64,000 nucleotides of DNA from an uncultured bacterium (GTDB taxonomy: Bacteria > Babelota > Babeliae > Babelales > Vermiphilaceae). The stretch spans positions 960,001 through 1,024,000 of the forward strand of contig OY969561.1 of the NCBI GenBank assembly GCA_963701085.1. The letters run 5' to 3'. The translations under genes and the position numbers were made by a program. Below, one piece after another: positions 1-64,000 of this stretch; position 1 is the first letter of the stretch, and every line of letters begins with the position of its first letter. The notes under the pieces were generated by a model. That model did no database searches, was not told the origin of the DNA, and saw nothing but the letters and a program-made list of their open reading frames with translations.

Positions 1-414
1 GGTTCCACGATTAATGTGATCAATCAATCTACCCGGTGTTCCAACAATAATATGCGCACCGCGCCTAATTGCTGTTACCTGAGTTCTGATATCCGCACCA
101 CCATAGACCGCAACAACGTTAACACCACTGACATATTTTGCGTAGGATGTTAACTCTTTTGTAATTTGCAAACAAAGCTCACGCGTTGGGCAGATCACGA
201 GTCCCTGAGTTTTACCATCCATAACAGCCGAAATCAATGGCAATCCAAACGCAGCCGTTTTACCGGTACCTGTTTGTGCCAAACCTATAAGATCCCTGTC
301 TCCCTTTAAAAGAAGAGGAATCGCTTTTTCCTGAATTGCTGTTGGTTGGGTAAAACCTAATTCAGAAACCGCTTTCACTAAACGTTCATCAACACCCAAT
401 GCTTGTATACTCAT
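1..414 (-). CDS. DEAD/DEAH-box RNA helicase, N-terminal part (runs off window)
   Basis: Manual translation from ATG at 414: MSIQALGVDERLVKAVSELGFTQPTAIQEKAIP...AQTGTGKTAAF (Q motif, motif I), PTREL (Ia), TPGRL (Ib). Confidence 0.93.
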   Translation of the reverse strand, partial: MSIQALGVDERLVKAVSELGFTQPTAIQEKAIPLLLKGDRDLIGLAQTGTGKTAAFGLPLISAVMDGKTQGLVICPTRELCLQITKELTSYAKYVSGVNVVAVYGGADIRTQVTAIRRGAHIIVGTPGRLIDHINRGT

Positions 415-539
415 ACGTCTCACATATAAAAAAATGTATAAAAAGATAAGAAACTCGATATGGAGGAAAAACCTCTCATATCGTCTCCTTTAAACTACCA
501 CTTTTTTTACAAACTGTCAAATCAATGATTCAACCAGCT

Positions 540-1139
540 TTATTCCACGCTCTTTAATAAAAAATTTCCAGCTGTTTCAGAATCCTGATCCATAGAATCT
601 TTAATTTCCTGCAATTGGCCCAAAATCTCTTTATCTAATGCCAACGCTTCGATCAACGCTGATCTATTCTTCCATGCATCATGGATATTTAACGCAGCAA
701 ATACTTTACCTACAGTAACCAGGCCCAGTAAATCATTAACAATAAAAGCATCCATCACTGCTAAACGTATCGGGTGAAATAAATCAAAGATACTATCATT
801 ATAGTTGGACAAATAACCATCTCTAAGATTATTAAGCCCTACTAAAGAAAAATTTTGAGCTAACAAAATTCCACCGAGTACGGCCGCATTTTTCCATAAA
901 GTCTTTTTAAAGCTCTTATTCGCTGCAGCCAGCCTTACTTCAGTCAATTGAATATTCATTGCAGTAATACCCATGAACATATCAATATTCTCAGTAATCA
1001 TCGGCACATCAGCAATATTTTGCCCAAGCTCATGTAAAGTGTATAAAATCTCTCTTTCTTGCGTACCCATTGCAAATGTGCTGTTTGCGCCAAAAAACAT
1101 CAATCCTGCCAATACTAACATATTCATCTTGTTCATCAT
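540..1139 (-). CDS. Hypothetical exported/membrane protein (paralog cluster member 1)
   Basis: Signal-like N-terminus ...STFAMG, hydrophobic segments, C-terminal helix DKEILGQLQEIK shared with neighbours. Confidence 0.7.
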   Translation of the reverse strand: MMNKMNMLVLAGLMFFGANSTFAMGTQEREILYTLHELGQNIADVPMITENIDMFMGITAMNIQLTEVRLAAANKSFKKTLWKNAAVLGGILLAQNFSLVGLNNLRDGYLSNYNDSIFDLFHPIRLAVMDAFIVNDLLGLVTVGKVFAALNIHDAWKNRSALIEALALDKEILGQLQEIKDSMDQDSETAGNFLLKSVE

Positions 1140-1166
1140 CGTCCTTACATTATTGTTATAATTTTC

Positions 1167-1898
1167 TTAAAAACCTGCGTCATATTTAATCTGTTTTAAT
1201 TGTGCTATCGCAATTGAATTACGATCACATCTTTCTTGCATTTCTTGAATAAATGCCGCATTTCTATTGCGGTAATTCGATAATTTACTTGAAGAATATT
1301 TAGCAACACTCACTAACATCAGTGTCGCAACAAAAGTGAATGGTAAAAGTGGAGCAATTGTTAAAATAGAACGATTATAATCACTCTGCTGCATTAAATA
1401 CTGAGCACGTGCATCATAATATCTTAAAGAAGTATCAATATAATCAGGCAAATTAGTACATGTAGAGTTAATCACTCTAGAACCAATTTTATCACAGAAA
1501 TTAGCAGCAGAAGAACTATTCCAAATATTGTAAGTAAGAACAAAACCAACAGTAGTAGCTATACCTGCTGCCAACGCACCAAGCCCTGAACCAATTGCTA
1601 CTGATTTAACAGAACCAGGAATCATCCAAGAATACCAATAACCTTCAGCCCAGCTTTTATTTTTCATAGCTTGTTGGCTATCTTTTTCTAAAATCGCAAT
1701 ATCACGATCAATAAGCGCACGGCTAAATTGACCATTTTCAAGATACTGCGCAATTCCCAAAGCATTCGCTTTGCTCAAATGACAAATATGATCACGCCTT
1801 GCCTGTTCTTCCTGAGTAGTAAGTTGCTGCATTGGCAACATAGACGCCGTACTAAACACCATTAAATTCATCGCCAAAACTATAGTCTTCTTATTCAT
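1167..1898 (-). CDS. Hypothetical exported/membrane protein (member 2)
   Basis: MNKK...SMLPM signal; IDRDIAIL motif; two hydrophobic segments; IAQLKQIK end. Confidence 0.75.
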   Translation of the reverse strand: MNKKTIVLAMNLMVFSTASMLPMQQLTTQEEQARRDHICHLSKANALGIAQYLENGQFSRALIDRDIAILEKDSQQAMKNKSWAEGYWYSWMIPGSVKSVAIGSGLGALAAGIATTVGFVLTYNIWNSSSAANFCDKIGSRVINSTCTNLPDYIDTSLRYYDARAQYLMQQSDYNRSILTIAPLLPFTFVATLMLVSVAKYSSSKLSNYRNRNAAFIQEMQERCDRNSIAIAQLKQIKYDAGF

Positions 1899-1984
1899 GA
1901 TCGTCCCTCCTAATAAGTATAACCATTATATTCTACACACTTATGAGTATATATTTTCTATACACTTATAAGTATATGTTTTTG

Positions 1985-2085
1985 TTTCAATTTGTCAAAA
2001 GCCCCATTCTGACAAGTAAAATAGCAGCTCTTTACGTAAAGAACATATGTACGTTATACAGACGGGTTGTTCTATTAAAGTCATT
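1985..2085. repeat. Duplicated intergenic module (terminator plus promoter), copy 1
   Basis: tcaa-aagccccat...cagctctttacgtaaa...tgtacgttatacagacgggt...ctattaaagtc matches 2865-2965. Confidence 0.75.
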
Positions 2086-2127
2086 TAAAGTTTACGTTTT
2101 TTCAGTTCAGAAGGATAAGCTCTTATT

Positions 2128-2805
2128 TTAAATTATTTCTTTAATTGCTGCTAACAGATCAATAATTGCTTGATCACGTTCAACATGCTTTTGAGTTTTT
2201 TGGATATATCTATACAATGTTCTTGCATAACCACAAACATTACAGAGTTTATTTAAAAACAGCAACGCACATATAACGGTAACTGCAGCAGTTATACATG
2301 TTGTATCAATAAATGCGTTTATCTTAGGATCACATTTAGCAATAGCACTCAAATTCTTTTTTACAAATTCTTCATAATCCATAGGTGAAAGTAAGTTATA
2401 TGCAACTTTATCAACAAACGATACTACTGTTTTTACTGATGCATAATCATTCTGAATAAGATCTTTTATTTTTCCAAAAGAAGAACTACAAATAAGAGCT
2501 GAAAGAATAGAGGACCCCCCCCAAAAACCACCTACAAATAGATCGCTCTTAACGGCCCCTTTACAAAAAGTGATTCTACGTTGTAGTGAGTATTTATGCT
2601 GAGATAAAATAGTAATATCACGATCAATAACTTCTGACAAAGTTAACGCATCTTCAGCTAAAGTAAACGTATTAATTTGATGATTTTGATAATTTAAATA
2701 CAAATCTTTACGAATTGCACGTTCTTCACTATCACTCATGGGCAACATTGAACTTGTAGCTAAAGCTATCATCATGGTCATAAAAAACATATTTTTCTTA
2801 TTCAT
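2128..2805 (-). CDS. Hypothetical exported/membrane protein (member 3)
   Basis: MNKK...SMLPM signal; IDRDITIL motif; ERDQAIIDLLAAIK end. Confidence 0.75.
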   Translation of the reverse strand: MNKKNMFFMTMMIALATSSMLPMSDSEERAIRKDLYLNYQNHQINTFTLAEDALTLSEVIDRDITILSQHKYSLQRRITFCKGAVKSDLFVGGFWGGSSILSALICSSSFGKIKDLIQNDYASVKTVVSFVDKVAYNLLSPMDYEEFVKKNLSAIAKCDPKINAFIDTTCITAAVTVICALLFLNKLCNVCGYARTLYRYIQKTQKHVERDQAIIDLLAAIKEII

Positions 2806-2864
2806 AATAGCACCTAATAGTTATAATTATCATTATTCCACCTACTTATAACTTTAAATTTTAT

Positions 2865-2965
2865 TTCAATTAGTCAATAGCCCCATCAAATGTTTAAAGC
2901 ACAGCTCTTACGTAAACAACCCATCTGTACGTTCATACAGACGGGTCATTCCTATTAAAGTCGTT
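2865..2965. repeat. Duplicated intergenic module, copy 2, with hairpin acccatctgta-cgttca-tacagacgggt
   Basis: Direct visual alignment with 1985-2085; hairpin lies just downstream of a minus-strand gene. Confidence 0.75.
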
Positions 2966-2978
2966 TTTATCTAAAAAA

Positions 2979-3674
2979 TTAGTCTCTGGATACGGCAACC
3001 ATGCTCAATGGCTGAACAAGGCTATTAAGAGCGCCAATGACGCTATTAACCATATTAAGCGATGATGCAGCTACAGTACCCACACTACCATCCCGCGAAG
3101 CTTTGATCTTTTCTAAAGCAGCCAAAATCTGCTTATCTCTTTCTAATCGCCCTACCAAACGTTCATCATGACGATATACCTTATGAAACTGACTTCCTGC
3201 AATTGCTGCCAATAATGTTGTAGCTGCTCCCAAGATTACCGTTGAAATGACTGCACCTTGAGGATCTGCACTGCTGGCTCTTTTTATATAAGAATCATAC
3301 GCACAATATCCCCATAAAGTTGCAAAGCTTGAAAGTGCCGTTCCGCGTAACATTGCATTGCTATATAATCCACTTTCTTTCTCTACAATCTTAATCTCCA
3401 GAGTTTTTATGTGCTCAGCTAAAACGGTTATAAAGTAATCGATAGGGAAATTAATCAACTCCAAACAGTGAGGATTATATCTATACAACCAATAAAGTTG
3501 TCTTCTTAAACATCTCTCACTTGGCAAAAAACGATCAGAACAATAATGATTTTGATCTCCATAACACTGATGAACATCCTGATCAAAACTAACAGCAAGA
3601 TGACTGCTATGATAATGCGCTGAAACAGAACCAACCATTGATGTTAACAACAAAGCTAAAAACTTATTCTTCAT
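2979..3674 (-). CDS. Hypothetical exported/membrane protein (member 4)
   Basis: Signal peptide (SVSA-H), two TM-like segments, ERDKQILAALEKIK. Confidence 0.75.
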   Translation of the reverse strand: MKNKFLALLLTSMVGSVSAHYHSSHLAVSFDQDVHQCYGDQNHYCSDRFLPSERCLRRQLYWLYRYNPHCLELINFPIDYFITVLAEHIKTLEIKIVEKESGLYSNAMLRGTALSSFATLWGYCAYDSYIKRASSADPQGAVISTVILGAATTLLAAIAGSQFHKVYRHDERLVGRLERDKQILAALEKIKASRDGSVGTVAASSLNMVNSVIGALNSLVQPLSMVAVSRD

Positions 3675-3926
3675 ATCTGCTCTCCTACATGGAATGTTTT
3701 GTAATGTTTTTAAACTGCTCTTACTTATATAACAAATAATTTTAAATCACTCAATTTTTACATAATCAATTATATTCATCAGGACGCATATATCATTAAA
3801 ATTTCATTTCTTTAACAGAAAATATTTCTTAAAAACTTAACAAATCACTTCAATAATAAACTCAAAAATTGTATGATGCTTTCTTAATAAACAATTTTAT
3901 CATTTTACACCTTTTGGAGTAATCAC

Positions 3927-5130
3927 ATGTCATGCACTCACCACATTATTTTCTCAATTCTCTGCGCTTCTAATGTTGTATTATCAATTGACTTCACAGA
4001 AAAATGGTAACCCGCGTCCACCTATAAACATAAACCCCCACTACTAATCCAATAGAAACAATCAGTGAAACTGAAATTGAAGAGATGGAACTGGTTTTTA
4101 AATATTCTCCTCTAGAAGCACAGCTAATTGTTAATCACTTACAAGACACCACCTATTTCCCTGATGATAAAGACTATAGGTCAGCAATATTTTTTGGTGC
4201 ACCTGGATCAGGAAAAACAATGATGGCTAAAGCTATTGCCTACAAAATGGCACAAAAAGGTTGGGATTGTAAATTTGTATCAAGCACCTCTCTTTTTGGA
4301 GGGCATCGCGATCAAACAGCTATGCGCGTTACACAAGAATTGGAATCAATTGTCGCATCAAAAAAACCTACTATCATAATAATTGACGAACTACACCGAC
4401 TCCTTGAAAATGCAGACAGCAAACATCACGATACTGATTCAACATCAACAGCATTATGGACATTTCTTGATAGTCAAGAAAGCAATGAAAACTTCTTTCT
4501 CATTGGGACTATGAATCGCATTGATAAGCTACCTCAACCGTTCAAAAGTAGAATTATTTCTGACTATATACATTTTCCGCTCGCAACAGATCCTAAAATT
4601 AAAAACATGCTCGTTCGCATTTATTTAACAACCAAAAATAGCGTTTTTCATGAAGAAGTGAATGATGATTTTTTAAATAAAGAATTGGAAAAAATAAATG
4701 ATTGAGCTGGAAGATGTTTAAAAAAAATATGCCGAGCAATAGGTAAAACAAATATAAGAAATGAATGAAAAAAACGTTCTAAATCTGTGATTAAAAAAGC
4801 CGTCATAACACAAGTTGTAGACGAGCATATAAAAAGAAAGGCTGCAATAAAATACGATTGGGTAGATGAAACTGATGATGAGCGGCAAAATCGTCATCAT
4901 AAAGAAAATAAGTAGAAGCACAAGAAAGACATTTCGTTGAACAACTAATAATACAAATTACTTCGAGCTATGAACACAACCCTCTACTTAATCTTAGACA
5001 GCTTATACATGGAGACGAATCAGGACTCGTGTCTTTAATTTCAGACGAGCAACAACAAATCTATGCCGACATTATGGCAAAAACCCGGGCAAGAAGAGAA
5101 AACGCAAAAAAAAACAATACATATAAATGA
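3927..5130 (+). pseudogene. AAA+ ATPase with signal-like N-terminus, disrupted (core ORF 4085-4705)
   Basis: Walker A GAPGSGKT, Walker B IIIIDE, sensor GTMN, KSR finger; reading continues in frame past TGA (AGRCLKK); upstream ATG 3927 gives MSCTHHIIFSILCASNVVLS. End approximate. Confidence 0.75.
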
Positions 5131-5148
5131 TTTTATTGGAAAACAATA

Positions 5149-6362
5149 ATGAACAAATTTATATTCATTACCCTAATGCTTTAATCGAATACCTTATTGT
5201 CAGATCAAGATAGCTCAGAAAAACCTATAGAAAAAGAGCCTCGCATTAAAATCACACCACTATACACGCCTGATTTGGAAAATCGGCAACAGGCTCAAAC
5301 TCCTTCAGAAGATATAAATCAAGCAAACAACACTCAAGAAAATCCTCCTCAAAAGCCAACAGCTAGGGCATTAATACTACCTGCTGAATGGATCTTAGAA
5401 TCATCAATGGAAAGTGCACCGGAATTATTAAAAGGTATTTTTTGCTACTTACAATCACGTTCACATTGCATGGATGAATCACAACTCTCTGTAGCTATAC
5501 CATCTTGCCATCGATTTATTTTAGTGGGGCCGCCTGGATCAGGAAAAACAACCTTAGCCCATGCAATGGCACATATGCTTGGCTATTCTATAGTATTTGT
5601 TCCAGCAACAGGTCTTTTGGGGCGCTTTAGAAATGAAACAGCTAAGAATATACAAAATTTGTTAAGAGAACAAAATAATGATGAAAAAACAATATCAGTG
5701 AGAACCATAAATAATGAACAATCACAAACAACAGACATTCTCAAACGGCTGCCGCTTTTTGGCTTGCCCTTGATGACATAGAAAAGCGTAACCCCAATGT
5801 TATTTTTATTGGTACAGCCAATAACGTTGATAAATTACCACCGGAAATAAAAAGTCGCTTTTCTGGAAAAGTTATTACCATGCCATTGCCTGATAAAAAT
5901 CAAAAAATCAAGGCGTTCAAAAATAGCATAGATCATGATCTATCAATAGCATTAGACAATTCAATTAATGATGTATTTATTGCAAAAATGATACAGCAAA
6001 TAAAAAATTGCTCAATGCGTGATGTACAATTAATTATCGATATAGCAAAAATGTTTCGCTATGCTGAAGGGCCTGTAACCGAGCCTTTTATTATTTTAAC
6101 AAAAGCTCACTTTCAGCGAGTACTTGATGAGCTACAAGCTGAATCTGAAGTATTACAAAAAAGCTTTTCTGATAGACTTTGTGAAAAATTACAACCTTGG
6201 GGAGTAGTTTTTGGTATAGCTGCTAATGCTTGTGTTTTAGCAAGAGCTTCATCTGACTTATTAAGAAGCAATCCTGAAGTTTTGCAAAAAATACAATCAT
6301 TATGGTCAAAAATTTTATTCAACAACAATAGCATTCCGGGCACATTACAATGCTTCATTTAA
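5149..6362 (+). pseudogene. Second AAA+ ATPase with signal-like N-terminus, disrupted
   Basis: ATG 5149 in frame with ORF 5197 (MNKFIFITLML*SNTLL); GPPGSGKT; garbled Walker B region; shifted frame gives FWLALDD...IGTANNVDKLPPEIKSRF joining ORF 5880-6362. Confidence 0.75.
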
Positions 6363-9136
6363 ACAAAAGTGCACTAAGCATAATTATTACTCTTTTTATT
6401 TACTGTAATACTTATACAATAACACCTCTGACACCTGAGGTATGGATTGCTTCAAAAATTGATACTAGTCCTTATAATTGCACTATAGAAACGTCTATAG
6501 AAACAATTACATCTTATACGATTACTCATGAAAATCGTATTATGCTTGAGCAAGATTACTTTAATCGTGAAACAGGAGAGATAGGTCATAGAAGCATGCA
6601 GATTTACCCTGATGATTCTCTTTCGAACAACTTTAATTCTTTTGATACAAACCTATCTCATAATCATTCAGATTCACCGCTACATTCAAATAATACTGAC
6701 TCTTCTGGCAAATCAACCATGCCATCATATGCAACTGATTGGCAAGATGCTCATTCGAAACAGTCTAGAGAAGAATCTTGTAAACAAGAAGCTCTAGAAA
6801 GAGAAATACACAATATGGAAAATAATCAAACAATACGAACATATAATACAAGCAATATACTTAATTATTTGAACAATTTGAATCAGCCGACAGCCTTATA
6901 ACAGCATTATCATCCCCAATAATTAGCACACACATTCAGAAAACTAAATATCTATTGCGGATAAATGTATAGAAAAAGGTAAGGTTTAGAAAAAAACAGT
7001 ATGAAGTGATCAACTAACTTTTCTTGATCTATTAATATCAGGAGAGATGACACGACTGCTCACGCACATACAACATCCTAATTTAGCTATTGCCGAAATT
7101 GCTTTTCACATATTAAAAGATTGCTGGCCTTGGAAACGAAATTATACATTTTTAATCCCTAGCTTGGCTAATGATACTGAAGAGTCAGATTATATTACAA
7201 ATTTAGGCATCGACATAATGAAAATCGTTGAAAGAGATTATATAACGCGTGAAGACTATATTGCAAAATATACTAATGCACAATCCCTCAAAATAGTACG
7301 AGGATATAAAGAAAAATGCATTCTGTTACAAAAAAAAGGTTCTCTCGATGGTCTTTCTAGTGAAACACATCGTTTATATAATCATGTTATTAAAAATGGC
7401 GAAAAGAATAACCTTACAGACAACATATGTCTCGCAATAGCTGAAAAAACCTATCTTAATCCAGTAACCACTTTTTTACATACAATTGTACATGCTCCAT
7501 CTCTTGAAGAAGCACACAATGCACTAATTTAGAAACGAAAATATTAAATCAAGCAAACAAAGAGAATATTAATCTTGATTCCACAATTAAAGATTGGATC
7601 ATTAAAAAATATGAATATGATGTACTCGCAGCAGCCTGTAATTGTCATAGATCACATGCTGATTATAGTAATAAATCTCCTTTTATTAATCTTTTTTCTT
7701 CTACTTTACACAACAACGACTCTATTCTTTCCAGTCCTCTGTATACTGTGATGCATAATGTACAACAAAAACCTTTACCCATATCGCATGAAAACTTAAC
7801 TCATCTTGTAAACCAAATTTCAGAACAGTTCAAATCTCTTAATATTACCGATCCTATTGAACAAAAACAGGTCCTGATCGAAGACTTTGGTGTGGATATT
7901 ATAGAGCTTGTCAACAACACCTATAAAAATCGGCCAGATCACAAAGATTTGGTTAATTCTTTTACCTCTATTGATGTACACGCTCAATCCATAAACATAC
8001 TCAATAATTGTCATGATTATACATCAGTAGGGCAACAATTTGATATAATGGCAGAACACGTTTTTCATAATGCAAAATTATGCAAACTCGATTTTGTACC
8101 AGAAGTAGAAAACCACATACTTGATTCAATACATATCATAAAAGCGCCACAAAATGATGCTGAATTCGTGTTTAATATAACAGTGGTTGATCACCTACTA
8201 ACTGACATTCAACATAAAGTGGATAATATTGTTGAAGGAAAATCAACGTCATATATAGAGCGAGGGTCAGAACTCTTCACGCGGGCAATAGTAAAATTTA
8301 TTAAAGGACTCAATCCTGTTACACAAGCAAAAAGTGTAGGTGAGCTTCTCCAAGGTGCAGGACATCTTGCAAAGCACGTAATACAACACCCTATCAACTC
8401 ATTACATACCCTACGTGAAATAGACATAAAAACATGTGAATTTTTAGTCGAAACCGCAATGTTTACATCAGATACTATTTTTGGACAAAATTACTTAACA
8501 CCAGAAGAATATCAACAACGATGTGATCTGTTTTGGAAAGTTACTGAATCTGTATCAGCAGAACATGTTGTTGATTTAGTAGCCCAAATAACAGCAGATT
8601 TTGCTTTTGGTAAAGGATTTGCTAAGGCATTTATTTATCTTAAAGAAATAGATGCAGCAAGCAAATTAGAAAATTATGCTGCAAAAATAGCAGATAAATT
8701 GAAACAAGCAGTTGATACTCATCTTGCAGATAACCCTATTCTCGTCACGGCTGAAGGTATCGTACTCAAAACTTCTAATGATCTTAAAAAGTTTGGTGAA
8801 AAAATAAAAAATGGTTCAATAGGTCAAAAGGTAATCTTACATGTAAACAATATGAAAGAGTTTTTTGAACTACCATTCGGTCAGACGTTACATCCACATT
8901 CTTTAAAAACTTCTTATCAATACCAAAAGTTTTCGATCTACAAGCTAACAAAAAATATACCTGAAACACGCTTAAAGAAAGGATACTTCTATTATTTAGA
9001 TCGTTTACACGGCGATCATCTAGAAGTATTTGATAAGCAACTAAGAGTAGCAGCTGTTTATAATTTAGATGGGACTTTTAATATGGCAAAATTTGAGGCG
9101 GCACAGCAGGCTGGCCGCACTATTAAATTAACTTGA
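6350..9136 (+). CDS. Large polymorphic-toxin-like protein, frameshifted (ORFs 6350-6901, 7047-7532, 7748-9136); putative C-terminal nuclease/RNase toxin
   Basis: N-terminal signal; contiguous same-strand ORF fragments; C-terminal YYLDRLHGDHLEVFD...VYNLDG; small genes follow immediately. Confidence 0.65.
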
Positions 9137-9143
9137 GATAAAA

Positions 9144-9446
9144 ATGGAAAATGAATTCAAAAAAATATTAACCTTCTTAGAAAAATTAAATAACAACGCT
9201 CCAAAAAAAATTATTCTCTCTTCTGAACTACAAGAAGAATACGATAATATAAAAGATTTAAATAGGCTAAATAATGAAACCTTAAAACATCTTAACTTAC
9301 TAAAAAAAGTTAACCCTTCTTCTATTGATGAAGTTATGGAACAAATTTGTTACTTCAACGTTAATTTAAACACATATATCTGGCATATCGAAAGCATAAG
9401 AGACATAACTGAAAAATTTATCATGAAAGATTCAAAAAATGATTAA
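9144..9446 (+). CDS. Putative cognate immunity protein
   Basis: 100 aa, starts 7 nt after toxin stop. Confidence 0.55.
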   Translation: MENEFKKILTFLEKLNNNAPKKIILSSELQEEYDNIKDLNRLNNETLKHLNLLKKVNPSSIDEVMEQICYFNVNLNTYIWHIESIRDITEKFIMKDSKND

Positions 9447-9765
9447 GGAAATACAACAAATTTCACAAGAAATGCTTACATTAAATTCTCAAGTTTATGG
9501 TGCAATACTTTCAGAAAAAGATCTAACCACATTAGAAGAAGCTTTAATTAAAATAAAACTTATTCAGGAAGGTATTAATAATCTACTAGATAAAACATTT
9601 TTAATTTCTTCAGCAAACACTAAAGAATCAACTGAAATAGTAACGAAAATATACGAATTACTCGCTGAACTAGGCACAATCATTGAAACAATTAAGGAAT
9701 TTTCAAGAAAATTTGTATGCAATTATCGAGAAGAATGGAATATCATCAACACAAATCAGGCATGA
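9439..9765 (+). CDS. Small helical protein, putative immunity protein
   Basis: 108 aa, overlaps previous gene; similar helical pattern (IESIRDITEKF vs IETIKEFSRKF). Confidence 0.5.
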   Translation: MIKEIQQISQEMLTLNSQVYGAILSEKDLTTLEEALIKIKLIQEGINNLLDKTFLISSANTKESTEIVTKIYELLAELGTIIETIKEFSRKFVCNYREEWNIINTNQA

Positions 9766-9793
9766 TATGAATTACACAAATAATATAAATATA

Positions 9794-10028
9794 ATGAGCT
9801 GCCCTGGTATGTGAACAACAAGGAAATATTTATAATGCAAAGATACTTGATTTGGGAATTATGATAAAGATATGTGATGAATGTGAAGCTTGTTGGCCTC
9901 AAGATCAAACAATCAGCATTAGCAATTTTAAAGGATTAACCACATTTTTTAAAGACCATGGCTTAACTTACAAAGATGCCAAAATAGAAAATTTGGAATA
10001 CGTAAAAGATCAAGATGTTCATTGTTAA
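9794..10028 (+). CDS. Small Cys-motif protein (CPxC...CDECEACW), putative orphan immunity; one frameshift
   Basis: Manual translation MSCP-(fs)-CEQQGNIYNAKILDLGIMIKICDECEACWPQDQ...; absent from ORF track. Confidence 0.55.
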
Positions 10029-10029
10029 A

Positions 10030-10408
10030 ATGGAATTCGTTAAATTCATCAATTCACCTCATGGAGGTTATATTTGCAAAAACGCATCTAATATAGAAAT
10101 GACTATTTTAGGACGTTTTTTAACCAGCGATGTTGGAGGCGGGTTCTTCAGGATTTAAAAAATGGGGACTTACTGATAGTTGGGGCGATGCATGTAGTGG
10201 TAATCTTACCGCGCTGGAAAAAGATAACGATTATATACTACTTACTGACTTGTATTCAGAAGAAGAAACTCCAACAGAATTAAAAATGACTCAGGAACAA
10301 TTTGTACAAATACTTACTAATTGGGAAGAAAAAGTCCTCAAATTAAAACCCAAAGAAGTAATCATTAAACATGAACATAACCAATTTATTATGGAAACAA
10401 AAGATTAA
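10030..10408 (+). CDS. Putative orphan immunity protein (CdiI-like); one frameshift
   Basis: MEFVKF...LGRFLTSDVG joins ORF 10130 (SGNLTALEKDNDYILLTDLYSEE...FVQILTNW); family resemblance from memory only. Confidence 0.5.
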
Positions 10409-10612
10409 TTGCTCTTCATTTTTTAAACAAATCAACACAATACTAAAAATTAAATTTTAAATAGCAGATTTCAATAGTCTCAAATATTCTTTAGAACTTT
10501 CATACACCATCTCTGAAATAAAATGCAGAAATGGTGTATTGTTATTTTTATATGCTTTTTTGACCTACTTCAAAAAAACAATTACCATTAAAATAAAGAA
10601 TAAAGCGCTTAA

Positions 10613-10638
10613 CCCTTCAACAAGTTCAGGGTGAGCGC
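10613..10638. repeat. REP-like repeat half unit
   Basis: ccttcaacaagttcagggtgagcgc matches arms at 21958-22031 and 31928-31994. Confidence 0.75.
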
Positions 10639-10715
10639 AACAAAGAACTGAATTTGTGTTTACTACTGATCCTGTCGAAGTATCAGAGTGAGCACAATGA
10701 AAAAAGAAAGCCCCC

Positions 10716-11489
10716 ATGAATAAGACATCATTATATATTGCCACAGTAATCATTTTAGCAACCTCCGGAATAATTTGGTACCGAGCAGCAAAAACAATAA
10801 TTACTGCCACAGAACTTGATACCGTTATTGTAGGCACTAACGCTGAATTTCCGCCATTTTCATTCAAAGAAAATGATATCATGACCGGTTTTGATATCGA
10901 TGTTATTACTGAAGTTCTTACACGGCTTAATAAAAAATTTATTTTCAAAGATATGCCTTTTGAGGCACTCCTTCCAGAAATTCAACTCGGCAACATTCAC
11001 GTTATTGCAGCAGGAATCACACCAACCAAGGAACGTGGGAAACGAACACTATTCACTCGACCGCATTTAGCGGCCGGTAATCCATTAATTATTATTTCTT
11101 TATCTAGCCTACCTTTAACAGCTCTCGATGATCTTACAGGAAAAACCATCGTGGTGAATGAAGGCTATGTGGCAGATTCTTATATATCAGAGCAATCAGG
11201 AATACATATTATTCGTCTTTCTTCTGCCGCAGTGAGCGATGGTATGTTAGCACTAGAAAGCGGTAGAGCTGATGCATTTGTTACCGCAGCATTTTCCATG
11301 AAGCCATATTTCGATAAATATAGTGCTAAAAATTTTTCTGTAACACCAATCCCAGGAACAGAAGAAACAAGCGCATTCGCCGTATCAAAACATTACCGAG
11401 AACTACGCGATTACATGCAAGTTACGCTCGATCGTATGCAAGAAGATGGCACGCTCGATACCTTAAAAAGAAAATGGAATCTTTTATGA
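10716..11489 (+). CDS. Polar amino-acid ABC transporter substrate-binding protein
   Basis: VGTNAEFPPF, GFDID, TPTKER, GRADA motifs (SBP family 3). Confidence 0.92.
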   Translation: MNKTSLYIATVIILATSGIIWYRAAKTIITATELDTVIVGTNAEFPPFSFKENDIMTGFDIDVITEVLTRLNKKFIFKDMPFEALLPEIQLGNIHVIAAGITPTKERGKRTLFTRPHLAAGNPLIIISLSSLPLTALDDLTGKTIVVNEGYVADSYISEQSGIHIIRLSSAAVSDGMLALESGRADAFVTAAFSMKPYFDKYSAKNFSVTPIPGTEETSAFAVSKHYRELRDYMQVTLDRMQEDGTLDTLKRKWNLL

Positions 11490-12148
11490 TTATTGACTTT
11501 AATCTTATCATTGAATATTTGCCAGTACTGCTCCAAGGACTCGTTGTTACGCTCCAGATAGCAGGTTTTGGCTGCTGCATTGGTCTTATACTGGGTACCA
11601 TACTTGCGCTCATGCAAACAAGTAAAAATTCTTTATTGCGCATGATCGTAACCGGTTACGTTGTCATTATTCGTGGCACACCAATGCTTATTCAGATTTT
11701 TAGTGCCTATTTTTTATTACCGCAAATTGGTATACACATCTCTGCATTATGGACGGCAATTATTGCTATCGGATTAAACAGTGCTGCCTATATCAGTCAA
11801 ATTATGAGATCAGGAATTTCATCAATTGGCATTGGGCAACTGGAAGCTGCAAAAGTGCTTGGTTTTTCTACTGCCGATACTATTTACTACATTGTATTAC
11901 CCCAAGCATTACGCACAACATTGCCTGCTCTTGGTAATGAATTTGTAACACTCATAAAAGATTCATCACTTGCATCACTCATTGGCGTGGAAGAACTGAC
12001 CAAGCAAGGAAATATTGTAAAAAGTAAAACATTCGATGCAATCACCGTTTATTTTGCTATCGCTGTTCTCTATCTTATTGTCACCTCAACAATCTCTTTC
12101 TTTGTTGCACGCCTAGAAAAAAGGATGGATCTTCATGCTCAAGATTGA
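11486..12148 (+). CDS. Polar amino-acid ABC transporter permease
   Basis: IRGTPMLIQ, GQLEAAKVLG (EAA loop), LIKDSSLAS; start chosen at ATG overlapping the upstream stop. Confidence 0.92.
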   Translation: MIIDFNLIIEYLPVLLQGLVVTLQIAGFGCCIGLILGTILALMQTSKNSLLRMIVTGYVVIIRGTPMLIQIFSAYFLLPQIGIHISALWTAIIAIGLNSAAYISQIMRSGISSIGIGQLEAAKVLGFSTADTIYYIVLPQALRTTLPALGNEFVTLIKDSSLASLIGVEELTKQGNIVKSKTFDAITVYFAIAVLYLIVTSTISFFVARLEKRMDLHAQD

Positions 12149-12851
12149 TAATGTAACCAAATCATTTAACAAAAAAAAAATTCTCAACAACGTATCTTTT
12201 ACCGTGCAAAAAGGTGAAATTGCACTGTTTTTAGGTTCATCCGGCGTGGGTAAATCAACACTGCTGCGTATTTTAAACAACCTAGAAACAGTCAATAGCG
12301 GAACTATTTCTTTGAATGGCACGCCAATTAATCTTACAACTATTAATACAACACACACCGTTGGTATGGTATTCCAACATTTTAATCTTTTTGATCACCT
12401 GACTGTTGAACAAAATATCACGCTACCACTGGAACGTGTACTCAAAAAAAGTTCTCTTGAAGCACAAAAAATTACACACACATTATTAGAGCGTTATGGA
12501 TTATTAGACAAAAAAAATAAATATGCCGCACAACTTTCTGGTGGGCAAAAACAACGTCTTGCTATTGCGCGTGCATTGGCAATGGAACCAAAAATAATCT
12601 GCTTAGACGAACCAACTTCAGCCCTTGATCCGGTACTTACTTCATATGTTGCTAACAATATTCAGCACCTTGCAAACGATGGTTACATTGTTCTTGTTGC
12701 AACACATGATACCGATTTACTCAAAAAACTTAATTGCACCATTTACTTGATGAGTGAAGGATCAATCATTGAAACAGCGCAATCACAACAATTACATAAT
12801 AACCCTGATACATTCCCACGTATAAAAAAATTTATTGCTGGTCATGAATAA
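12135..12851 (+). CDS. Polar amino-acid ABC transporter ATP-binding protein
   Basis: GSSGVGKST, LSGGQKQR, LDEPTSALDP. Confidence 0.93.
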   Translation: MLKIDNVTKSFNKKKILNNVSFTVQKGEIALFLGSSGVGKSTLLRILNNLETVNSGTISLNGTPINLTTINTTHTVGMVFQHFNLFDHLTVEQNITLPLERVLKKSSLEAQKITHTLLERYGLLDKKNKYAAQLSGGQKQRLAIARALAMEPKIICLDEPTSALDPVLTSYVANNIQHLANDGYIVLVATHDTDLLKKLNCTIYLMSEGSIIETAQSQQLHNNPDTFPRIKKFIAGHE

Positions 12852-12868
12852 AGTTCATTGTGCGATGC

Positions 12869-12897
12869 TTGACAAAGCACTGAGCGATTGTTAGCAT
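12869..12897 (+). promoter_or_regulatory. Sigma70-type promoter
   Basis: TTGACA-17 bp-TAGCAT with extended -10 TG. Confidence 0.55.
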
Positions 12898-12903
12898 TAG
12901 GCA

Positions 12904-13006
12904 AATATTAAAGAAATATAAAAAACGTCCCTAACTGAACAATGTATAAAAAAGCATTGTTCACCCCCCTAACCCTTCAGCTTATTCAAAGTTGAAGGGA
13001 TTTTTT
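12904..13006 (+). ncRNA. Candidate ~100-nt small RNA
   Basis: Follows promoter; hairpin tgaacaatg/cattgttca, C-rich linker, terminator cccttcagc/gttgaaggg plus T run; no ORF. Confidence 0.4.
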
Positions 13007-13013
13007 ATGACCT

Positions 13014-13216
13014 CCTTCGATACATTTTTGCAAGCAAAAACACTTCCTCCGTCGCTAAAGCTATGGAGGACACAGCAGGATGATTCTTTTGGGTACCCAT
13101 CGAAAGGAACTGAAGATGGGTTTAATGAGCGGAAGAGAAAAGACGTTTGAGAATTTCCCCCACCCGCTCGCCCTGAGTGTTCTACGGAGTATAACGTAGT
13201 AGAATGTATCGAAGGG
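13014..13216. repeat. Inverted pair of REP-like elements with two nested palindromic insertions
   Basis: Left unit ccttcgataca...cact|caggatga|gcgg is interrupted twice; right unit ccgctcgccctgagtg...tgtatcgaagg. Confidence 0.7.
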
Positions 13217-13229
13217 TGCGAAATAAAAA

Positions 13230-13805
13230 TTACTTCCTCACCACAACCAACCCAGCATCAAAACTCATCTGAAAGTTATCATCAGCAACACGGGTAAAAC
13301 TAACGTGAGAAATGGTAATCATAGAACGAGAATTTTTTATTGTTTCCAAAAACGTCATTAATTTTTGCATTGAACCAGCAACATCAAAATGCGCTAAATC
13401 TTTGGAGTACCATGTTTTATCTTTGGTATTGCATGATCCATACACATTCAATGTAAGACCGGCCTTTGCAATGCTATCCAACACAAATAACATGCGTTGA
13501 TGGCAATGCTCTTCTCTTTTGTCAGAAGCTATTGCACGATCATCTATATTTTTTTTACTTGATTCAACAACCGTTAATAATTCCTTACCACTTTTGTGTA
13601 ACTGAACACTGTCATCAGATTTTTTTTGCAATGTCATACACTCAGATTGCAACAACGCAATATGCCCAAGCAGCGGATAATAAACCCCATAGATACCAAC
13701 AACAACAAATGCACTGAATGAAAAAAGCATCGCTAAATAACAACGCTTTAAACTTGTATGTGCAATATAATTATAGATCGCATTATTACGCGCAATAAAA
13801 TACAT
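13230..13805 (-). CDS. PilO/GspM-like inner-membrane assembly protein
   Basis: Single N-terminal TM, coiled coil, then ferredoxin-like VAGSMQKLMTFLETIKNSRSMITISHVSF pattern. Confidence 0.55.
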   Translation of the reverse strand: MYFIARNNAIYNYIAHTSLKRCYLAMLFSFSAFVVVGIYGVYYPLLGHIALLQSECMTLQKKSDDSVQLHKSGKELLTVVESSKKNIDDRAIASDKREEHCHQRMLFVLDSIAKAGLTLNVYGSCNTKDKTWYSKDLAHFDVAGSMQKLMTFLETIKNSRSMITISHVSFTRVADDNFQMSFDAGLVVVRK

Positions 13806-13837
13806 TACATGTCTCCTTTTTATTACAATAACTTCCT

Positions 13838-13877
13838 CCGCTCATCCTGAGTGCCCCGTTAGGGGTGTATCGAAGGA
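13838..13877. repeat. REP-like element
   Basis: ccgctcatcctgagtgccccgttaggggtgtatcgaagga. Confidence 0.75.
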
Positions 13878-13887
13878 CTCCTTATCT

Positions 13888-14622
13888 TTACAATTTTACT
13901 GTTTTAAGATACTCAGACTGAAGACCCGCTAACCGATTACATACAATAAATATCACCATGCTTACAAAAGATTCAAATATAAAAAACGCCTCAATTTTTT
14001 TTCCATATTTAAAATTCAATGTCACTAACAAACAAAACATTCCAGAAAATGTGCTCAGTAGACTAGTAACCAATATACGATACAACGTAGAATTCATATG
14101 ATTTACACATAAACAAAGTCCTTTTTTTATATTTTCACTAGCCATTTCAGCAATTATTTTATAATCATCAGCACAAATATCACCTTCATAAAATAATGAA
14201 TGATCCGCTATCCTAATAAGCACATCTCGTTGTTTACGTGGCAAAACAAACAATTCTTGCGCTAAAAATCTCTTATTACCAATTTTATGCTGGCACATCT
14301 TTTGCAACTGATAAAATTCTTGAGCACATTTGACTCCCAAGAATACTGGCACATGTAAAGTATGTTCTTCCAATTGTCGCTGATCAGTACATTTTTTTGA
14401 TTTTTTATCTTCAGAAATAATAAGATTAAAAAAATCTTTAATTATTTTACCTTGCAGTTCCAATGGCAGCTCATCAATATAATTTTCTTGAGAACGCCGT
14501 AAAACTATTGGTTCTTCACAATCATCACATAGAGCACTGCTCACAAGAGACAATGTTGGCAAATCCATTGCATGTGAATAAAATGCAAAAAATATAAATA
14601 CTGTATATCGTAATGTTTTCAT
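13888..14622 (-). CDS. Hypothetical secreted protein with F-box-like motif and C-terminal TM hairpin
   Basis: Signal ...SHA-MD; IDELPLELQGKII; two C-terminal hydrophobic segments. Confidence 0.6.
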   Translation of the reverse strand: MKTLRYTVFIFFAFYSHAMDLPTLSLVSSALCDDCEEPIVLRRSQENYIDELPLELQGKIIKDFFNLIISEDKKSKKCTDQRQLEEHTLHVPVFLGVKCAQEFYQLQKMCQHKIGNKRFLAQELFVLPRKQRDVLIRIADHSLFYEGDICADDYKIIAEMASENIKKGLCLCVNHMNSTLYRILVTSLLSTFSGMFCLLVTLNFKYGKKIEAFFIFESFVSMVIFIVCNRLAGLQSEYLKTVKL

Positions 14623-15815
14623 TACAGCGTCGCTTTAATCCACTGCAACGGATCAACCGGTGTATTATTTATGCGCATTTCCCAATGCAAATGATATCCG
14701 GTAGCGTATCCTGTTTTGCCGATAGTACCAAGCGGGTTACCTTGTGAAATTTTTTGCCCAACTTCAATATCAGCAAAATCATCTAAGTGATAAAAAAGTG
14801 ACAAAATACCAAGACCATGATCAATAATTACGGTATTACCGCTCGGTGCAAATCTATCTTTCATCACCACAATGCCATCCTGCGGAGCCCAAACAACACT
14901 GCGGGGCATATTAATCACATCAACAGCTTTATGCGCATAGCGCCCCTTGTGTTGCGTTGTACGAATGGTGCCATAATCACACGTAACGCGTTGAATTTCT
15001 ATCGGTGAACAAAACGTACCGCGCCATAATTTTTCACGCGGTGACTGCGTTGATAATTGTGCAATATCATCCTCTAAATTTTTACCGTCACGCCCCAAAG
15101 ACTTTTCTTCTTGAACTTTATCAGCAGTCACGGTAATAACTTCTTTTTTAAATGGATAGACAACAATCTGGAACTTATTATCAAGATGTAAAGTGTTACC
15201 AACCTTATCTTCTATATCAACGGAGAAAAGATATTCATTTGGTTGATCTTCACATTCGATTGGAATAAAACATTCATATATTTTTGAATTTTTAGCTTCT
15301 GGAAAACATTCAAACGTACGAGACAGCGTATTAATAAACGCATGCTTTATCTCTTTATTTGCCTGAAATTGAATATGCAATGTTCTTCCCTGAAACACTT
15401 TATATGGCGCTCCAGTTTTTACAAACACCGCTTGCAATGGTAAATTATCCACATAAAATTCACGACTTAAAGCTGTCTTATTACGATTAAAGGTACTATC
15501 AGCAAATTCAACTTTCAGAAGATGTTTTCCATTGCTCAATGTTTTGGTTGGAATGGTAAATAATTGACCATCGTGGTTCGCTTTAACTCGTACACCATTA
15601 GCCAAATTTTGCGCATCAAGCCACAATGAAATATCACCCGTTTTATCTGCCTGCACCGCACAACGCACATCGCCTGCATAACAACAATTTTCATTAATAC
15701 CATTTATTCCAACGCACGCAACTGTTGTATCTAAAAAATAAGCGTACATCTGCCAACCAATCCACGATGCAATAATTAATGCAATAACTTTAGGAGCATG
15801 TTTCAAAAGAATCAT
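14622..15815 (-). CDS. M23 family metallopeptidase
   Basis: HKAVD (HxxxD), YHL, ATGYHLHWE motifs. Confidence 0.9.
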   Translation of the reverse strand: MILLKHAPKVIALIIASWIGWQMYAYFLDTTVACVGINGINENCCYAGDVRCAVQADKTGDISLWLDAQNLANGVRVKANHDGQLFTIPTKTLSNGKHLLKVEFADSTFNRNKTALSREFYVDNLPLQAVFVKTGAPYKVFQGRTLHIQFQANKEIKHAFINTLSRTFECFPEAKNSKIYECFIPIECEDQPNEYLFSVDIEDKVGNTLHLDNKFQIVVYPFKKEVITVTADKVQEEKSLGRDGKNLEDDIAQLSTQSPREKLWRGTFCSPIEIQRVTCDYGTIRTTQHKGRYAHKAVDVINMPRSVVWAPQDGIVVMKDRFAPSGNTVIIDHGLGILSLFYHLDDFADIEVGQKISQGNPLGTIGKTGYATGYHLHWEMRINNTPVDPLQWIKATL

Positions 15816-15947
15816 AATAATAAAAGTTCAGAATTGAAAAAATTGTCATAATTTTAATAAATGTTAAAGTTAGTATAATTACTTTTCACCGGAAGGTAAA
15901 AACTAAAAAAACTTACCTACAATAAGCGATTCTCAAAACACTCTTAC

Positions 15948-16030
15948 CCATCATTTATATAGATTTTTGATGGTAAAAGCATCATATTTCATAATTTTTG
16001 ATGGTTTGACCATCATATTTACTACTTTTT
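15948..16030. promoter_or_regulatory. Three 31-bp-period palindromic sites CCATCA-N14-TGATGG
   Basis: Units at 15948-15973, 15979-16004 and a half site at 16010, in the divergent M23/uvrC intergenic region. Confidence 0.5.
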
Positions 16031-16082
16031 ACGCCAAAGATTCCTACATTATAATTATACCATTTGTGTTAGACTTAAAAAT

Positions 16083-17368
16083 ATGAAAGTATCAATAAAG
16101 AAACTGGAAAAATCAATCCCGAAGCTGACCGGCGTCTATCTTTTTAAAGACGCAGAGGATACTTTTATCTATATTGGCAAGGCGAAAAACTTGCATCACC
16201 GCGTCAATTCCTACTTCCAAAAATACAACACAGACTGGAAAATCAAGCAACTTATTGATGGATATGCTGATATAGACTATATTCTTACTCCAACGGAAAC
16301 AGAAAGCTTGCTCCTGGAGGCTGAATTGGTACAAAAATATAAGCCAAAATTCAATGTGCTTCTCAAAGAAGGTCAACCCTTTCTTTATATCCTTTATTTA
16401 CTCCTACTGAAACTCCCAACCATAGAGCTTGTTCGCAATAAAAAGAAAAAAGGAACCTATTTTGGTCCCTTTCTGCAAAAAAGTCCTGCCCGCAAAACAT
16501 TCCACTTTTTAATGCAGACCTTCAACCTGAAGCTCTGTAATAAAAAAATAGAACTGGGATGCCTTGACTACCACATTGGCAACTGCGCGGGCAACTGCAA
16601 ACCAAATTTTGATCTTACTGATTACTGCTTCCGGATTACTCTTGCACGAGAAGCATTAAAAAATAATCAGGATGGTTTTATACAAAACATTAAAGATCAA
16701 ATGAAAAAATACAGTACAGAATTTGCTTTTGAAAAAGCACAACGCTTGCATGAATATTTGCAAAATGTTGATACCATTTTTAACACACTCAACACACATT
16801 TCAGCGCAGATAAATTTGCAACTGATATCTTTGTTGCAAGCACACCAACGTCCCTACTTCGCCAGACGAAAAAAACAGTATCAATACTGAACTGCAAAAA
16901 TTTTTGGGCTTTGCCCTCCCGGTGCGCACCATTGACTGTTTTGACATTTCACATTTTCAAAGCAGTTATCTTGTTGGATCATGCGTGCGATTTACTGATG
17001 GGCAACCAGAGAAAAGTATGTTCCGTCATTTTAAAATTAAAACATTAACCGAACAAAATGATTATGCTGCTTTACAAGAAATTATAAGTAGACGTTATAA
17101 AAACAAAACAGATCTTCCTGATCTTATTGTTATTGATGGCGGCAAAGGGCAACTGAGTGCTGCATACCACGTATTACCTGATGCTCCGATTGTCAGCTTG
17201 GCCAAACGTGAAGAAACAATGTATGGTCCACAGTTTCCTGATGGTATTATCCTTGATATCAAAACTAATGTTGGAAAATTGCTCATTGCGCTCCGTGATT
17301 ATGCACATCATTTTGCGATTAGCTATCATCGATTAAAAAGAAAAAAAGGATTAACCTATTCAAAATAA
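16083..17368 (+). CDS. uvrC: Excinuclease UvrC (frameshift near 16870; no C-terminal HhH seen)
   Basis: GIY-YIG GVYLF..YIGKAKNL, Cys cluster, then CFDISH, NDYAAL, PDLIVIDGGKGQL, LRDYAHHFAISYHR. Confidence 0.88.
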
Positions 17369-17385
17369 ACATCTATATTTTTAGA

Positions 17386-17879
17386 CTAACCTGTTAATAC
17401 ACAGCACGCGCCAATTATGCAGCCAACGCATGTGCAGATGGGTAATCCATACCACATCATATCATTCATAACTCTCACTGGTGTAAAAATATCACACCAG
17501 AAGCACATACACCCATCTAATATAGTATATGCACACATTCCATTAGCACCACTCATCAAACCAAAACAACTCCCACGTCCTGCTCCTTTGAGTACACGAG
17601 CACATCTATCAGAAGTTGCGGCATTTTTCTTTGTATTTCGGTACCATAGAACGAGTTATCTCGTGTGTTTTTATAGGTTACCCATAAATCAACTTCCACC
17701 AATTCTTCATCCTGCTTACATAGCCTCTGTATACATTTAATAGTTCTATCCTGAGCTTCTTTTGGCAATGATGTTATGACATAATGCATCAATGGAATCT
17801 TTGAAGGAACGATGTCCATAGAATGCAACATAGATGATATACATAATAAGATAGTATAAAAAACCCTATAAATTAACAT
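17386..17879 (-). CDS. Hypothetical secreted protein with Cys-rich hydrophobic C-terminus; frameshifted
   Basis: Signal ...LHS-MD; SLPKEAQ; alternate frame continues CFGLMSGANGMC...CVGCIIGACCVLTG*. Confidence 0.5.
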
Positions 17880-17979
17880 TTTTATAACAATGAAGAGAAA
17901 GATTTATCGGTTTGTTTTGAACTAAATAAATTCAACAAACGAGGACAACAACGACCATACCTAAATTCTTCACCATCAC

Positions 17980-19081
17980 CTAAAGGATGCGTGTTAAAGA
18001 AGGCTTTGGAACTACTGCTTGCTCACCTGATAAAGAACTTGTAAGAGATGATTCACTTGATGAAGAGCTCGTGAGGTCTTGAGATTTACTTTCTATACCC
18101 ATAGTATATTTTTTAGTAATGATATGATTATTACAACAATCTTTCTTTTTATCAAAATCTTTCTTATTTTCTGCAAAATACTTATTCAACATAAAATAAC
18201 AACAGCGAGCTTTTGCTGAATTTTCTGGGCGTACAGAATCTAAGGTTGTATCTTGTGTAAATGTTCTAAATTTATTGAATGCAAGCTTATAAACGGTCAA
18301 TTTATCACTATTTTCCGCCTCTTTTGATATATAATTTTTCTTCATAAGTTTATATAACTCATCAGCATCATGTTGATCTACAATAATATGAGCCAACGTA
18401 TTACCTCTTAGCGTCTACTATTTTTTGATACATATCAGACAACCCACTAGAACTATTAGATTGATCTTGATTTAAAAAGGGAGTTAATAACTCTTCTTCA
18501 ATGATAAATTGCGTGTTCTGTGCTCTATGTTGTAGTTGTAGCATTATCATTTTTTCCAAATAAGACTCTTTACATGAGTTAAAAATAGTATTTGTTTTAT
18601 AATGCTCAATAATAGATTTCAGTATAGCATACGCAGTGTCTCTTTTTTCTAGATCTATCCTTGGTGATAATTGTTCAGCGCAAAATGTAACAAAATCAGC
18701 ACATTCTTTTTCTGAATGATATTTTATATTTCCTTTTGCTATAAGCCATAGCGTAATTGGTAAATCTATTTTTTTTATCGCATATTGAAAAAATCCATTT
18801 TGTTCATCATCTTTTGCCAAATGTATATAGTCAGCACTATTTTCACATCCGGTTATAAAAGAAATCACCTCAAGTATATTATTCATATCTTGAGGCGTAA
18901 ATTCATCACTTGTTTTATATTTTTCTAAACAATTTTTTAGCTGATTATTGCAATCATCATTAAGATATTTCTCTGTTTCTTTATAATCTATACTACTATC
19001 TTGTTGAGGTTGTTCCATGCAATACAACGTAACATGAGTGATAAAGAAACAGAGAAATAATATTACTGGTACATTCTTCAT
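17980..19081 (-). CDS. Secreted ankyrin-like repeat protein; frameshift near 18400
   Basis: Two ORFs together align with 19198-20205 (LSDMYQKIVD / GNTLAHII, CCYFML). Confidence 0.7.
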
Positions 19082-19197
19082 TTGGTGCCTTTTTTTTAAT
19101 GAAAAGATAAAAAATAGTTGGCTTATTTTAACAATTTAGAATGAAAAAACAAGCATTAGCTCATCTATAGGCACCAAATAATGATGTGTTTATTTTT

Positions 19198-20205
19198 TTA
19201 AATAATATGTTTATCACAACATTGTTTAAAATCTGTGTTGTTATCCTGCTTTCTTTGAAAATTCAAGAGCATAAAATAACAACATTTCTTTCTACTATCT
19301 TCCTGAGAAACTGTTGAAATAGTAAAATCTTTGCTGGGAGCACATTGCTCAAAAAGCCTGTGTGCTACCTCAAGAAAGATTTTTTGTGCTAACGCAAGAG
19401 GATTTAATGTGTCTTTATTTTTTGCAAATGTAATGTAATTTTTTCCTATAAAAGTATACAACATATCAGACAAGTGGCGTGATACAAGCATATGAGTGAA
19501 TGTATTCTCTTCTGCGTCCCGTATTTCCTGATAAATTTCTGATAACACAATAGGCTTTTCTATAAGGTCTTGTTGCGATACTACACCTTGTCCTGAAAAA
19601 TATTTTGATGCATCCTCTTTTATAAAATTAGTACCATGCTTTATATGCTCAAACTCTAATGTCACTATTTTCTTTAAAAAACATCTTCGATGATTATAGT
19701 TAAAACCAACCTTGTCATAGCCAGCAATTAATTTAGTAAATATCTTATAAGATTCCTCTCTATTGCCTTCCTCTGCATTCGGCATTAATTGATCAATACA
19801 AAGATCAATGGGTTCTTTACCAGCATTATTTGGCATACTCAATGAATATTTCATACAATCAATCACCCATTCTGTCATTTTTAAATCTCTATGTTTTACT
19901 ACAATGTGTGCAAAAGTATTCCCTTCTGCATCATATACATCTCTATGTAAACACTTACTGAGAAAAGATAAATTTTCCTTGTTTGTCATCTTAGCATAGG
20001 TATTCTTTATGTTCTGCATATCATCATAGCTAAAAGATTCTTTTTTATATTCCGTTAAACGATTACCTAAATATTTTTTAAAATCATTTTTTATTATTTC
20101 TTTAGCATCTCCATCACTCTCATAATTAAAAGCTGTATCAAACTCCATAGAATGCAGTGTAACACTACTCAAAAGTAAGCAAGAAAGTAATTGTATATTC
20201 TTCAT
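19198..20205 (-). CDS. Secreted ankyrin-like repeat protein
   Basis: Signal ...LHS-ME; DAEGNTFAH, NNAGKEPIDL, ENTFTH, NKDTLNPLALA. Confidence 0.75.
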   Translation of the reverse strand: MKNIQLLSCLLLSSVTLHSMEFDTAFNYESDGDAKEIIKNDFKKYLGNRLTEYKKESFSYDDMQNIKNTYAKMTNKENLSFLSKCLHRDVYDAEGNTFAHIVVKHRDLKMTEWVIDCMKYSLSMPNNAGKEPIDLCIDQLMPNAEEGNREESYKIFTKLIAGYDKVGFNYNHRRCFLKKIVTLEFEHIKHGTNFIKEDASKYFSGQGVVSQQDLIEKPIVLSEIYQEIRDAEENTFTHMLVSRHLSDMLYTFIGKNYITFAKNKDTLNPLALAQKIFLEVAHRLFEQCAPSKDFTISTVSQEDSRKKCCYFMLLNFQRKQDNNTDFKQCCDKHII

Positions 20206-20305
20206 ATGAACCCTTTTTTAATAAGAAGGTGAAAAACAGTTGGCCCATCCTAAATAATTTAAAGTTTAAAAAACAAGTAATTTTTTTTAACAAAATGAGT
20301 TGTTT

Positions 20306-20923
20306 CTAAAACAGTGACTCTTCAGCATTAAACTTAAGCCAAAAGAGCAATTTTCCTATATAATTTTTTAACTCTTTTGATATCTCTAACGCAAAATATG
20401 CATAACAGATGGGATATATTTCCTTTATGATGGATGGTGCGCATTCTTTAAATTTTGTAAAAAATACCACTTCCCTGTCTTGTGCTGTTGGCTTAAAATC
20501 ATAGCTCAATAATGTTTGTATACACTCTTTTTTTACTGCAAAGGGTGCCGTTGCCATTGTTATTATACCCAAAGCAGAACATTCTTTTATTCGTTCATTA
20601 CAATAAAGTTGTATATAAAATTCCCCTTTCTGCATAAGCCCTCTCTCAAAATCATCATAAGTTTTTGCAGTATAAATAGAATACAAAAAAAGAGATGCTG
20701 CTGGAGACCATCCTCTGACAACATGCCCATTATGACGCTCATATAGCTCATTTTTTATTGTTAATATAACATTTTCGCATTTTAATTTTTTAACGAACAA
20801 AGACTCAGAAATTTGTTTTAAGTCGGATTTTTTCTTCAGCACTACCATTTCCATACATCCTGTTATAGTGGAAAATAAAAAGAATAGTAACACCATCAAA
20901 AAATGAGTTTTTTTATGTATCAT
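20306..20923 (-). CDS. Hypothetical secreted protein
   Basis: Signal ...TGC-ME; C-terminal ISKELKNYIGKLL. Confidence 0.6.
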   Translation of the reverse strand: MIHKKTHFLMVLLFFLFSTITGCMEMVVLKKKSDLKQISESLFVKKLKCENVILTIKNELYERHNGHVVRGWSPAASLFLYSIYTAKTYDDFERGLMQKGEFYIQLYCNERIKECSALGIITMATAPFAVKKECIQTLLSYDFKPTAQDREVVFFTKFKECAPSIIKEIYPICYAYFALEISKELKNYIGKLLFWLKFNAEESLF

Positions 20924-21015
20924 ATTGAGATTCCTCTTTTATTAATAAACTCTAGCTCTTATAAAAAACTTCATGGTAGTATCAGGAAAATTATTCCCTA
21001 CTATCAAGGAAACCT

Positions 21016-21930
21016 ATGCTCCGTAAACATACCATCAATAAAAAATTTTTCCTCATAATAATAACTACACTTTTTTTCACCAACATAATCGCCAAAAATT
21101 TACCTATCGTGCTTGTTCATGGAATATTTTCGGATGAATATACCATGGTTCCTGCAGAAAAACATATCCAAGAATATCTTCCTGATGTATACGTTAAAAA
21201 TATCAGGCTTGGTGAAGGAAGAATAACATCACTCTTTAACATGCATGATCAAGTTGAATGGCTCAAACAAGAAATGGAAGCTGATGAACAACTGCAAGAT
21301 GGTTGCATAATAGTTGCACATTCTCAAGGCGGTCTTGTTGCCCGTTACTTTATTGAAAAATACAACAACCCGCGTGTGTATATCTATATTGCATGGGGAA
21401 CTCCTCAAGCAGGAATATTTGGAGCACCAGACAAAATTGATACGTATATTCCATGGTTAAAAATATTACAACAAATTTCTTATAAATTTGCATACTCCTC
21501 ATTAATGCAACGACTTATCAGCTTTGCCGGCTACTGGAAACATCCTTTGCATTATGAAAAATATTTACAAGGCTGCACCTTCTTACCCTTTGTAAACAAT
21601 GAAATAGATCATGCGGATGCCGCATTATTTAAAGAGAACATCTGCAATCTTGCATGCATGGTACTTGTGCTATCAACACAAGATGAAGTTGTTGTTCCTG
21701 TTTCATCATGTCATTTTGGATTTCATCCAATAGGATTCCCACAAGAAATTGAAGATCTCTTTGATTCTCAATGGTACAATGATGATGCCCTGGGACTCAA
21801 AACACTTGCTGAAAGTGGTCGATTACACCTCAAATTTGCTCACTGTCCTCATTCAGAATTACAATCAGACGAGTACAACTTTGTAGAAAACACATTGCCT
21901 TATTTAATATATGAGGTGCCAGTAACATAA
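21016..21930 (+). CDS. Palmitoyl-protein thioesterase (PPT1/PPT2-like alpha/beta hydrolase), signal peptide
   Basis: LPIVLVHG, HSQGG nucleophile, YWKHP, FLPFVNNE, QDEVVVP..S.HFGF, Y..DALGLK.L..SGRL, C-terminal His; colinear with eukaryotic PPT1. Confidence 0.85.
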   Translation: MLRKHTINKKFFLIIITTLFFTNIIAKNLPIVLVHGIFSDEYTMVPAEKHIQEYLPDVYVKNIRLGEGRITSLFNMHDQVEWLKQEMEADEQLQDGCIIVAHSQGGLVARYFIEKYNNPRVYIYIAWGTPQAGIFGAPDKIDTYIPWLKILQQISYKFAYSSLMQRLISFAGYWKHPLHYEKYLQGCTFLPFVNNEIDHADAALFKENICNLACMVLVLSTQDEVVVPVSSCHFGFHPIGFPQEIEDLFDSQWYNDDALGLKTLAESGRLHLKFAHCPHSELQSDEYNFVENTLPYLIYEVPVT

Positions 21931-21957
21931 ATATAGTTTAATTCATAAAGATTTTCT

Positions 21958-22031
21958 GCGCTCGTCCTGAACTTGTTGAAGGATGTCCTCGAGCGCTCGA
22001 AGACATCCTTCAACAAGTTCAGGACGAGCGC
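21958..22031. repeat. Near-perfect 74-bp palindromic REP-like element
   Basis: gcgctcgtcctgaacttgttgaaggatgtc...gacatccttcaacaagttcaggacgagcgc. Confidence 0.9.
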
Positions 22032-22080
22032 GATAAGATATTTTAAAAAAAATTTAATGAATATTTCTATAGGAATTACT

Positions 22081-22830
22081 ATGCCCTACCTCTATGTAGC
22101 CAACTGGAAAATGAATCTCTCTTTTACTCAAAGCATCAACTTCTGCAAAAATAATCTTGATGCATTACAACAATTATCAAGTGACACCACTGATATTGTG
22201 CTCTGCCCTTCTTTTATTGCACTTGCACCAATTGCTGAAATTTTTAAAAATCATTCTATTGCCATTGGCGCACAAGATTGTTCAGAACATGAATCTGGAG
22301 CCTATACGGGCGAAGTTTCTGCTGTATCACTTGCAGAAATTGGTATCAAATATTGCATAGTTGGCCACAGCGAACGACGCATGTACCATCATGAAACGAC
22401 TGAAAAAATTGTTAAAAAAATAAAACTTTTGTATGCAGACACTATTATACCCATTATCTGTATTGGTGAAGCACAAGAATATTTTGAATATAAAAAAACA
22501 TATACCATACTAACTGAGCAACTAGAACCAATACTTACTACAATAGCTCAGCAACAGGAACACTCAAAACATCTTATTATCGCCTATGAACCCATCTGGT
22601 CAATTGGCACTGGTATTATTCCAACGCCACAACAACTTACTGCTGTATGTGCATGGATTACGGAGCACATAAAACTGCACCTACCTGACCATACCATGCA
22701 ACTTCTGTATGGGGGCAGCGTTAATCAAAACAATATCGCAACATTAAAAAAAATACCGCCAATCAATGGTTTTTTGATTGGCGGTGCAAGTACTGATTTT
22801 GAGCAGTTTAAAAAAATAATTACCTTATAA
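22081..22830 (+). CDS. tpiA: Triosephosphate isomerase
   Basis: ANWKMN, GHSERR, AYEPIWSIGTG, YGGSV, GFLIGGAS; start moved to 22081 because 21973 lies inside the repeat. Confidence 0.95.
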   Translation: MPYLYVANWKMNLSFTQSINFCKNNLDALQQLSSDTTDIVLCPSFIALAPIAEIFKNHSIAIGAQDCSEHESGAYTGEVSAVSLAEIGIKYCIVGHSERRMYHHETTEKIVKKIKLLYADTIIPIICIGEAQEYFEYKKTYTILTEQLEPILTTIAQQQEHSKHLIIAYEPIWSIGTGIIPTPQQLTAVCAWITEHIKLHLPDHTMQLLYGGSVNQNNIATLKKIPPINGFLIGGASTDFEQFKKIITL

Positions 22831-23919
22831 ATCTTTTTTTATTAATTGACCAATACGATTACCAATAATTCTCTCAAGATTCTTTCGTGGAAAACCTTCA
22901 ATAGCTTTAAACGCTTTTGAATCTGATAAATTAACCAATTCAGCAACCCTTATGTAACTATTATCAAAAGCTTTTTGGCAAAGGTATGATGCTACTTCTG
23001 GTCTTTTGAATAACACTATCGCTTTACGATTATGAGCAACGTCTATCGGAAAAAATTCTGAATCAATAGGCATATAAGAATTAGTTACCATAGCACAATA
23101 ATTATCATGCTTATCACTAACTCTATACCTCTCTTCAAATATGCAAGAATAACCTCCTAGTAAAGCATTATTCTTATGTTCATAATCAACATAGTTATGC
23201 CCATTAACCCATTCTATACTTTCAATTTGTAGAGAATTGATTATCTCCCCTGTTTTCATATCCCATATTGAATGAATATTATTATCATCAGTTGCTCGCA
23301 AATATTTACCATTAGCAGACATACCTAAAGAAGATGGTTCTATATTTCCATGAGGACCATATAAAACAGTAAAATGTATATCCGATAACAACGTTGGCAT
23401 AATAGCTGTTAATTTCTTATTAATGTCCTTACCAAAAAATAATTTAGAAGCACCATTAGAAGCAATTCTTTGTGCGCCATTGTCATCACTATCAACATGC
23501 AACTCATCATCATACAGCTTATCGATAGTAAGACCTGTGATATCGTCTAATTCCTCAGTCTTTTTATACACCAAAGCCTGCATTAAATAATTCACGTACC
23601 AATGCTGCGCAACAAGCTTTTGCAATACACTCTTTTTATCCATATCTTTTGTAATATAGGACTCTATCTTATTCATCTCATCTGTAGCTTTTTGATACGT
23701 TAACAATTTATTTTTATACCAACTTACACATACACCAATCAATTTCCTAAAACAGACATCCTCATTAATTCCTAAATGATCTCTATCAATTATATCACGA
23801 ATATCCGCCGCATATATATCAGAATTAAGCTTGTTAACATCTTCATATTTCATTGCAAACAAACAAAAAGAGTTAAGCATTACAATATACAAAAAAGAAC
23901 GTTGTAGTCTTACCATCAA
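22825..23919 (-). CDS. Hypothetical secreted protein with a WD40-like segment
   Basis: Signal ...LFA-MK; SANGKYL...IWDMKTGE. Confidence 0.6.
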   Translation of the reverse strand: MMVRLQRSFLYIVMLNSFCLFAMKYEDVNKLNSDIYAADIRDIIDRDHLGINEDVCFRKLIGVCVSWYKNKLLTYQKATDEMNKIESYITKDMDKKSVLQKLVAQHWYVNYLMQALVYKKTEELDDITGLTIDKLYDDELHVDSDDNGAQRIASNGASKLFFGKDINKKLTAIMPTLLSDIHFTVLYGPHGNIEPSSLGMSANGKYLRATDDNNIHSIWDMKTGEIINSLQIESIEWVNGHNYVDYEHKNNALLGGYSCIFEERYRVSDKHDNYCAMVTNSYMPIDSEFFPIDVAHNRKAIVLFKRPEVASYLCQKAFDNSYIRVAELVNLSDSKAFKAIEGFPRKNLERIIGNRIGQLIKKDL

Positions 23920-23943
23920 AATATCCTTGAAAAAATTAATAAG

Positions 23944-24756
23944 TTAATCCACTTTTTCTTTTCCAACATCAACAATACTACTTTCCATTTCTGTCAATGA
24001 GATAAAATCCTTTGCTCTAAACCCATGTCGCTGATCTTCTTCTTCATCTGTTTCTCTTAAATAATCATTAATTTTTGAGCTCAAACCAAGATAACAACCC
24101 AACGGTATTAAAAGTGGAATAGGTATACATTCACTGGGAGGATTCAACATAAACCAAAGATAACATTGTAAAAAACAGCAACTATACATTCCGCAACATG
24201 CCACATTATGTCTTACATGGTCTTTATTATCCCATAAAGCATTCATGAAAACATCTTTCATATCCGATGGTTGTCCATAACATACATTGCGCGTCATACT
24301 TGTACCATATTTTTCAGCAATTTTTTGTCTTACCTTCAGCGGCAAACCTATAACACGTTCTGCCATTTTATGTGCAAAATATCTATCTCCCCCTTCTATT
24401 CTCAATTTTTCACTATTTTTTACCGTTTTCAATACATACCATAATGTTTGTTTATTCTCTTCATTTAAAAACGAAATATCACAAACACTCTCAAAAATTT
24501 TACTATATTTTGTTGTTATTTTTTGTTCAGATATTTTTACATTATTATTGTTTTTTTCAGACAAAAAATAGGGATATGCTCGGTCATCCTTTTTACCAAA
24601 ACAACAGAGACTTTTTTCATCTCTTCTCTTATATTCCCAATCTTGCTCTATCTGTCCAACTTGTTCCATAGCCTGCAGAGAAAAAGAATAGCTTAACAAC
24701 ATTACATTGAACGTAAAAAGATATAAAAAAGATTGCTTAATACATTTCACCATCAA
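23944..24756 (-). CDS. Hypothetical secreted protein with C-terminal TM hairpin (distant paralog of next two)
   Basis: SLQA-ME; QTLWYVL, LPLKVRQKIAEKYG shared with 24896 and 25876 proteins. Confidence 0.7.
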   Translation of the reverse strand: MMVKCIKQSFLYLFTFNVMLLSYSFSLQAMEQVGQIEQDWEYKRRDEKSLCCFGKKDDRAYPYFLSEKNNNNVKISEQKITTKYSKIFESVCDISFLNEENKQTLWYVLKTVKNSEKLRIEGGDRYFAHKMAERVIGLPLKVRQKIAEKYGTSMTRNVCYGQPSDMKDVFMNALWDNKDHVRHNVACCGMYSCCFLQCYLWFMLNPPSECIPIPLLIPLGCYLGLSSKINDYLRETDEEEDQRHGFRAKDFISLTEMESSIVDVGKEKVD

Positions 24757-24895
24757 AAACTCCTTTGGAAAAAATTAAAATGTTATCATTTTATAGCATA
24801 GGTATTGGAAAAAGTCATCGTTAAAAACACAAAAATCCAACAGATTGTTGGATTCTTAACCATGCTCTCAATGGACTTTTTTTTATCAAATACTT

Positions 24896-25801
24896 CTATT
24901 TTTGAACAATCTCATATTCCATTTCTTGCAACAAAGGAATTTTCACTAACTCAGTTCGATATTTTTTGTCTTCAGGTGTTTCATATAACCAATAAAGAAC
25001 ACTTTTTTTCAGACCAAAATAAAACAATATAGTTGTCACCACCATAGTTGTCACCTCTGAAAAATCTGGTACTGGCCCACCACCTAAAATCTCCCATAAA
25101 ATAGCTTGAGGTGGAATTGAAAGAAGAGATGCCATGCTTGCCGAGGAATATGCAAAAAAATTCTTAGCCTCTTCATCATCCAAGCTCCACCTAGCCCCGC
25201 ATATTGGTTGATTATGTAGACTACTTTCCATTGTTTCACCATACTTTTGAACAATTTTTTTTCTTATTGATAAAGGCAAATTCAAAATATTTTGAGACAT
25301 TTTTTGTGAGAAATCTTTATCTAATCCTTCTATTATGATCCGCTCTCTACCTTCTACATCATGCAACACATACCATAATCCTTGTTTCTGTTCTTTTTTT
25401 AAATACAAAATATCAAATGTAGTAAGATTAAAAACTTGTTGGCTTTCCTGTATTAATAGTTCATCAGGCGAAATCATTTCTGCATAACCTGCATAACAAT
25501 ACTCTAATATTTTATTTGTTACATCGCGTGGAATGCCTACATCTTGCATTGTTTTTGCCCAAAGCAATTCATCACAAAAAGAACGCTTTAATTGATCCCT
25601 ATCTTTTTTGGGTATAAAATATGGATATTGAGGCCTATTTCCTCCAGAAATGATTTTATCCAAACAACCTGTACGATATTCCCAATCCCCATAAACTTCC
25701 ATATCCTGCATTTCTTTTGGATCCCTCGCCCTTTTCATCGCTTGTAAAGAAATGGAAATAGTCACCAAGCCTATTATTAAAAAATTAACATGATGCATCA
25801 T
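24896..25801 (-). CDS. Hypothetical secreted protein, tandem duplicate A
   Basis: SLQA-MK; GIPRDVTNKILEY; highly similar to 25876-26784. Confidence 0.75.
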   Translation of the reverse strand: MMHHVNFLIIGLVTISISLQAMKRARDPKEMQDMEVYGDWEYRTGCLDKIISGGNRPQYPYFIPKKDRDQLKRSFCDELLWAKTMQDVGIPRDVTNKILEYCYAGYAEMISPDELLIQESQQVFNLTTFDILYLKKEQKQGLWYVLHDVEGRERIIIEGLDKDFSQKMSQNILNLPLSIRKKIVQKYGETMESSLHNQPICGARWSLDDEEAKNFFAYSSASMASLLSIPPQAILWEILGGGPVPDFSEVTTMVVTTILFYFGLKKSVLYWLYETPEDKKYRTELVKIPLLQEMEYEIVQK

Positions 25802-25875
25802 AAAAAACCTTACATCCTAAACTGTTGCATATAATGTAAAATGTTCCCAATGGACTTTTTTTTTATCAAATACTT

Positions 25876-26784
25876 CTATTTTTGAACAATCTCACATTCC
25901 ATTTCTTGCAACAAAGGAATTTTCACTAAATTAGTTCGATATCTTTTTTCTTCAGGTGTTTCATATAACCAATACAGAATACTTTTGTTCAGGCAACAAT
26001 AAAACAATATAATTGCAGAACAACGTTGTTCTGCCCCAAAACCTAAAGCATCCCATAAACAACTTTGAAGTGGAATTGAAAAAAAAGATACCGCTTTTGC
26101 CAAGCAAGATGCAAAAGAAGCCTTATTTTCTTCATCATCCAAGCACCCCCTAGCCCCGAATCTTGGCGTATTATGTAGACTACTCTCCATTGTTTTACCA
26201 TACTTATGAACAATTTTTTTTCTTATTGATAAAGGCAAACTCAAAATATTTTGAGACATTTTTTGTGAAAAATCTTTATCTAATCCTTCTATTGTAATCT
26301 GATTTCTATCCCCTACATCATGCAACACATACCATAATGCTTGTTTCTGCTCTTTTTTTAAACACAAAACATCAAGTGTAGTAAGATTAAAAACTTGTTG
26401 GCTTTTCTGTATTAATGGTTCATTAGACAAAATCATTTCTACATAACAATACTCTAGTATTTTATTTGTTACATCGCGTGGAATACCTACATCTTGCATT
26501 TTTTTTGCCAAAAGCAATTCATTGCAAAAAGAACGCTTTGATTGATCCCTATCTTTTTCGGGTACAAAATATGGATATCGAGGCCTATTTCTTCCAACAG
26601 TAAATTGATCCAAAACACCTGTATGATATTCCCAATCCCCATAAGATAGTCTTCTTGCTTCTATAGCCAGCATTTCTTCTCTCGTTCTTTTCATCGCTTG
26701 CAAAGAAGTGGAAATAGTCACTAAGCCTATTATTAAAAAATTAACATGTTGCATCATAAAGAACCTCAAAAATATAGTAACCAT
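25876..26784 (-). CDS. Hypothetical secreted protein, tandem duplicate B
   Basis: Long identical stretches with A; likely start at MMQHVNF. Confidence 0.75.
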   Translation of the reverse strand: MVTIFLRFFMMQHVNFLIIGLVTISTSLQAMKRTREEMLAIEARRLSYGDWEYHTGVLDQFTVGRNRPRYPYFVPEKDRDQSKRSFCNELLLAKKMQDVGIPRDVTNKILEYCYVEMILSNEPLIQKSQQVFNLTTLDVLCLKKEQKQALWYVLHDVGDRNQITIEGLDKDFSQKMSQNILSLPLSIRKKIVHKYGKTMESSLHNTPRFGARGCLDDEENKASFASCLAKAVSFFSIPLQSCLWDALGFGAEQRCSAIILFYCCLNKSILYWLYETPEEKRYRTNLVKIPLLQEMECEIVQK

Positions 26785-26820
26785 TCTATTAATATCACGA
26801 ATTATATCATATTTTAGTAA

Positions 26821-26906
26821 ACATTAAAAAATTACACATCAATGGCTTTTTAATTGGCAGTGCCAGTACTAATTTTGAGAGCTTTGCGGAAATTATCACA
26901 CAATAA
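26821..26906 (+). pseudogene. Displaced duplicate of tpiA 3' end
   Basis: Reads INGFLIGSASTNFESFAEIITQ* vs tpiA INGFLIGGASTDFEQFKKIITL*. Confidence 0.85.
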
Positions 26907-27150
26907 TCCAACAGCCTGTTGAATTATTAAACATTCTCCCAATCGTTTTTTTTAAGCATATTTTATGCAAAAAGTCTCACAAACTGTGAGACTTTTAAAC
27001 ATGCTGTTAATCGCTACTTTTGATAATATTTATATATAGAGTCCCACAAGCTGTGGGACTCTTAAATATGCTTCCAATCATTATTTTAAACATATTTATT
27101 CAATTATCCCACAGCTTGTAGGACAAATAAATATTCTCCCAATCGTTATT
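26902..27150. repeat. Four tandem 65-68 bp units each centred on a palindrome
   Basis: Palindrome centres at 26915, 26983, 27050 and 27115, each followed by taaaYatKctYYYaatc. Confidence 0.8.
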
Positions 27151-27325
27151 GACATATGCTATGATAATAAAAAAATTTCATTCTAAGGACACCGCTAATA
27201 ATCACCAAAAAAGAAACCTGCACCAGCAAAAAAACCAACCAAAAAAACTAAAAAACCCTAATTTTATAAAAATTTTAAACATGCTATACTCACACTAATC
27301 ACTACAATAATAAGAAGGAAAATAT

Positions 27326-27649
27326 ATGTTATACGGACTCTTACTAACACTGTACCTCACTAATTGCTTTTTTCTCGTCCTCATTATTCTCATGCAAAAA
27401 GGAAAAAGTGGCTTAGGCTTGGGCGGCCTTGGTGGCGGTGCTCAAATGCTTTTTGGTGGTAGCGGCGGACAAGATCTTTTTCAAAAAATTACCTGGGTGC
27501 TTGGTACAATTTTTATATCTGGTGCAATGTTACTTTCTCTCATGAAATCATCAGAACATAAAAAATTCAGATATCTTGCTTCTAACAAAACAATAACTCA
27601 GCAAGTTGCTCAACAAAATACGCCTACATCAACAGAAGAGTCTGAATAA
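27326..27649 (+). CDS. secG: Preprotein translocase subunit SecG
   Basis: ILMQKGKSGLG..GG..LFGGSG..LFQKITW. Confidence 0.9.
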   Translation: MLYGLLLTLYLTNCFFLVLIILMQKGKSGLGLGGLGGGAQMLFGGSGGQDLFQKITWVLGTIFISGAMLLSLMKSSEHKKFRYLASNKTITQQVAQQNTPTSTEESE

Positions 27650-27687
27650 AAAACTACAATCTTTGTTAATGAAAAAAAAGGTGTCGA

Positions 27688-28467
27688 GTGATAATTCACT
27701 TTATTAATTTTTTGGGTAGATTCACCTTGGACATATGTGCTTCAACGGGTCAATTTACCCTTTTTCTTGTGGAAGCAGTAAAAACATCTGTTACCTCAAA
27801 ACTCAAGGTTTCCAAAACATTTGCCCAAATGAATCGTATTGGTGTTGAGTCTCTCAGCATTGTCCTTTTGACCGGTTTATTCACCGGGATGGTTCTTGCT
27901 CTCCAAACATACATTGGCTTTCAGCGTGTTGGTGGAGAGCAGTTTATTGGCGCAATCGTAGCGCTGGGACTTATTCGCGAACTTGGGCCAGTTTTAACCG
28001 CTCTGATGGTAACAGGCCGTGCAGGATCAGCTATTACCGCTGAAATTGGCACCATGATAATTACTGAACAAGTTGATGCATTAACAACACTGCGCATTAA
28101 TGTGTTTCAATATTTAGTTGTACCACGCATCATTGCAAGCACATTTATTTTGCCGTTTCTAACACTTTTTTCTATGTTTTTTGGCATCATAGGCGGCTAC
28201 ATAGTATGCGTGCATGTATTGGAATTAAGCCCAGAAGATTATGAAAGTAGCATTCGCAACTATGTTGAATTGGCCGATATAAAAGGTGGTCTTAAAAAAG
28301 CCGCTGTATTTGGTTTAATTCTTTCATGGGTTGGCACCTACAAAGGAATGTATACCCATGGTGGTGCGCGTGGCGTTGGTATTGCAACCACACAAAGCGT
28401 TGTTGCTAGTTCAATATTAATTTTAATCACCAACTACTTCTTAACCAAACTCCTTGAACATCTCTAA
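27688..28467 (+). CDS. mlaE: MlaE family ABC permease
   Basis: RELGPVLTALMVTGRAGSAITAEIGTM..TEQVDAL; GGARGVGIATT. Confidence 0.92.
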   Translation: MIIHFINFLGRFTLDICASTGQFTLFLVEAVKTSVTSKLKVSKTFAQMNRIGVESLSIVLLTGLFTGMVLALQTYIGFQRVGGEQFIGAIVALGLIRELGPVLTALMVTGRAGSAITAEIGTMIITEQVDALTTLRINVFQYLVVPRIIASTFILPFLTLFSMFFGIIGGYIVCVHVLELSPEDYESSIRNYVELADIKGGLKKAAVFGLILSWVGTYKGMYTHGGARGVGIATTQSVVASSILILITNYFLTKLLEHL

Positions 28468-28481
28468 AAAAGAACTTCGCC

Positions 28482-29277
28482 ATGAAAAAAGAGAACTCCA
28501 GCAAAACCAAAATTAAAATTATCGATTTACAAAAAGAATTTGAGGGCCATTGGGTTACTCGAGGAGTCAATCTCGATATCCCTGAAGGATTAATGACGGT
28601 GATCATTGGTCGATCAGGCGAAGGTAAATCAGTATTACTCAAGCAAGTTATTGGGCTCATTAAGCCAACATCAGGAACTATTATTGTTGATGGCATGGAT
28701 ATCACCAAACTGTCTGGTGATGAATTAAATGAATGCTACAAAAAATTTGGCTATGTATTCCAGTTTGCAGCACTTCTTGATTCACTTCAATGTTTTTGAA
28801 AATATTGGCATAACGCTTATTGAACAAGGCATATCACATGCGCAAATTTTGCCTATTGTTAAAGAAAAATTAAAATTAGTACAATTATCAGAAGACACCT
28901 TAGAAAAATATCCCTCAGAACTATCTGGTGGTATGAGAAAACGTGTTGGATTAGCGCGCACACTAGTCGCTAATCCTGAAATTATTTTATACGACGAACC
29001 TACAACCGGCCTTGACCCTATCACTTCTCGCGTTATTCACGAACTCATGTTTGATATGCAAAAACGTCTCAAAATAACCTCTGTTATTATTTCTCATGAT
29101 GTGGAAACATTTAAATATGCAGATAAAGTTGCGCTGCTGCATGATGGAGAAATTAGATATTTTGGTGATGCAAAAACAATATGGGAATCAGATAATCCAT
29201 ATATCTATCAATTTATCCGTGGATTAACTGAGGGTCCCATTACTAAAGAAATTACTTATTTTAAAGATAAAGAGTAG
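28482..29277 (+). CDS. mlaF: MlaF family ABC ATPase (frameshift near 28790)
   Basis: [41 protein letters not shown]. Confidence 0.88.
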
Positions 29278-29300
29278 CCGATATACCATTTTTCTTTAAA

Positions 29301-30236
29301 TTACTGTCTAATTTTACCACCATGCTTTTCAAACAAACTAATGATGGCAGTAAGTGTGTCTTTTTCATAAGACATTACGTGATCACGATCTAATCTTTTG
29401 CATGCTGAACTAAGAGGAGTATCTCCATTCTCATTTGTCGCATTAATTAATTCAGGAGCAGCTTTAAGTAATAACTTACCAATTCTTACATAATCAACAC
29501 TGCTTACTGAATAGCTCCATCCACAACAAACAAGCTTATGCAATACACAATCCCCAGTTAGAGTTTTTCTTTTTTTTGCATCAACATTGTGAGTCAGATA
29601 AAACTCTATCAATTCGGGCGAACAATGATGTAAGATAGTGTACCATAAAACATTTGGCTCATGATAGCCTTCTGCATTCACATCAACACGATCAATAAAC
29701 ATTTCTAATATATCAACATTTTTTATAACAAACCAATCTGGATCTTCATATAAACCTTGCTGATTTGGATTAGCATTATTCTCAAATAACGCAGCAATCA
29801 TCTCTTTATCTTTTCGATATATTGCTCGCTGAAGTAAAGAATCCCTGCTGCATACAGCATTATCAGCACCTGCATACACTAATAAGAATGCCGCACGGCG
29901 TTTATTCCAATACGTTATATCATTCATACTTTGTAACAATTTTTTCATAACTTTATTTTTTTCTGCAATATTGTAGTTTTTACAGAATTTACCGACCATA
30001 GCAGGTGATATCAGTTCATTAAAATGCTTGCAGGTAGTGCTTAACGCTAAAGTAGTTTTAACAGTATCTTCTAAGAATTTTCCATTACAGATAATTGGTA
30101 TTACCATCTCATGAGGCAAGTCTGGCAATGTAAGTGTCCTTTCCATGCCAGATATATGCATAGAAGTCATTAAAAAAGTCATTGCTAATAATGCAGTAAC
30201 AGTAATAGTCTTGCTCGTCATGTAAAAATCTTTCAT
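29301..30236 (-). CDS. Secreted ankyrin-repeat protein with N-terminal F-box-like motif
   Basis: Signal ...ISG-ME; LPDLPHEMVIPII...LSTTCKHFN; ankyrin motifs NANPN, VDVNA, GDCVLH, NENGDTPL. Confidence 0.8.
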   Translation of the reverse strand: MKDFYMTSKTITVTALLAMTFLMTSMHISGMERTLTLPDLPHEMVIPIICNGKFLEDTVKTTLALSTTCKHFNELISPAMVGKFCKNYNIAEKNKVMKKLLQSMNDITYWNKRRAAFLLVYAGADNAVCSRDSLLQRAIYRKDKEMIAALFENNANPNQQGLYEDPDWFVIKNVDILEMFIDRVDVNAEGYHEPNVLWYTILHHCSPELIEFYLTHNVDAKKRKTLTGDCVLHKLVCCGWSYSVSSVDYVRIGKLLLKAAPELINATNENGDTPLSSACKRLDRDHVMSYEKDTLTAIISLFEKHGGKIRQ

Positions 30237-30257
30237 TAATTATGATACAAATATTAT

Positions 30258-30315
30258 GTGGATTAACTGAAAGCTCATTACTACAGAAATTTCTTATTTT
30301 AGAGATAAAAAATAG
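30258..30315 (+). pseudogene. Displaced duplicate of mlaF 3' end
   Basis: gtggattaactga..attacta.agaaatt.cttatttta.agataaa..tag aligns with 29219-29277. Confidence 0.8.
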
Positions 30316-30317
30316 TT

Positions 30318-30839
30318 TTACTTTTGAAAATCTTTGTATAACATACTCGGCTGGATGCCACGATTATTTTGGTATTTATTGCTGGAATATGTTACATAAT
30401 CACCTTCAATGGTGTGATAAAAAATTTGGCATATTTCAACGCCAGCATAAATACGCACTGGTCTTACGCAGAATATTTCTAGTGTCCAATAACCGCGAAA
30501 CCCAACATCACCAAAACCAGCAGTAACATGAATAAAGAGACCCAAGCGGCCAATTGACGAACGTCCCTCAATCATAGGAACTAATGTATTTGTTTTGGTG
30601 TATTCAACAGTTCTACCCAAATAAAGTTGGCCAGCTTCTAATAACAATCCTTCTTCAGGAATAGTAATTGTCTTAATTTGATGCTCTTTTTTCATATCAA
30701 GATGTGGCTCATCATACACCAATAATTCATTATGCAAGCGTAAATTATAACTGTTTGGACCAAGCTGAGACAGATTAAATGGCTCTATAAAAAGTTCTTT
30801 TCCCAAGCGCCGTCTAATTTCATTTCCTGAAAGAATCAT
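30318..30839 (-). CDS. dcd: dCTP deaminase
   Basis: MILSG, PNSYNLRL, EGRSSIGRLGL, TAGFGDVGF, KYQN. Confidence 0.92.
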   Translation of the reverse strand: MILSGNEIRRRLGKELFIEPFNLSQLGPNSYNLRLHNELLVYDEPHLDMKKEHQIKTITIPEEGLLLEAGQLYLGRTVEYTKTNTLVPMIEGRSSIGRLGLFIHVTAGFGDVGFRGYWTLEIFCVRPVRIYAGVEICQIFYHTIEGDYVTYSSNKYQNNRGIQPSMLYKDFQK

Positions 30840-30928
30840 AACTCTCCTTGTTGAACTCATTAAAAGATCATGTTAACGTATATAATAAGTTAGCAGGATT
30901 ATTTTTTTAAGTAAAAAAGATACTGATT

Positions 30929-31921
30929 ATGATACATAGCTCAGTTCCAACACAAGCAGTTATTGACCAGATAAAATTAGAAAGTAATCGATTTAATGAT
31001 CTACCAACAGAAATTAGTAAAGTTATTGTTGGGCAAAATCATATCATTGATTTAATTGTTAATGCAATTTTGTGCAAAGGCCACATTCTCCTAGAAGGTG
31101 TTCCTGGCGTTGCAAAAACAACTATGATTAAAGCGGTTGCATCTGCACTTGGTCTAACATTTAATAGAATTCAATTTACGCCAGATTTATTACCATCAGA
31201 TCTTATTGGCACCTTAATTTTTAATCCAAAAACACATGATTTTGAAACAAAAAAAGGTCCTATTTTTGCAAACCTCATTCTTGCGGATGAAATTAACCGT
31301 GCTCCTGCAAAAGTTCAAGCTGCACTTCTTGAAGCAATGCAAGAACAACAAGTCACCATTGGTTCCCAAACATATAAGCTTGATGCGCCATTTTTAGTAT
31401 TTGCAACACAAAATCCTGTTGAACAAGAAGGCACTTACCGTTTGCCTGAAGCGCAACTCGATCGATTTTTGTTTAAAATTCATGTTGATTACCCTACTAT
31501 ATTTGAAGAACTTGAAATTTTAAATCGCTCAAATGCTACCAATGCTCTTACGCAAGTATTAACCAAAAATGATATTCTTGAGTCACAACAATTAACACAA
31601 GCTATTTATGTTGATGAAAAAATAAAACAATACATTCTTGCGATTGTATTTGCAACACGTAAACCAGCTGATTATAAATTACAAGATCTTAGTTCATATA
31701 TTAGTTATGGCGTTTCACCACGAGCAACTCTTGCTCTGTATCATGCGGCAAAAACACATGCTTTCTTGGCTAAACGGCATTATGTAACACCAGATGATGT
31801 TAAAGCTGTCTGCTATCCAGCCCTCAGACATAGAATGCATTTGACCTATGAAGCTGAAGCAGACAATATTACCGCGGATGCAATTATCAAAAAAATCATC
31901 AATACCATTCCAGCACCATAA
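30929..31921 (+). CDS. moxR: MoxR family AAA+ ATPase
   Basis: GVPGVAKT, RIQFTPDLLPSD, DEINRAPAKVQAALLEAM, LPEAQLDRF. Confidence 0.93.
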   Translation: MIHSSVPTQAVIDQIKLESNRFNDLPTEISKVIVGQNHIIDLIVNAILCKGHILLEGVPGVAKTTMIKAVASALGLTFNRIQFTPDLLPSDLIGTLIFNPKTHDFETKKGPIFANLILADEINRAPAKVQAALLEAMQEQQVTIGSQTYKLDAPFLVFATQNPVEQEGTYRLPEAQLDRFLFKIHVDYPTIFEELEILNRSNATNALTQVLTKNDILESQQLTQAIYVDEKIKQYILAIVFATRKPADYKLQDLSSYISYGVSPRATLALYHAAKTHAFLAKRHYVTPDDVKAVCYPALRHRMHLTYEAEADNITADAIIKKIINTIPAP

Positions 31922-31927
31922 CTCTTT

Positions 31928-31994
31928 GCGCTCATCCTGAACTTGTTGAAGGATTAAGCGCGCTTTAATTCTTCAACAAGTTCAGAATGAGCGC
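31928..31994. repeat. Palindromic REP-like element
   Basis: gcgctcatcctgaacttgttgaagga...ttcttcaacaagttcagaatgagcgc. Confidence 0.88.
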
Positions 31995-32104
31995 GGTAGG
32001 AATTTTTAATCTTAGTAAAAAATTCATCTGTTGGTATACTTGACAACGATAAGACAAGAGCGTTATTGTGAAAAAAGTAAAAAAAATAATGCAAGGAATT
32101 CTCA

Positions 32105-33211
32105 ATGAAACATCCATTTTGGATTATAAATCTTGGACTACTTTCTCTGGTCCTGGCTGTCTTTGCATTTGTTTATATATCGAATATCAAAATTCCTCAA
32201 CGAGAAGATATTGAGCCTGCGCAAGTATCACCAAGAAAAGAGCTAAAAGTTGCTATCAATATAAAAAAAATCTACGAAGATGATCTTTTTGGAACATACA
32301 CCCAAGAACTTCCACGCTTAAAACAACTTGAATCAACCATTCCTTTTCCAGAACCTCCTGCTCAACAAAAAATCACCATACCGGCAATCATTGAGCCTGA
32401 ATTTCTTGATCCCTTACAAGTAACCCTTAAAGGTATTATCGTGGTAAGTTCTAATGATTCAAAAAACAGAGCAATGATTCAGGATAATAAAACAATGCAA
32501 GAAGGTACGTATAAAGTAGGTGATCTTATCCAAGATGCTCAATTAATACGAATTTTTAAAAATAAAATAATCTTCTTACGTCTCAATGGGCAACAAGAAG
32601 TTCTTTACTTACGTGAACAAGATGCAAAAGTTGATCCAGCATATTCACTATCACATGAATGGGATACGGTCGTTAAAAAAACAGGAAATAATAATTATCT
32701 GATCAATCCAAAAGCATTCGTTGAACATGTTAAAAATTTAACTGAATGTATTGATCTCCTCAATGCAACAACTGCATACCAACAAGGAAAAAGTTTAGGA
32801 CTGCGCGTAGGAAATCTTTCAAAATCACCATTTGGTGGCCTTATTGGATTGCAAAATGGCGACATTGTACTATCAATAAATAATATCCCTGCTCAAACAA
32901 CACAGGAACGTCTTGCTATCTACAAAAATATTACCTCATTAAAAGCAGGTAACACGATAACCATAAAACTCATTCGTAAAAATAAAGAAATGGATATTAT
33001 CTATACATTAGAAGATTTCACTACTGGAGTAGAAAAAGAAAAAAATAGCCCAGACATACAACAAGAAACAGCCTTTTTTCCACCTAAAAAAAATGATGCT
33101 TCCATTAAACAACAACATTATGCATTTACCCCTACAATTGATAAAATAAAAAAAGCGGATCATCAAATGATGTTTCAAAAAGGCAGCTCTTTAATGCATA
33201 GTAGCAGTTGA
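32105..33211 (+). CDS. gspC: Type II secretion protein GspC-like with PDZ domain
   Basis: N-terminal TM, LKGII..RAMI..YKVGDLI HR domain, GLQNGDIVLSIN PDZ; precedes secretin. Confidence 0.8.
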   Translation: MKHPFWIINLGLLSLVLAVFAFVYISNIKIPQREDIEPAQVSPRKELKVAINIKKIYEDDLFGTYTQELPRLKQLESTIPFPEPPAQQKITIPAIIEPEFLDPLQVTLKGIIVVSSNDSKNRAMIQDNKTMQEGTYKVGDLIQDAQLIRIFKNKIIFLRLNGQQEVLYLREQDAKVDPAYSLSHEWDTVVKKTGNNNYLINPKAFVEHVKNLTECIDLLNATTAYQQGKSLGLRVGNLSKSPFGGLIGLQNGDIVLSINNIPAQTTQERLAIYKNITSLKAGNTITIKLIRKNKEMDIIYTLEDFTTGVEKEKNSPDIQQETAFFPPKKNDASIKQQHYAFTPTIDKIKKADHQMMFQKGSSLMHSSS

Positions 33212-33225
33212 ACTGAGTAAAAATT

Positions 33226-35770
33226 ATGAATAAATATAGCGTTAATTTTTGTTTTGTTTTTATGCTTGCCTCCGTTATGTGCACAACAGAAACGGGAAGC
33301 AGAAAACGTTATCGCAATAAAAAACAGGCTTCAACTAAAAATGTTAACACGCATATGAATGTTGAAGCTTATCAACCTCAAACCAACAACACTCCCTCCT
33401 TCGCCACTGCGCCAGGCACGGCATCCCTGAAAACAAAAGCTCCAGCAGGTACTACTGGTATGCCTCAAATTCAACAAAAAATAGAAAAATCTGCTCATCA
33501 ATACAGTGATCCTCTTGTTGAGCCTCAAATCCCAGCCACTGAAAATAAAGCGACCAAGCCAGTAGAAATGCCTATTTCTGTTAATGAAGATGAAGATGAA
33601 GACAGTATAGAACTTAATTTTGAAAATGCCGGTCTTGAGAATTTTGCTAAACAGATCGAAGACATATTTGAAATAACCTTAATTAGCGATGATGCTCTTT
33701 CTCCACTACCACAAGGTAAGAAGGCTATAAAAAGCAATAAAATATCATTTAAAACAAATCAGCCTCTTTCCAAAAAAGAAACGTGGAATCTTTTTGTTAC
33801 ATTTCTTGATATAGCTGGTTTTGCTGTTATTCCTCAAGCCGATCCAAAAGTTTTCCATATCACCACCATAGAAGCTGCACGCAAATCACCACTACCTACA
33901 TTTATTGGTGTTGATCCAACAACATTGCCTGATACCGATGAACTAATTCGCTATGTTTATTTCTTGGAAAATGCATCCACAGAAACTATCATGGGAATTG
34001 TCGGACCGCTCAGAAGCAGTAGTTCACAAGGCCTTATTGAACTAAAAGAGCATAAAGGATTTATCCTTACCGATAAGTCTTATAACATCAAAATGCTTAT
34101 GTCTATTGTTAAAGAACTTGATAAGGTGAGCATTCCTGAATCAATGTCCATTCTTAAATTGCGTAATGCTGATGCAAAACAAGTACAAGACCTCTACAAA
34201 GAATTACTCCCTAAAGAAGAGCAAACATCACGATTCTTTACAAAAAAACAACCAACATCTCTCTTTTTCCCTGAAAACACTCGCATTATTGCTGACCCTC
34301 GCACTAACACACTTATTTTACTCGGGCCTACAAATTCAATTCAAAAAATTGAACAGTTCATTATGAAATATATTGATGTTGAACTTGATCAAGCATACTC
34401 TCCGTTGTATACCTATCAACTTAAATATGCTGATGCAGCAACAATTGCCGATATCATGACCAAGGTAACATCATTCGGTCAAGAGACAGATGCAGGCAAA
34501 TATGGTGGTGTTCGTGGCACTGATCAATACATGAGGCCAATGGTATTCATTCCAGAAAAAGAAACCAATCGGCTTATCATCAAAGGACATTACGAAGATT
34601 ATCTCAAAGCACAAAAAGTGATTGCTCAACTTGATGAAAAGCAACCGCAAGCTGCGATTGAAGTTCTGATTGTCACTGTTGATCTTACTGATACAAAAAG
34701 TCTTGGTGCTCAAATCAGAAGCAAACAACCAGGACCAAACGGGCTCCTTGGTAACAATATTAAATTCCAGACATCAGGACTTTATGGAACTCCAGGATAG
34801 TCACCAATCCTAACCCTTCAACGGGAACGGAAAGATTGCTCGGTAATCTTGTCAACCTTGTTACCGGCGCTATTCCTGGAACATCATTATTAACACTTGG
34901 TCAAGATGCTTTTGGTGTATGGGGCATTTTCGAAGCACTGCAAACCATTACTGATGCTGAAGTTGTATCAAATCCATTTATTCTTGCAACTAACAATGCC
35001 AAAGCAACCGTTGCAATTGGTGAAGAACGCCGTATCGCAACATCTCTTGTTGTTGCAGGACGGCACCAACCAAAAGGGATTTGATGCCGATGATGCAAAA
35101 CTGGAAGTTACCATCACTCCTCAAATTAATTCTGATGGCATGATTGGTCTTGCTATAAATATTACCATCAATGAATTCACCACGTCTGCTACTACCAATC
35201 CAAATGATGCTACCCAAAACACCAGAATCATCAACACGAATGCTATTGTTGCTAACAAAGAAGTTCTTGCTCTTGGCGGTCTCATTAGAGATAATATACA
35301 AAACATAGAAAGCAAGGTACCTATACTCGGTGATATTCCTATTCTTGGCTGGTTCTTTAAAAATAAACAAAAAACAGTTATCAAACAAAGCCTTCTTGTT
35401 CTTATCTCAACACGCATCATAGAATCTCATAAAGGCGAAGAAATGAAATCATTCACCCGTGACCATATTGATGATTACCAAAACACTATCAATGATATGG
35501 AATACGTATTCTGCAAACGTGATCCTATTGATCATGCATTCTTCAAAGATAAAAATTTACGTGCAGAAGGAGCTGTTGAAGGTCTTATTTTTGAACGTCA
35601 TCAAAAGAGAACAGGAACCTGAAAAAATATTCAGCCAGACACAATTCAGCCAGAGCCCGACACAACAGATGAGAAACCAGAGCGCTACGCAATCAGCACA
35701 TAATAGCCTCATAGAGACTATACAAAGCAAAAAACGAACTCAGCTATCGCTGTCAGATTTTTTGACATGA
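33226..35770 (+). CDS. gspD: Type II secretion secretin GspD (copy 1), several frameshifts
   Basis: N0 ELNFENA, N-domains ADPRTNTLIL and LKYADA, secretin core LALGGLI..KVPILGDIPILGWFFK. Confidence 0.85.
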
Positions 35771-35785
35771 TAAGGAGGCACACAC

Positions 35786-37422
35786 ATGAGCCAATTTATT
35801 AAGGACATATTTTTACCAGAAAAAATAAATTCGTATTACCTTTTTTCAAAAACTGTTGTTGGTATTGAAATTAATAAAACAAATATTATCGCAACAAAAA
35901 CTCGTATACAAGGCAATACGAGCACCATAGAACTCATTATTGAAGAAAAAATATCAGAAGAAGTATCAGAAGAAGATTTTCAACGAACAACACCAACATT
36001 AACATCTATTTTTTCTAAAATTGGTAACTATGATGAAATACACACAACACTGCCTAGTTCTGTTGTTGTATTTAAAGAACTAAAACTCCCCTTTGTATCA
36101 CGTGAAAAAATCAGCATGGTGATAGGGTTTGAAATTGAACCACTTTTACCATTTTCATTACGTGATGCTGCTATTGATTTTATTATTACCAGAGAAATTC
36201 CCGAGGAAAAAAGCTCAGAAATTTTAGTCACTGCCGTGCAAAAACAACAACATTATTCATCATCTAGAGATGTTTGCAGCTGCAGGATTAAAACCAGATG
36301 TTATCACTGTTGATATAATTGCTCTCTATGGCCTTTACCGACAAATCGATGCGTATAAACAACTCCAAGGAGGCACGGTACTCATTAACATCACTTCCCA
36401 TACAACCAGTATTGCTCTCATAATTAATGGACAGTTAAAAACAGTGCGAACATTGCCAAGAGGTGTTATTGCACTCACCAAGCAAATTGCTCAAGAAATT
36501 AATAAAACACCTCAAGAAATGTTGGATCATTTACTCCGCTTTGGCCTTGAAGCAACTGACATTCCTGCGCATTCACCTGCGATAGAAAAAGCAGTTACCG
36601 AATGGTGGAATTCTATTAATTTTACCTTGAACTCATTTTCTACACAGCTACTCAACAATCAACCAATAACAAAAATTATTTTTCTTGGCAGAGGATCACT
36701 TATTAAAGGACTCATTCCCTTTATTGGTCAAAAAAGTGGCATAGCTTGTGAGTTATTTAATTCTGAAAGCGTTAGTCAAGATCCAACGTGCATTATTAAA
36801 AATAGTACCTCCATAACTCCTATCAATGTTATTAGTGCAAGTGCCACATTGCCTCTTTCTACAACTATTGATTATAATCTTGCACAAAAAGAGTTCAAAA
36901 CACCGGATAACTCATTACTACTCAAACAATCAATTGTTCTTATTGTTCTTACATTAGGGCTATTTGCTGCACTCATTACCCATTACTCTTTACAAACAAA
37001 TAAGCTAAAAAAAGAATTTCAAGCATCTGAACTTGAGGCTCTCACCGCACTTACCTCGACGTTTAAATCATTAGAAGATGAAAAAAACTTACATGATGCT
37101 ATTGAGGAAGCAGAAAAAGAAGTAGAAGAACAAAAAAAGAGATGGTTTGCTTTTTCAGCATCAATCTCGTGCTTCTTCCTTACAATATTTACTTGAACTC
37201 TCTAAAAGAATTGATAAAAAAAGCATTGATTTTAAAGTTGAACAAGTAACTATAGCAGAAGGCTTTTTAACACTCAAAGCAGAAGTGAGAGATCACGATG
37301 CACTTAAAATTCTGAGCCGCGAACTTGCACAATCAGAACTATTTGGACCATTTGAATCACCAGAAACTCCACAATTTACCATGAAAATACCGCTCGCAAC
37401 CAGCAATGAGGAACTCTTATGA
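35786..37422 (+). CDS. GspL/PilM-like actin-fold assembly protein, frameshifted
   Basis: VGIEIN, LKLPF..KI..VIGFEIEPLLPF, IIFLGRGS, late TM and periplasmic tail across three ORFs. Confidence 0.7.
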
Positions 37423-37982
37423 TGCTCCTTGAACCAATTAAAACTTTTTTTAATAAAACTGATTCAAAAACATTTTCCTATTATATTATAGGCTATCTTG
37501 CTGCATGCTTACTCCTTTTTATACTTATTATTTTTTATTATTATAGCTCAACAAATGCCTTACAAAAAAAGATAAAAAATCTCAACAGTACACGAGAAGA
37601 AGTGCTTGTTATACTAGAAAATGCAGCACTTGTTCAACAACAACGCCTCATGGTAGAAGAAACACTTGCAAAGGATACTGATTTTAAAATTGGTGGCTAC
37701 TTTAAAAATCTTTTAATAAAACTTAATCTCAAAGATAAAGAAGTTGCTGAGGAAACATCCACCTCAGATCTTGAAGAAAATTATCGTAAAAGTGAACTGA
37801 GTGCTAAGTTTGAAGATCTGAGTATGAAAGAATTCACTGAACTGTTACAAGAAATTGAACAAAATTCTCGTATTGCTACCAACCGTATTGAAATAACAAA
37901 ATCAAAAAAGAAACCAAAAACAATTGAAGCGAGCCTCACTATTTCAACATTGTTACCAAAAATAGAAATCACCGCCACCTAA
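37419..37982 (+). CDS. GspM-like protein
   Basis: TM, coiled coil, LSMKEFTELLQEIEQ; position in T2SS block. Confidence 0.65.
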   Translation: MMLLEPIKTFFNKTDSKTFSYYIIGYLAACLLLFILIIFYYYSSTNALQKKIKNLNSTREEVLVILENAALVQQQRLMVEETLAKDTDFKIGGYFKNLLIKLNLKDKEVAEETSTSDLEENYRKSELSAKFEDLSMKEFTELLQEIEQNSRIATNRIEITKSKKKPKTIEASLTISTLLPKIEITAT

Positions 37983-37994
37983 GGGACAAGGTAA

Positions 37995-40473
37995 ATGAAA
38001 ATAATAAAAAATTATAAAACCTAAAAACTTTCTTTTTCTTTTCTCATAGCCTACCCTTCAACTAGTTGTGCACCGCATCAATACATGCTATCATGCAGCA
38101 TGAATGCAACAAACTGTAAACATTGTAACTTGAACAAGAATTTCCTGATTTCAGTTTTAACTATGAAAATGAAGATATTGTTACTATTATTAATCAGTTA
38201 GCTGCATTAAAAGATCTTAATGTCATTTTGCCACAAGGCGATATTCTTAATGCAAAAGTAACACTGCATATTGAAAAAAAAATCACTCTTACTCAAGCTT
38301 GGGATCTTCTTAATACACTGTTAGATATTGCTGGTTTTTTCATTATTCCACAAGGCTCCACTATCAGAATAGTCAGATCAGGCAAGGAAATATCACGTGA
38401 GCCAATGCCAACCTATATAGGGGTTCATCCTAATGATTTACCAAATAATGATCAACCAATTCGCTATCTTTACTATCTTGCTAATATAAAAATTTCTGAT
38501 CAACCAGAAAATGAATTGAATGGTATCTTAAAAGATATTTTACCTGAAAATGCTTTTTATAAGGGTGATTCGGTCACTAATGGTTTATTAATAATAGCAA
38601 AAGCAAATGACATTCGTGCTGCTATGAAAATTATTATAGAACTTGATCAAGTAAATTTTCAGGAAAAAATTGATATCATTACATTACGTCACACCTCTGC
38701 AAGTATTGTAGCTCAACTCATTAATGAACAACTCATTAAAACAGAAGCCACCAATCCGTATCGCCTTGATACAAAAAAAGCAAAAGAAATACCATATTTT
38801 TCTGGTTTCACCAAAATAATTCCTGAAGTTCGTCTCAACAAACTTATCATTCTTGGACGGCCTCAAGCGGTAGAACGATTAAAAGATTTTATTAAAAAAT
38901 ATATCGATGTTGCACCAGATTCAGGTAAATCAATTCTACACGTCTATCGATTACAATATCTCGATGCAAAAACACTTGCTCCTGTTCTTGAAAAAATAGT
39001 ACAAGGAGGTGGCAATGGCGGACCAAGCCAAGCAAGTGCAGGAGAAACAAAAACTGGCGGTATTGAACGTTTCTTTGATAAAGTAATCATTTATACTGAT
39101 AGCCCTCAAGACAGCGGTGCAGATAGTGCAAACACCTCTGACAAACAACAACAATATTTTACTATTATGGTGGCAATAATTTAGTTATTGCTGCCCGTAA
39201 TGATGACTGGAAACAGATAAAAAAACTGATTGAAGAATTAGACACTCCACAAAGACAGGTACTTATTGAAGTGTTAGTAGCAGATTTAACGGTTGAAGAC
39301 TCACGCTTGCTCGGCTCTATGACACGTGTTCCTGACAAAGTACCTCTTCCTGATGATATTCAATTTCAGTCAGCAATGCTTGCTCCAGCACTACCAATTC
39401 CACTACCAGCTGCTCCACCTGCCCCTGGACCTACAACAACTATTCAATCTGATCTTTTAGCAAATGCTTATACTAACTCCAACGGCTCACCCGTTCTTGC
39501 TAATCCAACGAGTAGTGGCACAAACAACATCGCTGACTTTGCATCTACTGGTACTACATTGCTCTCATTAAATGATAATGATGGTAATACTTGGAGTATC
39601 TGGGAACTTCTGCAATTGTTTACGAGCACAAAAATACTATCGCATCCTCATGTTATGGCACGAAACAATAAAGAAGCGGTTGTTTCTATCGGTCAAACAC
39701 GGTGGCTTGTGGATAAAGTAAAAGATATCTCTAGCGTTAACTATGGTGGTGCAACAACAATTCAATATAAACCAATTGCTGCTAACCTTACCGTAAAAAT
39801 TACACCACGCATTAGCAGCGCAAGCACCGTTAATCTGCAAGTCCTTGTTGAAATTGATGAATTTATCTCAAATACTACCAATACGACTAATAATACTAAA
39901 AACATCAGAAGACTAGAAACCAACGCAAACATAAAAAGTGGTGGTATTTTTGCTCTTGGAGGACTGATCAGAACAACAAGTACATCTAGTGTTAAAGAAA
40001 CTCCATTCTTAGGAAAAATTCCGATAATTGGATGGTTCTTTAAAAGCAAAAGTAATGATGTTCTCAAAAATAACTTAACCGTTTTTATCTCTCCAACTAT
40101 TATTGAACCTCGACTCCGCGATGGAGCAAATGAATATACGCAAGATTATATTAATATTGCAAAGAATGAATCTCGTGGAAACCTCTTTGATTCCCTCACG
40201 GATCCTATTACACGCTGGTTCTTTGCTGGAGAAGAAGTTGATGCGGAAAAAGCGATAGATAAATTTGTTGCAAAGGATGAAACACTGCCACAAAATGATA
40301 TTACCCGTAAAAAAAATAATCCCCCGAAATCAAAATCTCGGCAAAATCGTGAGGACAGCACGGATATACTAACCCATACAGCTGAAGGCTTTGTTGCAGA
40401 AAATAGCAATTATCACCTGCCAGATTTAAAAAAAATAATCGCCGATGATCCAAATCCCTTCTTAAAAGCGTAG
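37995..40473 (+). CDS. gspD: Type II secretion secretin GspD (copy 2), several frameshifts
   Basis: FNYENEDIV N0, repeated N domains, QVLIEVLV, ILSHPHV, LGGLI..PFLGKIPIIGWFFK, VFISPTII. Confidence 0.85.
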
Positions 40474-40632
40474 TTTTTATTAAAAAAGCCCTTCTTTTTG
40501 ATGCCTAAAAAGCCTCATCAGAAGGGATTTTTGTTTGCAATACTATGAAAATATTGCAAACTGCAATATCAAACTGATAGAATAATGGAGTATACGTAAA
40601 AACCATTATTTTAAAAAAAAGGGGAGATCTTC

Positions 40633-41150
40633 ATGAAAAACACAAAAAATATAGTACTATCGCTCGCATCAATCGTAGTATTAATGAGTGCACAAGTCAT
40701 CAAGTGTGCACGGCAAATGGCTGAAAATCTGCACTATTAACTGCACAACAAACACAAAACCCTGGCTTTGAAGTTTTTAATAAAGCAGCAAACCCAATAA
40801 CCATTACAATCTTCCTGGATGATAAATTTGATCAACATGCTAATATCCCTGCTGGTCAAAAATTTTCAACAAAACATTGATGTAAATAAGTCTATACAGC
40901 TTGGCATTTACAGTAAACAAACATGCAATTGTCAATCGGTGCTTTTTCAAAGAATAACTCCTAAACCGGATTATCTCTATAATCTTAACGCTTCAGGAAA
41001 AACAAAATATTTAACATGGAATCCTGACGATAAAAATCTAATCCTTTATATCCGCAAACAGGACCAAAAATGGGATTAACAGGAAAATCAGAATCTGGCT
41101 ATCCATTTTGGGCGACTAATATTCAACAATCAGAAATAACACCAAAATAA
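40633..41150 (+). CDS. Small secreted protein, paralog 1 of 3 (frameshifted)
   Basis: MKNTK start; NPGFEVFNK, YNLNASGKTKYLTWNPDDK, LYPQTGP across frames. Confidence 0.65.
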
Positions 41151-41201
41151 ATAATTAAAAATCTATTATTATCATAAACCTAAAACGCGAAAGAAAGTAT
41201 C

Positions 41202-41696
41202 ATGAAAAACACAAAAAATATGTTCATATCGATCGCATCAGTCGTAATATTGTTTGCTTTACACACATCAACTATCGTAGCTGCAGTTACTCCTAATCCT
41301 GGCTTTGAAGTTTTTAATAAATCAGCAAAGCCAATTCTGATTACAATCTCCCTGGATAACATCCTTATGGAGAGAGCTCCTCGTATTGATGCTGGTAAAA
41401 CATATTCATGCGCCATAGCACTGGATCAAACTGTGCAGCTTGGCATTTACACCGGAGAAGTAAAAGAATTACACAAGGATAGGTCAGGTAACATAATAAA
41501 TAAACCGGATTATTCCTATGAACTTAATGCTCCAAGAAAAACAAAATATGTATCTTGGAACCCTGACGATAAAAGTCATGCTGCTAATCCTTTATATCCT
41601 CAAACAGGTCCATGGATGGGATTATTACGTAGAACAGAAACTGGCTTTCCATTGGGTAAGAACAATATTACACAGGAACAAATTATAAAAAAATAA
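41202..41696 (+). CDS. Small secreted protein, paralog 2 of 3
   Basis: Signal peptide; PGFEVFNKS; KTKYVSWNPDDKSHAANPLYPQTGPWMGL. Confidence 0.8.
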   Translation: MKNTKNMFISIASVVILFALHTSTIVAAVTPNPGFEVFNKSAKPILITISLDNILMERAPRIDAGKTYSCAIALDQTVQLGIYTGEVKELHKDRSGNIINKPDYSYELNAPRKTKYVSWNPDDKSHAANPLYPQTGPWMGLLRRTETGFPLGKNNITQEQIIKK

Positions 41697-41746
41697 GCAT
41701 AAAAACCTCATTATTATCATAAACCTAAAATGCTAAAGAAAGTATC

Positions 41747-42235
41747 ATGAAAAACACAAAATATATATTCATATCGCTCGCATCAGCCGTAATATTGTTG
41801 AGTTCACATATATCAACTATTGTAGCTGGAGTTACTCATGATCCTGGTTTTGAAGTTTTTAATAAATCAGCAACCCCAATTCAGATTATAATCTCTCTGG
41901 ATAAACAACCTCTAAAACCTGTTGTTATCTCTGCTGGTAAAAAGTATTCATGCGCCATTGAACTGACTCGATCTGTGCAGCTTACAATTAACACTCAACC
42001 TGCGCAGCTCATTGACGTCCGAACAAAAGATAAGTCTAAGTCTATGCACTATGTCTATGATCTCAATGCTCCAGGAAAAACAAAATATGTATCTTGGAAC
42101 CCCGATGATAAAAGTCATGCTGCTAATCCTTTATATCCTCAAACAGGTCCATGGATGGGATTATTAGGTAAAACAGAATCTGGTTTTCCATTGGGAAATA
42201 ATGTTACACAATCGGAAATAACATACGTGAGATAA
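41747..42235 (+). CDS. Small secreted protein, paralog 3 of 3
   Basis: Same motifs as paralog 2; duplicated upstream sequence. Confidence 0.8.
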   Translation: MKNTKYIFISLASAVILLSSHISTIVAGVTHDPGFEVFNKSATPIQIIISLDKQPLKPVVISAGKKYSCAIELTRSVQLTINTQPAQLIDVRTKDKSKSMHYVYDLNAPGKTKYVSWNPDDKSHAANPLYPQTGPWMGLLGKTESGFPLGNNVTQSEITYVR

Positions 42236-42304
42236 CTACGCAAGCTAAAAAAAGATCTCTCGGTATTTATCAAAAAATACAGAGAGATTTTTAATTTTAA
42301 TTTT

Positions 42305-43543
42305 TTATATTGCCATCAAATTTTCTTCTATACTCAGCAACCGATTATATTTTGCCATACGTTCACCACGGGAACAACCTCCCGCTTTAATATGCGCAGC
42401 ACTGGTACCAACAGCAAAATCGGCTATAAATGAATCATTGGTTTCTCCCGATCGATGAGAAACAATAACATCCCATTCATTATCTTTGCATAATTGAATA
42501 GCTTGTAATGTTTCAGTTACTGTGCCAATTTGATTTGGTTTGATAAGTGCAGCTGTTGCACAACTATTTTCTATGCCATACCAAATGCGTTCTGGGTCAG
42601 TAGTAAATAAATCATCACCAACTATTTTAACGCGAGAACCTAATTCTTTCTTTAAATCACGCCATCCATTCCAGTCTGATTCACCCAACCCATCTTCTAT
42701 TGAATACATTGGATAACGTGATATAAGATTTTCATACCACTCAATAAGTTCATGAGCTGAAACTTCAGTGCCGTTCCACAAGTACATTCCTGTTGCACTG
42801 TTATATAAATGAGAAGCTGCAACATCAAGCGCTAACATGACATTGCTTCCATTGCCAGATTTCTCAATTGCTTCCATCAACAAATCAAACGGTTCATATT
42901 CATTACTAAAAGAAGGAATAAATTCTCCTTCATACCCAACAGAAATGATCTTTCCTTTTGCGCATAAAATCTCTTTTAACGCATGATAAATAGTAACGCC
43001 AGTATCCATAGCGTCATGAAAAGAAAATTCTTTTGTAGGAACAATGAGAAGCTCTTGAATCTGAAAATTATTATATGCATGCAACCCACCTCCGAACATA
43101 TTAAACATTGGGCACGGCAAAGCTACGGTAGAATATTCAGAAATATGAGCAATAAATTCATATAGTTCAGCCCCTTCGATATACGCTTGGGCCTTGCATA
43201 CAGCCATGCTCACCGCAAGAAGAGAATTTGCACCAAGACGAGACTTATTTTCTGTTCCATCTAAATGTAACAACTCAAGATCAAACGTAATGACATCAGG
43301 TGCTCTATCAACCAATGTTGGAGCAATGATCTCTTCAATAACCTGCACGGCCTTTTGAACACCAAGCCCCATTAAACGATTTCCCCCATCACGCAACTCA
43401 ACTGCCTCATGCGTACCACGTGAAATGCCTGCAGGTACCGATGCGGTAACCGTCACACCATCACTCAAAGAAACAGCACATTCAACGGTGGGAACTCCTC
43501 GCGAATCAAAAATTTCACGTGCATGAATAGCATGTATCTTCAT
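42305..43543 (-). CDS. eno: Enolase
   Basis: REIFDSRG.PTVE, EAVELRDG, SIEDG, VGDDL, IKPNQIGT, SHRSGET. Confidence 0.93.
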   Translation of the reverse strand: MKIHAIHAREIFDSRGVPTVECAVSLSDGVTVTASVPAGISRGTHEAVELRDGGNRLMGLGVQKAVQVIEEIIAPTLVDRAPDVITFDLELLHLDGTENKSRLGANSLLAVSMAVCKAQAYIEGAELYEFIAHISEYSTVALPCPMFNMFGGGLHAYNNFQIQELLIVPTKEFSFHDAMDTGVTIYHALKEILCAKGKIISVGYEGEFIPSFSNEYEPFDLLMEAIEKSGNGSNVMLALDVAASHLYNSATGMYLWNGTEVSAHELIEWYENLISRYPMYSIEDGLGESDWNGWRDLKKELGSRVKIVGDDLFTTDPERIWYGIENSCATAALIKPNQIGTVTETLQAIQLCKDNEWDVIVSHRSGETNDSFIADFAVGTSAAHIKAGGCSRGERMAKYNRLLSIEENLMAI

Positions 43544-43566
43544 TTTCTAAACTCCTTTTTTAGCAT

Positions 43567-43600
43567 AAAAAAACACCTGGAATTACCCAGGTGTTTTTAT
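43567..43600 (-). terminator. Intrinsic terminator after aspS
   Basis: aaaaacacctgg-aattac-ccaggtgttttt. Confidence 0.7.
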
Positions 43601-43606
43601 CATCAT

Positions 43607-45413
43607 TTATTCCTTTGTGGCAGTCAACCCTTCTTCATTAAAACTTCGAAGGGCTGGCAGTAACTGCAGACCATAATCTTTAAGTTGTTTGTTTTCCACG
43701 GAAGTTGGTGATTCCATCATTGGATCACATCCACGCGCAGTTTTTGGAAACGCAATTACTTCACGAATGGATGCTGTATTAGTTAACAACATAATAAAAC
43801 GATCAAGACCAAGTGCAATACCACCATGCGGAGGGAATCCAAGTTCTTGTGCTTCAAGCAAGAATCCAAATTTTGATTCCACTTCTTCTTTACTTAATCC
43901 AAGAAGGTTAAATACTTTTTCCTGTACAGTACGATCATGAATACGAATTGATCCACCACCAAGTTCAATACCATTCAACACAACATCATATGCACGCGCT
44001 TTTATAACGCCCAGTTCTTGATTTTCCCAACCTTTGGCTGGTGAAGTAAATGGATGATGTTTTGCATTCCAACATTTATCTTTTTTATCATATTCAAGCA
44101 ATGGAAAATCAGTAACCCATGAAAAATTAAGTTCGTCTATCAGGAATAATATTCAACTCTTTTGCAAGTTCTTGACGTAAGCGTCCTAATATTTCCCATG
44201 CAGTTTCATATTCCCCTGCAACAATAAAAAGAACACTCCCATTAACAATTGCTTCACATGCATTAACTGCACGTGTAAAAAAATCTGCTGGTAAAAATTT
44301 TGAAACAGGAGAACTAATTTTATCAGGGCTTTCAAGATCAATCCATAACAAACCCTTTGCTCCTAATTTTTGGGCTTTATCCACCCAACGATTAAGTTCA
44401 GAATGCGTAAATGCATGGCCAGAAACATGAATGCCACCAATTTTTTCACCTCTATTAATTGCATCACGTAAAAATTTAAGTTCAGTATCAGCAAACAATG
44501 ACGTAAAATCATTAATTTTTAAATCATACCGCAAATCTGGCTTATCAGAACCATATGCTGCAAATGCTTCATCATACGTTAAACGCTTAAATGGTATTTT
44601 TAAATTTTTGCCGAGCACTTTTGTAAAAATATGTTTTAGCAAACGTTCAATCAGATCCTGTATAACATTTTCTCCAATAAATGACATTTCAACATCAAGC
44701 TGCGTAAATTCTGGCTGACGATCTGCACGTAAATCTTCATCACGGAAACAGCGCGCCACCTGAAAATACTTTTCCATGCCACCGCACATTAAAATCTGCT
44801 TATATAACTGAGGAGACTGTGGTAATGCATAAAAAGAACCTGGATGAATTCGTGAAGGAACCAAAAATTCACGTGCTCCTTCGGGCGTATTTTTGGTTAA
44901 AATAGGAGTTTCAATTTCATAAAACTGTTCACCATTTAAAAATTCACGCATCGCAAAAATAACTTTGTGACGCAATGCAAAATTGTTATGCATCTCAGGA
45001 CGACGCAAATCAAGATATCTATATTTTAAACGGAGCTCTTCATCAATAACATCAGTGCTTTCTATAGAAAATGGCAACATTTTTGCGGTGTTTAAAATGG
45101 TAATTTTTTCAACATGCAATTCCCATTTACCTGTTGCCAACTCTTTATTGATTGTTTCAGGAGCTCGTTCTACTACCTTGCCACAAACCGTTATGACATA
45201 CTCAGAACGTACCTTGTGAGCAATTTCATGAACTTCTTGTGAAAATTCAGGATTACAAACAAGCTGCATCAACCCACTACGATCACGCAAATCAATAAAA
45301 ATTAATCCACCATGATCACGACGCCTATGAACCCATCCAGAAAGACATATCTGTTTATTTAAATATTGTTCATTAACTAATCCACACCCTGTTGTGCGTT
45401 CAGATATTTCCAT
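43607..45413 (-). CDS. aspS: Aspartate-tRNA ligase (frameshift near 44130)
   Basis: GWVHRRRDHGG, RLKYRYLDLRR, LPQSPQLYKQ, CFRDEDLRADRQPEFTQ, PPHGGIALGLDR. Confidence 0.95.
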
Positions 45414-45537
45414 ATATATTTCCTTAAAAAATCTTAATCCAATAATTAGAAAGTAAAATAATAGTAATAATTATATCACAACAAAAAAAAGGGTAACACG
45501 CGTATTTATCGTGTTACCCCATGTTTTTACTCATTCA

Positions 45538-47499
45538 TTAAAAGCAATAAATCAATCCCAAATTAAAGGTATATGCAACATTATTGCCTAAACCAGGAAT
45601 ACGATCTGGTTTACCTGTTGGATCTTCACTATCATAAAACGCTTCTTCTTCATCAGTAAAAACTCGCGTTCCCATGCGATCTTTATAATGTGATCCAGGG
45701 AAAAACATTGAAGACACCCAGAAAATTTTCAAATCTTTAAGCAAACTATAGTTAATAAACAATCCTGTTTCAACACCAAGGAATGTTCGTGCCTTACCAA
45801 TTTGCTTTTCTTGCCATAAAGCGAGAACGTTAGGATTTATCTCAAACGGCTTTTTCCATGATTTTGGTTTCCATTTTAATGATGTACCACAGTAAATCAA
45901 GTTGGTAAATCCAGAAACTGCTTGTGCTTTAGTCGTTGGTGCTTGAACATCTCCTGAGGCTGGTGTTGAAAATAATCGTTTTAATTTTCCCGCACCACCA
46001 AGTAAGAATACACTTCGCACACGCTTTCCAGAATATGTTTCTTGTAATCCTATAAACCCTTCATACGTACCATCTTTGCTTTCAAAATTAGGATTATCAT
46101 CTCCTGAAGCAACCCCTGCAGCTACCGCTAAAAGTAGATCTTTATCACAGAATGAATATCCAGCATCAGTCACAAACATCCAACCTCTGTACGTATTAGT
46201 GTAATGTTTGCCAAATCGCCCTTTGCTATTTATTAAAGCAATCTGAGTACCCGGTTTATTCACTAAATACCCTAGTGATGATACTTTACCAATTTCTTGA
46301 CCATTCCAGTTTTCACTTTGTTTTGTAGGATCATTAATAAATTTTTGAGCGTCACTACCAGGAACATACGGCGCAGGTTCAACAACTGGCTGACCGAGTA
46401 AATCGATATAACTTGCATTAACGTTGTCATTAACCAAAACAACAACACCTTTGTTATTATTTTCTTTAATAATATTACGATCCCAGCCTTTTACGCGCTG
46501 CTGACCAAAGTTAACCGCATAATCAAAACCACACTCAAAGCGATTACCATAAAATTCACTTGCTAATCCTGCAGTTCCAAGCTTGCTGGATGCATCAGCA
46601 GGAAATTCAATTTTTTGTTCAGGATCATTGTTATATAATCCGTAAGGCTCAACTGTCAATCTACCAAGCCATGAATTATCAAACACATTCCAATTAAAGC
46701 GCCCTGCCATTATATAATTTACTTTACCAAAACCACGTTTAGTATCCTTATCAACCGCTCCAATATGCTGAGCAAAAATAACTTTTTCAGTATCAGCTAT
46801 GCCGGTACTATTGTTTTGTAAAATAGCGGTATATAAATCATATGATAAAATTTTTGGAAAAATATCTCCTGAAAATTTTGCACCAAATGCATACTGATCA
46901 ACAACACTATCAGACCAAAAACCAAGAACTTCAGGACCACTTGCATAAGCATCGCCAAGAGCAATACCACGACCCAACTGAAACGGAAATGCCCCAATAG
47001 TAAATGTATGAATGTTTTTAAAGGGCAGATTAACTGCTTGGTTAATATTAAATTGTAACCATAACTGTCTAATCCAAAATACATGGCGAGGGAATCCGTG
47101 TTTATGAGTTCCTCTAATAGCATCAAGAATTTTTATATCCGCAAATGTTGTACTTGCTATACTTTCAGGATTTCCCCATATCCCTTTGTTACGAACCTGG
47201 AAAAGAAATTCTGCTATTTTTTCTCCATATGTCTGTGCGCCATACAACAAATCAACAGAGAGATCTAAAACATGCTTAGAAACATATGATTTATCAAAAT
47301 CATTATCATTATTCAGCCAATTAACATTTTTACCATAAAATGTTTCTGGCTTAAATACACCAGAAAAAACATATTCAAAATCACCGGATGTTGATCGTAG
47401 TTCAGCCCGTAACAAGCCAACCGATAAAAATTGTAATATAATAACTGTTAACAAATATCCCTTAATGCGCATGTCTTCCTTTGAATCCTGTATAACCAC
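45538..47499 (-). CDS. Predicted outer-membrane beta-barrel protein
   Basis: Signal peptide, alternating aromatic strands, ASGDD motif, terminal FNLGLIYCF. Confidence 0.65.
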   Translation of the reverse strand: MVIQDSKEDMRIKGYLLTVIILQFLSVGLLRAELRSTSGDFEYVFSGVFKPETFYGKNVNWLNNDNDFDKSYVSKHVLDLSVDLLYGAQTYGEKIAEFLFQVRNKGIWGNPESIASTTFADIKILDAIRGTHKHGFPRHVFWIRQLWLQFNINQAVNLPFKNIHTFTIGAFPFQLGRGIALGDAYASGPEVLGFWSDSVVDQYAFGAKFSGDIFPKILSYDLYTAILQNNSTGIADTEKVIFAQHIGAVDKDTKRGFGKVNYIMAGRFNWNVFDNSWLGRLTVEPYGLYNNDPEQKIEFPADASSKLGTAGLASEFYGNRFECGFDYAVNFGQQRVKGWDRNIIKENNNKGVVVLVNDNVNASYIDLLGQPVVEPAPYVPGSDAQKFINDPTKQSENWNGQEIGKVSSLGYLVNKPGTQIALINSKGRFGKHYTNTYRGWMFVTDAGYSFCDKDLLLAVAAGVASGDDNPNFESKDGTYEGFIGLQETYSGKRVRSVFLLGGAGKLKRLFSTPASGDVQAPTTKAQAVSGFTNLIYCGTSLKWKPKSWKKPFEINPNVLALWQEKQIGKARTFLGVETGLFINYSLLKDLKIFWVSSMFFPGSHYKDRMGTRVFTDEEEAFYDSEDPTGKPDRIPGLGNNVAYTFNLGLIYCF

Positions 47500-47631
47500 A
47501 AAATAGATTGAATAGAAATGTGTAAAAAATTCGAATTTTAATCTGAATAGATTACTCTAAAATAATCGTACTCTATTGGGTTAATTTGTCAACTCAAAAA
47601 GCTGTTTTAACCTATCTACAAAAGGATTTTA

Positions 47632-48531
47632 ATGCGTAAAGAACATTCACTTTTACTCGGTGCCCACATGTCCATAGCAGGCGGAATACAACTTGCCATA
47701 GAACGAGGAGAATCAATTGGGTGCACGGCAATTCAAATATTTACCAAAAGCAATCGTCAATGGCATGCAAAGCCTATCACTGATGAAGAAGCAATAGCTT
47801 TTAAAAATGCATGGAAAAACTCATCCATTCAATCAGTTATTGCCCATGCTTCCTATCTTATTAACATTGGATCATCAAACCATGAAATTGAAAAAAAGTC
47901 AGTCAACGCTCTTGAGCTGGAAATCAAAAGATGTACTGAACTGGATATACCCTATCTTGTTTTACATCCTGGATCGCGCACAGATGCCGATGAAGAATCA
48001 TGTCTTGCCAAAATCAGCGATAATCTTAACAAACTTCTGGCTAAAACCTCCGATTGCACAATTTTATTAGAAACAATGGCTGGCCAGGGAACTAATGTAG
48101 GCTATTCCTTTGAACACCTTGCACAAATAATTAAGAATATCGACCATAAAAATCGTGTTGGTGTCTGTTTGGATACCTGTCATGCATTTGCTGCAGGCTA
48201 TGACTTTAGAACAGAAAAAACATATAATCTTATGTGGGAACAATTTGATAAGATAATCGGGATTAATAAACTCAAAGCAGTTCACATCAATGATTCACAA
48301 CAAGATCTTGGATCCCGTGTGGATCGTCATACTGATATCGGCAAGGGAAAGATAGGATTAAGAGCCTTTGAATTGTTGTTTAATGATCCAAGATTTTTTG
48401 ATATCCCCAAGGTTTTAGAAACCCCAAAAGATGATCTATCTGATGATAAAAGAAATATGGAAAAATTAATAGATTTGCTGACTCATAAAACGCGAACGCT
48501 CTTACACGTTGCTACAAAAAAAGAAAATTAG
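47632..48531 (+). CDS. nfo: Endonuclease IV
   Basis: LGAHMSIAGG, HASYLIN, LHPG, LETMAGQG, DTCHAFAAG, HINDS, DRH, LETP. Confidence 0.95.
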   Translation: MRKEHSLLLGAHMSIAGGIQLAIERGESIGCTAIQIFTKSNRQWHAKPITDEEAIAFKNAWKNSSIQSVIAHASYLINIGSSNHEIEKKSVNALELEIKRCTELDIPYLVLHPGSRTDADEESCLAKISDNLNKLLAKTSDCTILLETMAGQGTNVGYSFEHLAQIIKNIDHKNRVGVCLDTCHAFAAGYDFRTEKTYNLMWEQFDKIIGINKLKAVHINDSQQDLGSRVDRHTDIGKGKIGLRAFELLFNDPRFFDIPKVLETPKDDLSDDKRNMEKLIDLLTHKTRTLLHVATKKEN

Positions 48532-48847
48532 AAACTGAGATAATAGATTATATCTTTGAAAGTGAGCTAAGAAGAAATTGTAGTAAATAAATCAAAGAAA
48601 ATATAATCCATTATCTCGTCACTAAAACAGTGCTTTCAACCATCCTTTTTAACTAACCACTAATAAAAAAGGAATTAAAATACTTAAAAGCATTATTAAG
48701 TTTGAACATGATCATCTAAAAAACAATTTTTTTTTTATTTAAATTTGTGCAACAACAAAAAAAGCTATAAACAAAGACTATTTTAAGAAATTTATGTTGT
48801 TTTATTAAAAAAACAACATAAAACAACAAAAAAACATAACCCCTCTA

Positions 48848-50527
48848 TTATTGACTGTTTTTTTGGGCAACAGCCTCAATAAAGCTTTTAAATAAAGGAT
48901 GTACTTTAATCGGTGAGGATTGAAATTCTGGATGAAATTGTACTCCTACCATAAATGTATGATCTTTTACTTCTGCTATTTCAATTAAATCCATAGCAAC
49001 GCACATACCAGAAAAGACAATTCCTGCTTTCTCAAGTTGTTGTTTATATTCTTTATTTACTTCATAGCGATGTCTATGACGTTCAAGAACAGAATCTGAT
49101 TCATAAGCCTTATATGCATGAGTTCCTTTAATAAGTGTACACAAATAAGAACCCAGTCGCATATTAGCCCCTTTAGTAGTTATATTCTTCTGCTCACTCA
49201 TCATATACACAACAGGATCCTTGGTGTGCACATCAAATTCTGTACTATTTGCTGTATCAAGACCCAACAAAGAACGAGCTGCTTCTATAATCATAACCTG
49301 CATACCAAGACAAAGACCTAAATAAGGAATATCATTTTCACGAGCCCATTGACATGCTAAAATCTTACCTTCAACGCCCCTTGAATCAAAACCACCCGGA
49401 ACAACAATACCGTCGACAGATTTAAGATCTTTCCATGCTTGACTGTTGTCTTGATTATTATAATCCTTCTCAAGTCTCTCCGCTTCGATCGTAACAATGT
49501 TAACGCAATAATTAATATTATATGCAGCAGATTTTATTGCCTCAAATACACTAATATAGGGATCATTACTCCCAACATATTTTGCAACAAGACCAACTGT
49601 TAACGTTTTTTTGCTCTCAGCTATCTTATCAATAAATTGACGCCATAATGATATATCGATTTTTTTAATAGATGGAAGTTTAAAAAAATCTTGAATTTTT
49701 TCACCTACCCCTTGTTTTTCCAACTCAATAAATATTCTATAAACAGGATTAAATGTTAATACCTGAAAAATATACTCTTTTTTTACTTCGCACATAACTG
49801 AAAGCTTATCAATTGAGTGATTCTCAATTTCTCTATCTGCACGCAAGAATAAACAATCTGGTGTTAATCCTGCACGTTTTAACTCTATCACACTATGTTG
49901 TGTTGGCTTTGTTTTTACTTCATTCGCCCAATTAAGAAAAGGCACCAAGCTTAAATGTGCATGCATGACGTGTTTTGGGCCCAAATCCATTTTCAATTGA
50001 CGAACTGCTTCCAAAAAAAGCTCACCTTCAATATCACCAACAGTGCCACCAATCTCAAGTAAAACAAAATCGACATTATGTTTTAATGCAAATTCCAAAA
50101 GACGCTTTTTAGCAACATCAACAACATGCGGCACAAGCTGAATGCATTTGCCCAAAAAACGCCCTTCTCTTTCTCCATCAAGAACTTCCTTATAAATCTG
50201 CCCTGATGAAACAGAAGAATCTCTTTCTAAATTGAGACCTACCAATCGTTCATAATGACCCAAATCCAAATCAGTTTCAGCTCCATCAGATGTAACAAAA
50301 ACTTCACCATGAACAAGAGGTGACATCGTTCCTGGATCAACATTAAGATAAGGATCCCACTTAAGAATTGAAACTGAATATCCCGCTCCTTTTAAAAGTA
50401 CGCCAAGGGATGCAATCAAAATTCCTTTACCAATAGATGAACAAACACCACCGGTAACAACAATAAATTTCACGGGAGAAGTACGAACTTTTTCAAGCAA
50501 AACAGAAACTTCAGAAGCTATTTTCAT
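48848..50527 (-). CDS. pyrG: CTP synthase
   Basis: VTGGVCSSIGKG, DPGTMSP, KTKPTQHSV, GLCLGMQ, ERHRHRYEVN, QFHPEF. Confidence 0.96.
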   Translation of the reverse strand: MKIASEVSVLLEKVRTSPVKFIVVTGGVCSSIGKGILIASLGVLLKGAGYSVSILKWDPYLNVDPGTMSPLVHGEVFVTSDGAETDLDLGHYERLVGLNLERDSSVSSGQIYKEVLDGEREGRFLGKCIQLVPHVVDVAKKRLLEFALKHNVDFVLLEIGGTVGDIEGELFLEAVRQLKMDLGPKHVMHAHLSLVPFLNWANEVKTKPTQHSVIELKRAGLTPDCLFLRADREIENHSIDKLSVMCEVKKEYIFQVLTFNPVYRIFIELEKQGVGEKIQDFFKLPSIKKIDISLWRQFIDKIAESKKTLTVGLVAKYVGSNDPYISVFEAIKSAAYNINYCVNIVTIEAERLEKDYNNQDNSQAWKDLKSVDGIVVPGGFDSRGVEGKILACQWARENDIPYLGLCLGMQVMIIEAARSLLGLDTANSTEFDVHTKDPVVYMMSEQKNITTKGANMRLGSYLCTLIKGTHAYKAYESDSVLERHRHRYEVNKEYKQQLEKAGIVFSGMCVAMDLIEIAEVKDHTFMVGVQFHPEFQSSPIKVHPLFKSFIEAVAQKNSQ

Positions 50528-50570
50528 GGAGACAGTACCTTTTTTTACACAATTTTATCATTGCTATTAA

Positions 50571-50600
50571 AAAAGACGCCGTACTAATACGGCGTCAAAA
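50571..50600 (-). terminator. Hairpin terminator after infB
   Basis: gacgccgta-ctaa-tacggcgtc flanked by A runs. Confidence 0.65.
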
Positions 50601-50631
50601 TTGTTTTTTTTAATCAAAAAATCAACATTTC

Positions 50632-52683
50632 TTATTTTTTTGGAACATCAATGAAACATTCAACGCGATCATCTTCAGCCCATTCAGAAAAACCATTTAC
50701 CATAAATGCGCATTCAAAACCACTAAATACTTCTTTTACTGATTTTTTATCACGCTGCAAGCTTGAAATTTTTCCTTCACCAACTTTTGTTTTACCACGC
50801 CAAATCACAACATATCCATCGCGAGTAAAACGACCATCCCGCATAATTGCACCAGCAATAACACCAATTTTCTTAATATCAAATACACGAAGAACAACAG
50901 CTTCACCAATTTTAGTGCGAACCATTTCAATATCTTTTGCTGCTTCAGCAATGGTATCCAATTCTTCAAGTAATTTGTAAATAATACCATAGTAAGCAAT
51001 TGATACTTTTCTGCGATCAGCAAGATCTTGCGCATTTGATTCAGTTTTTACGTTGAAACAAATAATACGCGCTCCCGTATTAAAGGCAAATTCAATATCA
51101 CCTTCATTTACGTTGCCAACTTCTTGGCGTAGAATATTAAAACCTTTTTTTAATTTTTTAGAAAGACGATCAATTCCTTCAACAATTGCTTCAAGAGATG
51201 AATGGTTATCAGTCTTAACGATAAGATTAATACCTTTTTCATACATAAAACGCTTACCTGCTAGAGAAACTTTACCTTCTCCCGCTGATCTTATTTTTAA
51301 GTATTCATCTTTTGATACAACTCTAAAAAAATCTCCTGCCTCTGGTCTACTATCAAACCCAGCTGCCTGAGCGGGAATTGATGGATAAACTTCTTTAATT
51401 CTTTTGCCATATGAATCAAACAAAGAACTGATGTGACCTGATGTATTACCGCACAACAGATAGTCACCAACTTTTAAAACTCCATTTTGAGCAATAACCG
51501 TTGCAACAGCTCCACGCCCTGTTTCCACAGATGATTCTAAAATATATCCATTAGCTGGAACATTAATTTCTGCACGCAATTCCATTACTTCTGCTTGTAA
51601 ATTAATCATTTCAAGCAAATGATCAACCCCTGTTCCTGTTTTTGCTGAAATAGGAACGCATATAACATCTCCACCCCAATCTTCTACCGTAATACCATGT
51701 TGGTTAAGTTGTCTTTTTATTACATCAAGACGGGATGAATCGACCTTATCCATTTTATTTATTGCAACAATTATTGGCACTTTCATAGAAAGAGCATATT
51801 TTATTGCTTCAACTGTTTGAGGCATAACACCATCATCAGCCGCAACAATAAGAATTACAATATCCGCAACTTTTATACCACGCTGCCTAATTTTAACAAA
51901 AGCTTCATGTCCTGGAGTATCAAGAAAGACAATATTACCATGAGGAGTTGTTGCTTCATAAGCACCTAAATGCTGCGTTATTCCGCCCTTTTCTTTAAAG
52001 GCAACACGTGTTTTTCTAATATAATCAAGAAGAGTTGTTTTTCCATGATCAACGTGTCCAACAATAACAATAACTGGTGGTCTTTCTTTTAATGCAGAAC
52101 CGCTCGGCATTTTTTTAGCCGCTTCAACCACTTCTTGCTTTTCAGCAGTTTTTATAACGGGAATCTCATAGTGTCCAGCGAGCCGCTGTACCACCGTTTC
52201 AGGAATAATTTGGTTTTTGGTTGCTACTATTCCCCATTTAAGGAGAGTAATAATAACATCAGTAACTGGTTTTTTAGTTTTTTCCGCAAACTCAACCACA
52301 CTCATTTGGTGAACTAACAGTCCAACATTTGGAGCAAGAGCAGGTTGTTCTTTTTTACTTGGAGTAATAACTGGTTGCTCTTTTTTTGCAGAAATAGATT
52401 GTTGTTTTTTTTCTTCAGAAACTTTTGGAGACTTCTGAGCTGTTGCAGATGATAATTCAGGCACTTTGTTTTCAATCAGGCTAGAAGGTTTTGATTCTGT
52501 TAATGATTCAACATTTTTATGAGAGTTTTTGTCAGCCTTTGTTGATAACTTATTTAAAAAAGAAAGAGCTTTTTCATCCAAAATGGACATGTGACTTTTG
52601 ACATCAAAGCCATTTTTTTGCAATTTTTCTATAATATCTTTACTTGAAACATTGTTTAATTGGGCAAATTCATATATTCGCAT
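50632..52683 (-). CDS. infB: Translation initiation factor IF-2
   Basis: [30 protein letters not shown]. Confidence 0.96.
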
Positions 52684-52707
52684 AATAAAAAACTAAACAT
52701 CTTTTTT

Positions 52708-53781
52708 CTAAGCTTCTTCATTGGTTAACACTTCATCATCAACATCTTCTCTGTCTTTTTTAGGCACATCTTCACGAACAAGCTGAATACTTACACCAGT
52801 AATTTGAGAGGCTAACATTATATTTTGCCCGCCTTTTCCAATAGCAAATGGTCTTTGATCTTCATTCAGCCATACACGAGCTATTGTATTATCAGAACTC
52901 ATCTCTACTCGATCAATAGCAGCCGGCTTTAAAGAATTTTTTACAAACAATGGTAAAACATCACTCCAAAGAAAAACATCAATTGTTTCACCACCAAGCT
53001 CTTTTAAGATTGGCTTTATACGACTACCACCAACACCAACACATGTTCCAACAGGATCAATATTTCTATCATGAGAGGAAACAGCCACTTTTGATTTATA
53101 CCCAGAAGAACGGACAATTTTTTTAATTTCAACCAATTTTTCAAACACTTCTGGAATTTCTAACGCAAACAAAGCCTCTAAAAATTCTGACGAAATGCGA
53201 TCTAAAATAAGCTGATAATCACCTTGTGGCTCAACAAGCACTTCTTTCAACAAAGCTCTAACGGTATAACCAACTGCAAATTTTTCACCAGGAATGGAGA
53301 GAGAGTAAGGTAAAAAGGCATAAACATCACCAAACTTAACGGATATACCTCCACGTTCAGCCTTGTGAATGGTTCCAATAATAATTTGACCTTGTTTGTT
53401 TTTAAACTGATCGTAAACAATCTGAGCTTCGATTTGCTTGATACGACTTGCAATAACTTGACGCGCTCTCAGCACTTCAACGCGGCCAATTTTACCTTCA
53501 AACGGAACCCATATTTGATCATCCAAAGCAATATCTTTGTTTATATTGCGAGCTTTTTTTAGACTGATCTGGCTGTATTCATCATCAACAGACGCTACAA
53601 CAGTTTTTTGAACGAGCACAACAAGATTACCCGTAACGGAATCCGCTTCCACTTTGAGTGCAAGATCTGGATATTTACGTTGATAGGCAGCAAGCATACC
53701 TTCGCATACCACGGCACCTAAAGATTCTTTTTCTAATCCACGTTCTTCAACTAATTCGTCTATTACGTCAGCAAGTTTCAC
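52708..53781 (-). CDS. nusA: Transcription termination factor NusA
   Basis: EIPEV, KVAV, DPVGTCVGVGGSR, AIGKGGQN. Confidence 0.95.
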   Translation of the reverse strand: MKLADVIDELVEERGLEKESLGAVVCEGMLAAYQRKYPDLALKVEADSVTGNLVVLVQKTVVASVDDEYSQISLKKARNINKDIALDDQIWVPFEGKIGRVEVLRARQVIASRIKQIEAQIVYDQFKNKQGQIIIGTIHKAERGGISVKFGDVYAFLPYSLSIPGEKFAVGYTVRALLKEVLVEPQGDYQLILDRISSEFLEALFALEIPEVFEKLVEIKKIVRSSGYKSKVAVSSHDRNIDPVGTCVGVGGSRIKPILKELGGETIDVFLWSDVLPLFVKNSLKPAAIDRVEMSSDNTIARVWLNEDQRPFAIGKGGQNIMLASQITGVSIQLVREDVPKKDREDVDDEVLTNEEA

Positions 53782-54074
53782 AAGCTACCTCAAGTGATGA
53801 TAAATAATTAATTTTTTGTAACGATCAATATGGTCGTTGTTTTGACAAGAGATTACGACAGCAAAAAAAAAGTGCTGCAAACGTTTTTTCAAGTCTTATA
53901 CGTAAAGCTTATTACAATTATTTTTTTCTGGCAATAGTAAAGAGCAAATCCCCCCTTTTTCTGTATTTTAAGGTGCAGTTTAAGATTTGCTCTAAAAAAA
54001 AATAATCGTGAGCCTATTATTATAGTCTTAAAAAGAATAGATATATTCTCTTAAGATAATAGGTGAAGGGGTTA

Positions 54075-54329
54075 GTGGTGCATAACTCGCCATTTTTTCT
54101 TCCAATACATCGATTAGATCACTATAATTTTTTTAAAATGGGTGGTGCATAAGTGGTTGATAACTGGTTGATAACTCTGGAAATAGCTATTGGATCGATA
54201 CTTTTAGAGGACAATTGTTGAAAAGTTCTTTTTGATCGCACTATTCATTCGATGAAAAAATGATGAAAAAAAAGTTATGAACAAGTTATGCACCACTTAT
54301 CAACCACTTATGCACCACTTATGCACCAC
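54075..54329. other. Probable replication origin (oriC) with DnaA-box-like 11-bp arrays
   Basis: Nine TTAT(G/C)(C/A)AC-type units in two oppositely oriented tandem arrays; visible C-rich to G-rich switch of the + strand across this gap. Confidence 0.7.
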
Positions 54330-54384
54330 CCCTGAGCAATTCTGTGTGTAATTTGCATGCTTTGTAGCAGGCGACAGTTTTTTA

Positions 54385-54960
54385 TTATTGTTTGCAAATT
54401 GAATAAGCGGTGTAGATATCCTTGGTCAGTAAATCTGTTTTTTTTGGATTTCTGAGAATATAAGCCGGATGATAGGTCGGAATGACTATAATTGAACCAA
54501 AAAGTAGCTGCGTGCCATGAATTTCGTGCATTTTTACCGGTTTTTCGAGTAAGGCTTCTATAGCGGCTGATCCAAGAGTGCAGATGACTTTGGGTTTGAT
54601 GATGCTAATTTGATTGATGAGCAAGAGGTCTTTGCATGTTTTTGTTTCTTGTGGAGTTGGCTTACGGTTTTGCGGAGGACGACATTTTACGCTGTTGGTG
54701 ATAAATATTTTTTCTCTGTTTATATCGAGCGAGGTTAGTATTTTGGTGAGAAATTTACCTGATCTACCAATAAATGGAATTCCTTGTTCATCTTCATCCT
54801 TTCCAGGCGCTTCTCCAATGATCATTAGTTGCGCATTGGGGTTTCCTTGTCCAAAAACAACAGTTTTTCTTCCCAGTTTTCCCAATGGACAGGAGAGACA
54901 TTTGATATAAGGCTCGTATAGTTGTTGCAAAAGTACTGTTTTTTGATCTTTTTGATTCAT
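54385..54960 (-). CDS. Uracil-DNA glycosylase family 4
   Basis: CxxC, GEAPGKDED, PFIGRSG, VKCRPPQNR, TYHPAY. Confidence 0.93.
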   Translation of the reverse strand: MNQKDQKTVLLQQLYEPYIKCLSCPLGKLGRKTVVFGQGNPNAQLMIIGEAPGKDEDEQGIPFIGRSGKFLTKILTSLDINREKIFITNSVKCRPPQNRKPTPQETKTCKDLLLINQISIIKPKVICTLGSAAIEALLEKPVKMHEIHGTQLLFGSIIVIPTYHPAYILRNPKKTDLLTKDIYTAYSICKQ

Positions 54961-55051
54961 ATGTTGCTTTCGTTCATTCCGAGTGTATTGAGCGAAAAAA
55001 TAAATAGTGCACCATTAAGTATATACAAAATAGTGCACTATGTTACTTTTT

Positions 55052-56575
55052 TTAACCAAAAATATAGCGCATAAGCAGTGCGCCCCAGGCATTAGATATT
55101 AAAAATACGGCCTCTTGATATGAGTTGTGAATGCCGCGTTCAGGAAAATAAATAGCAATTCCGTGTGCATTTTTTAAATTTTTTCCTACGGTATTTGCGA
55201 TAACAAGTTGCTCAATTAATTGTATGCCCTCATCAAGTTTCATGAGGATATTATTTTTTGTTGCTGGGTTCATTTGATTATTGTCTGCCGTAAATCTTCT
55301 TATATTGTTTGATAAGTTTCTATAAAAGTGATGGAGATCTATATATGTTGGTTCATCAAAGTGCGTGCAGAGTAATTTGTTTCTGCTTTCTTTTATGAGA
55401 GGAGCAAGGATATTTTTTTGTTTATCAAGGCCATCAATCAGTATTTTTGATACATGATCTATATTGCGTTCCAACAGTTCAATGGAATCAAGATTTATTG
55501 CGGATAATGTATAGTCATTAGTGATTGATTGATAGGTTCTGTCATAAGCGGCAACAATATGACGAGCAAAGGTAGGAGTATCCAGTCTATCATTAAGAAA
55601 AGGGTAGAGTACTTCATCATATTTCCATCCCATTCCAAGTTCTACTTCTTCAGAGCTTACCATGACATGAGCATATTTTTTGATGAAACTGCTTACTTCT
55701 ATCATTGACATGAGACATGCATCAAAACCAATTATGCCGAATTTTTTACCACCAAGATAATTTTGACATATTGTTTGGAGAGCTATTTCCATTTTTCTGT
55801 TTGATAAATAGTTTCCTGTGGTATCATCCCAACAAACCCCACGATATTTTGGATCTCCATGTTCAATTGCGTCCATGAATTCAATCGATCTATCAAGATC
55901 AAGCCGATGGGTTGATGGATTAAATACAAAAAGATCCATTGGGTTGATAATTTTGCCATGAGGTGGTTCAAGAATTCCCGTTCCATGATTCCAGAGGATA
56001 AGATCGTATTCATCGGCAGGATAGCTTCTGATAGCCCACTCGCAGAAAGAAATAAGTGTTGCAGGATTGCCACTATCCATTTGTTGTGTCAGAGGATTAT
56101 AAGGATCAATATGAAGCACTTGGTCTTTTTCAATAAGGTAACGGCGAGTTATTTTTTTATTGCCTGATATGCGAATATCCAAATGAACGGCGATCGTGAT
56201 ATTTTGATTAGATCCAATGTTTGCCATTTGTTGAATATTACGAGCTGCGAAAGGGCGCAGATCATTGTCTGCCGCCATATATATCATGATAGTGCGTTTA
56301 GTTTGACCGACTTTATTGGCCTTGTTCTGTTTATGAGGTTTACTGATTTTTTTATTTTTTTTCGTGATGGTGACTTTATTCGTTTTTATTGAACTTGTTT
56401 GACGAATTTCATCACAAAAATCGCAATAACATGATTGATAAGTAACATTCCTATCCGCAGAATGTATTTTGCTGTTGTTATTTATTGTGTGGATCATTCC
56501 GACTGTTAAGCATAAGCCTACAAGAATACATTTGTTTATTATCTTGCTCGTTGTTTTGATAATTTGTGACAACAT
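55052..56575 (-). CDS. Clostripain family (C11) cysteine peptidase, secreted
   Basis: IYMAADNDL, LILWNHGTG, GFDACLM..IEV. Confidence 0.88.
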   Translation of the reverse strand: MLSQIIKTTSKIINKCILVGLCLTVGMIHTINNNSKIHSADRNVTYQSCYCDFCDEIRQTSSIKTNKVTITKKNKKISKPHKQNKANKVGQTKRTIMIYMAADNDLRPFAARNIQQMANIGSNQNITIAVHLDIRISGNKKITRRYLIEKDQVLHIDPYNPLTQQMDSGNPATLISFCEWAIRSYPADEYDLILWNHGTGILEPPHGKIINPMDLFVFNPSTHRLDLDRSIEFMDAIEHGDPKYRGVCWDDTTGNYLSNRKMEIALQTICQNYLGGKKFGIIGFDACLMSMIEVSSFIKKYAHVMVSSEEVELGMGWKYDEVLYPFLNDRLDTPTFARHIVAAYDRTYQSITNDYTLSAINLDSIELLERNIDHVSKILIDGLDKQKNILAPLIKESRNKLLCTHFDEPTYIDLHHFYRNLSNNIRRFTADNNQMNPATKNNILMKLDEGIQLIEQLVIANTVGKNLKNAHGIAIYFPERGIHNSYQEAVFLISNAWGALLMRYIFG

Positions 56576-56657
56576 TATAAGTCTCCCTTTTTTTGATTTG
56601 TTGCTCAGTTAATGTTTTTATATTAGGCGATGTGATGCGGGAGAATCAATATTTTGA

Positions 56658-57779
56658 TTATTTGGTTGTATGTTCAGTTGATAATTGGTTAAACCATGTT
56701 AAGGCGAATGTGAGTGCAAAGCTTAGTTGAAAATCAAGAAAAAAGAGATAGAGCGGACAGTAGAGTAAGAAACCAAAGCAGACGAGAGTTAAATAATGCA
56801 ACAAATGAAAAGGAGTTTTGGCGAATAAGCAAAACTTATTTAATATGAATAATGCAAATGATCGGGTAAATGGTGCTGATGTCCACGTTAAGATAAAATA
56901 GATACAACTGAGTAGGGCCATTATGAGTTGTTTTATGATGAGAGGAAGAGGAATAACACAAAAAATGGCCTGCCAGATAAAAATAAAGAGTGCTAGGTGT
57001 AGTCCCGAGCGGGCAAGAAAATGTGAAATTCCCCAGATTTTGAACTGTTCATTGGTCTCTTCTAATTCTGCTTTAATGCATGCGCGATTCCCAAGGAAAA
57101 GTGATGAAAAAAAACGAAATCCGTTTGGAGACAGTTTGTTTGCTAAGCTATCTAAAAGTCTTTTTTTTTGGCTCCATATCCAGTAGCGCAACGACCATGT
57201 TGGATGATTGTTAATGGTGTATGATGGTGCATCATCAAAAATTGTTGCAACAATCTGTTCTTTTATCTGATAGCGCTGAAAAGATTCATTAGATGGCTTT
57301 TTACAACATATATTATAGAAAGTCACGGTATCTCCAACAACAGCGCTATTGTTGCTTTCTGTGTAAATAATCAATGTTTTGTTGCTTGTTTGTGTGCATT
57401 GTGCTGTTGCAACATCGTTAATGGCAAGGGTAATGGCGGTTAATTTTTTGTAATGTTGTATCACTTCACTTTTATCTATGACAGTTCCGGTAATAGTTAT
57501 TTTTTTGTTATGAGCAAATGTATAAAAATCATCATAATCACGCAGCTCTTTTTGATGCAGCCATGCACCTGTACAAACAAAAAAGGAACAAAGAATAAGT
57601 TGTTTTGGAAAGGGTAGCTGTTTTAGGTGTGCAAATAGTGCACAAAAGAGTAATAGCACTAAAATGGCCAAAAAGGGGATAAGTGTTGTGTGCCAGATGA
57701 TGCCAACAATAAAAAACAGTGTTATAATAAAAAGTGGTGGGATGTTGATAAGGTGGAAGTTTTTGGTGAATAAGTACAT
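56658..57779 (-). CDS. comEC: ComEC/Rec2-like competence membrane protein (short form)
   Basis: N-terminal TMs and OB-like region, GISHFLARSGLHL, DFQLSFA. Confidence 0.8.
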   Translation of the reverse strand: MYLFTKNFHLINIPPLFIITLFFIVGIIWHTTLIPFLAILVLLLFCALFAHLKQLPFPKQLILCSFFVCTGAWLHQKELRDYDDFYTFAHNKKITITGTVIDKSEVIQHYKKLTAITLAINDVATAQCTQTSNKTLIIYTESNNSAVVGDTVTFYNICCKKPSNESFQRYQIKEQIVATIFDDAPSYTINNHPTWSLRYWIWSQKKRLLDSLANKLSPNGFRFFSSLFLGNRACIKAELEETNEQFKIWGISHFLARSGLHLALFIFIWQAIFCVIPLPLIIKQLIMALLSCIYFILTWTSAPFTRSFALFILNKFCLFAKTPFHLLHYLTLVCFGFLLYCPLYLFFLDFQLSFALTFALTWFNQLSTEHTTK

Positions 57780-57873
57780 GTTTTATGAGTTGTTTAATTC
57801 TATTATAGCATATATTGTTTTTGAAATATTGTTTTTGTATACAATATCATAAATTTTGATAATGAACGAGCTG

Positions 57874-57941
57874 TTTTTAATGACCTTTACAATAACCACT
57901 GTTTCTTGTTATGTTGTTTTTAATTAAAAACAGCCAGAAAA
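57874..57941 (+). repeat. Duplicate of M16 gene promoter region
   Basis: tttttaatga..ttt.caata.ccac.gtttct.gttatg.tgtttttaattaaaaa matches 58924-58991. Confidence 0.8.
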
Positions 57942-57961
57942 GCCTTTTAAGGAGAAAAAAA

Positions 57962-58912
57962 ATGAAAAAAGTAATGAGTTATTTGTTTTTTTTATGTATA
58001 TCAATGAATATGCTTGTGGCTATGGAGCCGCAGAGAGATAGACAAATGGTAAATCTCAAATTGATAGATGATAAGAACAAAATTTATTCAATAGCGCGAT
58101 GGAAAGTGGTACAAGAATTATATCTAGATGCTACGATTAACATTCCTGGTATTACCGAACAAGAAATTTCATATTTTGATAAAGAATTAAACACAATTGA
58201 TTTACAAGCGATTCAAGAGAATAAAGAGAATAAAGATGAGTTAAAAAAAGAGATTAAAAAAAAGATTATACTACATCACCTTCCTGCGTATAAAAAAGTT
58301 TTTGATTATCTTCTCGTTTCCATGATTGCAGACAATATTCACAATGATCTCGTGAAATCAGAAAAAGCTTATTCATTTGAGCCAAAATCAGTAAAAAAGT
58401 TATCAATGCAAGATTTATATATACCACCGATAGCTAAATTAGGGACAGATACTTTTAATGGGAAATGTTTCTTAGTTAATGATCATTCAGTCAACCCTGT
58501 AATAACTTATATACCTCTTTCAACAATGATGTGTATGGCTAAAAATCGTACGAATTGTGTGGAAATATACAATCATAATAAACATTTATTTGAACATATG
58601 GGTACAGTGTCATATGATCAAATAAACATCAATGGACTTGGTGTTACTACTGATTTGAGGTATTTAGTAGCCACCTTTGATGATATGCTGGTATCTAAAG
58701 CAGAATTGTATAGCGATAGTGATCTTGATGCATACAAAGACATAACAAATAATATAAAATTAGCCGATATTTATCTGTTATTGCATTTGTATAAAGCAAA
58801 AGAACAAAAACTCCGCGCTGAATTGCATGATAATGAACGCGAGTATATTCGCAATTATTTGACTACAAATGAAAAAGGTAAGGAACTTATACAAAAACAC
58901 TTTTTGTCGTAA
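57962..58912 (+). CDS. Hypothetical secreted protein
   Basis: AAGGAG before ATG 57962; signal ...LVA-ME. Confidence 0.7.
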   Translation: MKKVMSYLFFLCISMNMLVAMEPQRDRQMVNLKLIDDKNKIYSIARWKVVQELYLDATINIPGITEQEISYFDKELNTIDLQAIQENKENKDELKKEIKKKIILHHLPAYKKVFDYLLVSMIADNIHNDLVKSEKAYSFEPKSVKKLSMQDLYIPPIAKLGTDTFNGKCFLVNDHSVNPVITYIPLSTMMCMAKNRTNCVEIYNHNKHLFEHMGTVSYDQININGLGVTTDLRYLVATFDDMLVSKAELYSDSDLDAYKDITNNIKLADIYLLLHLYKAKEQKLRAELHDNEREYIRNYLTTNEKGKELIQKHFLS

Positions 58913-58936
58913 GTTCCTTACCTTTTTTAATGAATT

Positions 58937-58965
58937 TTGCAATAGCCACCGTTTCTCGTTATGCT
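58937..58965 (+). promoter_or_regulatory. Sigma70-type promoter of M16 gene
   Basis: TTGCAA-17 bp-TATGCT. Confidence 0.55.
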
Positions 58966-59001
58966 GTTTTTAATTAAAAAAAGCGAGAAAATTCTTTTCT
59001 A

Positions 59002-61794
59002 GTGAGGTGGTCTATGCGTTCTTATCTTGTTAATTTAGCAGCTCTTGGGTATCATGTAATTCTTATAGGGTTAATCATAATATATGTGCCAATACTCGGC
59101 AATGATGCCATCAAAACAGAATCAGGAATGTACATGTCAGATCAAAAAAATATGATGCAACAGGCGGCATCTGTTTATCCACACGTTGAAAAAAGAATGT
59201 TAGATAATGGACTTACTATTCTTGTGCGTGAATCTCACGAGATACCAAAAGTGTCTTTTCAGATTTGGTATAATGTTGGTTCAAAAGATGAATTAACGGG
59301 TGAAAAGGGCATTGCGCATCTTATTGAGCATATGATTTTTAAAGGTACTGATACATTATCTGAATCAGATATTAATGTTCTTGTGCATAAGCTTTCTGGT
59401 AGTTGTAATGCATTTACTTCATATGATTACACGGGATATTTATTTAATTTTCCTACTCATCACTGGCATGAAGCTTTTCCTGTTGTCGCTGATTGTATGA
59501 CCAACTGCTTATTTGATGATGATATGCTTAATTCTGAAATGAAGGCGGTTATACAAGAGCTAAAATTATATAAAGATCAATATGAACGTTCTTTGATGGA
59601 AGAGATGATTGGTATGATTTTTGCTGATCATCCATATCATTTTCCTATTATTGGGTATAAACAAGATTTGTGGAGTGTTGCGGGTAAAGATTTATTATCG
59701 TTTTACAAAAAACATTATAAGCCTAATAATGCCACGCTGGTGATTGTTGGTGATGTTAATCCTGATGAAGTAGTAGACTTAGCAAATAAATACTTTGGTG
59801 CTATTCCAAAAGATCCAGAATATACAAAAAAAGAAAATTTCTTTCATCGTGACATCGCGTCAAAATCATTAACATTATATCGCGATGTTGCTCAGCCAAC
59901 GTTAGCATATGCATTTGTTGTGCCAGGAGCGGTTGACAAAAGAGATACAGCACTTGATATTTTTGAGTGGATTTTGGGCAAGGGAAAGAGTTCACGTTTG
60001 TATAAAAAATTGGTTAATGAAACTCAATTGGTAACGAGCGTCTCAACCGGTTTTTGGAATCTTTTTGATTATGGTATTTTCTTTATTTTGGCAGAGCCAA
60101 AAAACATAGAAGATGCGTCAGACATTGAACGTATTATTTTGGCAGAGTTAGATGATCTTGCAAAAAACGGCATTAGCCTTGATGAGTTTGAAAGAGGTTA
60201 TAAAAAAACACAAATGTCATTTTATAGTCTTTTAGAAGCGATTGAAGATCAAGCGTATGCAATTGGGCACACTTACTTGGCTACTGGTGATGAAAATTAT
60301 GTGTTTACGTCTTTAGAACAACCAGAAGAAGTTTTAAAAAAACAGATACAAGAAATTGTTAGCTCATACTTCCGCCCGGCAGTTATGCATAAAGGTTTTG
60401 TGCTTGAATTACCGGAATCTGAAAAAGGGGAATGGGCGGTATTGCAAGAAGAATCAGATAAGGAAGATGAGAAAATTCTTGCTGCGCGTATACGTTCAAC
60501 TGAAGTTGGTGGGGCGGTGTATGCAAAAACGGTTGATGTTCAATTGCCAGCACATTTTAATTTTCCTAAGCCAGAGACAATGTCTTTATCAAACGGATTA
60601 AAAGTGTTGTATCACAATAATGATATGACTCCCAAGATTAACATTATTCTTGAATTTAAAGCTCGTTCACATTACGATCCCCAAGATCAGCAAGGACTTT
60701 ACACATTTGTTGCTGATATGATGACCGAAGGTACAAGAAATTACACGAGTGAAGAACTCGCTGATGCAATTGAATCACGAGGGATGTCATTGAATGTATA
60801 CCCTGGTGGCATTTCTATGAAAATGCTCGAGGGTGATTTTGTTTTTGGTCTTGGTATTTTAAAAGAAGTTTTGACCAATGCAACATTTCCTGAAGATGAA
60901 ATAGAAAAAGTGCGCGATCAGTTGTTGACTGATATTAAACAGTATTGGGATGAACCACGTTCTTTTGTCAGTGATTTGGTGCGTAAAACTCTTTATAAAG
61001 ACCATCCTTATAGTAAACAAAGCATTGGAACTGAAAAATCTGTTTCATCAATGACGCGCCAAGATTTGATGGATTTTTATAAAAAATATATTTCTCCTTC
61101 TGGAGCTCGCATAGCAATTGTTGGAGACATAGAACAGTATGATTTACAGAATGTTTTAGAAACAGCTCTTGGCGATTGGCAGGGACCAGTTGTCAAAGAA
61201 TTGGATTATCCTCAACTGTCTCCGGTAGAAAAACAAGATGTAAATTATCCTATTAATCGTGATCAGGTTGTGTTGTGTTTAGCGCAATTATCAATTGCTC
61301 GTACACACCCTGATTTTGATAAATATCTATTATTTGATCAAATATTTGGTGGTGGAGCTCTTGGTTCTATGAGTTCACGTTTGTTTGATTTGCGTGAGCA
61401 AACAGGGTTATTTTATACTATTCGTGGATCATTAACTGCAGGAGCTGATGAGCAACCAGGTATGTTCCAAGTGCGCACTATTGTTTCTTTGGATAGACTT
61501 GTAGAGGCAGAAAAAGTTATCAAGGAAACCATTGATAATGTTGTTGATACGTTAACTGAACAAGATCTTGAAGAAGCAAAGGCTGCGGTGGTCAATACGC
61601 TTGTTGATAATTTTGTATCTAACAGTGATATTGCAAGCACATTCTTATATGTTGATCGTTTTAAATTCCCTGCTGACTATTTTGATAATCGTGCTGCACA
61701 AGTTGAACAAGTTACGCTCGATGAAATGAAGCAAGCGGTTAAGAATATTCTTGCATCAGACAAAATTATTACGGTGCGTGCGGGACGAGTATAA
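59002..61794 (+). CDS. M16 (pitrilysin/insulinase) zinc peptidase, two-lobed
   Basis: GIAHLIEHMIFKG (HxxEH), NAFTS, SSRL twice; start uncertain. Confidence 0.93.
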   Translation: MRWSMRSYLVNLAALGYHVILIGLIIIYVPILGNDAIKTESGMYMSDQKNMMQQAASVYPHVEKRMLDNGLTILVRESHEIPKVSFQIWYNVGSKDELTGEKGIAHLIEHMIFKGTDTLSESDINVLVHKLSGSCNAFTSYDYTGYLFNFPTHHWHEAFPVVADCMTNCLFDDDMLNSEMKAVIQELKLYKDQYERSLMEEMIGMIFADHPYHFPIIGYKQDLWSVAGKDLLSFYKKHYKPNNATLVIVGDVNPDEVVDLANKYFGAIPKDPEYTKKENFFHRDIASKSLTLYRDVAQPTLAYAFVVPGAVDKRDTALDIFEWILGKGKSSRLYKKLVNETQLVTSVSTGFWNLFDYGIFFILAEPKNIEDASDIERIILAELDDLAKNGISLDEFERGYKKTQMSFYSLLEAIEDQAYAIGHTYLATGDENYVFTSLEQPEEVLKKQIQEIVSSYFRPAVMHKGFVLELPESEKGEWAVLQEESDKEDEKILAARIRSTEVGGAVYAKTVDVQLPAHFNFPKPETMSLSNGLKVLYHNNDMTPKINIILEFKARSHYDPQDQQGLYTFVADMMTEGTRNYTSEELADAIESRGMSLNVYPGGISMKMLEGDFVFGLGILKEVLTNATFPEDEIEKVRDQLLTDIKQYWDEPRSFVSDLVRKTLYKDHPYSKQSIGTEKSVSSMTRQDLMDFYKKYISPSGARIAIVGDIEQYDLQNVLETALGDWQGPVVKELDYPQLSPVEKQDVNYPINRDQVVLCLAQLSIARTHPDFDKYLLFDQIFGGGALGSMSSRLFDLREQTGLFYTIRGSLTAGADEQPGMFQVRTIVSLDRLVEAEKVIKETIDNVVDTLTEQDLEEAKAAVVNTLVDNFVSNSDIASTFLYVDRFKFPADYFDNRAAQVEQVTLDEMKQAVKNILASDKIITVRAGRV

Positions 61795-61818
61795 ATATTT
61801 AATTTTTTATTGTTTATT

Positions 61819-61857
61819 ACGGGGAATTGGAAGTGTTTTTCCAATTCCCCGTTTTTT
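61819..61857 (+). terminator. Intrinsic terminator after M16 gene
   Basis: acggggaattggaa-gtgttt-ttccaattccccgt plus T run. Confidence 0.75.
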
Positions 61858-61879
61858 GATTTTTAAGTTATTATGCTGA

Positions 61880-62755
61880 TTATTTTATTTCTTGCTTAAC
61901 AAAAATGCGTATTTTGCTATCAAAAGATCCTGTTACTAATATATTTCCCGATGGGCCAAAGTGCATTGAAAGAACTTGTTTATCATGTTCCAGCATTGCA
62001 GTTTTAAGGTATGTTTCCAGATCAAAAATATGAACTTTATTATCACGTGATGCTATTGCAAGAAGTTTTTCAAAAGGGTCAAAGACAAGTGCGCTTACCG
62101 AACTGTTAAGTTCAAAAATTTTGATTTTTTCTTTTCTTTTAATATCAAATAAACATGCCTTGTTATTACCAGATCCTGTTGCAAGAAATTTTCCTGATGG
62201 GGAAACTGCTGTGGTAATAATCCAGCTGTTATGCTTAAAGGAGATGATTTTTTCATTTGTTTTGAGGTTGTTGATGCGCACTTTATTTTGAGATGATTCT
62301 ATCGATTTTACCCCGAGTAGATTATTATTATTATCAAAATGGATTGAGGTAATGGCTCCGTCATGAGCAAAAGAATCGATTCGGTTCAATGTTAATTCGT
62401 TTTCATCTTTTTTGATATCAAAGATACATGTTTCTGGTTTGTGTGATAGTGTTGCAAACTTTGTACCATCATGATTAAAACAAATTGATGTAATACCATG
62501 ATTAAAAGACAAAAAAGCCATTTTTTTACCCGATTGTAGATCAGATATGTATACCAGTTCAGCACAGGGAACAACAGCTAACAATCTTTCAGTAGGATCG
62601 ATGCACACTGAACTAATCCAACGATGGTCTTCAAATATTTTATCTAAATGCCATTGACCTGTTGATTTTACAGGAATAATTTTTTCAGACTCCATGCCGA
62701 TTAGTGTGCTATTTAAATAAAAAATGGTGAGAAAAATAATATTTTTATTGTTCAT
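61880..62755 (-). CDS. Secreted WD40-repeat protein
   Basis: Signal ...LIG-ME; repeats SPSGKFLATGS, FDPFEKLLAIAS, FGPSGNILVTGSFD. Confidence 0.85.
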   Translation of the reverse strand: MNNKNIIFLTIFYLNSTLIGMESEKIIPVKSTGQWHLDKIFEDHRWISSVCIDPTERLLAVVPCAELVYISDLQSGKKMAFLSFNHGITSICFNHDGTKFATLSHKPETCIFDIKKDENELTLNRIDSFAHDGAITSIHFDNNNNLLGVKSIESSQNKVRINNLKTNEKIISFKHNSWIITTAVSPSGKFLATGSGNNKACLFDIKRKEKIKIFELNSSVSALVFDPFEKLLAIASRDNKVHIFDLETYLKTAMLEHDKQVLSMHFGPSGNILVTGSFDSKIRIFVKQEIK

Positions 62756-62790
62756 GGTTTATTAATTCACGGTTTTTTTTACGAACTATT

Positions 62791-62943
62791 TTACTGCTTT
62801 TTTGATTGTATCAATAATTTATGTAGTTGTTGAGCTGAATTAGTTAATATTTTTTGTTCATCGTTATTCAGTGGGATTGGAAGTGTTTTTTCAATTCCAT
62901 TCTCACCGAGTATAGCAGGTAGGCTGATGCACATGTCATATTT
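62791..62943 (-). pseudogene. Displaced duplicate of ldh/mdh 3' end
   Basis: KYDMCISLPAILGENGIEKTLPIPLNNDEQKILTNSAQQLHKLLIQSKKQ* vs same region of 63759-64000. Confidence 0.9.
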
Positions 62944-63054
62944 GATAATCGTGCTGAACAACTTGAAAAAATTACGCTTGATGATGTAAAAAAAGCAGTT
63001 AAAATATTTCTTAACTCAAAGAATTTGATTCCTGTCCGTGCAGGGTGAGTGTAA
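62941..63054 (+). pseudogene. Displaced duplicate of M16 peptidase 3' end
   Basis: FDNRAEQLEKITLDDVKKAVKIFLNSKNLIPVRAG*V* vs FDNRAAQVEQVTLDEMKQAVKNILASDKIITVRAGRV*. Confidence 0.9.
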
Positions 63055-63088
63055 GATTCGATCCAACTGTATTATTAAGATAATAGAT

Positions 63089-63700
63089 CTATAGTTCAAA
63101 GAATTTTGCTACATCAATAGTATCACTCGCCACTTTTGTGGTGACATGGTATCGTTTATATTCATAAACATACTTGAATGTTTCTAGTACTCGTTCATAT
63201 CCATACCACGTGTCTTGAGCATCATGTACTATAAAGATATCGGTATGTGAGCGTAAACGTTCAATATCAACTACGCGACGCAGTCCTGGAGTGTGATCAA
63301 TAAACACAATACTCCAATGCGTATCTGAACCAATAGTATCCCACGCATCTTCTCCAACACTAAACCATACATCGTTCCTCTCGCTGTACTTATCATATGC
63401 AGGTACATAGATAAACGTATGCCAATCACGCTGCATATCAATAAATAATTCGAGCCATACTCTATCTACATCAGTTGAAACAAGCATGCGTTTCATTGGC
63501 GCACATAATGCATGCAACATTGGTGTACTATAATCGCCACAACCCATTTCCAGTATGGGTCCAGTCGTATTGGCTGCTATAGTTGCCAATACAGGAAAAT
63601 GTGTTCCAAAACCATTAATGCCATTACGATACTCTTGCATGGAGTTGAATATAGAATGCGTAAAAAATAAACATACTGTTATTGATAATATTTTTTTCAT
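63089..63700 (-). CDS. Secreted class I SAM-methyltransferase-like protein
   Basis: MKKILSITV signal; ILEMGCGDYST motif I; IVFIDH; IVHD. Confidence 0.6.
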   Translation of the reverse strand: MKKILSITVCLFFTHSIFNSMQEYRNGINGFGTHFPVLATIAANTTGPILEMGCGDYSTPMLHALCAPMKRMLVSTDVDRVWLELFIDMQRDWHTFIYVPAYDKYSERNDVWFSVGEDAWDTIGSDTHWSIVFIDHTPGLRRVVDIERLRSHTDIFIVHDAQDTWYGYERVLETFKYVYEYKRYHVTTKVASDTIDVAKFFEL

Positions 63701-63758
63701 GACAGACTTTTCTTTTTTTAATGTGACGTCAGTTTGGTATAATAGTTGAAAATTTCTT

Positions 63759-64000
63759 TCAAATGCTACTACAGTGATCCCTTTTGTCAAACATGAATTT
63801 GAAAAGATTGCGTAATTGCTGCGCTGAGTCAATTAATTGTTTTTGTTCATCGTTATCAAGTGGGATTGGGAGTATTTTTTCAATGCCATTTTCACCTAGT
63901 ATAGCAGGTAGGCTGATGCACATGTCATATTTTTCATTATACACGCTTAACGGCATGACTAATTTTTGATCAAAAATAATCGCTTCACACATGCGTGCTA
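63759..64000 (-). CDS. L-lactate/malate dehydrogenase, C-terminal part
   Basis: EAIIFDQKLVMPLS...ISLPAILGENGIE...L..DEQ..L..SA..L. Confidence 0.85.
   Translation of the reverse strand, partial: ARMCEAIIFDQKLVMPLSVYNEKYDMCISLPAILGENGIEKILPIPLDNDEQKQLIDSAQQLRNLFKFMFDKRDHCSSI

Follow-up and report, generated by a model that had tools for sequence, protein, structure and literature searches.

Could AAA+ ATPases that appear to leave the bacterial cytoplasm be dedicated to a toxin, and from where would they draw their ATP? This question is raised by a locus in a stretch of 64,000 nucleotides (the window) of the 1.2 Mb chromosome of a member of the Babeliales (Dependentiae/TM6; genome G000), a lineage assigned on the basis of close homologs that carry the name Candidatus Babeliales. 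Babeliales are obligate intracellular parasites of protists. The first-pass annotation had read the locus as two paralogous AAA+ genes with signal-like starts coupled to a toxin gene of ~900 codons, and the whole as an undescribed delivery module. We found no published description of such an AAA-toxin module in the literature. The copy in the window is itself a dead relic: positions 3906-10405 are, as judged from the sequence, what decay has left of a polymorphic-toxin module typical of one Babeliales family, and no second copy of the AAA1/AAA2/toxin module was found in G000. As a pseudogene relic it implies no delivery by this genome, and because the window copy is non-functional all functional statements made here rest on its relatives.

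In the window, none of AAA1, AAA2 and the large toxin gene is whole: frameshifts, in-frame stop codons and deletions interrupt each of them (Table 1). These nonsense codons and deletions, together with the many intact long ORFs in the rest of the window, argue against an assembly error. The two paralogous AAA genes reported earlier are confirmed as classical AAA by their PF00004 matches. AAA1 (465 aa in the intact L018 protein used as tblastn reference) begins with an ATG at 3927 (MSCTHHIIFSILCASNVVLS), and this 5' segment is separated from the rest by a frameshift and the loss of ~55 codons after the signal peptide. Its core matches PF00004 with an E of 4.5e-22 (4034-4705) and retains Walker A (GAPGSGKT) and Walker B (IIIDELH), with in-frame TGA codons at 4703 and 4766, and its pore loop has lost the aromatic residue (GGHRDQTA versus the consensus EYRNQTA). 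AAA2 starts at 5149 with MNKFIFITLML, a signal-peptide-like segment interrupted by a TAA at 5182. Its N-terminal half contains a PLY motif linker, Walker A (GPPGSGKT) and the pore loop GRFRNETA; a frame change follows near 5680-5720, and the Walker B (DELH) segment that should join the two halves is missing. The C-terminal half contains the sensor-1/Arg-finger region GTANNVDKLPPEIKSRF, the lid and the conserved hydrophobic helix PWGVVFGIAANACVLA, followed by a read-through extension.

Table 1. Remnants of the AAA-toxin module and the genes downstream of it in the window
Feature	Position (nt)	Strand	Frame	Basis
AAA1, N-terminal signal-peptide-like segment	3906..3992	+	3	tblastn to L018 AAA1 residues 5-33
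AAA1, AAA+ core	4085..4894	+		56% identity to L018 AAA1 residues 90-359, two stops inside
AAA1, charged C-terminal tail	4912..5097	+	1	tblastn, L018 AAA1 residues 365-429, 35% identity
AAA2, N-terminal half	5149..5682	+		51% identity to L018 AAA2 residues 1-170; PF00004 E 3e-10
AAA2, C-terminal half	5688..6362	+	3	60% identity to L018 AAA2 residues 182-371; PF00004 E 7.8e-06
Toxin remnant 1, signal-peptide-like start and small beta domain ITSYTITHENRIMLEQDYFNRETGE	6350..6838	+		tblastn to L015/L018 toxins
Toxin remnant 2, part of all-alpha body	7011..7526	+	3	45-51% identity, L018/L015 toxin residues ~250-448
Toxin remnant 3, remaining all-alpha body, junction and tip	7529..9136	+		68% identity to L018 toxin residues 423-948
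100-aa gene, intact, candidate immunity, first of pair	9144..9446	+		54% full-length identity to 101-aa gene after L018 toxin
108-aa gene, intact, candidate immunity, second of pair	9439..9765	+		56% full-length identity to L018 108-aa gene
Relic of the ~125-aa gene located after EndoU tips in relatives	10030..10405	+		tblastn to L018 126-aa protein

The toxin remnant begins at 6350 with the signal-like start MLHLNKSALSIIITLFIY. The earlier ~900-codon estimate stands in so far as a reading of ~929 codons extends to 9136 and ends in a tip cassette, but this reading passes through three frames and is not open, and ~80 codons are unaligned. Likewise, signal-like starts are indeed present at 3927, 5149 and 6350, but none of the three genes that they head is open; it is because of this decay that they had to be recovered upstream of the called ORFs. 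Downstream, the 100-aa and 108-aa genes overlap by 8 nt, and the orphan immunity relic is frameshifted (10030-10137 and 10139-10405, in two frames, with 66% identity to the L018 126-aa protein). Among the 10 flanking ORFs of the window that were scanned, matches were limited to an amino-acid ABC transporter and an M23 peptidase, and the remaining six were unmatched.

Intact homologs, which the first-pass annotation had proposed to look for, were found both in sister species (intact syntenic modules in 8 of 10) and in other genera. Their gene order is AAA1 (~450 aa), AAA2 (~385 aa), toxin (~950-1060 aa), immunity genes and orphan tip/immunity cassettes. In the 19 related loci (L013-L031), an AAA gene lies directly upstream, on the same strand, of 17 of the 20 toxin-body genes, the exceptions being in L024, L025 and L031; tips vary and candidate immunity genes adjoin, so the anticipated synteny of AAA genes with toxins of variable C-terminus and putative immunity genes is borne out beyond this genome. 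AAA1 and AAA2 are translationally coupled in the intact operon, with a 4-nt overlap in L013, L015, L018 and L030, and a spacer of 40-42 nt precedes the toxin gene in four intact relatives. The overlap of AAA2 with the toxin start described earlier for the window (6350 versus 6362) is hence a product of decay. Within the genus, AAA1 and the toxin body are both present in 8 of the 10 other genomes and both absent from two (G003 and G008), and an AAA1-like match (E<=1e-15) occurs in 14 of the 15 other genomes that bear the toxin body. The adjacency is kept where the toxin body drops to ~25% identity or where an unrelated body substitutes for it.

A wider survey covered 30 loci picked by AAA matches alone, in which a partner was defined as a signal-bearing ORF of at least 400 aa within 150 nt. 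Terminal AAA genes, which here are more distant members of the family with signal-like starts of their own, had a large signal-bearing partner downstream in 18 of 32 cases, compared with 15 of 367 for other ORFs, counts that come from related genomes and are not independent. Domains of these partners include EndoU, Cytotoxic (PF09000, colicin-E3-like), PT-HINT and Ntox21; not all partners are toxins, since two are repeat proteins of the ankyrin and Sel1 kinds. The adjacency might have no mechanistic meaning, the AAA proteins being secreted effectors in their own right, or quality-control factors of the envelope, that share variable islands with toxins; the 14 of 32 AAA genes without a large signal-bearing partner, the three toxin-body genes without an AAA gene, and the size and diversity of the AAA family would suit such an explanation. 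We consider it very improbable, since the fixed order and strand, the start/stop overlaps and spacers, the survival of adjacency through divergence or replacement of the body, the enrichment of partners, and the joint presence or joint absence of AAA1 and toxin in all 10 sister species argue against it.

The intact toxin starts with a predicted Sec signal peptide, which is followed by a small beta domain (residues 67-109 in the structural model of an intact relative) and an all-alpha body of ~600 aa. After a conserved VTAEG junction it ends in a C-terminal tip that is exchangeable and most often an EndoU RNase. In a 39-sequence alignment, mean pairwise identity falls from 0.51 before the junction to 0.27 just after it, and EndoU, the type found in the window and in L018, and several other unrelated tip classes share this one junction. 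Scans of 8 whole toxins and one orphan tip cassette detected EndoU (PF14436) on 6 of the toxins and on the cassette, and PF15534 occurs on one homolog; the modelled tip of an intact relative matches the E. coli STEC_O31 CdiA-CT (5hkq_A; Z 8.1, rmsd 3.2, 121 aligned). The body belongs to no Pfam family and has no clear fold relative that hints at a mechanism. In the window the junction lies at ~8744-8758 and is followed by a non-EndoU tip of ~125-130 codons ('L018 type'), which shares 76% identity with the tip of an intact 952-aa relative (tip alignment A4); a 949-aa metagenome protein, itself intact, bears a near-identical one. This tip type has no match in Pfam or PDB profiles; Atlas features, taken as a lead only, place 'hemagglutinin' tips nearest (0.94), with colicin E3/Cytotoxic clusters at 0.88. 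By gene order, the downstream candidate immunity genes track the tip type: a ~125-aa family follows EndoU, and a 100+108-aa pair, which recurs in L015 and L018, follows the window/L018 tip. Orphan cassettes are present in L013, L015, L018, L044 and L045, and the L013 cassette matches body residues 756-879 at 82% identity but has a tip of 46% identity and its own candidate immunity gene. With junction, toxin tip and putative immunity gene all found in relatives, the module qualifies by sequence as a polymorphic toxin system sensu Zhang et al. 2012.

The intact ATPase homologs (alignments A2 and A3) conserve Walker A, Walker B, an aromatic pore loop ([YF]RN[EQ]TA) and KSRF; among 63 AAA genes, Walker A is present in 60 and hhhDE in 50. 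They are thus predicted to be classical-clade AAA+ ATPases (PF00004), which the window copy no longer is, and both sequence and fold place the family in this clade, with Cdc48 (D1), VAT and Vps4 as nearest solved relatives.

Signal peptides were scored by our own heuristics instead of a trained predictor in alignments A3 (AAA1), A2 (AAA2) and A1 (toxin). By these measures, short signal-peptide-like N-termini are kept on all three proteins in the intact homologs, as the earlier proposal required. An N-terminal hydrophobic core occurs at a strict cut-off in 91 of 117 AAA1-family homologs, most of the others being truncated gene calls or just below it, and the median uncharged run is 14 (A3), 15 (A2) and 13 (A1) residues. 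A net positive n-region (36/46 AAA1, 24/29 AAA2 and 39/39 toxin), neutral or acidic next 15 residues (37/46, 25/29 and 38/39) and a small-x-small site (38/46, 29/29 and 29/39) complete the pattern. Because signal peptides abound in this phylum, three in succession are less striking here than they would be elsewhere; in the related species C. destructans, 44% of CDS are described as having them (PMC6561590). AAA2 in addition has a conserved C-terminal hydrophobic helix (W-G-x3-S-x3-N) followed by a net positive tail. This helix is moderately hydrophobic (a post-AAA 17-mer with KD>=1.6 is found in 17 of the 63 AAA genes overall) and is modelled as one long helix, residues 319-383. A sequence scan of AAA1 revealed no membrane-anchor candidate after the signal peptide.

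The N-terminal hydrophobic segments could instead be uncleaved N-out anchors, the AAA domains being cytoplasmic and acting before or during toxin export, either by keeping the toxin unfolded for Sec or by pushing it through a channel like membrane-anchored AAA translocases. No extracytoplasmic ATP would be required, the N-termini are anchor-like in hydrophobicity over 19 residues in 15/46 AAA1 and 16/29 AAA2 proteins (and, by the same heuristic, in 24/39 toxins), and the N- and C-terminal helices of AAA2 could make a two-span protein with a cytoplasmic loop. However, the charges of the n-region, the following residues and the positive tail would put both AAA2 termini inside and the AAA domain outside, the hydrophobic runs are short and mostly end in small-x-small sites, and the toxin has its own ordinary predicted signal peptide, which makes such anchors decidedly unlikely.

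How does this module compare with known systems? The 'T2SS class' toxins (such as the MafB type) as presented by Zhang et al. 2012 have a Sec signal peptide as sole recognisable trafficking signal, as is predicted for the Babeliales toxins, and likewise a conserved body, an exchangeable tip (EndoU is listed), downstream immunity and orphan cassettes (PMC3482391), whereas the Babeliales toxins have an all-alpha body without Pfam family, the VTAEG junction and one or two AAA+ genes with signal-like starts upstream. The CdiA-CT/CdiI EndoU type (STEC_O31, 5hkq) shares the tip fold and is likewise followed by a small immunity gene, putative in the Babeliales, and by orphan tip/immunity arrays, but in the Babeliales module export would begin with Sec alone. 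Pfam scans of 8 whole toxins and 17 AAA-partner proteins revealed neither a TPS/haemagglutination domain nor filamentous repeats, and, judged by gene order alone, no CdiB-like gene is evident in the modules and no large beta-barrel-like gene recurs; CDI or other two-partner secretion (T5SS) was thus rejected for want of a TPS domain and of a recurrent CdiB/Omp85-type partner gene. In the part of the Zhang et al. 2012 survey drawn on here, AAA ATPases are tied only to T6SS (ClpV) and PVC systems (PMC3482391). The T6SS ClpV and the Cdc48-like PVC/eCIS ATPase are likewise genetically dedicated to toxin delivery (PMC3482391), but they are cytoplasmic, lack signal peptides and are encoded among phage-tail genes, whereas the Babeliales ATPases are single-module proteins with signal-like N-termini. 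T6SS or PVC/eCIS delivery was rejected as well: the toxins have no PAAR, VgrG, Rhs or PVC-metallopeptidase domain, and the 10 scanned ORFs flanking the window copy include no recognised phage-tail gene.

Two further AAA+ proteins offer points of comparison. HSP101 is a ClpB-type two-ring ATPase of a eukaryote. In Plasmodium PTEX, this parasite-exported unfoldase is described as moving exported proteins onward outside the parasite cytoplasm (PMC6550532), a likeness of working only, whereas the Babeliales AAA proteins are single-ring, classical-clade bacterial proteins without a known pore partner. A ClpB/HSP101-type unfoldase was set aside because there is a single AAA module and the best solved relatives are Cdc48 D1, VAT, Vps4 and i-AAA. 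In the Yme1-type mitochondrial i-AAA, the AAA domain faces the intermembrane space, the topological equivalent of an ATP-containing periplasm. The i-AAA ATPase domain (5ubv) is among the matches of the family (sequence E 1.1e-08; fold rank 17), from which the Babeliales proteins differ by the lack of a protease domain, the genetic link to a toxin and the proposed mode of anchoring, in which AAA2 would lose its signal peptide by cleavage and be held by its C-terminal helix, compared with the N-terminal anchor of i-AAA.

The premise of the first-pass annotation that the periplasm lacks ATP is unsafe in this organism. G000 encodes two TLC ATP/ADP translocases, two Omp85 proteins and two secretins, and given the two TLC genes and an outer membrane, we deduce that host ATP must cross the periplasm; a related species is described as obtaining ATP from no source but its host (PMC6561590). 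Extracytoplasmic AAA+ activity is thus feasible, because ATP-scavenging parasites would have to pass host ATP through this compartment. That the ATPases unfold or translocate the toxin is our inference, as is the target of the system (co-infecting bacteria or the host). We regard it as modestly probable that this is a polymorphic-toxin system with dedicated, Sec-exported extracytoplasmic AAA+ ATPases that handle the toxin, with rivals in the host cell as likeliest target. Both ATPases would be exported by Sec and their AAA rings would act outside the cytoplasm, with the C-terminal helix of AAA2 tethering the ring to the inner membrane. Powered by host ATP in transit, the ring would act on the Sec-exported toxin by unfolding, extracting or threading it, which would form part of the toxin's release or delivery, while the producer would be protected by the product of one or two cytoplasmic immunity genes encoded after the toxin. 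Rival bacteria in the shared host cell are the most likely target in view of the adjacent immunity genes and the orphan cassettes; Zhang et al. 2012 read toxins of intracellular bacteria with adjacent immunity genes as inter-bacterial, not anti-host (PMC3482391).

Alternatively, the ATPases and the toxin could all be secreted past the outer membrane, through type II-like secretins or vesicles, and the ring would act in the host cytoplasm on host ATP, unfolding or activating the toxin or driving it into a neighbouring bacterium or host compartment; the toxin might then target host RNA, and immunity would do no more than shield the producer until export. The two secretins of G000, the ankyrin and Sel1 repeat proteins among the AAA partners and the lack of an anchor candidate in AAA1 are compatible with this, as are reports from a related species of vesicle release and of ankyrin-repeat effectors, proteins active in the eukaryotic cytoplasm, that mostly (78%) have Sec signal peptides (PMC6561590). 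Yet the C-terminal helix and positive tail of AAA2 would be a stop-transfer anchor that retains the protein at the inner membrane, and orphan cassettes and immunity genes retained after toxin loss, of which the window gives an example, are a signature of inter-bacterial conflict (PMC3482391), so that secretion of the whole set is unlikely.

A tentative and rather doubtful extension of the periplasmic reading is that of an unrecognised Babeliales delivery route, in which an inner-membrane-tethered periplasmic AAA+ ring, either an AAA1/AAA2 heteromer or a single paralog, would thread large toxins and some repeat-protein effectors outward on host ATP; the module itself encodes no outer-membrane component. 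In the window, where the toxin and both ATPases have been mutated away and the two small candidate immunity genes are intact, the pattern fits a lineage that abandoned attack and kept protection. If such an outward delivery route does exist, the intact modules would contain the first bacterial extracytoplasmic AAA+ motor and represent a new trafficking class of polymorphic toxins.

The DNA between window positions 3600 and 10500 contains no long open gene; read from stop to stop, it offers only same-strand fragments in series, the anatomy of which was obtained by tblastn of the intact proteins of L018, a locus from a relative, onto the window (see the table). The first-pass annotation had placed at 3927-9136 two signal-peptide AAA+ ATPases coupled to a polymorphic toxin, forming an undescribed delivery module. 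The AAA pair and the toxin are real, but in the window they are a pseudogenised relic in which all three genes are broken. The first ATPase gene (AAA1) carries in-frame TGA codons at 4703 and 4766, has lost about 55 codons after the signal peptide and has the aromatic residue of its pore loop replaced, while the second, paralogous gene (AAA2) changes frame near 5680-5720 and lacks its Walker B segment (DELH). None of the three large fragments that follow AAA2 has a Pfam match. Nonsense substitutions and lost segments beside many long intact window ORFs argue for gene decay, and on these grounds a faulty assembly was considered and rejected as the source of the frame breaks; an alternative genetic code was rejected as well, since the in-frame stops include both TGA and TAA and the sister-genome homologs are open under table 11. 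The genome, 92.6% complete, consists of one contig of 1.2 Mb, and a whole-genome search found no second copy of the module. Dead toxin genes beside intact candidate immunity genes provide a small example of the decay of a conflict system.

Features of the decayed module, its surroundings and selected loci of relatives (window positions unless a locus or genome is named)
Feature	Position	Strand	Remarks
Four tandem ORFs	540-3674	-	199-243 aa; directly upstream of the module
Upstream ORF	2979-3674	-	the one of the four that was read; signal-like N-terminus
AAA1 remnant	3906-3992, 4085-4894, 4912-5097		three frames; tblastn with L018
Classical AAA domain	4034-4705		Pfam, E 4.5e-22
AAA2 remnant, start	5149		MNKFIFITLML, then TAA at 5182; tblastn with L018
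Second AAA gene, two halves	5185-5781, 5718-6362		Pfam, E 3e-10 and 7.8e-06
Linker motif, examples	about 5250-5290; L013 5076-6431 and 6428-7582		(I/L)-x-P-L-Y-x-P-(D/E)
Toxin remnant	6350-6838, 7011-7526, 7529-9136		three frames, about 80 codons unaligned; tblastn with L018
100-aa gene	9144-9446		intact, downstream of toxin remnant
108-aa gene	9439-9765		intact, downstream of toxin remnant
Relic of about 125-aa gene	10030-10137, 10139-10405		frameshifted
Amino-acid ABC transporter	10716-12851		other side of the module
Same-strand run with both secretins	roughly 32-40 kb
Secretin genes (PF00263)	34897-35622, 39271-40473	+	E 2e-30 and 2e-37
Split toxin locus L014	G007:C1:504000-522500
Double module L016	G010:C1:44000-63999
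AAA gene, then ankyrin-repeat protein	L049 4556-6229		both signal-bearing; Ank_2 E 3e-62
AAA gene, then Sel1-repeat protein	L051 6771-8597		both signal-bearing; E 5e-93

The tandem ORFs upstream of the module, which are paralogs of one another, and the small genes downstream of it have no Pfam or NCBIfam match. Signal-bearing genes similar to the upstream ORF also flank the module in three loci of relatives (L020, L032 and L033), in the first of which the ABC transporter is found as well, and the module therefore occupies a conserved chromosomal position within the genus.

A six-frame search of 40 relatives recovered AAA1 homologs (58-65% identity, open frames of 400-490 aa); about 1.3 kb downstream of each lies another AAA match, weaker than the first. 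The repeated order is AAA1 (about 430-465 aa), AAA2 (about 384-398 aa), a protein of 950-1060 aa and at least one small gene. A 4-nt overlap joins AAA1 to AAA2 in L013, L015, L018 and L030, and the spacer between AAA2 and the toxin is 40-42 nt. Synteny was counted over every full toxin-body gene in loci L013-L031 (20 genes, 19 loci; L032-L034, with no whole toxin gene visible, were left out), and an AAA gene lies directly upstream on the same strand for 17 of the 20, the exceptions being in L024, L025 and L031. The proposed linkage of the ATPases to toxins thus holds in intact relatives. The toxin body occurs in 16/261 Babeliales genomes and in one family alone (15/79 there, 0/181 in other families). 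AAA1 and toxin are both present in eight of the ten other species of the genus and both missing from G003 and G008, and an AAA1-like gene is present at E<=1e-15 in 14 of the 15 other genomes with a toxin body (all but G223, a genome that is 67% complete), counts that are not independent trials because the genomes are related. Variants of the arrangement also occur. The double module of L016 reads AAA1, toxin, two immunity-like genes, AAA2, toxin, immunity, a split which suggests that each ATPase can serve a toxin alone; L020 and L023 have AAA1 without AAA2. L014 is another decaying or rearranged copy, its toxin broken into pieces of 383 and 440 aa with opposite-strand ORFs between them and with more toxin and immunity fragments after them.

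Six of the eight whole relatives scanned with Pfam end in a bacterial EndoU nuclease (PF14436, E 1e-8 to 7e-13), which is also found on the one orphan tip cassette scanned. Modelled with AlphaFold (mean pLDDT 68.8), the L013 toxin opens with a signal helix and closes with the tip. Between the two lie, in order, a small beta domain at residues 67-109, a polar stretch without order, an all-alpha body at about 185-760 (with pLDDT mostly 80-95 from residue 250 to 650) and a linker of low confidence. The modelled tip superposes on CdiA-CT of E. coli STEC_O31 (5hkq_A, Z 8.1, rmsd 3.2, 121 residues) and on EndoU/Nsp15 structures. Searched with the full toxin model, the all-alpha body gave no Foldseek match at E<=0.001, generic helical repeats alone being returned, and the helical bundles found by VIA-align (Z<=8) are under the meaningful level for helical proteins. 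Across an alignment of 39 sequences, pairwise identity averages about 0.5 over residues 281-840 and falls to 0.27 right after a nearly invariant NP-x-x-VTAEG motif, past which several unrelated tip classes follow (e.g., PF15534 on one homolog). Tip class and downstream genes go together: a family of about 125 aa without signal peptide comes after EndoU tips, and the 100- and 108-aa gene pair after the tip type shared by the window and L018. L013 also contains an orphan cassette, which repeats body residues 756-879 at 82% identity and carries a tip that is just 46% identical, followed by its own immunity gene. With its body, junction, exchangeable tips, immunity genes and orphan cassettes, the module is a polymorphic toxin system, as such systems are defined in sections of PMC3482391.

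The window tip itself shares 76% identity with the L018 tip, and an intact metagenome protein of 949 aa bears a tip nearly identical to the window one. In a language-model Atlas, the window tip lies close to 'hemagglutinin' tips (0.94) and to cytotoxic domains of the colicin E3 type (0.88). Pfam at E<=10 returned noise alone, a profile of six sequences searched against PDB sequences had a single match, at chance level, and BLASTP against the PF09000-bearing protein of L041 reached E 0.17, over the right region. A colicin-E3-like identity, for which the Atlas lead is the sole support, was not adopted.

AAA1 and AAA2 are single-module ATPases of the classical AAA clade, with Cdc48 D1, VAT, AFG2, Vps4 and i-AAA as best solved relatives. 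The AAA1 family is tight, with 117 homologs at E<=2e-38 and Cdc48 and FtsH as next matches at E>=5e-10. Intact homologs keep Walker A, Walker B (IIIDELH), the pore loop [YF]RN[EQ]TA, sensor-1 and the KSRF arginine region, which is what a working substrate-threading motor would need. Both ATPases share a short conserved motif, (I/L)-x-P-L-Y-x-P-(D/E), about 15-25 residues past the signal peptide. The linker around it is disordered and little conserved, and the motif may serve in docking or processing. Complex prediction of AAA1 (23-345) and AAA2 (21-345) with toxin residues 24-115 scored 0.00, a value obtained without controls that counts neither way on binding.

Intact homologs of all three proteins share the same N-terminal layout, in which a short basic segment is followed by a hydrophobic core and then a small-x-small site (e.g., MSYNRRIIFLSLSIFSSSLA-VEN, MNKLKLITLIILSSYLLVA-QEK and MFHIKKSILTTIFTFFIFSHIFA-LK). 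A strict hydrophobicity cut-off of our own is passed by 91/117 AAA1 homologs, the remainder being mostly truncated gene calls or just below the threshold. In the AAA1, AAA2 and toxin alignments (46, 29 and 39 sequences, respectively), the median uncharged run is 14, 15 and 13 residues, the n-region is net positive in 36/46, 24/29 and 39/39, the following 15 residues are neutral or acidic in 37/46, 25/29 and 38/39, and a small-x-small site is present in 38/46, 29/29 and 29/39. The signal peptides proposed from the window are thus retained, as signal-peptide-like features, by the homologs, in a phylum where signal peptides are very common and as judged by heuristics. On sequence grounds, these N-termini fit cleaved Sec signal peptides, and the charge pattern would in any case fit an AAA domain outside. 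Near its C-terminus, AAA2 retains a further hydrophobic segment (W-G-x3-S-x3-N), modelled within one long helix (residues 319-383) and with a tail of net positive charge behind it. This arrangement suggests a stop-transfer anchor holding an outward-facing ring on the inner membrane. Hydrophobic segments after the AAA domain occur in many single-AAA systems, with KD>=1.6 in just 17/63.

Named close homologs come from 'Candidatus Babeliales bacterium'. Babeliales, or Dependentiae/TM6, are obligate intracellular parasites of protists and, to our knowledge, lack the usual injection systems. By general assumption, ATP-driven machines do not operate in the bacterial periplasm; energy parasites importing host ATP are a natural exception. 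The genome carrying the window encodes two TLC ATP/ADP translocases, two Omp85-family proteins and two secretins (both inside the window) and is therefore that of a two-membrane cell importing host ATP. In a related species, as described in parts of PMC6561590, host ATP, brought in by two tlc antiporters, is the sole ATP source, and signal peptides are predicted on 44% of CDS and 78% of ankyrin-repeat proteins. The secretin-containing gene run is probably the type II secretion/type IV pilus-like cluster of the phylum core, a type II system with two gspD copies being reported as core in sections of PMC4776705, and is a candidate exit route for signal-bearing proteins.

In the proposed working of the module, Sec would export the ATPases, which would form their assemblies beyond the cytoplasm and act there on the toxin exported with them. 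They would be powered by the imported host ATP on which the cell lives and which crosses its periplasm. Candidate actions are unfolding for passage via a secretin or another channel, membrane extraction, or activation. The module encodes no outer-membrane partner, and its export and mechanism are predictions. As to the target, the toxin may have a host-directed role; the adjacent immunity genes, the orphan cassettes and the candidate immunity genes kept after toxin loss point to competition among bacteria sharing a host cell, the same reasoning that Zhang et al. apply to other intracellular bacteria in sections of PMC3482391.

Searched against 1.84 billion representatives, AAA2 returned its own small family first and then many other single-module AAA proteins, with signal-like N-termini on 46/71 matches shorter than 700 aa. 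The search also returned giants of 860-2200 aa, each with 3-7 classical AAA modules; N-termini are hydrophobic in 18/42 matches of at least 700 aa. In a census of 30 further loci chosen by AAA matches alone, 18/32 terminal AAA genes have a same-strand, signal-bearing ORF of at least 400 aa within 150 nt downstream, as do 15/367 other ORFs in those loci (Fisher p ~4e-14, inflated by relatedness). The bodies of these partners are unrelated to the window toxin body. The parts that they carry include EndoU tips (L036, L038 twice below the Pfam cut-off, L044, L045, L046 and L058), a colicin-E3-type Cytotoxic domain (L041, 23.8 bits, cut-off 22), pre-toxin HINT domains (L059 and L060) and Ntox21 (L060, 84.8 bits). 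The coupling of a signal-bearing AAA to a toxin is thus extended to a wider family, and AAA1-like genes occur in 44/261 genomes, mainly in one family (33/79) and in four others. Downstream of AAA-linked toxins with PT-HINT, Ntox21 or Cytotoxic parts, a recurrent, often multicopy family of about 170 aa starting (I/L)TKYNP-x-YRD (L041, L059, L060, L062 (=L002)) had no match in the references searched and is probably another immunity family. In L049 and L051, the partner is not a toxin but an ankyrin- or a Sel1-repeat protein, respectively, both of them kinds typical of effectors aimed at the host. Toxins may therefore not be the only secreted proteins that the ATPase family serves.

The classes of polymorphic toxins follow trafficking routes, and the published scheme would place the module, with its EndoU tip, among the signal-peptide-only ('T2SS class') toxins. 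AAA+ ATPases figure in sections of the 2012 survey only as cytoplasmic recycling factors among phage-tail genes, in T6SS (ClpV) and PVC (Cdc48-like) (PMC3482391); a toxin class served by exported AAA+ ATPases is absent from those sections and from the retrieved literature. No description of the module was found in the Dependentiae literature (supplementary tables of genome papers were outside the search), in which the one paper mentioning endoU treats it as a cytoplasmic nuclease for host polymer breakdown, nor was such a module found in that on periplasmic or extracytoplasmic AAA proteins. The nearest analogies in function would be PTEX HSP101, the exported AAA machine of a eukaryotic system, and the mitochondrial i-AAA of the intermembrane space, whose ATPase domain is among the window-family matches. 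The module would help explain large-protein export in Dependentiae, which have signal peptides on nearly half their proteins, and the family would be the first sign that evolution has exploited the periplasm of ATP-importing parasites for ATP-driven machines.

Follow-up and report, generated by a model that had tools for sequence, protein, structure and literature searches.

How does a gene of the palmitoyl-protein thioesterase (PPT) family, whose characterized members PPT1 and PPT2 are acid-pH enzymes of the lysosome, come to lie on a bacterial chromosome, and what might its product do there? The window (the whole stretch of 64,000 nucleotides that was analysed) carries such a gene. It comes from a chromosome of the Dependentiae (Babeliales) assembled as a single contig of 1,198,634 bp, 92.6% complete by marker genes, with one copy of the PPT domain (PF02089). 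The Dependentiae are an obligately host-dependent bacterial phylum, parasites inside protists, and every named close relative of the protein is assigned to ‘Candidatus Babeliales’ or ‘Candidatus Dependentiae’. A sequence-only reading of the DNA had proposed a eukaryote-type PPT with a signal peptide, colinear with PPT1 and PPT2 from end to end, and had suggested that the gene was derived from the host and served host manipulation or lipid scavenging.

The Gene and Its Product

The features of the locus are collected in Table 1. The product matches Pfam family PF02089 (Palm_thioest) at E 3e-56, with 191.4 bits against a cut-off of 26.8, and the alignment pairs residues 30–277 with model positions 1–252 of 254. 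Other α/β-hydrolase families in Pfam reach E 1e-5 or worse, with weak secondary matches to DUF676, PGAP1, LCAT and Lipase_2, and no NCBIfam model matches the ORF, EstV reaching only E 0.052 and 13 bits against a cut-off of 300. In a sequence search of the PDB, the only strong matches were human PPT2 (1pja, E 2.8e-28) and PPT1 (3gro, E 2e-23; 1eh5, E 6e-22), colinear over query residues 27–297. PPT2 scores 102 bits and PPT1 86 bits, figures that measure similarity only and not orthology.

Table 1. Features of the PPT locus and its surroundings, numbered from the first letter of the window
Feature	Position	Strand	Basis
Shine-Dalgarno-like AAGGA, 5 nt before the ATG of the PPT gene	21006..21010	+	direct sequence reading
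PPT-family (PF02089) serine hydrolase gene, 304 aa, ATG start, intact ORF	21016..21930	+	ORF list, Pfam, PDB matches, AF2/Foldseek
Putative Sec signal peptide or signal anchor, PPT residues 1–26	21016..21093	+	hydropathy, AF2
Ser103 codon, nucleophile in A-H-S-Q-G-G	21322..21324	+	invariant in alignments A2, A3, A5, A6
Asp223 codon, triad acid (QDEVV)	21682..21684	+	HMMER alignment: opposite the Asp of the PPT1 LNDSIV stretch
His279 codon, triad base (HCPH)	21850..21852	+	invariant in alignment A5
tpiA (triosephosphate isomerase), directly downstream of the PPT gene	21973..22830	+	PF00121, E 2e-74, from residue 42
secG	27326-27649		
mlaE	27688-28467		
mlaF, ABC ATPase broken into two overlapping reading frames	28482-28799 and 28729-29277		

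An AF2 model of the protein, made from an input of 74 sequences, has a mean pLDDT of 91.2 and a pTM of 0.88. Compared by Foldseek with solved structures, it matches the palmitate complex of PPT1 (1eh5_A) at TMt 0.90, with an rmsd of 2.0 Å over 281 columns, and that of PPT2 (1pja) at TMt 0.91 with 27% identity, while the remaining solved folds lie at a TM of about 0.5, all at or below 0.6. The model includes the whole PPT cap, the element that shapes the acyl groove in this family, and it superposes on the PPTs at TM 0.9. The family assignment and the end-to-end colinearity proposed in the sequence-only reading are both borne out by these comparisons.

In four alignments, Ser103, Asp223 and His279 occupy triad columns that vary little or not at all, so that the triad first recognized in the motifs HSQG, QDEVV and CPH is indeed intact. 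In the clade of 148 sequences to which the query belongs (see below), the nucleophile Ser is kept in 147 rows, the acid column contains Asp (44 rows) or Glu (104 rows) and no other residue, and the His is found in 146 of the 147 rows that have a residue in that column. The nucleophile elbow of the query reads A-H-S-Q-G-G (A-x-S-x-G), compared with G-x-S-Q-G-G for the family; among the 148 rows, 103 have Ala at its first position, 20 have Gly and 15 have Val, whereas eukaryote rows mostly have Gly. The ORF encodes a predicted catalytically competent PPT, an α/β hydrolase with a PPT cap and a Ser103-Asp223-His279 triad.

The N-terminus, MLRKHTINKKFFLIIITTLFFTNIIAKN, contains four Lys/Arg residues and then a run of hydrophobic ones (Kyte-Doolittle maximum 2.3 over 13 residues), forming a basic n-region and a hydrophobic core with no lipobox Cys. 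AF2 places a helix at residues 3–22 with a pLDDT of 60–76. Among the 126 members of the clade whose N-termini are complete, 120 share a basic and hydrophobic leader of this kind. The signal peptide noticed in the first reading is retained here as a putative one, on the strength of hydropathy and of its recurrence across the clade, and such a Sec-type leader implies that the protein would work outside the cytoplasm.

Position of the Protein within the Family

Two trees were used to place the protein. A FastTree of 479 rows included the query, 19 ORFs from Dependentiae loci and 459 of 489 stored proteins, the other 30 having been dropped as shorter than 230 or longer than 450 aa. The query falls in a 148-tip clade (support 98) with all 17 labelled core Dependentiae rows and none of the 41 labelled eukaryotes. 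A more careful IQ-TREE analysis (LG+C20 PMSF, 70 rows by 301 columns, midpoint-rooted) recovers the core Dependentiae clade with a support of 97/94; its rows were picked after the FastTree had been seen, and unnamed rows carry labels taken from their FastTree position.

The careful tree places the query outside both the PPT1 and the PPT2 groups, and it is therefore an orthologue of neither. Human and bovine PPT1 (3gro, 1eh5) are colinear with query residues 29–297 and superpose at TMt 0.86–0.90, but true PPT1 orthologues, such as P0479 (3gro, E 3.6e-120), sit far from the query in a plant, animal and fungal clade (P0479, plants, Circinella; 100/99) that excludes it. Human PPT2 (1pja) shares the triad positions, the cap and an N-terminal leader, with a sequence match over residues 27–277. 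Unlike PPT2, however, the query stands in a bacterial context, lacks lysosomal targeting and has the A-x-S-x-G elbow. The PPT2-type eukaryote rows (Palpitomonas P0240, 1pja E 1.3e-48; Kipferlia P0157; and others) form their own group, apart from the Dependentiae clade and on the eukaryote side of a branch supported at 86/91. A second Cys after the catalytic His, present in most eukaryote rows of the alignment, is missing from the Dependentiae rows. Nor is this a lysosomal PPT enzyme proper: the gene lies on a bacterial chromosome behind a Shine-Dalgarno motif, and only the leader has a counterpart in the lysosomal proteins.

Bacterial secreted lipases were also considered. The family I.2 lipases of Burkholderia and Pseudomonas (1qge, 1cvl, 1tah), Lipase_2 and EstV share an α/β core and a similarly placed nucleophile elbow with the query. 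However, the similarity is marginal (PDB E 0.0088–0.8; Lipase_2 E 0.17) and the structures superpose at a TM of only about 0.5. No significant profile match assigns the protein to these lipase families, and it does not group with bacterial lipases, so that the refuting outcome named in the sequence-only reading was not observed in this respect.

Genomic Context

No terminator-like site was found on the + strand between the PPT gene and tpiA, so co-transcription of the two is possible. The true start of tpiA is probably an internal ATG near 22057–22081. The pair is bordered on both sides by minus-strand ORFs with leaders and no Pfam match (17980-20923 and 22825-26784). The GC content of the PPT gene is 0.36, against 0.345 for the window.

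The sequence-only reading had pointed to nearby mlaEF genes. A secG-mlaE-mlaF cluster is present (27326-29277), but it begins 5.4 kb downstream of the PPT gene, with mlaE about 6 kb away, and mlaF is split. Since tpiA and four opposite-strand ORFs lie between, there is no operon link, and the proximity by itself is not evidence of a functional link.

Distribution and Inheritance in the Dependentiae

A scan for PF02089 at E ≤ 1e-10 covered 261 Dependentiae genomes and 14 named prokaryotes as controls. Strong matches were found in 17 of the 261 genomes, the window's own included, and in two of 21 families. When the window's own genome (G000) is left out, a match is found in 11 of the 79 genomes of its family (f1) and in 5 of the 41 of family f8, but in none of the 141 genomes that make up the other 19 families. 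Within the genus, two of ten other genomes have the gene. None of the 14 controls matched at this threshold, and three gave weak matches at E ≤ 0.001. Four more Dependentiae genomes match at E ≤ 0.001; these weak matches, in families f4, f5, f8 (G163) and f16 (E about 1e-4), are generic hydrolases (Hydrolase_4, PGAP1, Lipase_3) and were rejected. A scan with a single 9-residue pattern (alignment A3) gave eight matches, of which three Babeliales loci were confirmed, and is too insensitive to speak for absence elsewhere.

Where the gene occurs, its neighbour is conserved. tpiA lies directly downstream on the same strand in nine of 11 distinct core PPT loci (L003, L004, L005, L006, L007, which equals L014, L008, L009, L011 and L013); in the other two, L002 and L010, flanks of 1.4 kb did not show it. 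The tpiA-linked loci carry the genus codes g1, g4, g23, g31, g33 and g39, L013 coming from a MAG with no code, and orthologues at 45–68% identity share this context in other genera. In L013, the flanking ORFans are syntenic with those of the window as well. Four genomes of the same genus that do not have the PPT gene keep tpiA, and no PPT remnant was found in flanks of about 1.5 kb (tblastn E > 4). In genome G143, one copy is frameshifted near residue 66–69 and a second, divergent copy is present.

The careful tree shows the same pattern: rows group by genus code, the four g4 genomes fall together, and L009, a copy from the query's own genus, joins the query. The 148-cluster clade, the synteny with tpiA and the genus-wise tree together indicate an old gene, vertically inherited within the Dependentiae. 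This fits one old acquisition, followed by vertical descent and repeated loss.

Relatives Outside the Phylum

A HMMER search over 1.84 billion cluster representatives returned 1482 clusters at E ≤ 0.001, 68 of them at E ≤ 1e-30. The Dependentiae clusters are at least 42% identical to the query, and the next named matches are eukaryotic. The nearest of these is a ‘PPT2’ of Anaeramoeba flamelloides (P0127; 41% identity, E 3.6e-48), followed by a protein of Dracoamoeba (P0131; 35% identity, E 1.4e-45), both matching over the full length. In the tree, however, the Anaeramoeba and Dracoamoeba proteins group with other eukaryotes (99/98) and not with the query. Further named PPT relatives are of choanoflagellate, dictyostelid, plant, fern, rotifer, hemichordate, chytrid and mucoromycote origin or come from Palpitomonas and Kipferlia, and the nearest Atlas clusters are 74–100% Eukaryota. 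The family is thus present in Opisthokonta, Amoebozoa, plants, Metamonada and Palpitomonas, at least five eukaryotic lineages at the level of supergroups.

In the FastTree, an unlabelled clade of 89 tips (U1) adjoins the eukaryotes. One of its members, P0323, is encoded on a 127-kb metagenome contig together with an NAD-dependent DNA ligase, an asparagine synthase, a dual-specificity phosphatase, a stand-alone Rpb1 domain-5 protein, two GT25 glycosyltransferases and a SNF2 helicase. A 41%-identical relative lies on a 24-kb contig of 29% GC with a TBP-domain protein, a DEAH helicase, a core-2 branching enzyme and DUF5771. Judged by the gene content of these contigs (two of two metagenome contigs examined), U1 probably belongs to giant viruses of protists. 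A scan of IMG/VR viral contigs with P0197 found no relative, and a fold search of BFVD found no PPT-like viral structure, the best TM being 0.47–0.57.

Origin of the Bacterial Gene

In the careful tree, the 86/91 branch has all labelled eukaryotes, the virus-like clade and P0183 (label unknown) on one side. On the other side is a grade of Dependentiae sequences consisting of f8, L019 with P0177, the core clade and the P0153 group, joined by weak branches (53/22, 60/80) and including branches flagged as long. In a quick tree made from the same data, the neighbours of the core clade are instead the PPT1-type eukaryotes, and those of PPT2 type branch outside (support 82). This backbone is not rejected by an AU test (p 0.0897), in which the group was chosen after the quick tree had been seen. 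The generic hydrolase matches were judged too distant and were therefore not used as an outgroup. No sampled eukaryotic lineage encloses the query, and the transfer is left unoriented by the tree.

The distribution is more telling. A family found in at least five eukaryotic lineages, compared with two families of a single host-dependent phylum, is more economically explained by a eukaryotic origin, the prokaryotes sampled for this comparison being the Dependentiae and the 14 control genomes. Most probably, then, the gene entered the Dependentiae long ago from a eukaryote. The proposal of a host-derived gene is to that extent plausible, but the gene is an old, vertically inherited one. Likewise, the phylogeny with eukaryotic and bacterial homologues that the first reading had called for yields a separate, old Dependentiae clade, but no direction of transfer.

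The opposite course would be that the family is ancestrally bacterial, of a Dependentiae-like kind, and was passed on to eukaryotes, or that f1 and f8 acquired it separately. Two observations are in favour of a reverse or independent origin: in the midpoint-rooted careful tree, the branch with the eukaryotes and the virus-like clade arises inside the Dependentiae grade, and the f8 and core sequences fail to form one clade. However, the backbone that carries this topology is weak, the long f8 branches draw the midpoint root, and the quick tree gives the other backbone that the AU test does not reject. With so many eukaryotic lineages set against only two of 21 families in one obligately host-dependent phylum, a reverse or independent origin is considered quite improbable. 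That the gene was captured recently from the present host, or reached the assembly as eukaryotic contamination, is favoured only by the eukaryote-type family name and has almost no probability left, since the synteny and tree pattern exclude recent capture (orthologues stand beside tpiA in other genera, and the best eukaryote match is less similar than they are) and the genome is a single 1.2-Mb contig on which the gene has a Shine-Dalgarno motif, no introns and a genome-like GC content.

Ankyrin-Fused Paralogues in Family f8

The PPT paralogues of Dependentiae family f8 share with the query the phylum, a PF02089 match (E 1e-29 to 1e-40) and a leader, and they keep the Ser and the Asp and apparently the His of the triad. 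They differ from it in being only 23–30% identical and in having an insertion of roughly 35–70 residues in the cap, and they form a separate, long-branched clade in the careful tree. They occur as tandem triplets, and forms of 739 and 744 aa carry C-terminal ankyrin repeats (L012, L016). The ankyrin fusion points to a targeting of host proteins, as opposed to bulk scavenging, at least in this family.

Possible Roles of the Enzyme

Several observations on the genome bear on what the enzyme might be for. The ketoacyl synthase family PF00109, present in all 14 control genomes, was not found in the window's genome by profile search. The genome does retain one ACP, one PlsC-type acyltransferase and one AMP-binding acyl-activating enzyme of 521 aa. 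According to Yeoh et al., TM6 genomes have pathways for neither the synthesis nor the degradation of fatty acids, and host lipids may be exploited in ways not yet understood (PMC4776705); Babela, too, is reported to have no fatty-acid synthesis and may likewise exploit host lipids (PMC4378268). Parts of a type II secretion system are also present, namely two secretin genes (35062-35424, 39622-40107) and two T2SSE ATPases; the two secretins agree with the two gspD copies noted in TM6 genomes (PMC4776705). VirB4 was not found in the genome.

The reading to which we lean, tentatively and at a little less than an even chance, is that the enzyme supplies fatty acids scavenged from acyl-thioesters of the host. 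The Sec-type leader would take the protein out of the cytoplasm, into the periplasm or, if the type II secretion parts carry it further, out of the cell; for the step across the outer membrane, the argument is the presence of the secretion genes. There it would hydrolyse long-chain fatty-acyl thioesters of the host, such as acyl-CoA or peptides and proteins that are S-acylated. Once released, the fatty acids would be activated anew by the one AMP-binding enzyme, and the activated acyl chains would enter phospholipid through the ACP and the PlsC-type acyltransferase. The gene itself has long been in the Dependentiae, passed on vertically beside tpiA and lost from most lineages. The product of TpiA, DHAP, feeds the glycerol-phosphate backbone, and the conserved pairing is suggestive of a link to lipid backbone supply. 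The scavenging proposed in the sequence-only reading gains support from the missing ketoacyl synthase and the retained machinery for using acyl chains, but not from the proximity of the mla genes. Against it stands the restricted distribution: with the gene in only 17 of 261 genomes of a phylum reported to have no fatty-acid synthesis, the PPT is not the general route to host lipid.

The lysosomal, acid-pH nature of PPT1 and PPT2, the ankyrin fusions in f8 and the A-x-S-x-G elbow likewise count against scavenging.

A second possibility is that the exported enzyme is an effector that strips S-palmitoyl groups from proteins of the host, such as small GTPases or SNAREs, and so rewires trafficking around the parasite. 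Protein depalmitoylation is the founding activity of the family, and PPT1 has been solved with palmitate (1eh5). The gene lies within a block of leader-bearing ORFans that have no Pfam match and are syntenic in L013; f8 paralogues with C-terminal ankyrin repeats keep the catalytic residues; and type II secretion parts are at hand. For Chromulinavorax, a Sec system has been described, 44% of the coding sequences are said to have signal peptides, and putative effectors are thought by the authors to be secreted, with secreted ORFans discussed as candidates (PMC6561590). However, the window's protein has no targeting domain, its conserved partner tpiA is a housekeeping gene, and the VirB4 search revealed no system for injection into the host cytosol. 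The query is also slightly nearer to PPT2 than to PPT1 in bit score, and PPT2 is reportedly inactive on palmitoylated proteins according to the study of 1pja. Such an effector role for the window's protein is judged unlikely, though it is the chief rival of the scavenging reading. A broader version, in which the Dependentiae PPTs in general are exported host S-depalmitoylases, with the single-domain and the ankyrin-fused f8 forms as two versions of one effector idea, is rated slightly lower again.

Least likely among the roles considered, and improbable on the present evidence, is a periplasmic esterase for envelope or lipid remodelling. It would be a (lyso)phospholipase or lipase rather than chiefly a thioesterase, and its substrates would be the O-esters of scavenged host lipids or of lipids in the cell's own envelope. 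The weak Pfam matches to DUF676, PGAP1, LCAT and Lipase_2 are in its favour, as is the A-H-S-x-G elbow, which resembles that of Bacillus-type lipases. An Mla-type lipid transporter lies at a distance of 5.4 kb, and PF02089-matching proteins of ammonia-oxidising archaea are annotated as putative triacylglycerol lipases (PMC13245735). However, the similarities to lipases are weaker than that to the PPTs by at least 20 orders of magnitude, the entire cap characteristic of the PPTs is modelled, and the mla genes, one of them split, are outside the PPT transcription unit. Scavenging of fatty acids from host thioesters accordingly remains our preferred, if tentative, reading.

Significance

JGI records automatically annotate these proteins as ‘palmitoyl-protein thioesterase’, whereas in NCBI records they are hypothetical. 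The bacterial branch is new and uncharacterised within a known family. A full-text literature search found no paper that pairs ‘palmitoyl protein thioesterase’ with ‘Dependentiae’ or ‘giant virus’, and none describing a PPT-family bacterial effector; to our knowledge, no depalmitoylase of this family has been described in that role. The word ‘thioesterase’ is absent from the main text of three reports on genomes of the phylum, whose supplementary gene tables may list the gene (PMC4776705, PMC4378268, PMC6561590).

The value of the finding is moderate, because eukaryote-like enzymes are common in intracellular bacteria, the automatic JGI annotation exists and the gene is found in a minority of the phylum. 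Nevertheless, the gene adds old branches, from a single bacterial phylum of protist parasites, to a family that has been seen as eukaryotic and lysosomal, and further branches of the family probably exist in giant viruses of protists. The ankyrin fusions suggest that in at least one lineage the PPT fold has been turned against host proteins. How Dependentiae and other intracellular bacteria auxotrophic for fatty acids acquire host lipids has been described as mostly unknown (PMC4776705), and the PPT gene offers a concrete, assayable candidate for host-lipid acquisition by such intracellular bacteria.

Variation and paralogy of the PPT domain in Dependentiae

The acidic position of the catalytic triad is variable in the Dependentiae clade. 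The column of Asp223 (nucleotides 21682-21684 of the window) holds Glu in 104 of the 148 rows and Asp in the remaining 44, and a second acidic residue often adjoins it. The nucleophile elbow usually begins with Ala, not Gly.

Additional PPT genes are found in f8, a second Dependentiae family. One f8 genome (G038) has three PPT-domain genes in tandem, encoding proteins of 399, 379 and 744 aa. All of these f8 PPT proteins share a leader peptide, a cap enlarged by an insertion of roughly 35-70 residues, and the conserved Ser and Asp, and those of 739 and 744 aa carry ankyrin repeats at the C-terminus. Another Dependentiae genome, G143, has an interrupted copy linked to tpiA, recovered twice as L007 and L014, which are one and the same locus. 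Residues 1-66 and 69-297 of this copy lie in different frames, and read-through encounters two TGA and one TAA. The same genome harbors a second PF02089 gene (L019), encoding a very divergent protein of 344 aa.

PPT homologues on virus-like contigs

Members of the clade of 89 unlabelled metagenomic sequences are found on two contigs that, judged by their gene content, look like giant viruses. The L021 contig encodes a split Rpb1, an NAD-dependent ligase, AsnS, GT25 and SNF2, while the L023 contig encodes TBP, a DEAH helicase and DUF5771. A fold search of BFVD, a collection of viral protein structures, returned no counterpart of the PPT homologues from this clade.

Genomic surroundings

Features of the window and of related loci
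Feature	Sequence	Coordinates	Strand	Remarks
uvrC, split	window	16083-17368		GIY-YIG in one ORF, RNase H-like domain in the next
Flanking ORF blocks	window	17980-20923; 22825-26784	-	hydrophobic N-termini
ABC ATPase after mlaE	window	28482-29277		ABC_tran positions 2-74 in one of two overlapping frames, 58-137 in the other
Ankyrin-repeat protein gene	window	29301-30236	-	directly after mla genes
Secretin-domain genes	window	35062-35424; 39622-40107
PPT homologues, clade of 89	L021	10001-10795		metagenome contig
PPT homologues, clade of 89	L023	615-1652		metagenome contig
f8 PPT-domain genes	L012	316-2532	-
f8 PPT-domain genes	L016	1720-8128	+

The ORFs of the two blocks flanking the PPT gene have no Pfam match. 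Two of them (24896-25801 and 25876-26784) are evident paralogues, and homologues of five occur in conserved order at another locus (L013). Around tpiA, genomes of the same genus without PPT carry duplicated and rearranged members of the 22825 family.

The split ABC ATPase is probably mlaF; it and the split uvrC are either real frameshift pseudogenes or products of indel errors in the assembly. The two secretin-domain genes agree with an earlier study of TM6 genomes, which reported two copies of gspD (PMC4776705).

Follow-up and report, generated by a model that had tools for sequence, protein, structure and literature searches.

Introduction

Islands that carry an integrase integrate at gene 3' ends, which they restore. 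A second process, insertion with long target duplication, was reportedly described by Nobusato et al. in 2000. As set out by Furuta, Abe and Kobayashi (2010; PMC2853133), restriction-modification genes can lie between direct repeats of variable length, each above 30 bp, with no mobility gene present; in that account the two repeats share about 93-100% identity but match the empty target less well, and most cases come from naturally competent species. Homology-facilitated illegitimate recombination (HFIR) during natural transformation (PMC3240628) is laboratory-defined, in Acinetobacter, Streptococcus and Pseudomonas; the papers cited for it by Kirchberger et al. (2017; PMC5361080) include de Vries & Wackernagel 2002, Prudhomme et al. 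2002 and Meier & Wackernagel 2003. The same article discusses C-terminal displacement at Rhs, CDI and T6SS effector-immunity loci, for which HFIR was proposed, and cites Jackson et al. 2009 for Rhs.

The stretch of DNA analyzed here (64 kb, positions 960001-1024000 of a genome that is a single 1.2-Mb contig; hereafter the window) shares features with each of these systems. In it, accessory genes (cargo) lie between the resident end or promoter of a housekeeping gene (the anchor) and a displaced duplicate of that sequence (the relic). As in long target duplication, the inserts are flanked by direct repeats of the target that exceed 30 bp, vary in length and often span a start or stop, the target gene is kept intact, and Pfam found no mobility gene inside. 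The repeats differ from those described: they are 12-23% diverged in a pattern shaped by selection and, at 76-88% identity, are not near-identical at any of the four sites, and the cargo comprises leader-bearing ankyrin, WD40 and no-family proteins and one ParE-family gene. The likeness to HFIR would lie in one homologous anchor combined with one illegitimate join, in foreign DNA added beside a conserved gene without the enzyme of a mobile element, and in microhomology at the single readable junction, as HFIR predicts; the difference is that here the process is read from scars alone, between partners diverged by 12-23%, with an illegitimate join that would fall inside the anchor and so leave a duplicate behind.

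At Rhs and T6SS loci, successive insertions by way of the conserved part push older 3' pieces downstream, such that the stack gives the order of events, and comparable stacks extend from ldh (ldh, G2, X', WD40, X''; Table 1) and from tpiA (site A, below). There, however, the anchor is a toxin gene, and toxin tips together with immunity genes are what is displaced. Here the anchors are housekeeping genes (encoding TIM, an ABC ATPase, an M16 peptidase and Ldh) or a promoter rather than polymorphic toxins with immunity genes, a useless end of the housekeeping gene is displaced, and the cargo forms a gene of its own. As with integrase-borne islands, a direct repeat of a gene 3' end flanks the insert and the gene stays intact, but no integrase lies near the inserts, which are single genes of ~1 kb, and no shared attachment core was seen. 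The common site that marks each cassette border beside an integrase in integrons was likewise not found, the core being judged by eye.

Results

Self-BLAST of the window returned short direct duplicates at four of four sites, each pair enclosing one or more signal-peptide genes; the pairs are 59-121 nt long and 76-88% identical (E 2e-8 to 1e-36), and all are direct. The duplicated parts are the 3' ends of tpiA, mlaF, the M16 peptidase gene and ldh, plus the M16 promoter, and in each case one copy runs on without a break into the intact anchor gene or promoter, to which the other is homologous. The first-pass annotation had placed displaced duplicates at these same four sites, with coordinates within 1-2 nt of ours, and had called the anchor boundaries intact; the duplicates are real, but mlaF is not intact as assembled, having a 1-nt insertion near 28784. 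Two further relics were recovered, a third, partial copy of the ldh end (61794-61848) and a copy of the tpiA stop plus hairpin (24827-24885). The cargo proteins, with leader-like N-termini and in some cases ankyrin or WD40 repeats, are putative secreted proteins, and no mobility domain was found by Pfam in any cargo gene of the four sites.

Table 1 Anchors, cargo genes, relics and duplicated pairs in the window (positions counted from its first nucleotide).
Feature	Position	Strand	Basis and remarks
tpiA, anchor of site A	22075..22830	+	Pfam TIM E 2e-74; orthologue alignment; ORF as listed starts 21973, relatives align only from about 22075; resident duplicated end is the last ~90 nt, 22740-22830
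Site A cargo, four genes	22825..26784	-	g1 22825-23919, g2 23944-24756, g3 24896-25801, g4 25876-26784; leader-like N-termini in all four; no Pfam family for any
Short relic between g2 and g3	24827..24885	+	81% over 59 nt to 26898-26954, E 9e-8
Displaced tpiA 3' end	26817..26906	+	Self-BLAST, codon alignment
Hairpin array, four ~65-nt units	26906..27153	+	Repeat family D9, sequence
secG	27326-27649		Pfam
MlaF-type ABC ATPase gene (mlaF), anchor of site B	28482..29277	+	Pfam; resident duplicated end 29219-29277
Site B cargo, ankyrin-repeat protein	29301..30236	-	Pfam Ank matches E 8e-6 to 6e-5; leader-like N-terminus
Displaced mlaF 3' end	30257..30315	+	Self-BLAST; 1-nt deletion
dcd	30318-30860	-	
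comEC	56658-57779		Pfam; short, 373 aa, likewise in relatives
P', displaced M16 promoter region	57874..57948	+	85% to 58924-58998
Site D cargo h, 316 aa	57962..58912	+	Leader-like N-terminus; own terminator hairpin 58872-58927; no Pfam family
P, resident M16 promoter region	58924..58998	+	Conserved upstream of M16 in relatives
M16 peptidase gene, anchor of sites C and D	59002..61794	+	Pfam M16, M16_C; resident end H1 61681-61794
X'', partial ldh-end relic	61794..61848	-	80% to 62846-62898, E 5e-4; repeat family D16
Older site C cargo, WD40 beta-propeller protein	61880..62755	-	Pfam WD40 E 1e-26; leader-like N-terminus
X', displaced ldh 3' end	62791..62943	-	Frame intact, own stop
H1', displaced M16 3' end	62941..63054	+	Frame kept; one premature stop, two codons early
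Newest site C cargo G2, 203 aa	63089..63700	-	Leader-like N-terminus; no Pfam family; ORF listed as 63089-63832, actual start 63700
ldh	63759-64697, past window end	-	ORF and match to relatives' genes; resident segment X 63812-63932
tpiA end pair	22740-22803 ~ 26820-26879		81%, 64 nt, E 2.5e-8; self-BLAST
mlaF end pair	29219-29277 ~ 30258-30315		85%, 59 nt, E 5.9e-10; self-BLAST
M16 promoter pair	57874-57948 ~ 58924-58998		85%, 75 nt, E 5e-17; self-BLAST
M16 end pair	61681-61794 ~ 62941-63054		76%, 115 nt, E 9e-14; self-BLAST
ldh end pair	62823-62943 ~ 63812-63932		88%, 121 nt, E 1.5e-36; self-BLAST

Site A lies between tpiA and secG, which outside the genus are adjacent (30-100 bp apart). The order from tpiA is g1-g2, the short relic, g3-g4 and the longer relic; g3 and g4 share 70% protein identity, and g2 is a distant paralogue of both. 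By codon alignment the displaced tpiA end extends to a stop at 26906, the homologous position, with its frame kept and one in-frame 3-nt deletion. Between it and secG stands the hairpin array, whose stems vary among units yet remain complementary, and the short relic joins a copy of the final codons of that tpiA end to a single hairpin unit. Genes like g1-g4 occupy the tpiA junction also in relatives G002, G005 and G007.

Site B lies between mlaF and dcd, and the stop of the displaced mlaF end is 2 nt from that of dcd. The ankyrin calls for the cargo protein are all near the cut-offs (Ank and Ank_4 slightly above, Ank_2 slightly below); its orthologue (54%) adjoins dcd in G007. The site is nearly empty in G004 (90-bp gap), and in G006 it holds a displaced dcd end.

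Site D precedes the M16 gene, where P, the resident promoter region, is conserved 5' of M16 in G002, G004, G005, G007 and a metagenomic relative. The displaced P', in which hexamers with 17-nt spacing can be read, is 95 nt from the start of comEC, a gene already noted in the first-pass annotation, and now stands immediately upstream of h, which has an orthologue (63%) at the equivalent junction in G002. Five relatives have an empty site (121-245 bp; G003, G004, G005, G008 and G012), and in G004 and G005 a single promoter copy was seen.

Site C is the most elaborate, its order being M16 end, X'', WD40, X', H1' (foreign-type), G2, ldh. X'', the oldest of the ldh-end relics, is immediately 3' of the M16 stop and folds into a perfect hairpin where the M16 and WD40 genes converge. 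Orthologues of the WD40 protein (35-52%) are found in the equivalent place in G002, G005, G007 and L061; X' is 35 nt from the WD40 start, and in relatives the ldh end is about 3-48 nt from it. Resident ldh has a new 14-residue tail beyond the duplicated part. H1' lies 1.26 kb from M16, beside an unrelated gene, and its residues are of a type found in G003, G009 and G010 and absent from the closest clade. The two relics abut in reversed order at a 5-nt microhomology (62941), TATTT, common to the ldh and M16 ends; this is the only junction at which microhomology is readable, both parent sequences being available. The WD40 and G2 genes have no similarity by blastp or blastn, though their non-coding flanks are 76-88% identical. 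With dissimilar cargo, reversed relics and TATTT at the junction, site C cannot be explained as plain tandem duplication. A protein-atlas lead connects G2 to clusters named class I SAM-dependent methyltransferase, a candidate identity.

Gene order around the four sites is conserved in 11 relatives, with no cargo, other cargo or orthologous cargo at the junctions, which are thus the hot spots of variable cargo that empty sites and alternative cargo in related genomes had been expected to reveal; at the level of gene order, empty sites with a single repeat copy occur in relatives. G2 was found in none of the 10 other genomes of the genus and in 8 of 60 other genomes of the family; in the closest metagenomic contig (L060) it stands at a different locus with 86% identity. 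In the metagenomic relative, represented by two contigs (99.99% identical) from separate samples, the order is ldh-G2-WD40; it has a displaced ldh end of its own (40 nt, 92.5%), and the junction differs. The relative's G2 and ldh are each 74% identical to those in the window, which would also be expected from one old insertion with a later deletion and gene conversion. The donor allele M16-G2-ldh was not found. The length of the duplicated segments varies (40-150 nt), and it does so even where two lineages share cargo and anchor.

Differences between resident ends and relics, which the first-pass annotation had proposed to test for a synonymous bias, do show one: by codon position they number 26/14/38, and pN/pS over 123 aligned codons is 0.38 (bootstrap 95% 0.25-0.58), with none of 4000 replicates reaching 1. 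As 9.7% of replicates reach 0.5, the neutral-decay floor for one copy, the value is not cleanly below that floor, and the mlaF pair alone is near neutral (0.78). The displaced copy has a residue found in an orthologue at 25 of 36 amino-acid differences, whereas in 5000 simulations of random decay of the resident end this number averaged 7.8 and never exceeded 19. Together, the synonymous bias and the orthologue-like changes indicate that the displaced copies are not decayed resident ends and that the two copies derive from diverged lineages. The state of the closest clade is found in the resident but not the relic at 22 of the 36 differences and the opposite at 5, and half of the 22 departures match other species; judged by this asymmetry, the resident end did not simply leave the relics behind as fossils of itself.

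Resident and relic ends are 77-88% identical, comparable to orthologous ends among species (66-94%). The copies thus differ about as much as species of the genus, and the exchange partners, previously called strains, may have been more distant than that. In a single insert, divergence is 12% between the ldh ends but 23% between the M16 ends, and one uniformly diverged donor would therefore need an extra assumption, such as a relic from an earlier host. The M16 gene looks mosaic between lineages by maximum chi-square (none of 200 permutations reached the observed value in two of three triplets), a test that can mislead where rates differ between regions.

No tyrosine recombinase lies in the window, and six transposase families (DDE_Tnp_1, rve, resolvase, Y1, Mutator and IS110) were not found in the genome, in agreement with the earlier statement that the 64 kb lack an integrase or transposase. 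The genome does have three tyrosine recombinases of the Phage_integrase family (356925, 437751 and 575621), two of which, by size, may be XerC/XerD; neither a tyrosine nor a serine recombinase occurs in or beside the inserts. By eye, no common core was found among the duplicated segments, which are parts of four different genes. Also present in the genome are recA, dprA, comEC, MutS and MutL; ComEA (HHH_3) was not found there.

Discussion

We lean, if only slightly, towards reading the duplicates as scars of additive recombination between diverged lineages, with one homologous and one illegitimate join. A piece of DNA from a relative, with an accessory gene adjoining a conserved gene end or promoter, would pair with the resident copy of the conserved sequence, and its other side would be joined, at a microhomology of a few bases, to a point within the resident gene end and not past it. 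In this way the anchor would retain one working end, next to which the new gene would stand, while the alternative version would be displaced outward as a non-functional relic; a piece that was first circularised and then integrated by a single crossover would give the same product. Repeated events at one anchor would stack cargo and relics by arrival, the newest beside the anchor. Relics would be found at gene ends because only events that leave the housekeeping gene intact survive. Which lineages donated, which join came first and how the DNA was taken up are matters of inference; uptake may have been by natural transformation or by exchange between bacteria in one shared host cell. Several points count against additive recombination: anchors diverged by 12-23% are poor substrates for RecA pairing in a genome with MutS and MutL, pN/pS is not cleanly below 0.5, and the lack of a recognizable ComEA in the genome weighs against uptake by transformation. 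The unequal divergence of the ldh and M16 ends, the reading of microhomology at one junction only, the scarcity of scars in relatives, the equal identity of G2 and ldh to the metagenomic relative and the missing donor allele belong on the same side.

An unknown break-repair or replication-slippage process could instead have inserted each gene and duplicated 60-150 bp of the target in place, the copies diverging later. The layout matches that of the restriction-modification inserts (Furuta et al. 2010; PMC2853133), with long direct repeats across a stop or start and no mobility gene; four repeat spacings fall at 1039-1050 bp, and two cases elsewhere in the genome are 97-98% identical. We nevertheless regard this origin as unlikely given the excess of orthologue-like residues over simulated decay, the pN/pS of 0.38, the departure of the relic, rather than the resident end, from the closest clade, and the distance of H1' from M16, which a local process does not explain.

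Tandem duplication of a gene end with its neighbour, followed by loss or extreme divergence of one copy (birth-and-death), is a more doubtful proposition still, although local repeats at 600-6000 bp spacing are direct far more often than inverted (542 versus 49), the X'|H1' junction is shaped like a tandem-duplication joint, and the window holds true tandem paralogues (g3/g4, three genes at 40631-42235, and the pairs 1964/2844 and 19069/20193). Homologous genes lie within the repeat units only for g3/g4 at site A; g1, the ankyrin gene, h and G2 have no paralogue anywhere in the genome, and G2 is missing from all ten other genomes of the genus. The selected pattern of differences between copies and the dissimilarity of WD40 and G2 within similar flanks also speak against it.

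That selected pattern would be accounted for if the relics were remnants of full-length, functional anchor paralogues lately deleted, such as a second M16, and second M16 genes do exist: one between M16 and ldh in G004 (57% protein identity to the M16 of the present genome, G000), a 2.6-kb tandem duplicate in G009 (78% DNA identity) and others in several further genera. We consider such an origin improbable, and more so than tandem duplication, since no second tpiA, mlaF or ldh was seen at any relative's locus, H1' is no nearer to the second M16 copies (74-78%) than to the first copies of other species (67-81%), and neither the abutment of the ldh and M16 relics nor the position of relics exactly at cargo borders is explained.

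Site-specific integration in trans, integron-like or island-like, by one of the genome's three Phage_integrase-family proteins is highly improbable despite the stacking of cargo beside a fixed point, which is reminiscent of integrons, as none of the three is encoded in the window, segment lengths vary and no common core was seen by eye. Scarcely any weight falls, to the same degree, on an assembly artefact that stitched together two co-occurring strains with different cargo: relatives do co-occur, metagenome runs contain both exact and diverged pieces, frameshifts in essential genes point to assembly errors, and no public contig among those listed bridges 62941 or 57949, but an assembler would join at shared k-mers rather than at a 5-nt microhomology, the genome is a single contig, exact short public contigs bridge 61744-62119, 58853-59081 and 63623-63832 (one run may be the source sample), and the same kind of scar occurs in a relative in two independent assemblies.

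Returning to additive recombination, the genome has further 3'-end cases, at an ABC-F ATPase gene (97.6%, 82 nt), an ABC-3 permease gene (88%, 94 nt) and an H+-PPase gene (97%, 33 nt), where the cargo is a ParE-family gene. The 22 loci compared in 11 relatives held a single scar of this kind (G006), and the metagenomic relative adds another, so the route recurs, as had been claimed, though it is not frequent. Most likely, these structures record the exchange of genes with related species, no dedicated insertion enzyme being involved.

Displaced gene ends beside unrelated, leader-bearing genes

The genome is a single contig of 1.2 Mb with 37% G+C, and the window covers its positions 960001-1024000. 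Using sensitive self-BLAST of the window, we recovered each of the displaced duplicate ends listed in the first-pass annotation, with E-values from 2.5e-8 to 1.5e-36. They belong to four junctions, tpiA/secG (site A), mlaF/dcd (site B), M16/ldh (site C) and comEC/M16 (site D), where a conserved anchor gene is accompanied by a displaced second copy of its end or promoter region (the relic) and by cargo: genes g1-g4 at A, ank at B, a WD40 gene and G2 at C, and h at D. Three anchors have Pfam support (TIM; MlaE with the ABC ATPase; M16 peptidase).

Anchor ends, their displaced copies and related features (window positions)
Feature	Positions or length	Identity	Remark
tpiA end	22740-22803 and 26820-26879	81%	self-BLAST
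mlaF end	29219-29277 and 30258-30315	85%	self-BLAST
M16 upstream region	57874-57948 and 58924-58998	85%	self-BLAST
M16 end	61681-61794 and 62941-63054	76%	self-BLAST
ldh end	62823-62943 and 63812-63932	88%	self-BLAST
ldh ORF (-)	63759-64697		extends beyond the window
Third ldh-end copy, partial (X'')	61794-61848		immediately 3' of M16 stop; perfect hairpin there
Short copy of displaced tpiA stop with hairpin unit	24827-24885		between g2 and g3
ABC-F ATPase end	82 nt	97.6%	outside the window; cargo a 250-aa ORF
ABC-3 permease end	94 nt	88%	outside the window
H+-pyrophosphatase end	33 nt	97%	outside the window; cargo includes a ParE-family gene

Genes g1-g4, h and G2 matched no Pfam family, and searches with E up to 1 yielded nothing usable; the remaining enclosed genes encode ankyrin and WD40 repeat proteins. 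A protein atlas gave a functional lead for G2 only and nothing for h. All eight cargo proteins carry a hydrophobic leader ending in a small residue followed by Met and Glu, Lys or Gln, as scored by a lax home-made screen that finds the same motif in 183 of the 1127 ORFs of the genome; this leader could serve as an export signal specific to the lineage. The idea of a shared cargo family or cassette was rejected, the proteins being mutually unrelated and mostly without a paralogue. The repeat pairs at 57874-58998 and 29219-30315 are spaced 1050 bp and 1039 bp, near-equal to two pairs elsewhere (genome 740818-741948, 1049 bp; genome 529306-530446, 1048 bp); the four cargoes are unrelated, and the recurring spacing of about 1.05 kb may be a mere effect of gene size.

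Several other repeats lie in the window. The pairs 1964-2086/2844-2966 and 19069-19153/20193-20277 were rejected as displaced ends, since they are 5' portions of genes duplicated in tandem. A leader-bearing protein of about 160 aa is encoded by three tandem paralogues at 40631-42235 (65-91% nucleotide identity between units), the first apparently disrupted, with only an 86-aa ORF listed. A unit of about 65 nt, an 8-9 bp hairpin with a conserved tail, occurs in four tandem copies before secG (26906-27153) and once more after g3 (24833-24875); its stems vary but preserve their base pairing, suggestive of a conserved structure (a terminator or small RNA, for instance). Between a thioesterase gene and tpiA lies a palindromic element of about 148 nt (21921-22068; arms of 74 nt, the central 74 nt 97% self-complementary), which is missing at the same junction in the relative G002, has partial copies at 10596-10640 and 31927-32009, and is possibly REP-like or a small mobile element of the non-autonomous kind. 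The thioesterase gene itself (21016-21930; Pfam E 3e-56) encodes a palmitoyl-protein thioesterase, a family known best from eukaryotes, and adjoins tpiA also in G002, G004 and G012.

Relics resemble gene ends of another lineage

Most displaced copies retain their frame and stop. The tpiA relic keeps the same stop and has one in-frame 3-nt deletion, and the ldh relic is a fully open frame ending at a stop of its own; in the M16 relic a single premature stop falls two codons early, and the mlaF relic has a 1-nt deletion. Over 123 aligned codons of relic and resident, pS was 0.41 and pN 0.16, a ratio of 0.38 (bootstrap 95% 0.25-0.58) that reached 1 in none of the replicates and 0.5 in 9.7%, which bears out the synonymous bias between copies proposed as a check in the first-pass annotation. 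The relic carries a residue of an orthologue at 25 of the 36 amino-acid differences, compared with a mean of 7.8 and a maximum of 19 when the resident end was randomly mutated by an equal number of changes in 5000 trials. At 22 of the 36 positions the resident agrees with its closest clade (G002, G005 and G007) and the relic differs, the reverse holding at only five; at 11 of those 22, the relic residue is present in other species. Together, the pN/pS ratio, the orthologue residues and the clade comparison argue that the relics are neither products of random decay nor simple fossils of the resident end; judged by their sequences, they are gene ends shaped by selection in another lineage. Relic and resident ends share 77-88% of nucleotides, similar to orthologous ends of different species (66-94%); the exchange between strains proposed in the first-pass annotation would rather be one at species-level divergence.

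The last 30 codons of resident tpiA have a pS of 0.26-0.43, versus 0.57-0.62 in the rest of the gene, alike against G002, G005 and G007. This points to local constraint rather than a G002-specific patch in the sequence, and the idea that a G002-like donor recently supplied the resident end was rejected because the signal is not G002-specific.

The four junctions vary in content among relatives

The nearest species-level genomes are distant (58-67% amino-acid identity in TpiA, 66-84% in M16), and the surrounding gene order is conserved as nusA-udg-C11 peptidase-comEC-[D]-M16-[C]-ldh-rpsA and thioesterase-tpiA-[A]-secG-mlaE-mlaF-[B]-dcd-moxR-gspC-gspD. Five relatives (G003, G004, G005, G008 and G012) have an empty site D of 121-245 bp, where G002 has an orthologue of h (63%) and G009 an ankyrin-like gene. 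At site B, G004 has an almost empty gap of 90 bp, G007 an ank orthologue together with a further 1.5 kb, G006 h-like genes, and other genomes different cargo. A WD40 gene occupies site C in G002, G005 and G007; G004 has a second M16 gene there. Site A measures 30-100 bp outside the genus versus 0.67-4 kb within it. With variable content amid conserved order, the four junctions are hot spots, in keeping with the proposal that cargo is swapped there. A single comparable scar, involving the dcd end of G006, was seen in the 22 loci taken from 11 relatives, and G002, although it shares g1-g3 and h, showed no relic of either the tpiA end or the promoter. Tandem M16 genes were seen in G009 (L041 6645-12096; 78% over 2.6 kb, the first copy split in two) and in G004 (L036 6326-11699; 67% identical).

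At site D the repeated 75 nt contain a predicted sigma-70-like promoter, with two hexamers at 17-nt spacing, which is conserved upstream of M16 in G002, G004, G005, G007 and a metagenomic relative. The displaced copy, P', lies 95 nt from the comEC start, the promoter's place in relatives with an empty site; h now stands downstream of this putative promoter and carries a ribosome site and a terminator of its own.

Between udg and nusA (54140-54331), clustered 35-nt inverted repeats contain motifs resembling DnaA boxes. The cumulative GC-skew minimum of the genome falls at window position 54,000, and similar inverted repeats occupy the same place in all nine relatives whose fetched loci cover this gap; the cluster is likely to be the replication origin. 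None of the four sites is more than about 32 kb away from this predicted origin.

Site C probably records the arrival of G2

The order at site C is the resident M16 end (H1), the old, partial ldh-end copy X'', the WD40 gene (-), the ldh-end relic X', the M16-end relic H1' (+), G2 (-) and ldh. X' lies 35 nt from the WD40 start, compared with about 3-48 nt for the ldh end of relatives. X' and H1' meet at 62941-62943, where TATTT is common to both parent sequences (a 5-nt joint), and the resident ldh has a new 14-residue tail.

In the simplest reading, a resident M16-WD40-ldh locus would have received a piece with an M16 end, G2 and an ldh end from a genome carrying G2 between M16 and ldh. One join would be homologous, within ldh, and the other illegitimate, placing the donor M16 end onto the resident ldh end; equivalently, a circle closed at the X'/H1' joint could have been integrated by one crossover. 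A mirror model, with the M16-end relic native to the recipient and M16 plus the WD40 gene supplied by the donor, was rejected: over its whole length M16 is similar to that of the closest clade and of the metagenomic relative, with no part like that of G010, and H1' is therefore the incoming piece rather than the original end. Plain tandem duplication fails because the WD40 gene and G2 share no similarity.

G2 was found in none of the ten other genomes of the genus and in 8 of 60 other genomes of the family. Three of its loci in other genera adjoin an orthologue of the gene at genome 1043717-1044634, about 20 kb from G2 in the studied genome, and the nearest metagenomic copy (contig L060, 86%) sits at a third locus.

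M16 (59002-61794) itself looks mosaic, its central part (alignment nt about 240/680-1600) nearer G002 and G005 and its flanks nearer the metagenomic relative. For two of the three triplets, none of 200 permutations reached the observed value, a hint of inter-lineage homologous recombination that regional rate differences could mimic.

The metagenomic relative, assembled as two contigs from two samples that differ at 1 base in 11,954, is closer to the studied genome (ldh 74%, M16 84-86%, RpsA 94%). Its order is ldh-G2-WD40-WD40b-another leader gene-M16; the last 40 nt of ldh are repeated (92.5%) just before the WD40 start, a hairpin follows G2, and the M16-end piece is absent. With cargo and anchor the same and the junction different, either the event was a separate one or a deletion followed. 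Between the two organisms the resident ldh ends share 76% identity, versus 88% (studied genome) and 92.5% (metagenomic relative) between relic and resident, so the scars postdate the separation of these organisms, barring gene conversion that homogenises the copies.

A stitching artefact of assembly is unlikely because of the 5-nt joint and the replication of the scar in this relative. Public reads came from four runs in three studies of lake or freshwater metagenomes, giving short contigs at depth 2-4, one run possibly being the source sample. Exact pieces span 61744-62119, 58853-59081 and 63623-63832; among the pieces listed, none spans 62941 or 57949, so that these junctions are neither confirmed nor refuted by them. 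Odd joints from 57976 to 61557 and from 63004 to 61768 were set aside, as they occur in one or two low-depth contigs at 85% likeness. Some conserved genes are split, namely mlaF (about 28784, a 1-nt insertion versus G005), aspS (about 44110, a frame change) and the secretins at 34800-34897 and 39184-39271 (frameshifts or stops), reflecting either residual assembly indel errors or real gene decay.

Other cases and recombination genes in the genome

Across the whole genome, local repeats at 600-6000 bp number 542 direct versus 49 inverted, most being tandem paralogues. A screen of short local repeats for pairs in which one member lies at an ORF terminus and its partner between genes yielded 25 direct and 9 inverted matches, among them several palindromic elements and several paralogue 5' regions; the screen undercounts, because it missed the tpiA pair. 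Candidates near 206 kb, 208 kb, 211 kb, 1,138,987 and 1,151,686 were dropped as palindromic elements that match in both orientations. At genome 1079712-1080400, the ParE-family toxin gene lies between the H+-pyrophosphatase stop and the 33-nt end copy, with space for a small upstream partner.

The genome has no match to DDE_Tnp_1, rve, resolvase, Y1, Mutator or IS110. The first-pass annotation saw no integrase or transposase in the window; the three tyrosine recombinases that the genome encodes are all distant from it. RecA, DprA and a short ComEC are present, and ComEA (HHH_3) was not found. The genome also has MutS and MutL, an argument against ready recombination across a divergence of 12-23%.

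Discussion

The scars are real features of the window, and their interpretation as cassette exchange largely holds. We slightly favour additive recombination between lineages, with one homologous and one illegitimate join. A broader reading is tentative and rather doubtful: members of the genus, which is host-associated, might swap single secreted-protein genes across species by enzyme-free, one-sided recombination, with cargo always docking at a conserved housekeeping gene end or promoter, relics of foreign ends (such as the M16-end piece on G2) travelling with it, and proximity to the origin (about 32 kb) perhaps favouring the process. Since docking would always be against the anchor, a hot spot would then be a layered record of acquisition, newest beside the anchor.

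Insertion with long target duplication, described for restriction-modification genes, mostly in competent bacteria, gives a layout equal to these scars, although its repeats are near-identical there, unlike the diverged ones here (PMC2853133). Homology-facilitated illegitimate recombination, as outlined in PMC3240628, is the same mechanism as proposed here, and the stacking of relics has parallels in T6SS effector modules ("sequential displacement") and in Rhs C-terminal displacement (PMC5361080). Compared with these systems, the anchors here are housekeeping gene ends and a promoter, the cargo consists of single leader-bearing genes, the partners are at species-level divergence, and the genome is small and host-dependent-looking. 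A literature search by title did not find the pattern for housekeeping anchors or such organisms, which does not prove that no report exists.

Transposases and phages are often missing from the small genomes of host-dependent bacteria, whose sets of secreted eukaryote-like proteins vary between species. The scars extend to ordinary housekeeping anchors a pattern already described for toxin loci and restriction-modification genes, and offer a concrete, testable route for such genes, through a homologous and an illegitimate join at conserved gene ends. A displaced end with differences of the selected type is a marker, searchable in any genome, of recent acquisitions, their order of arrival and their donor lineages.
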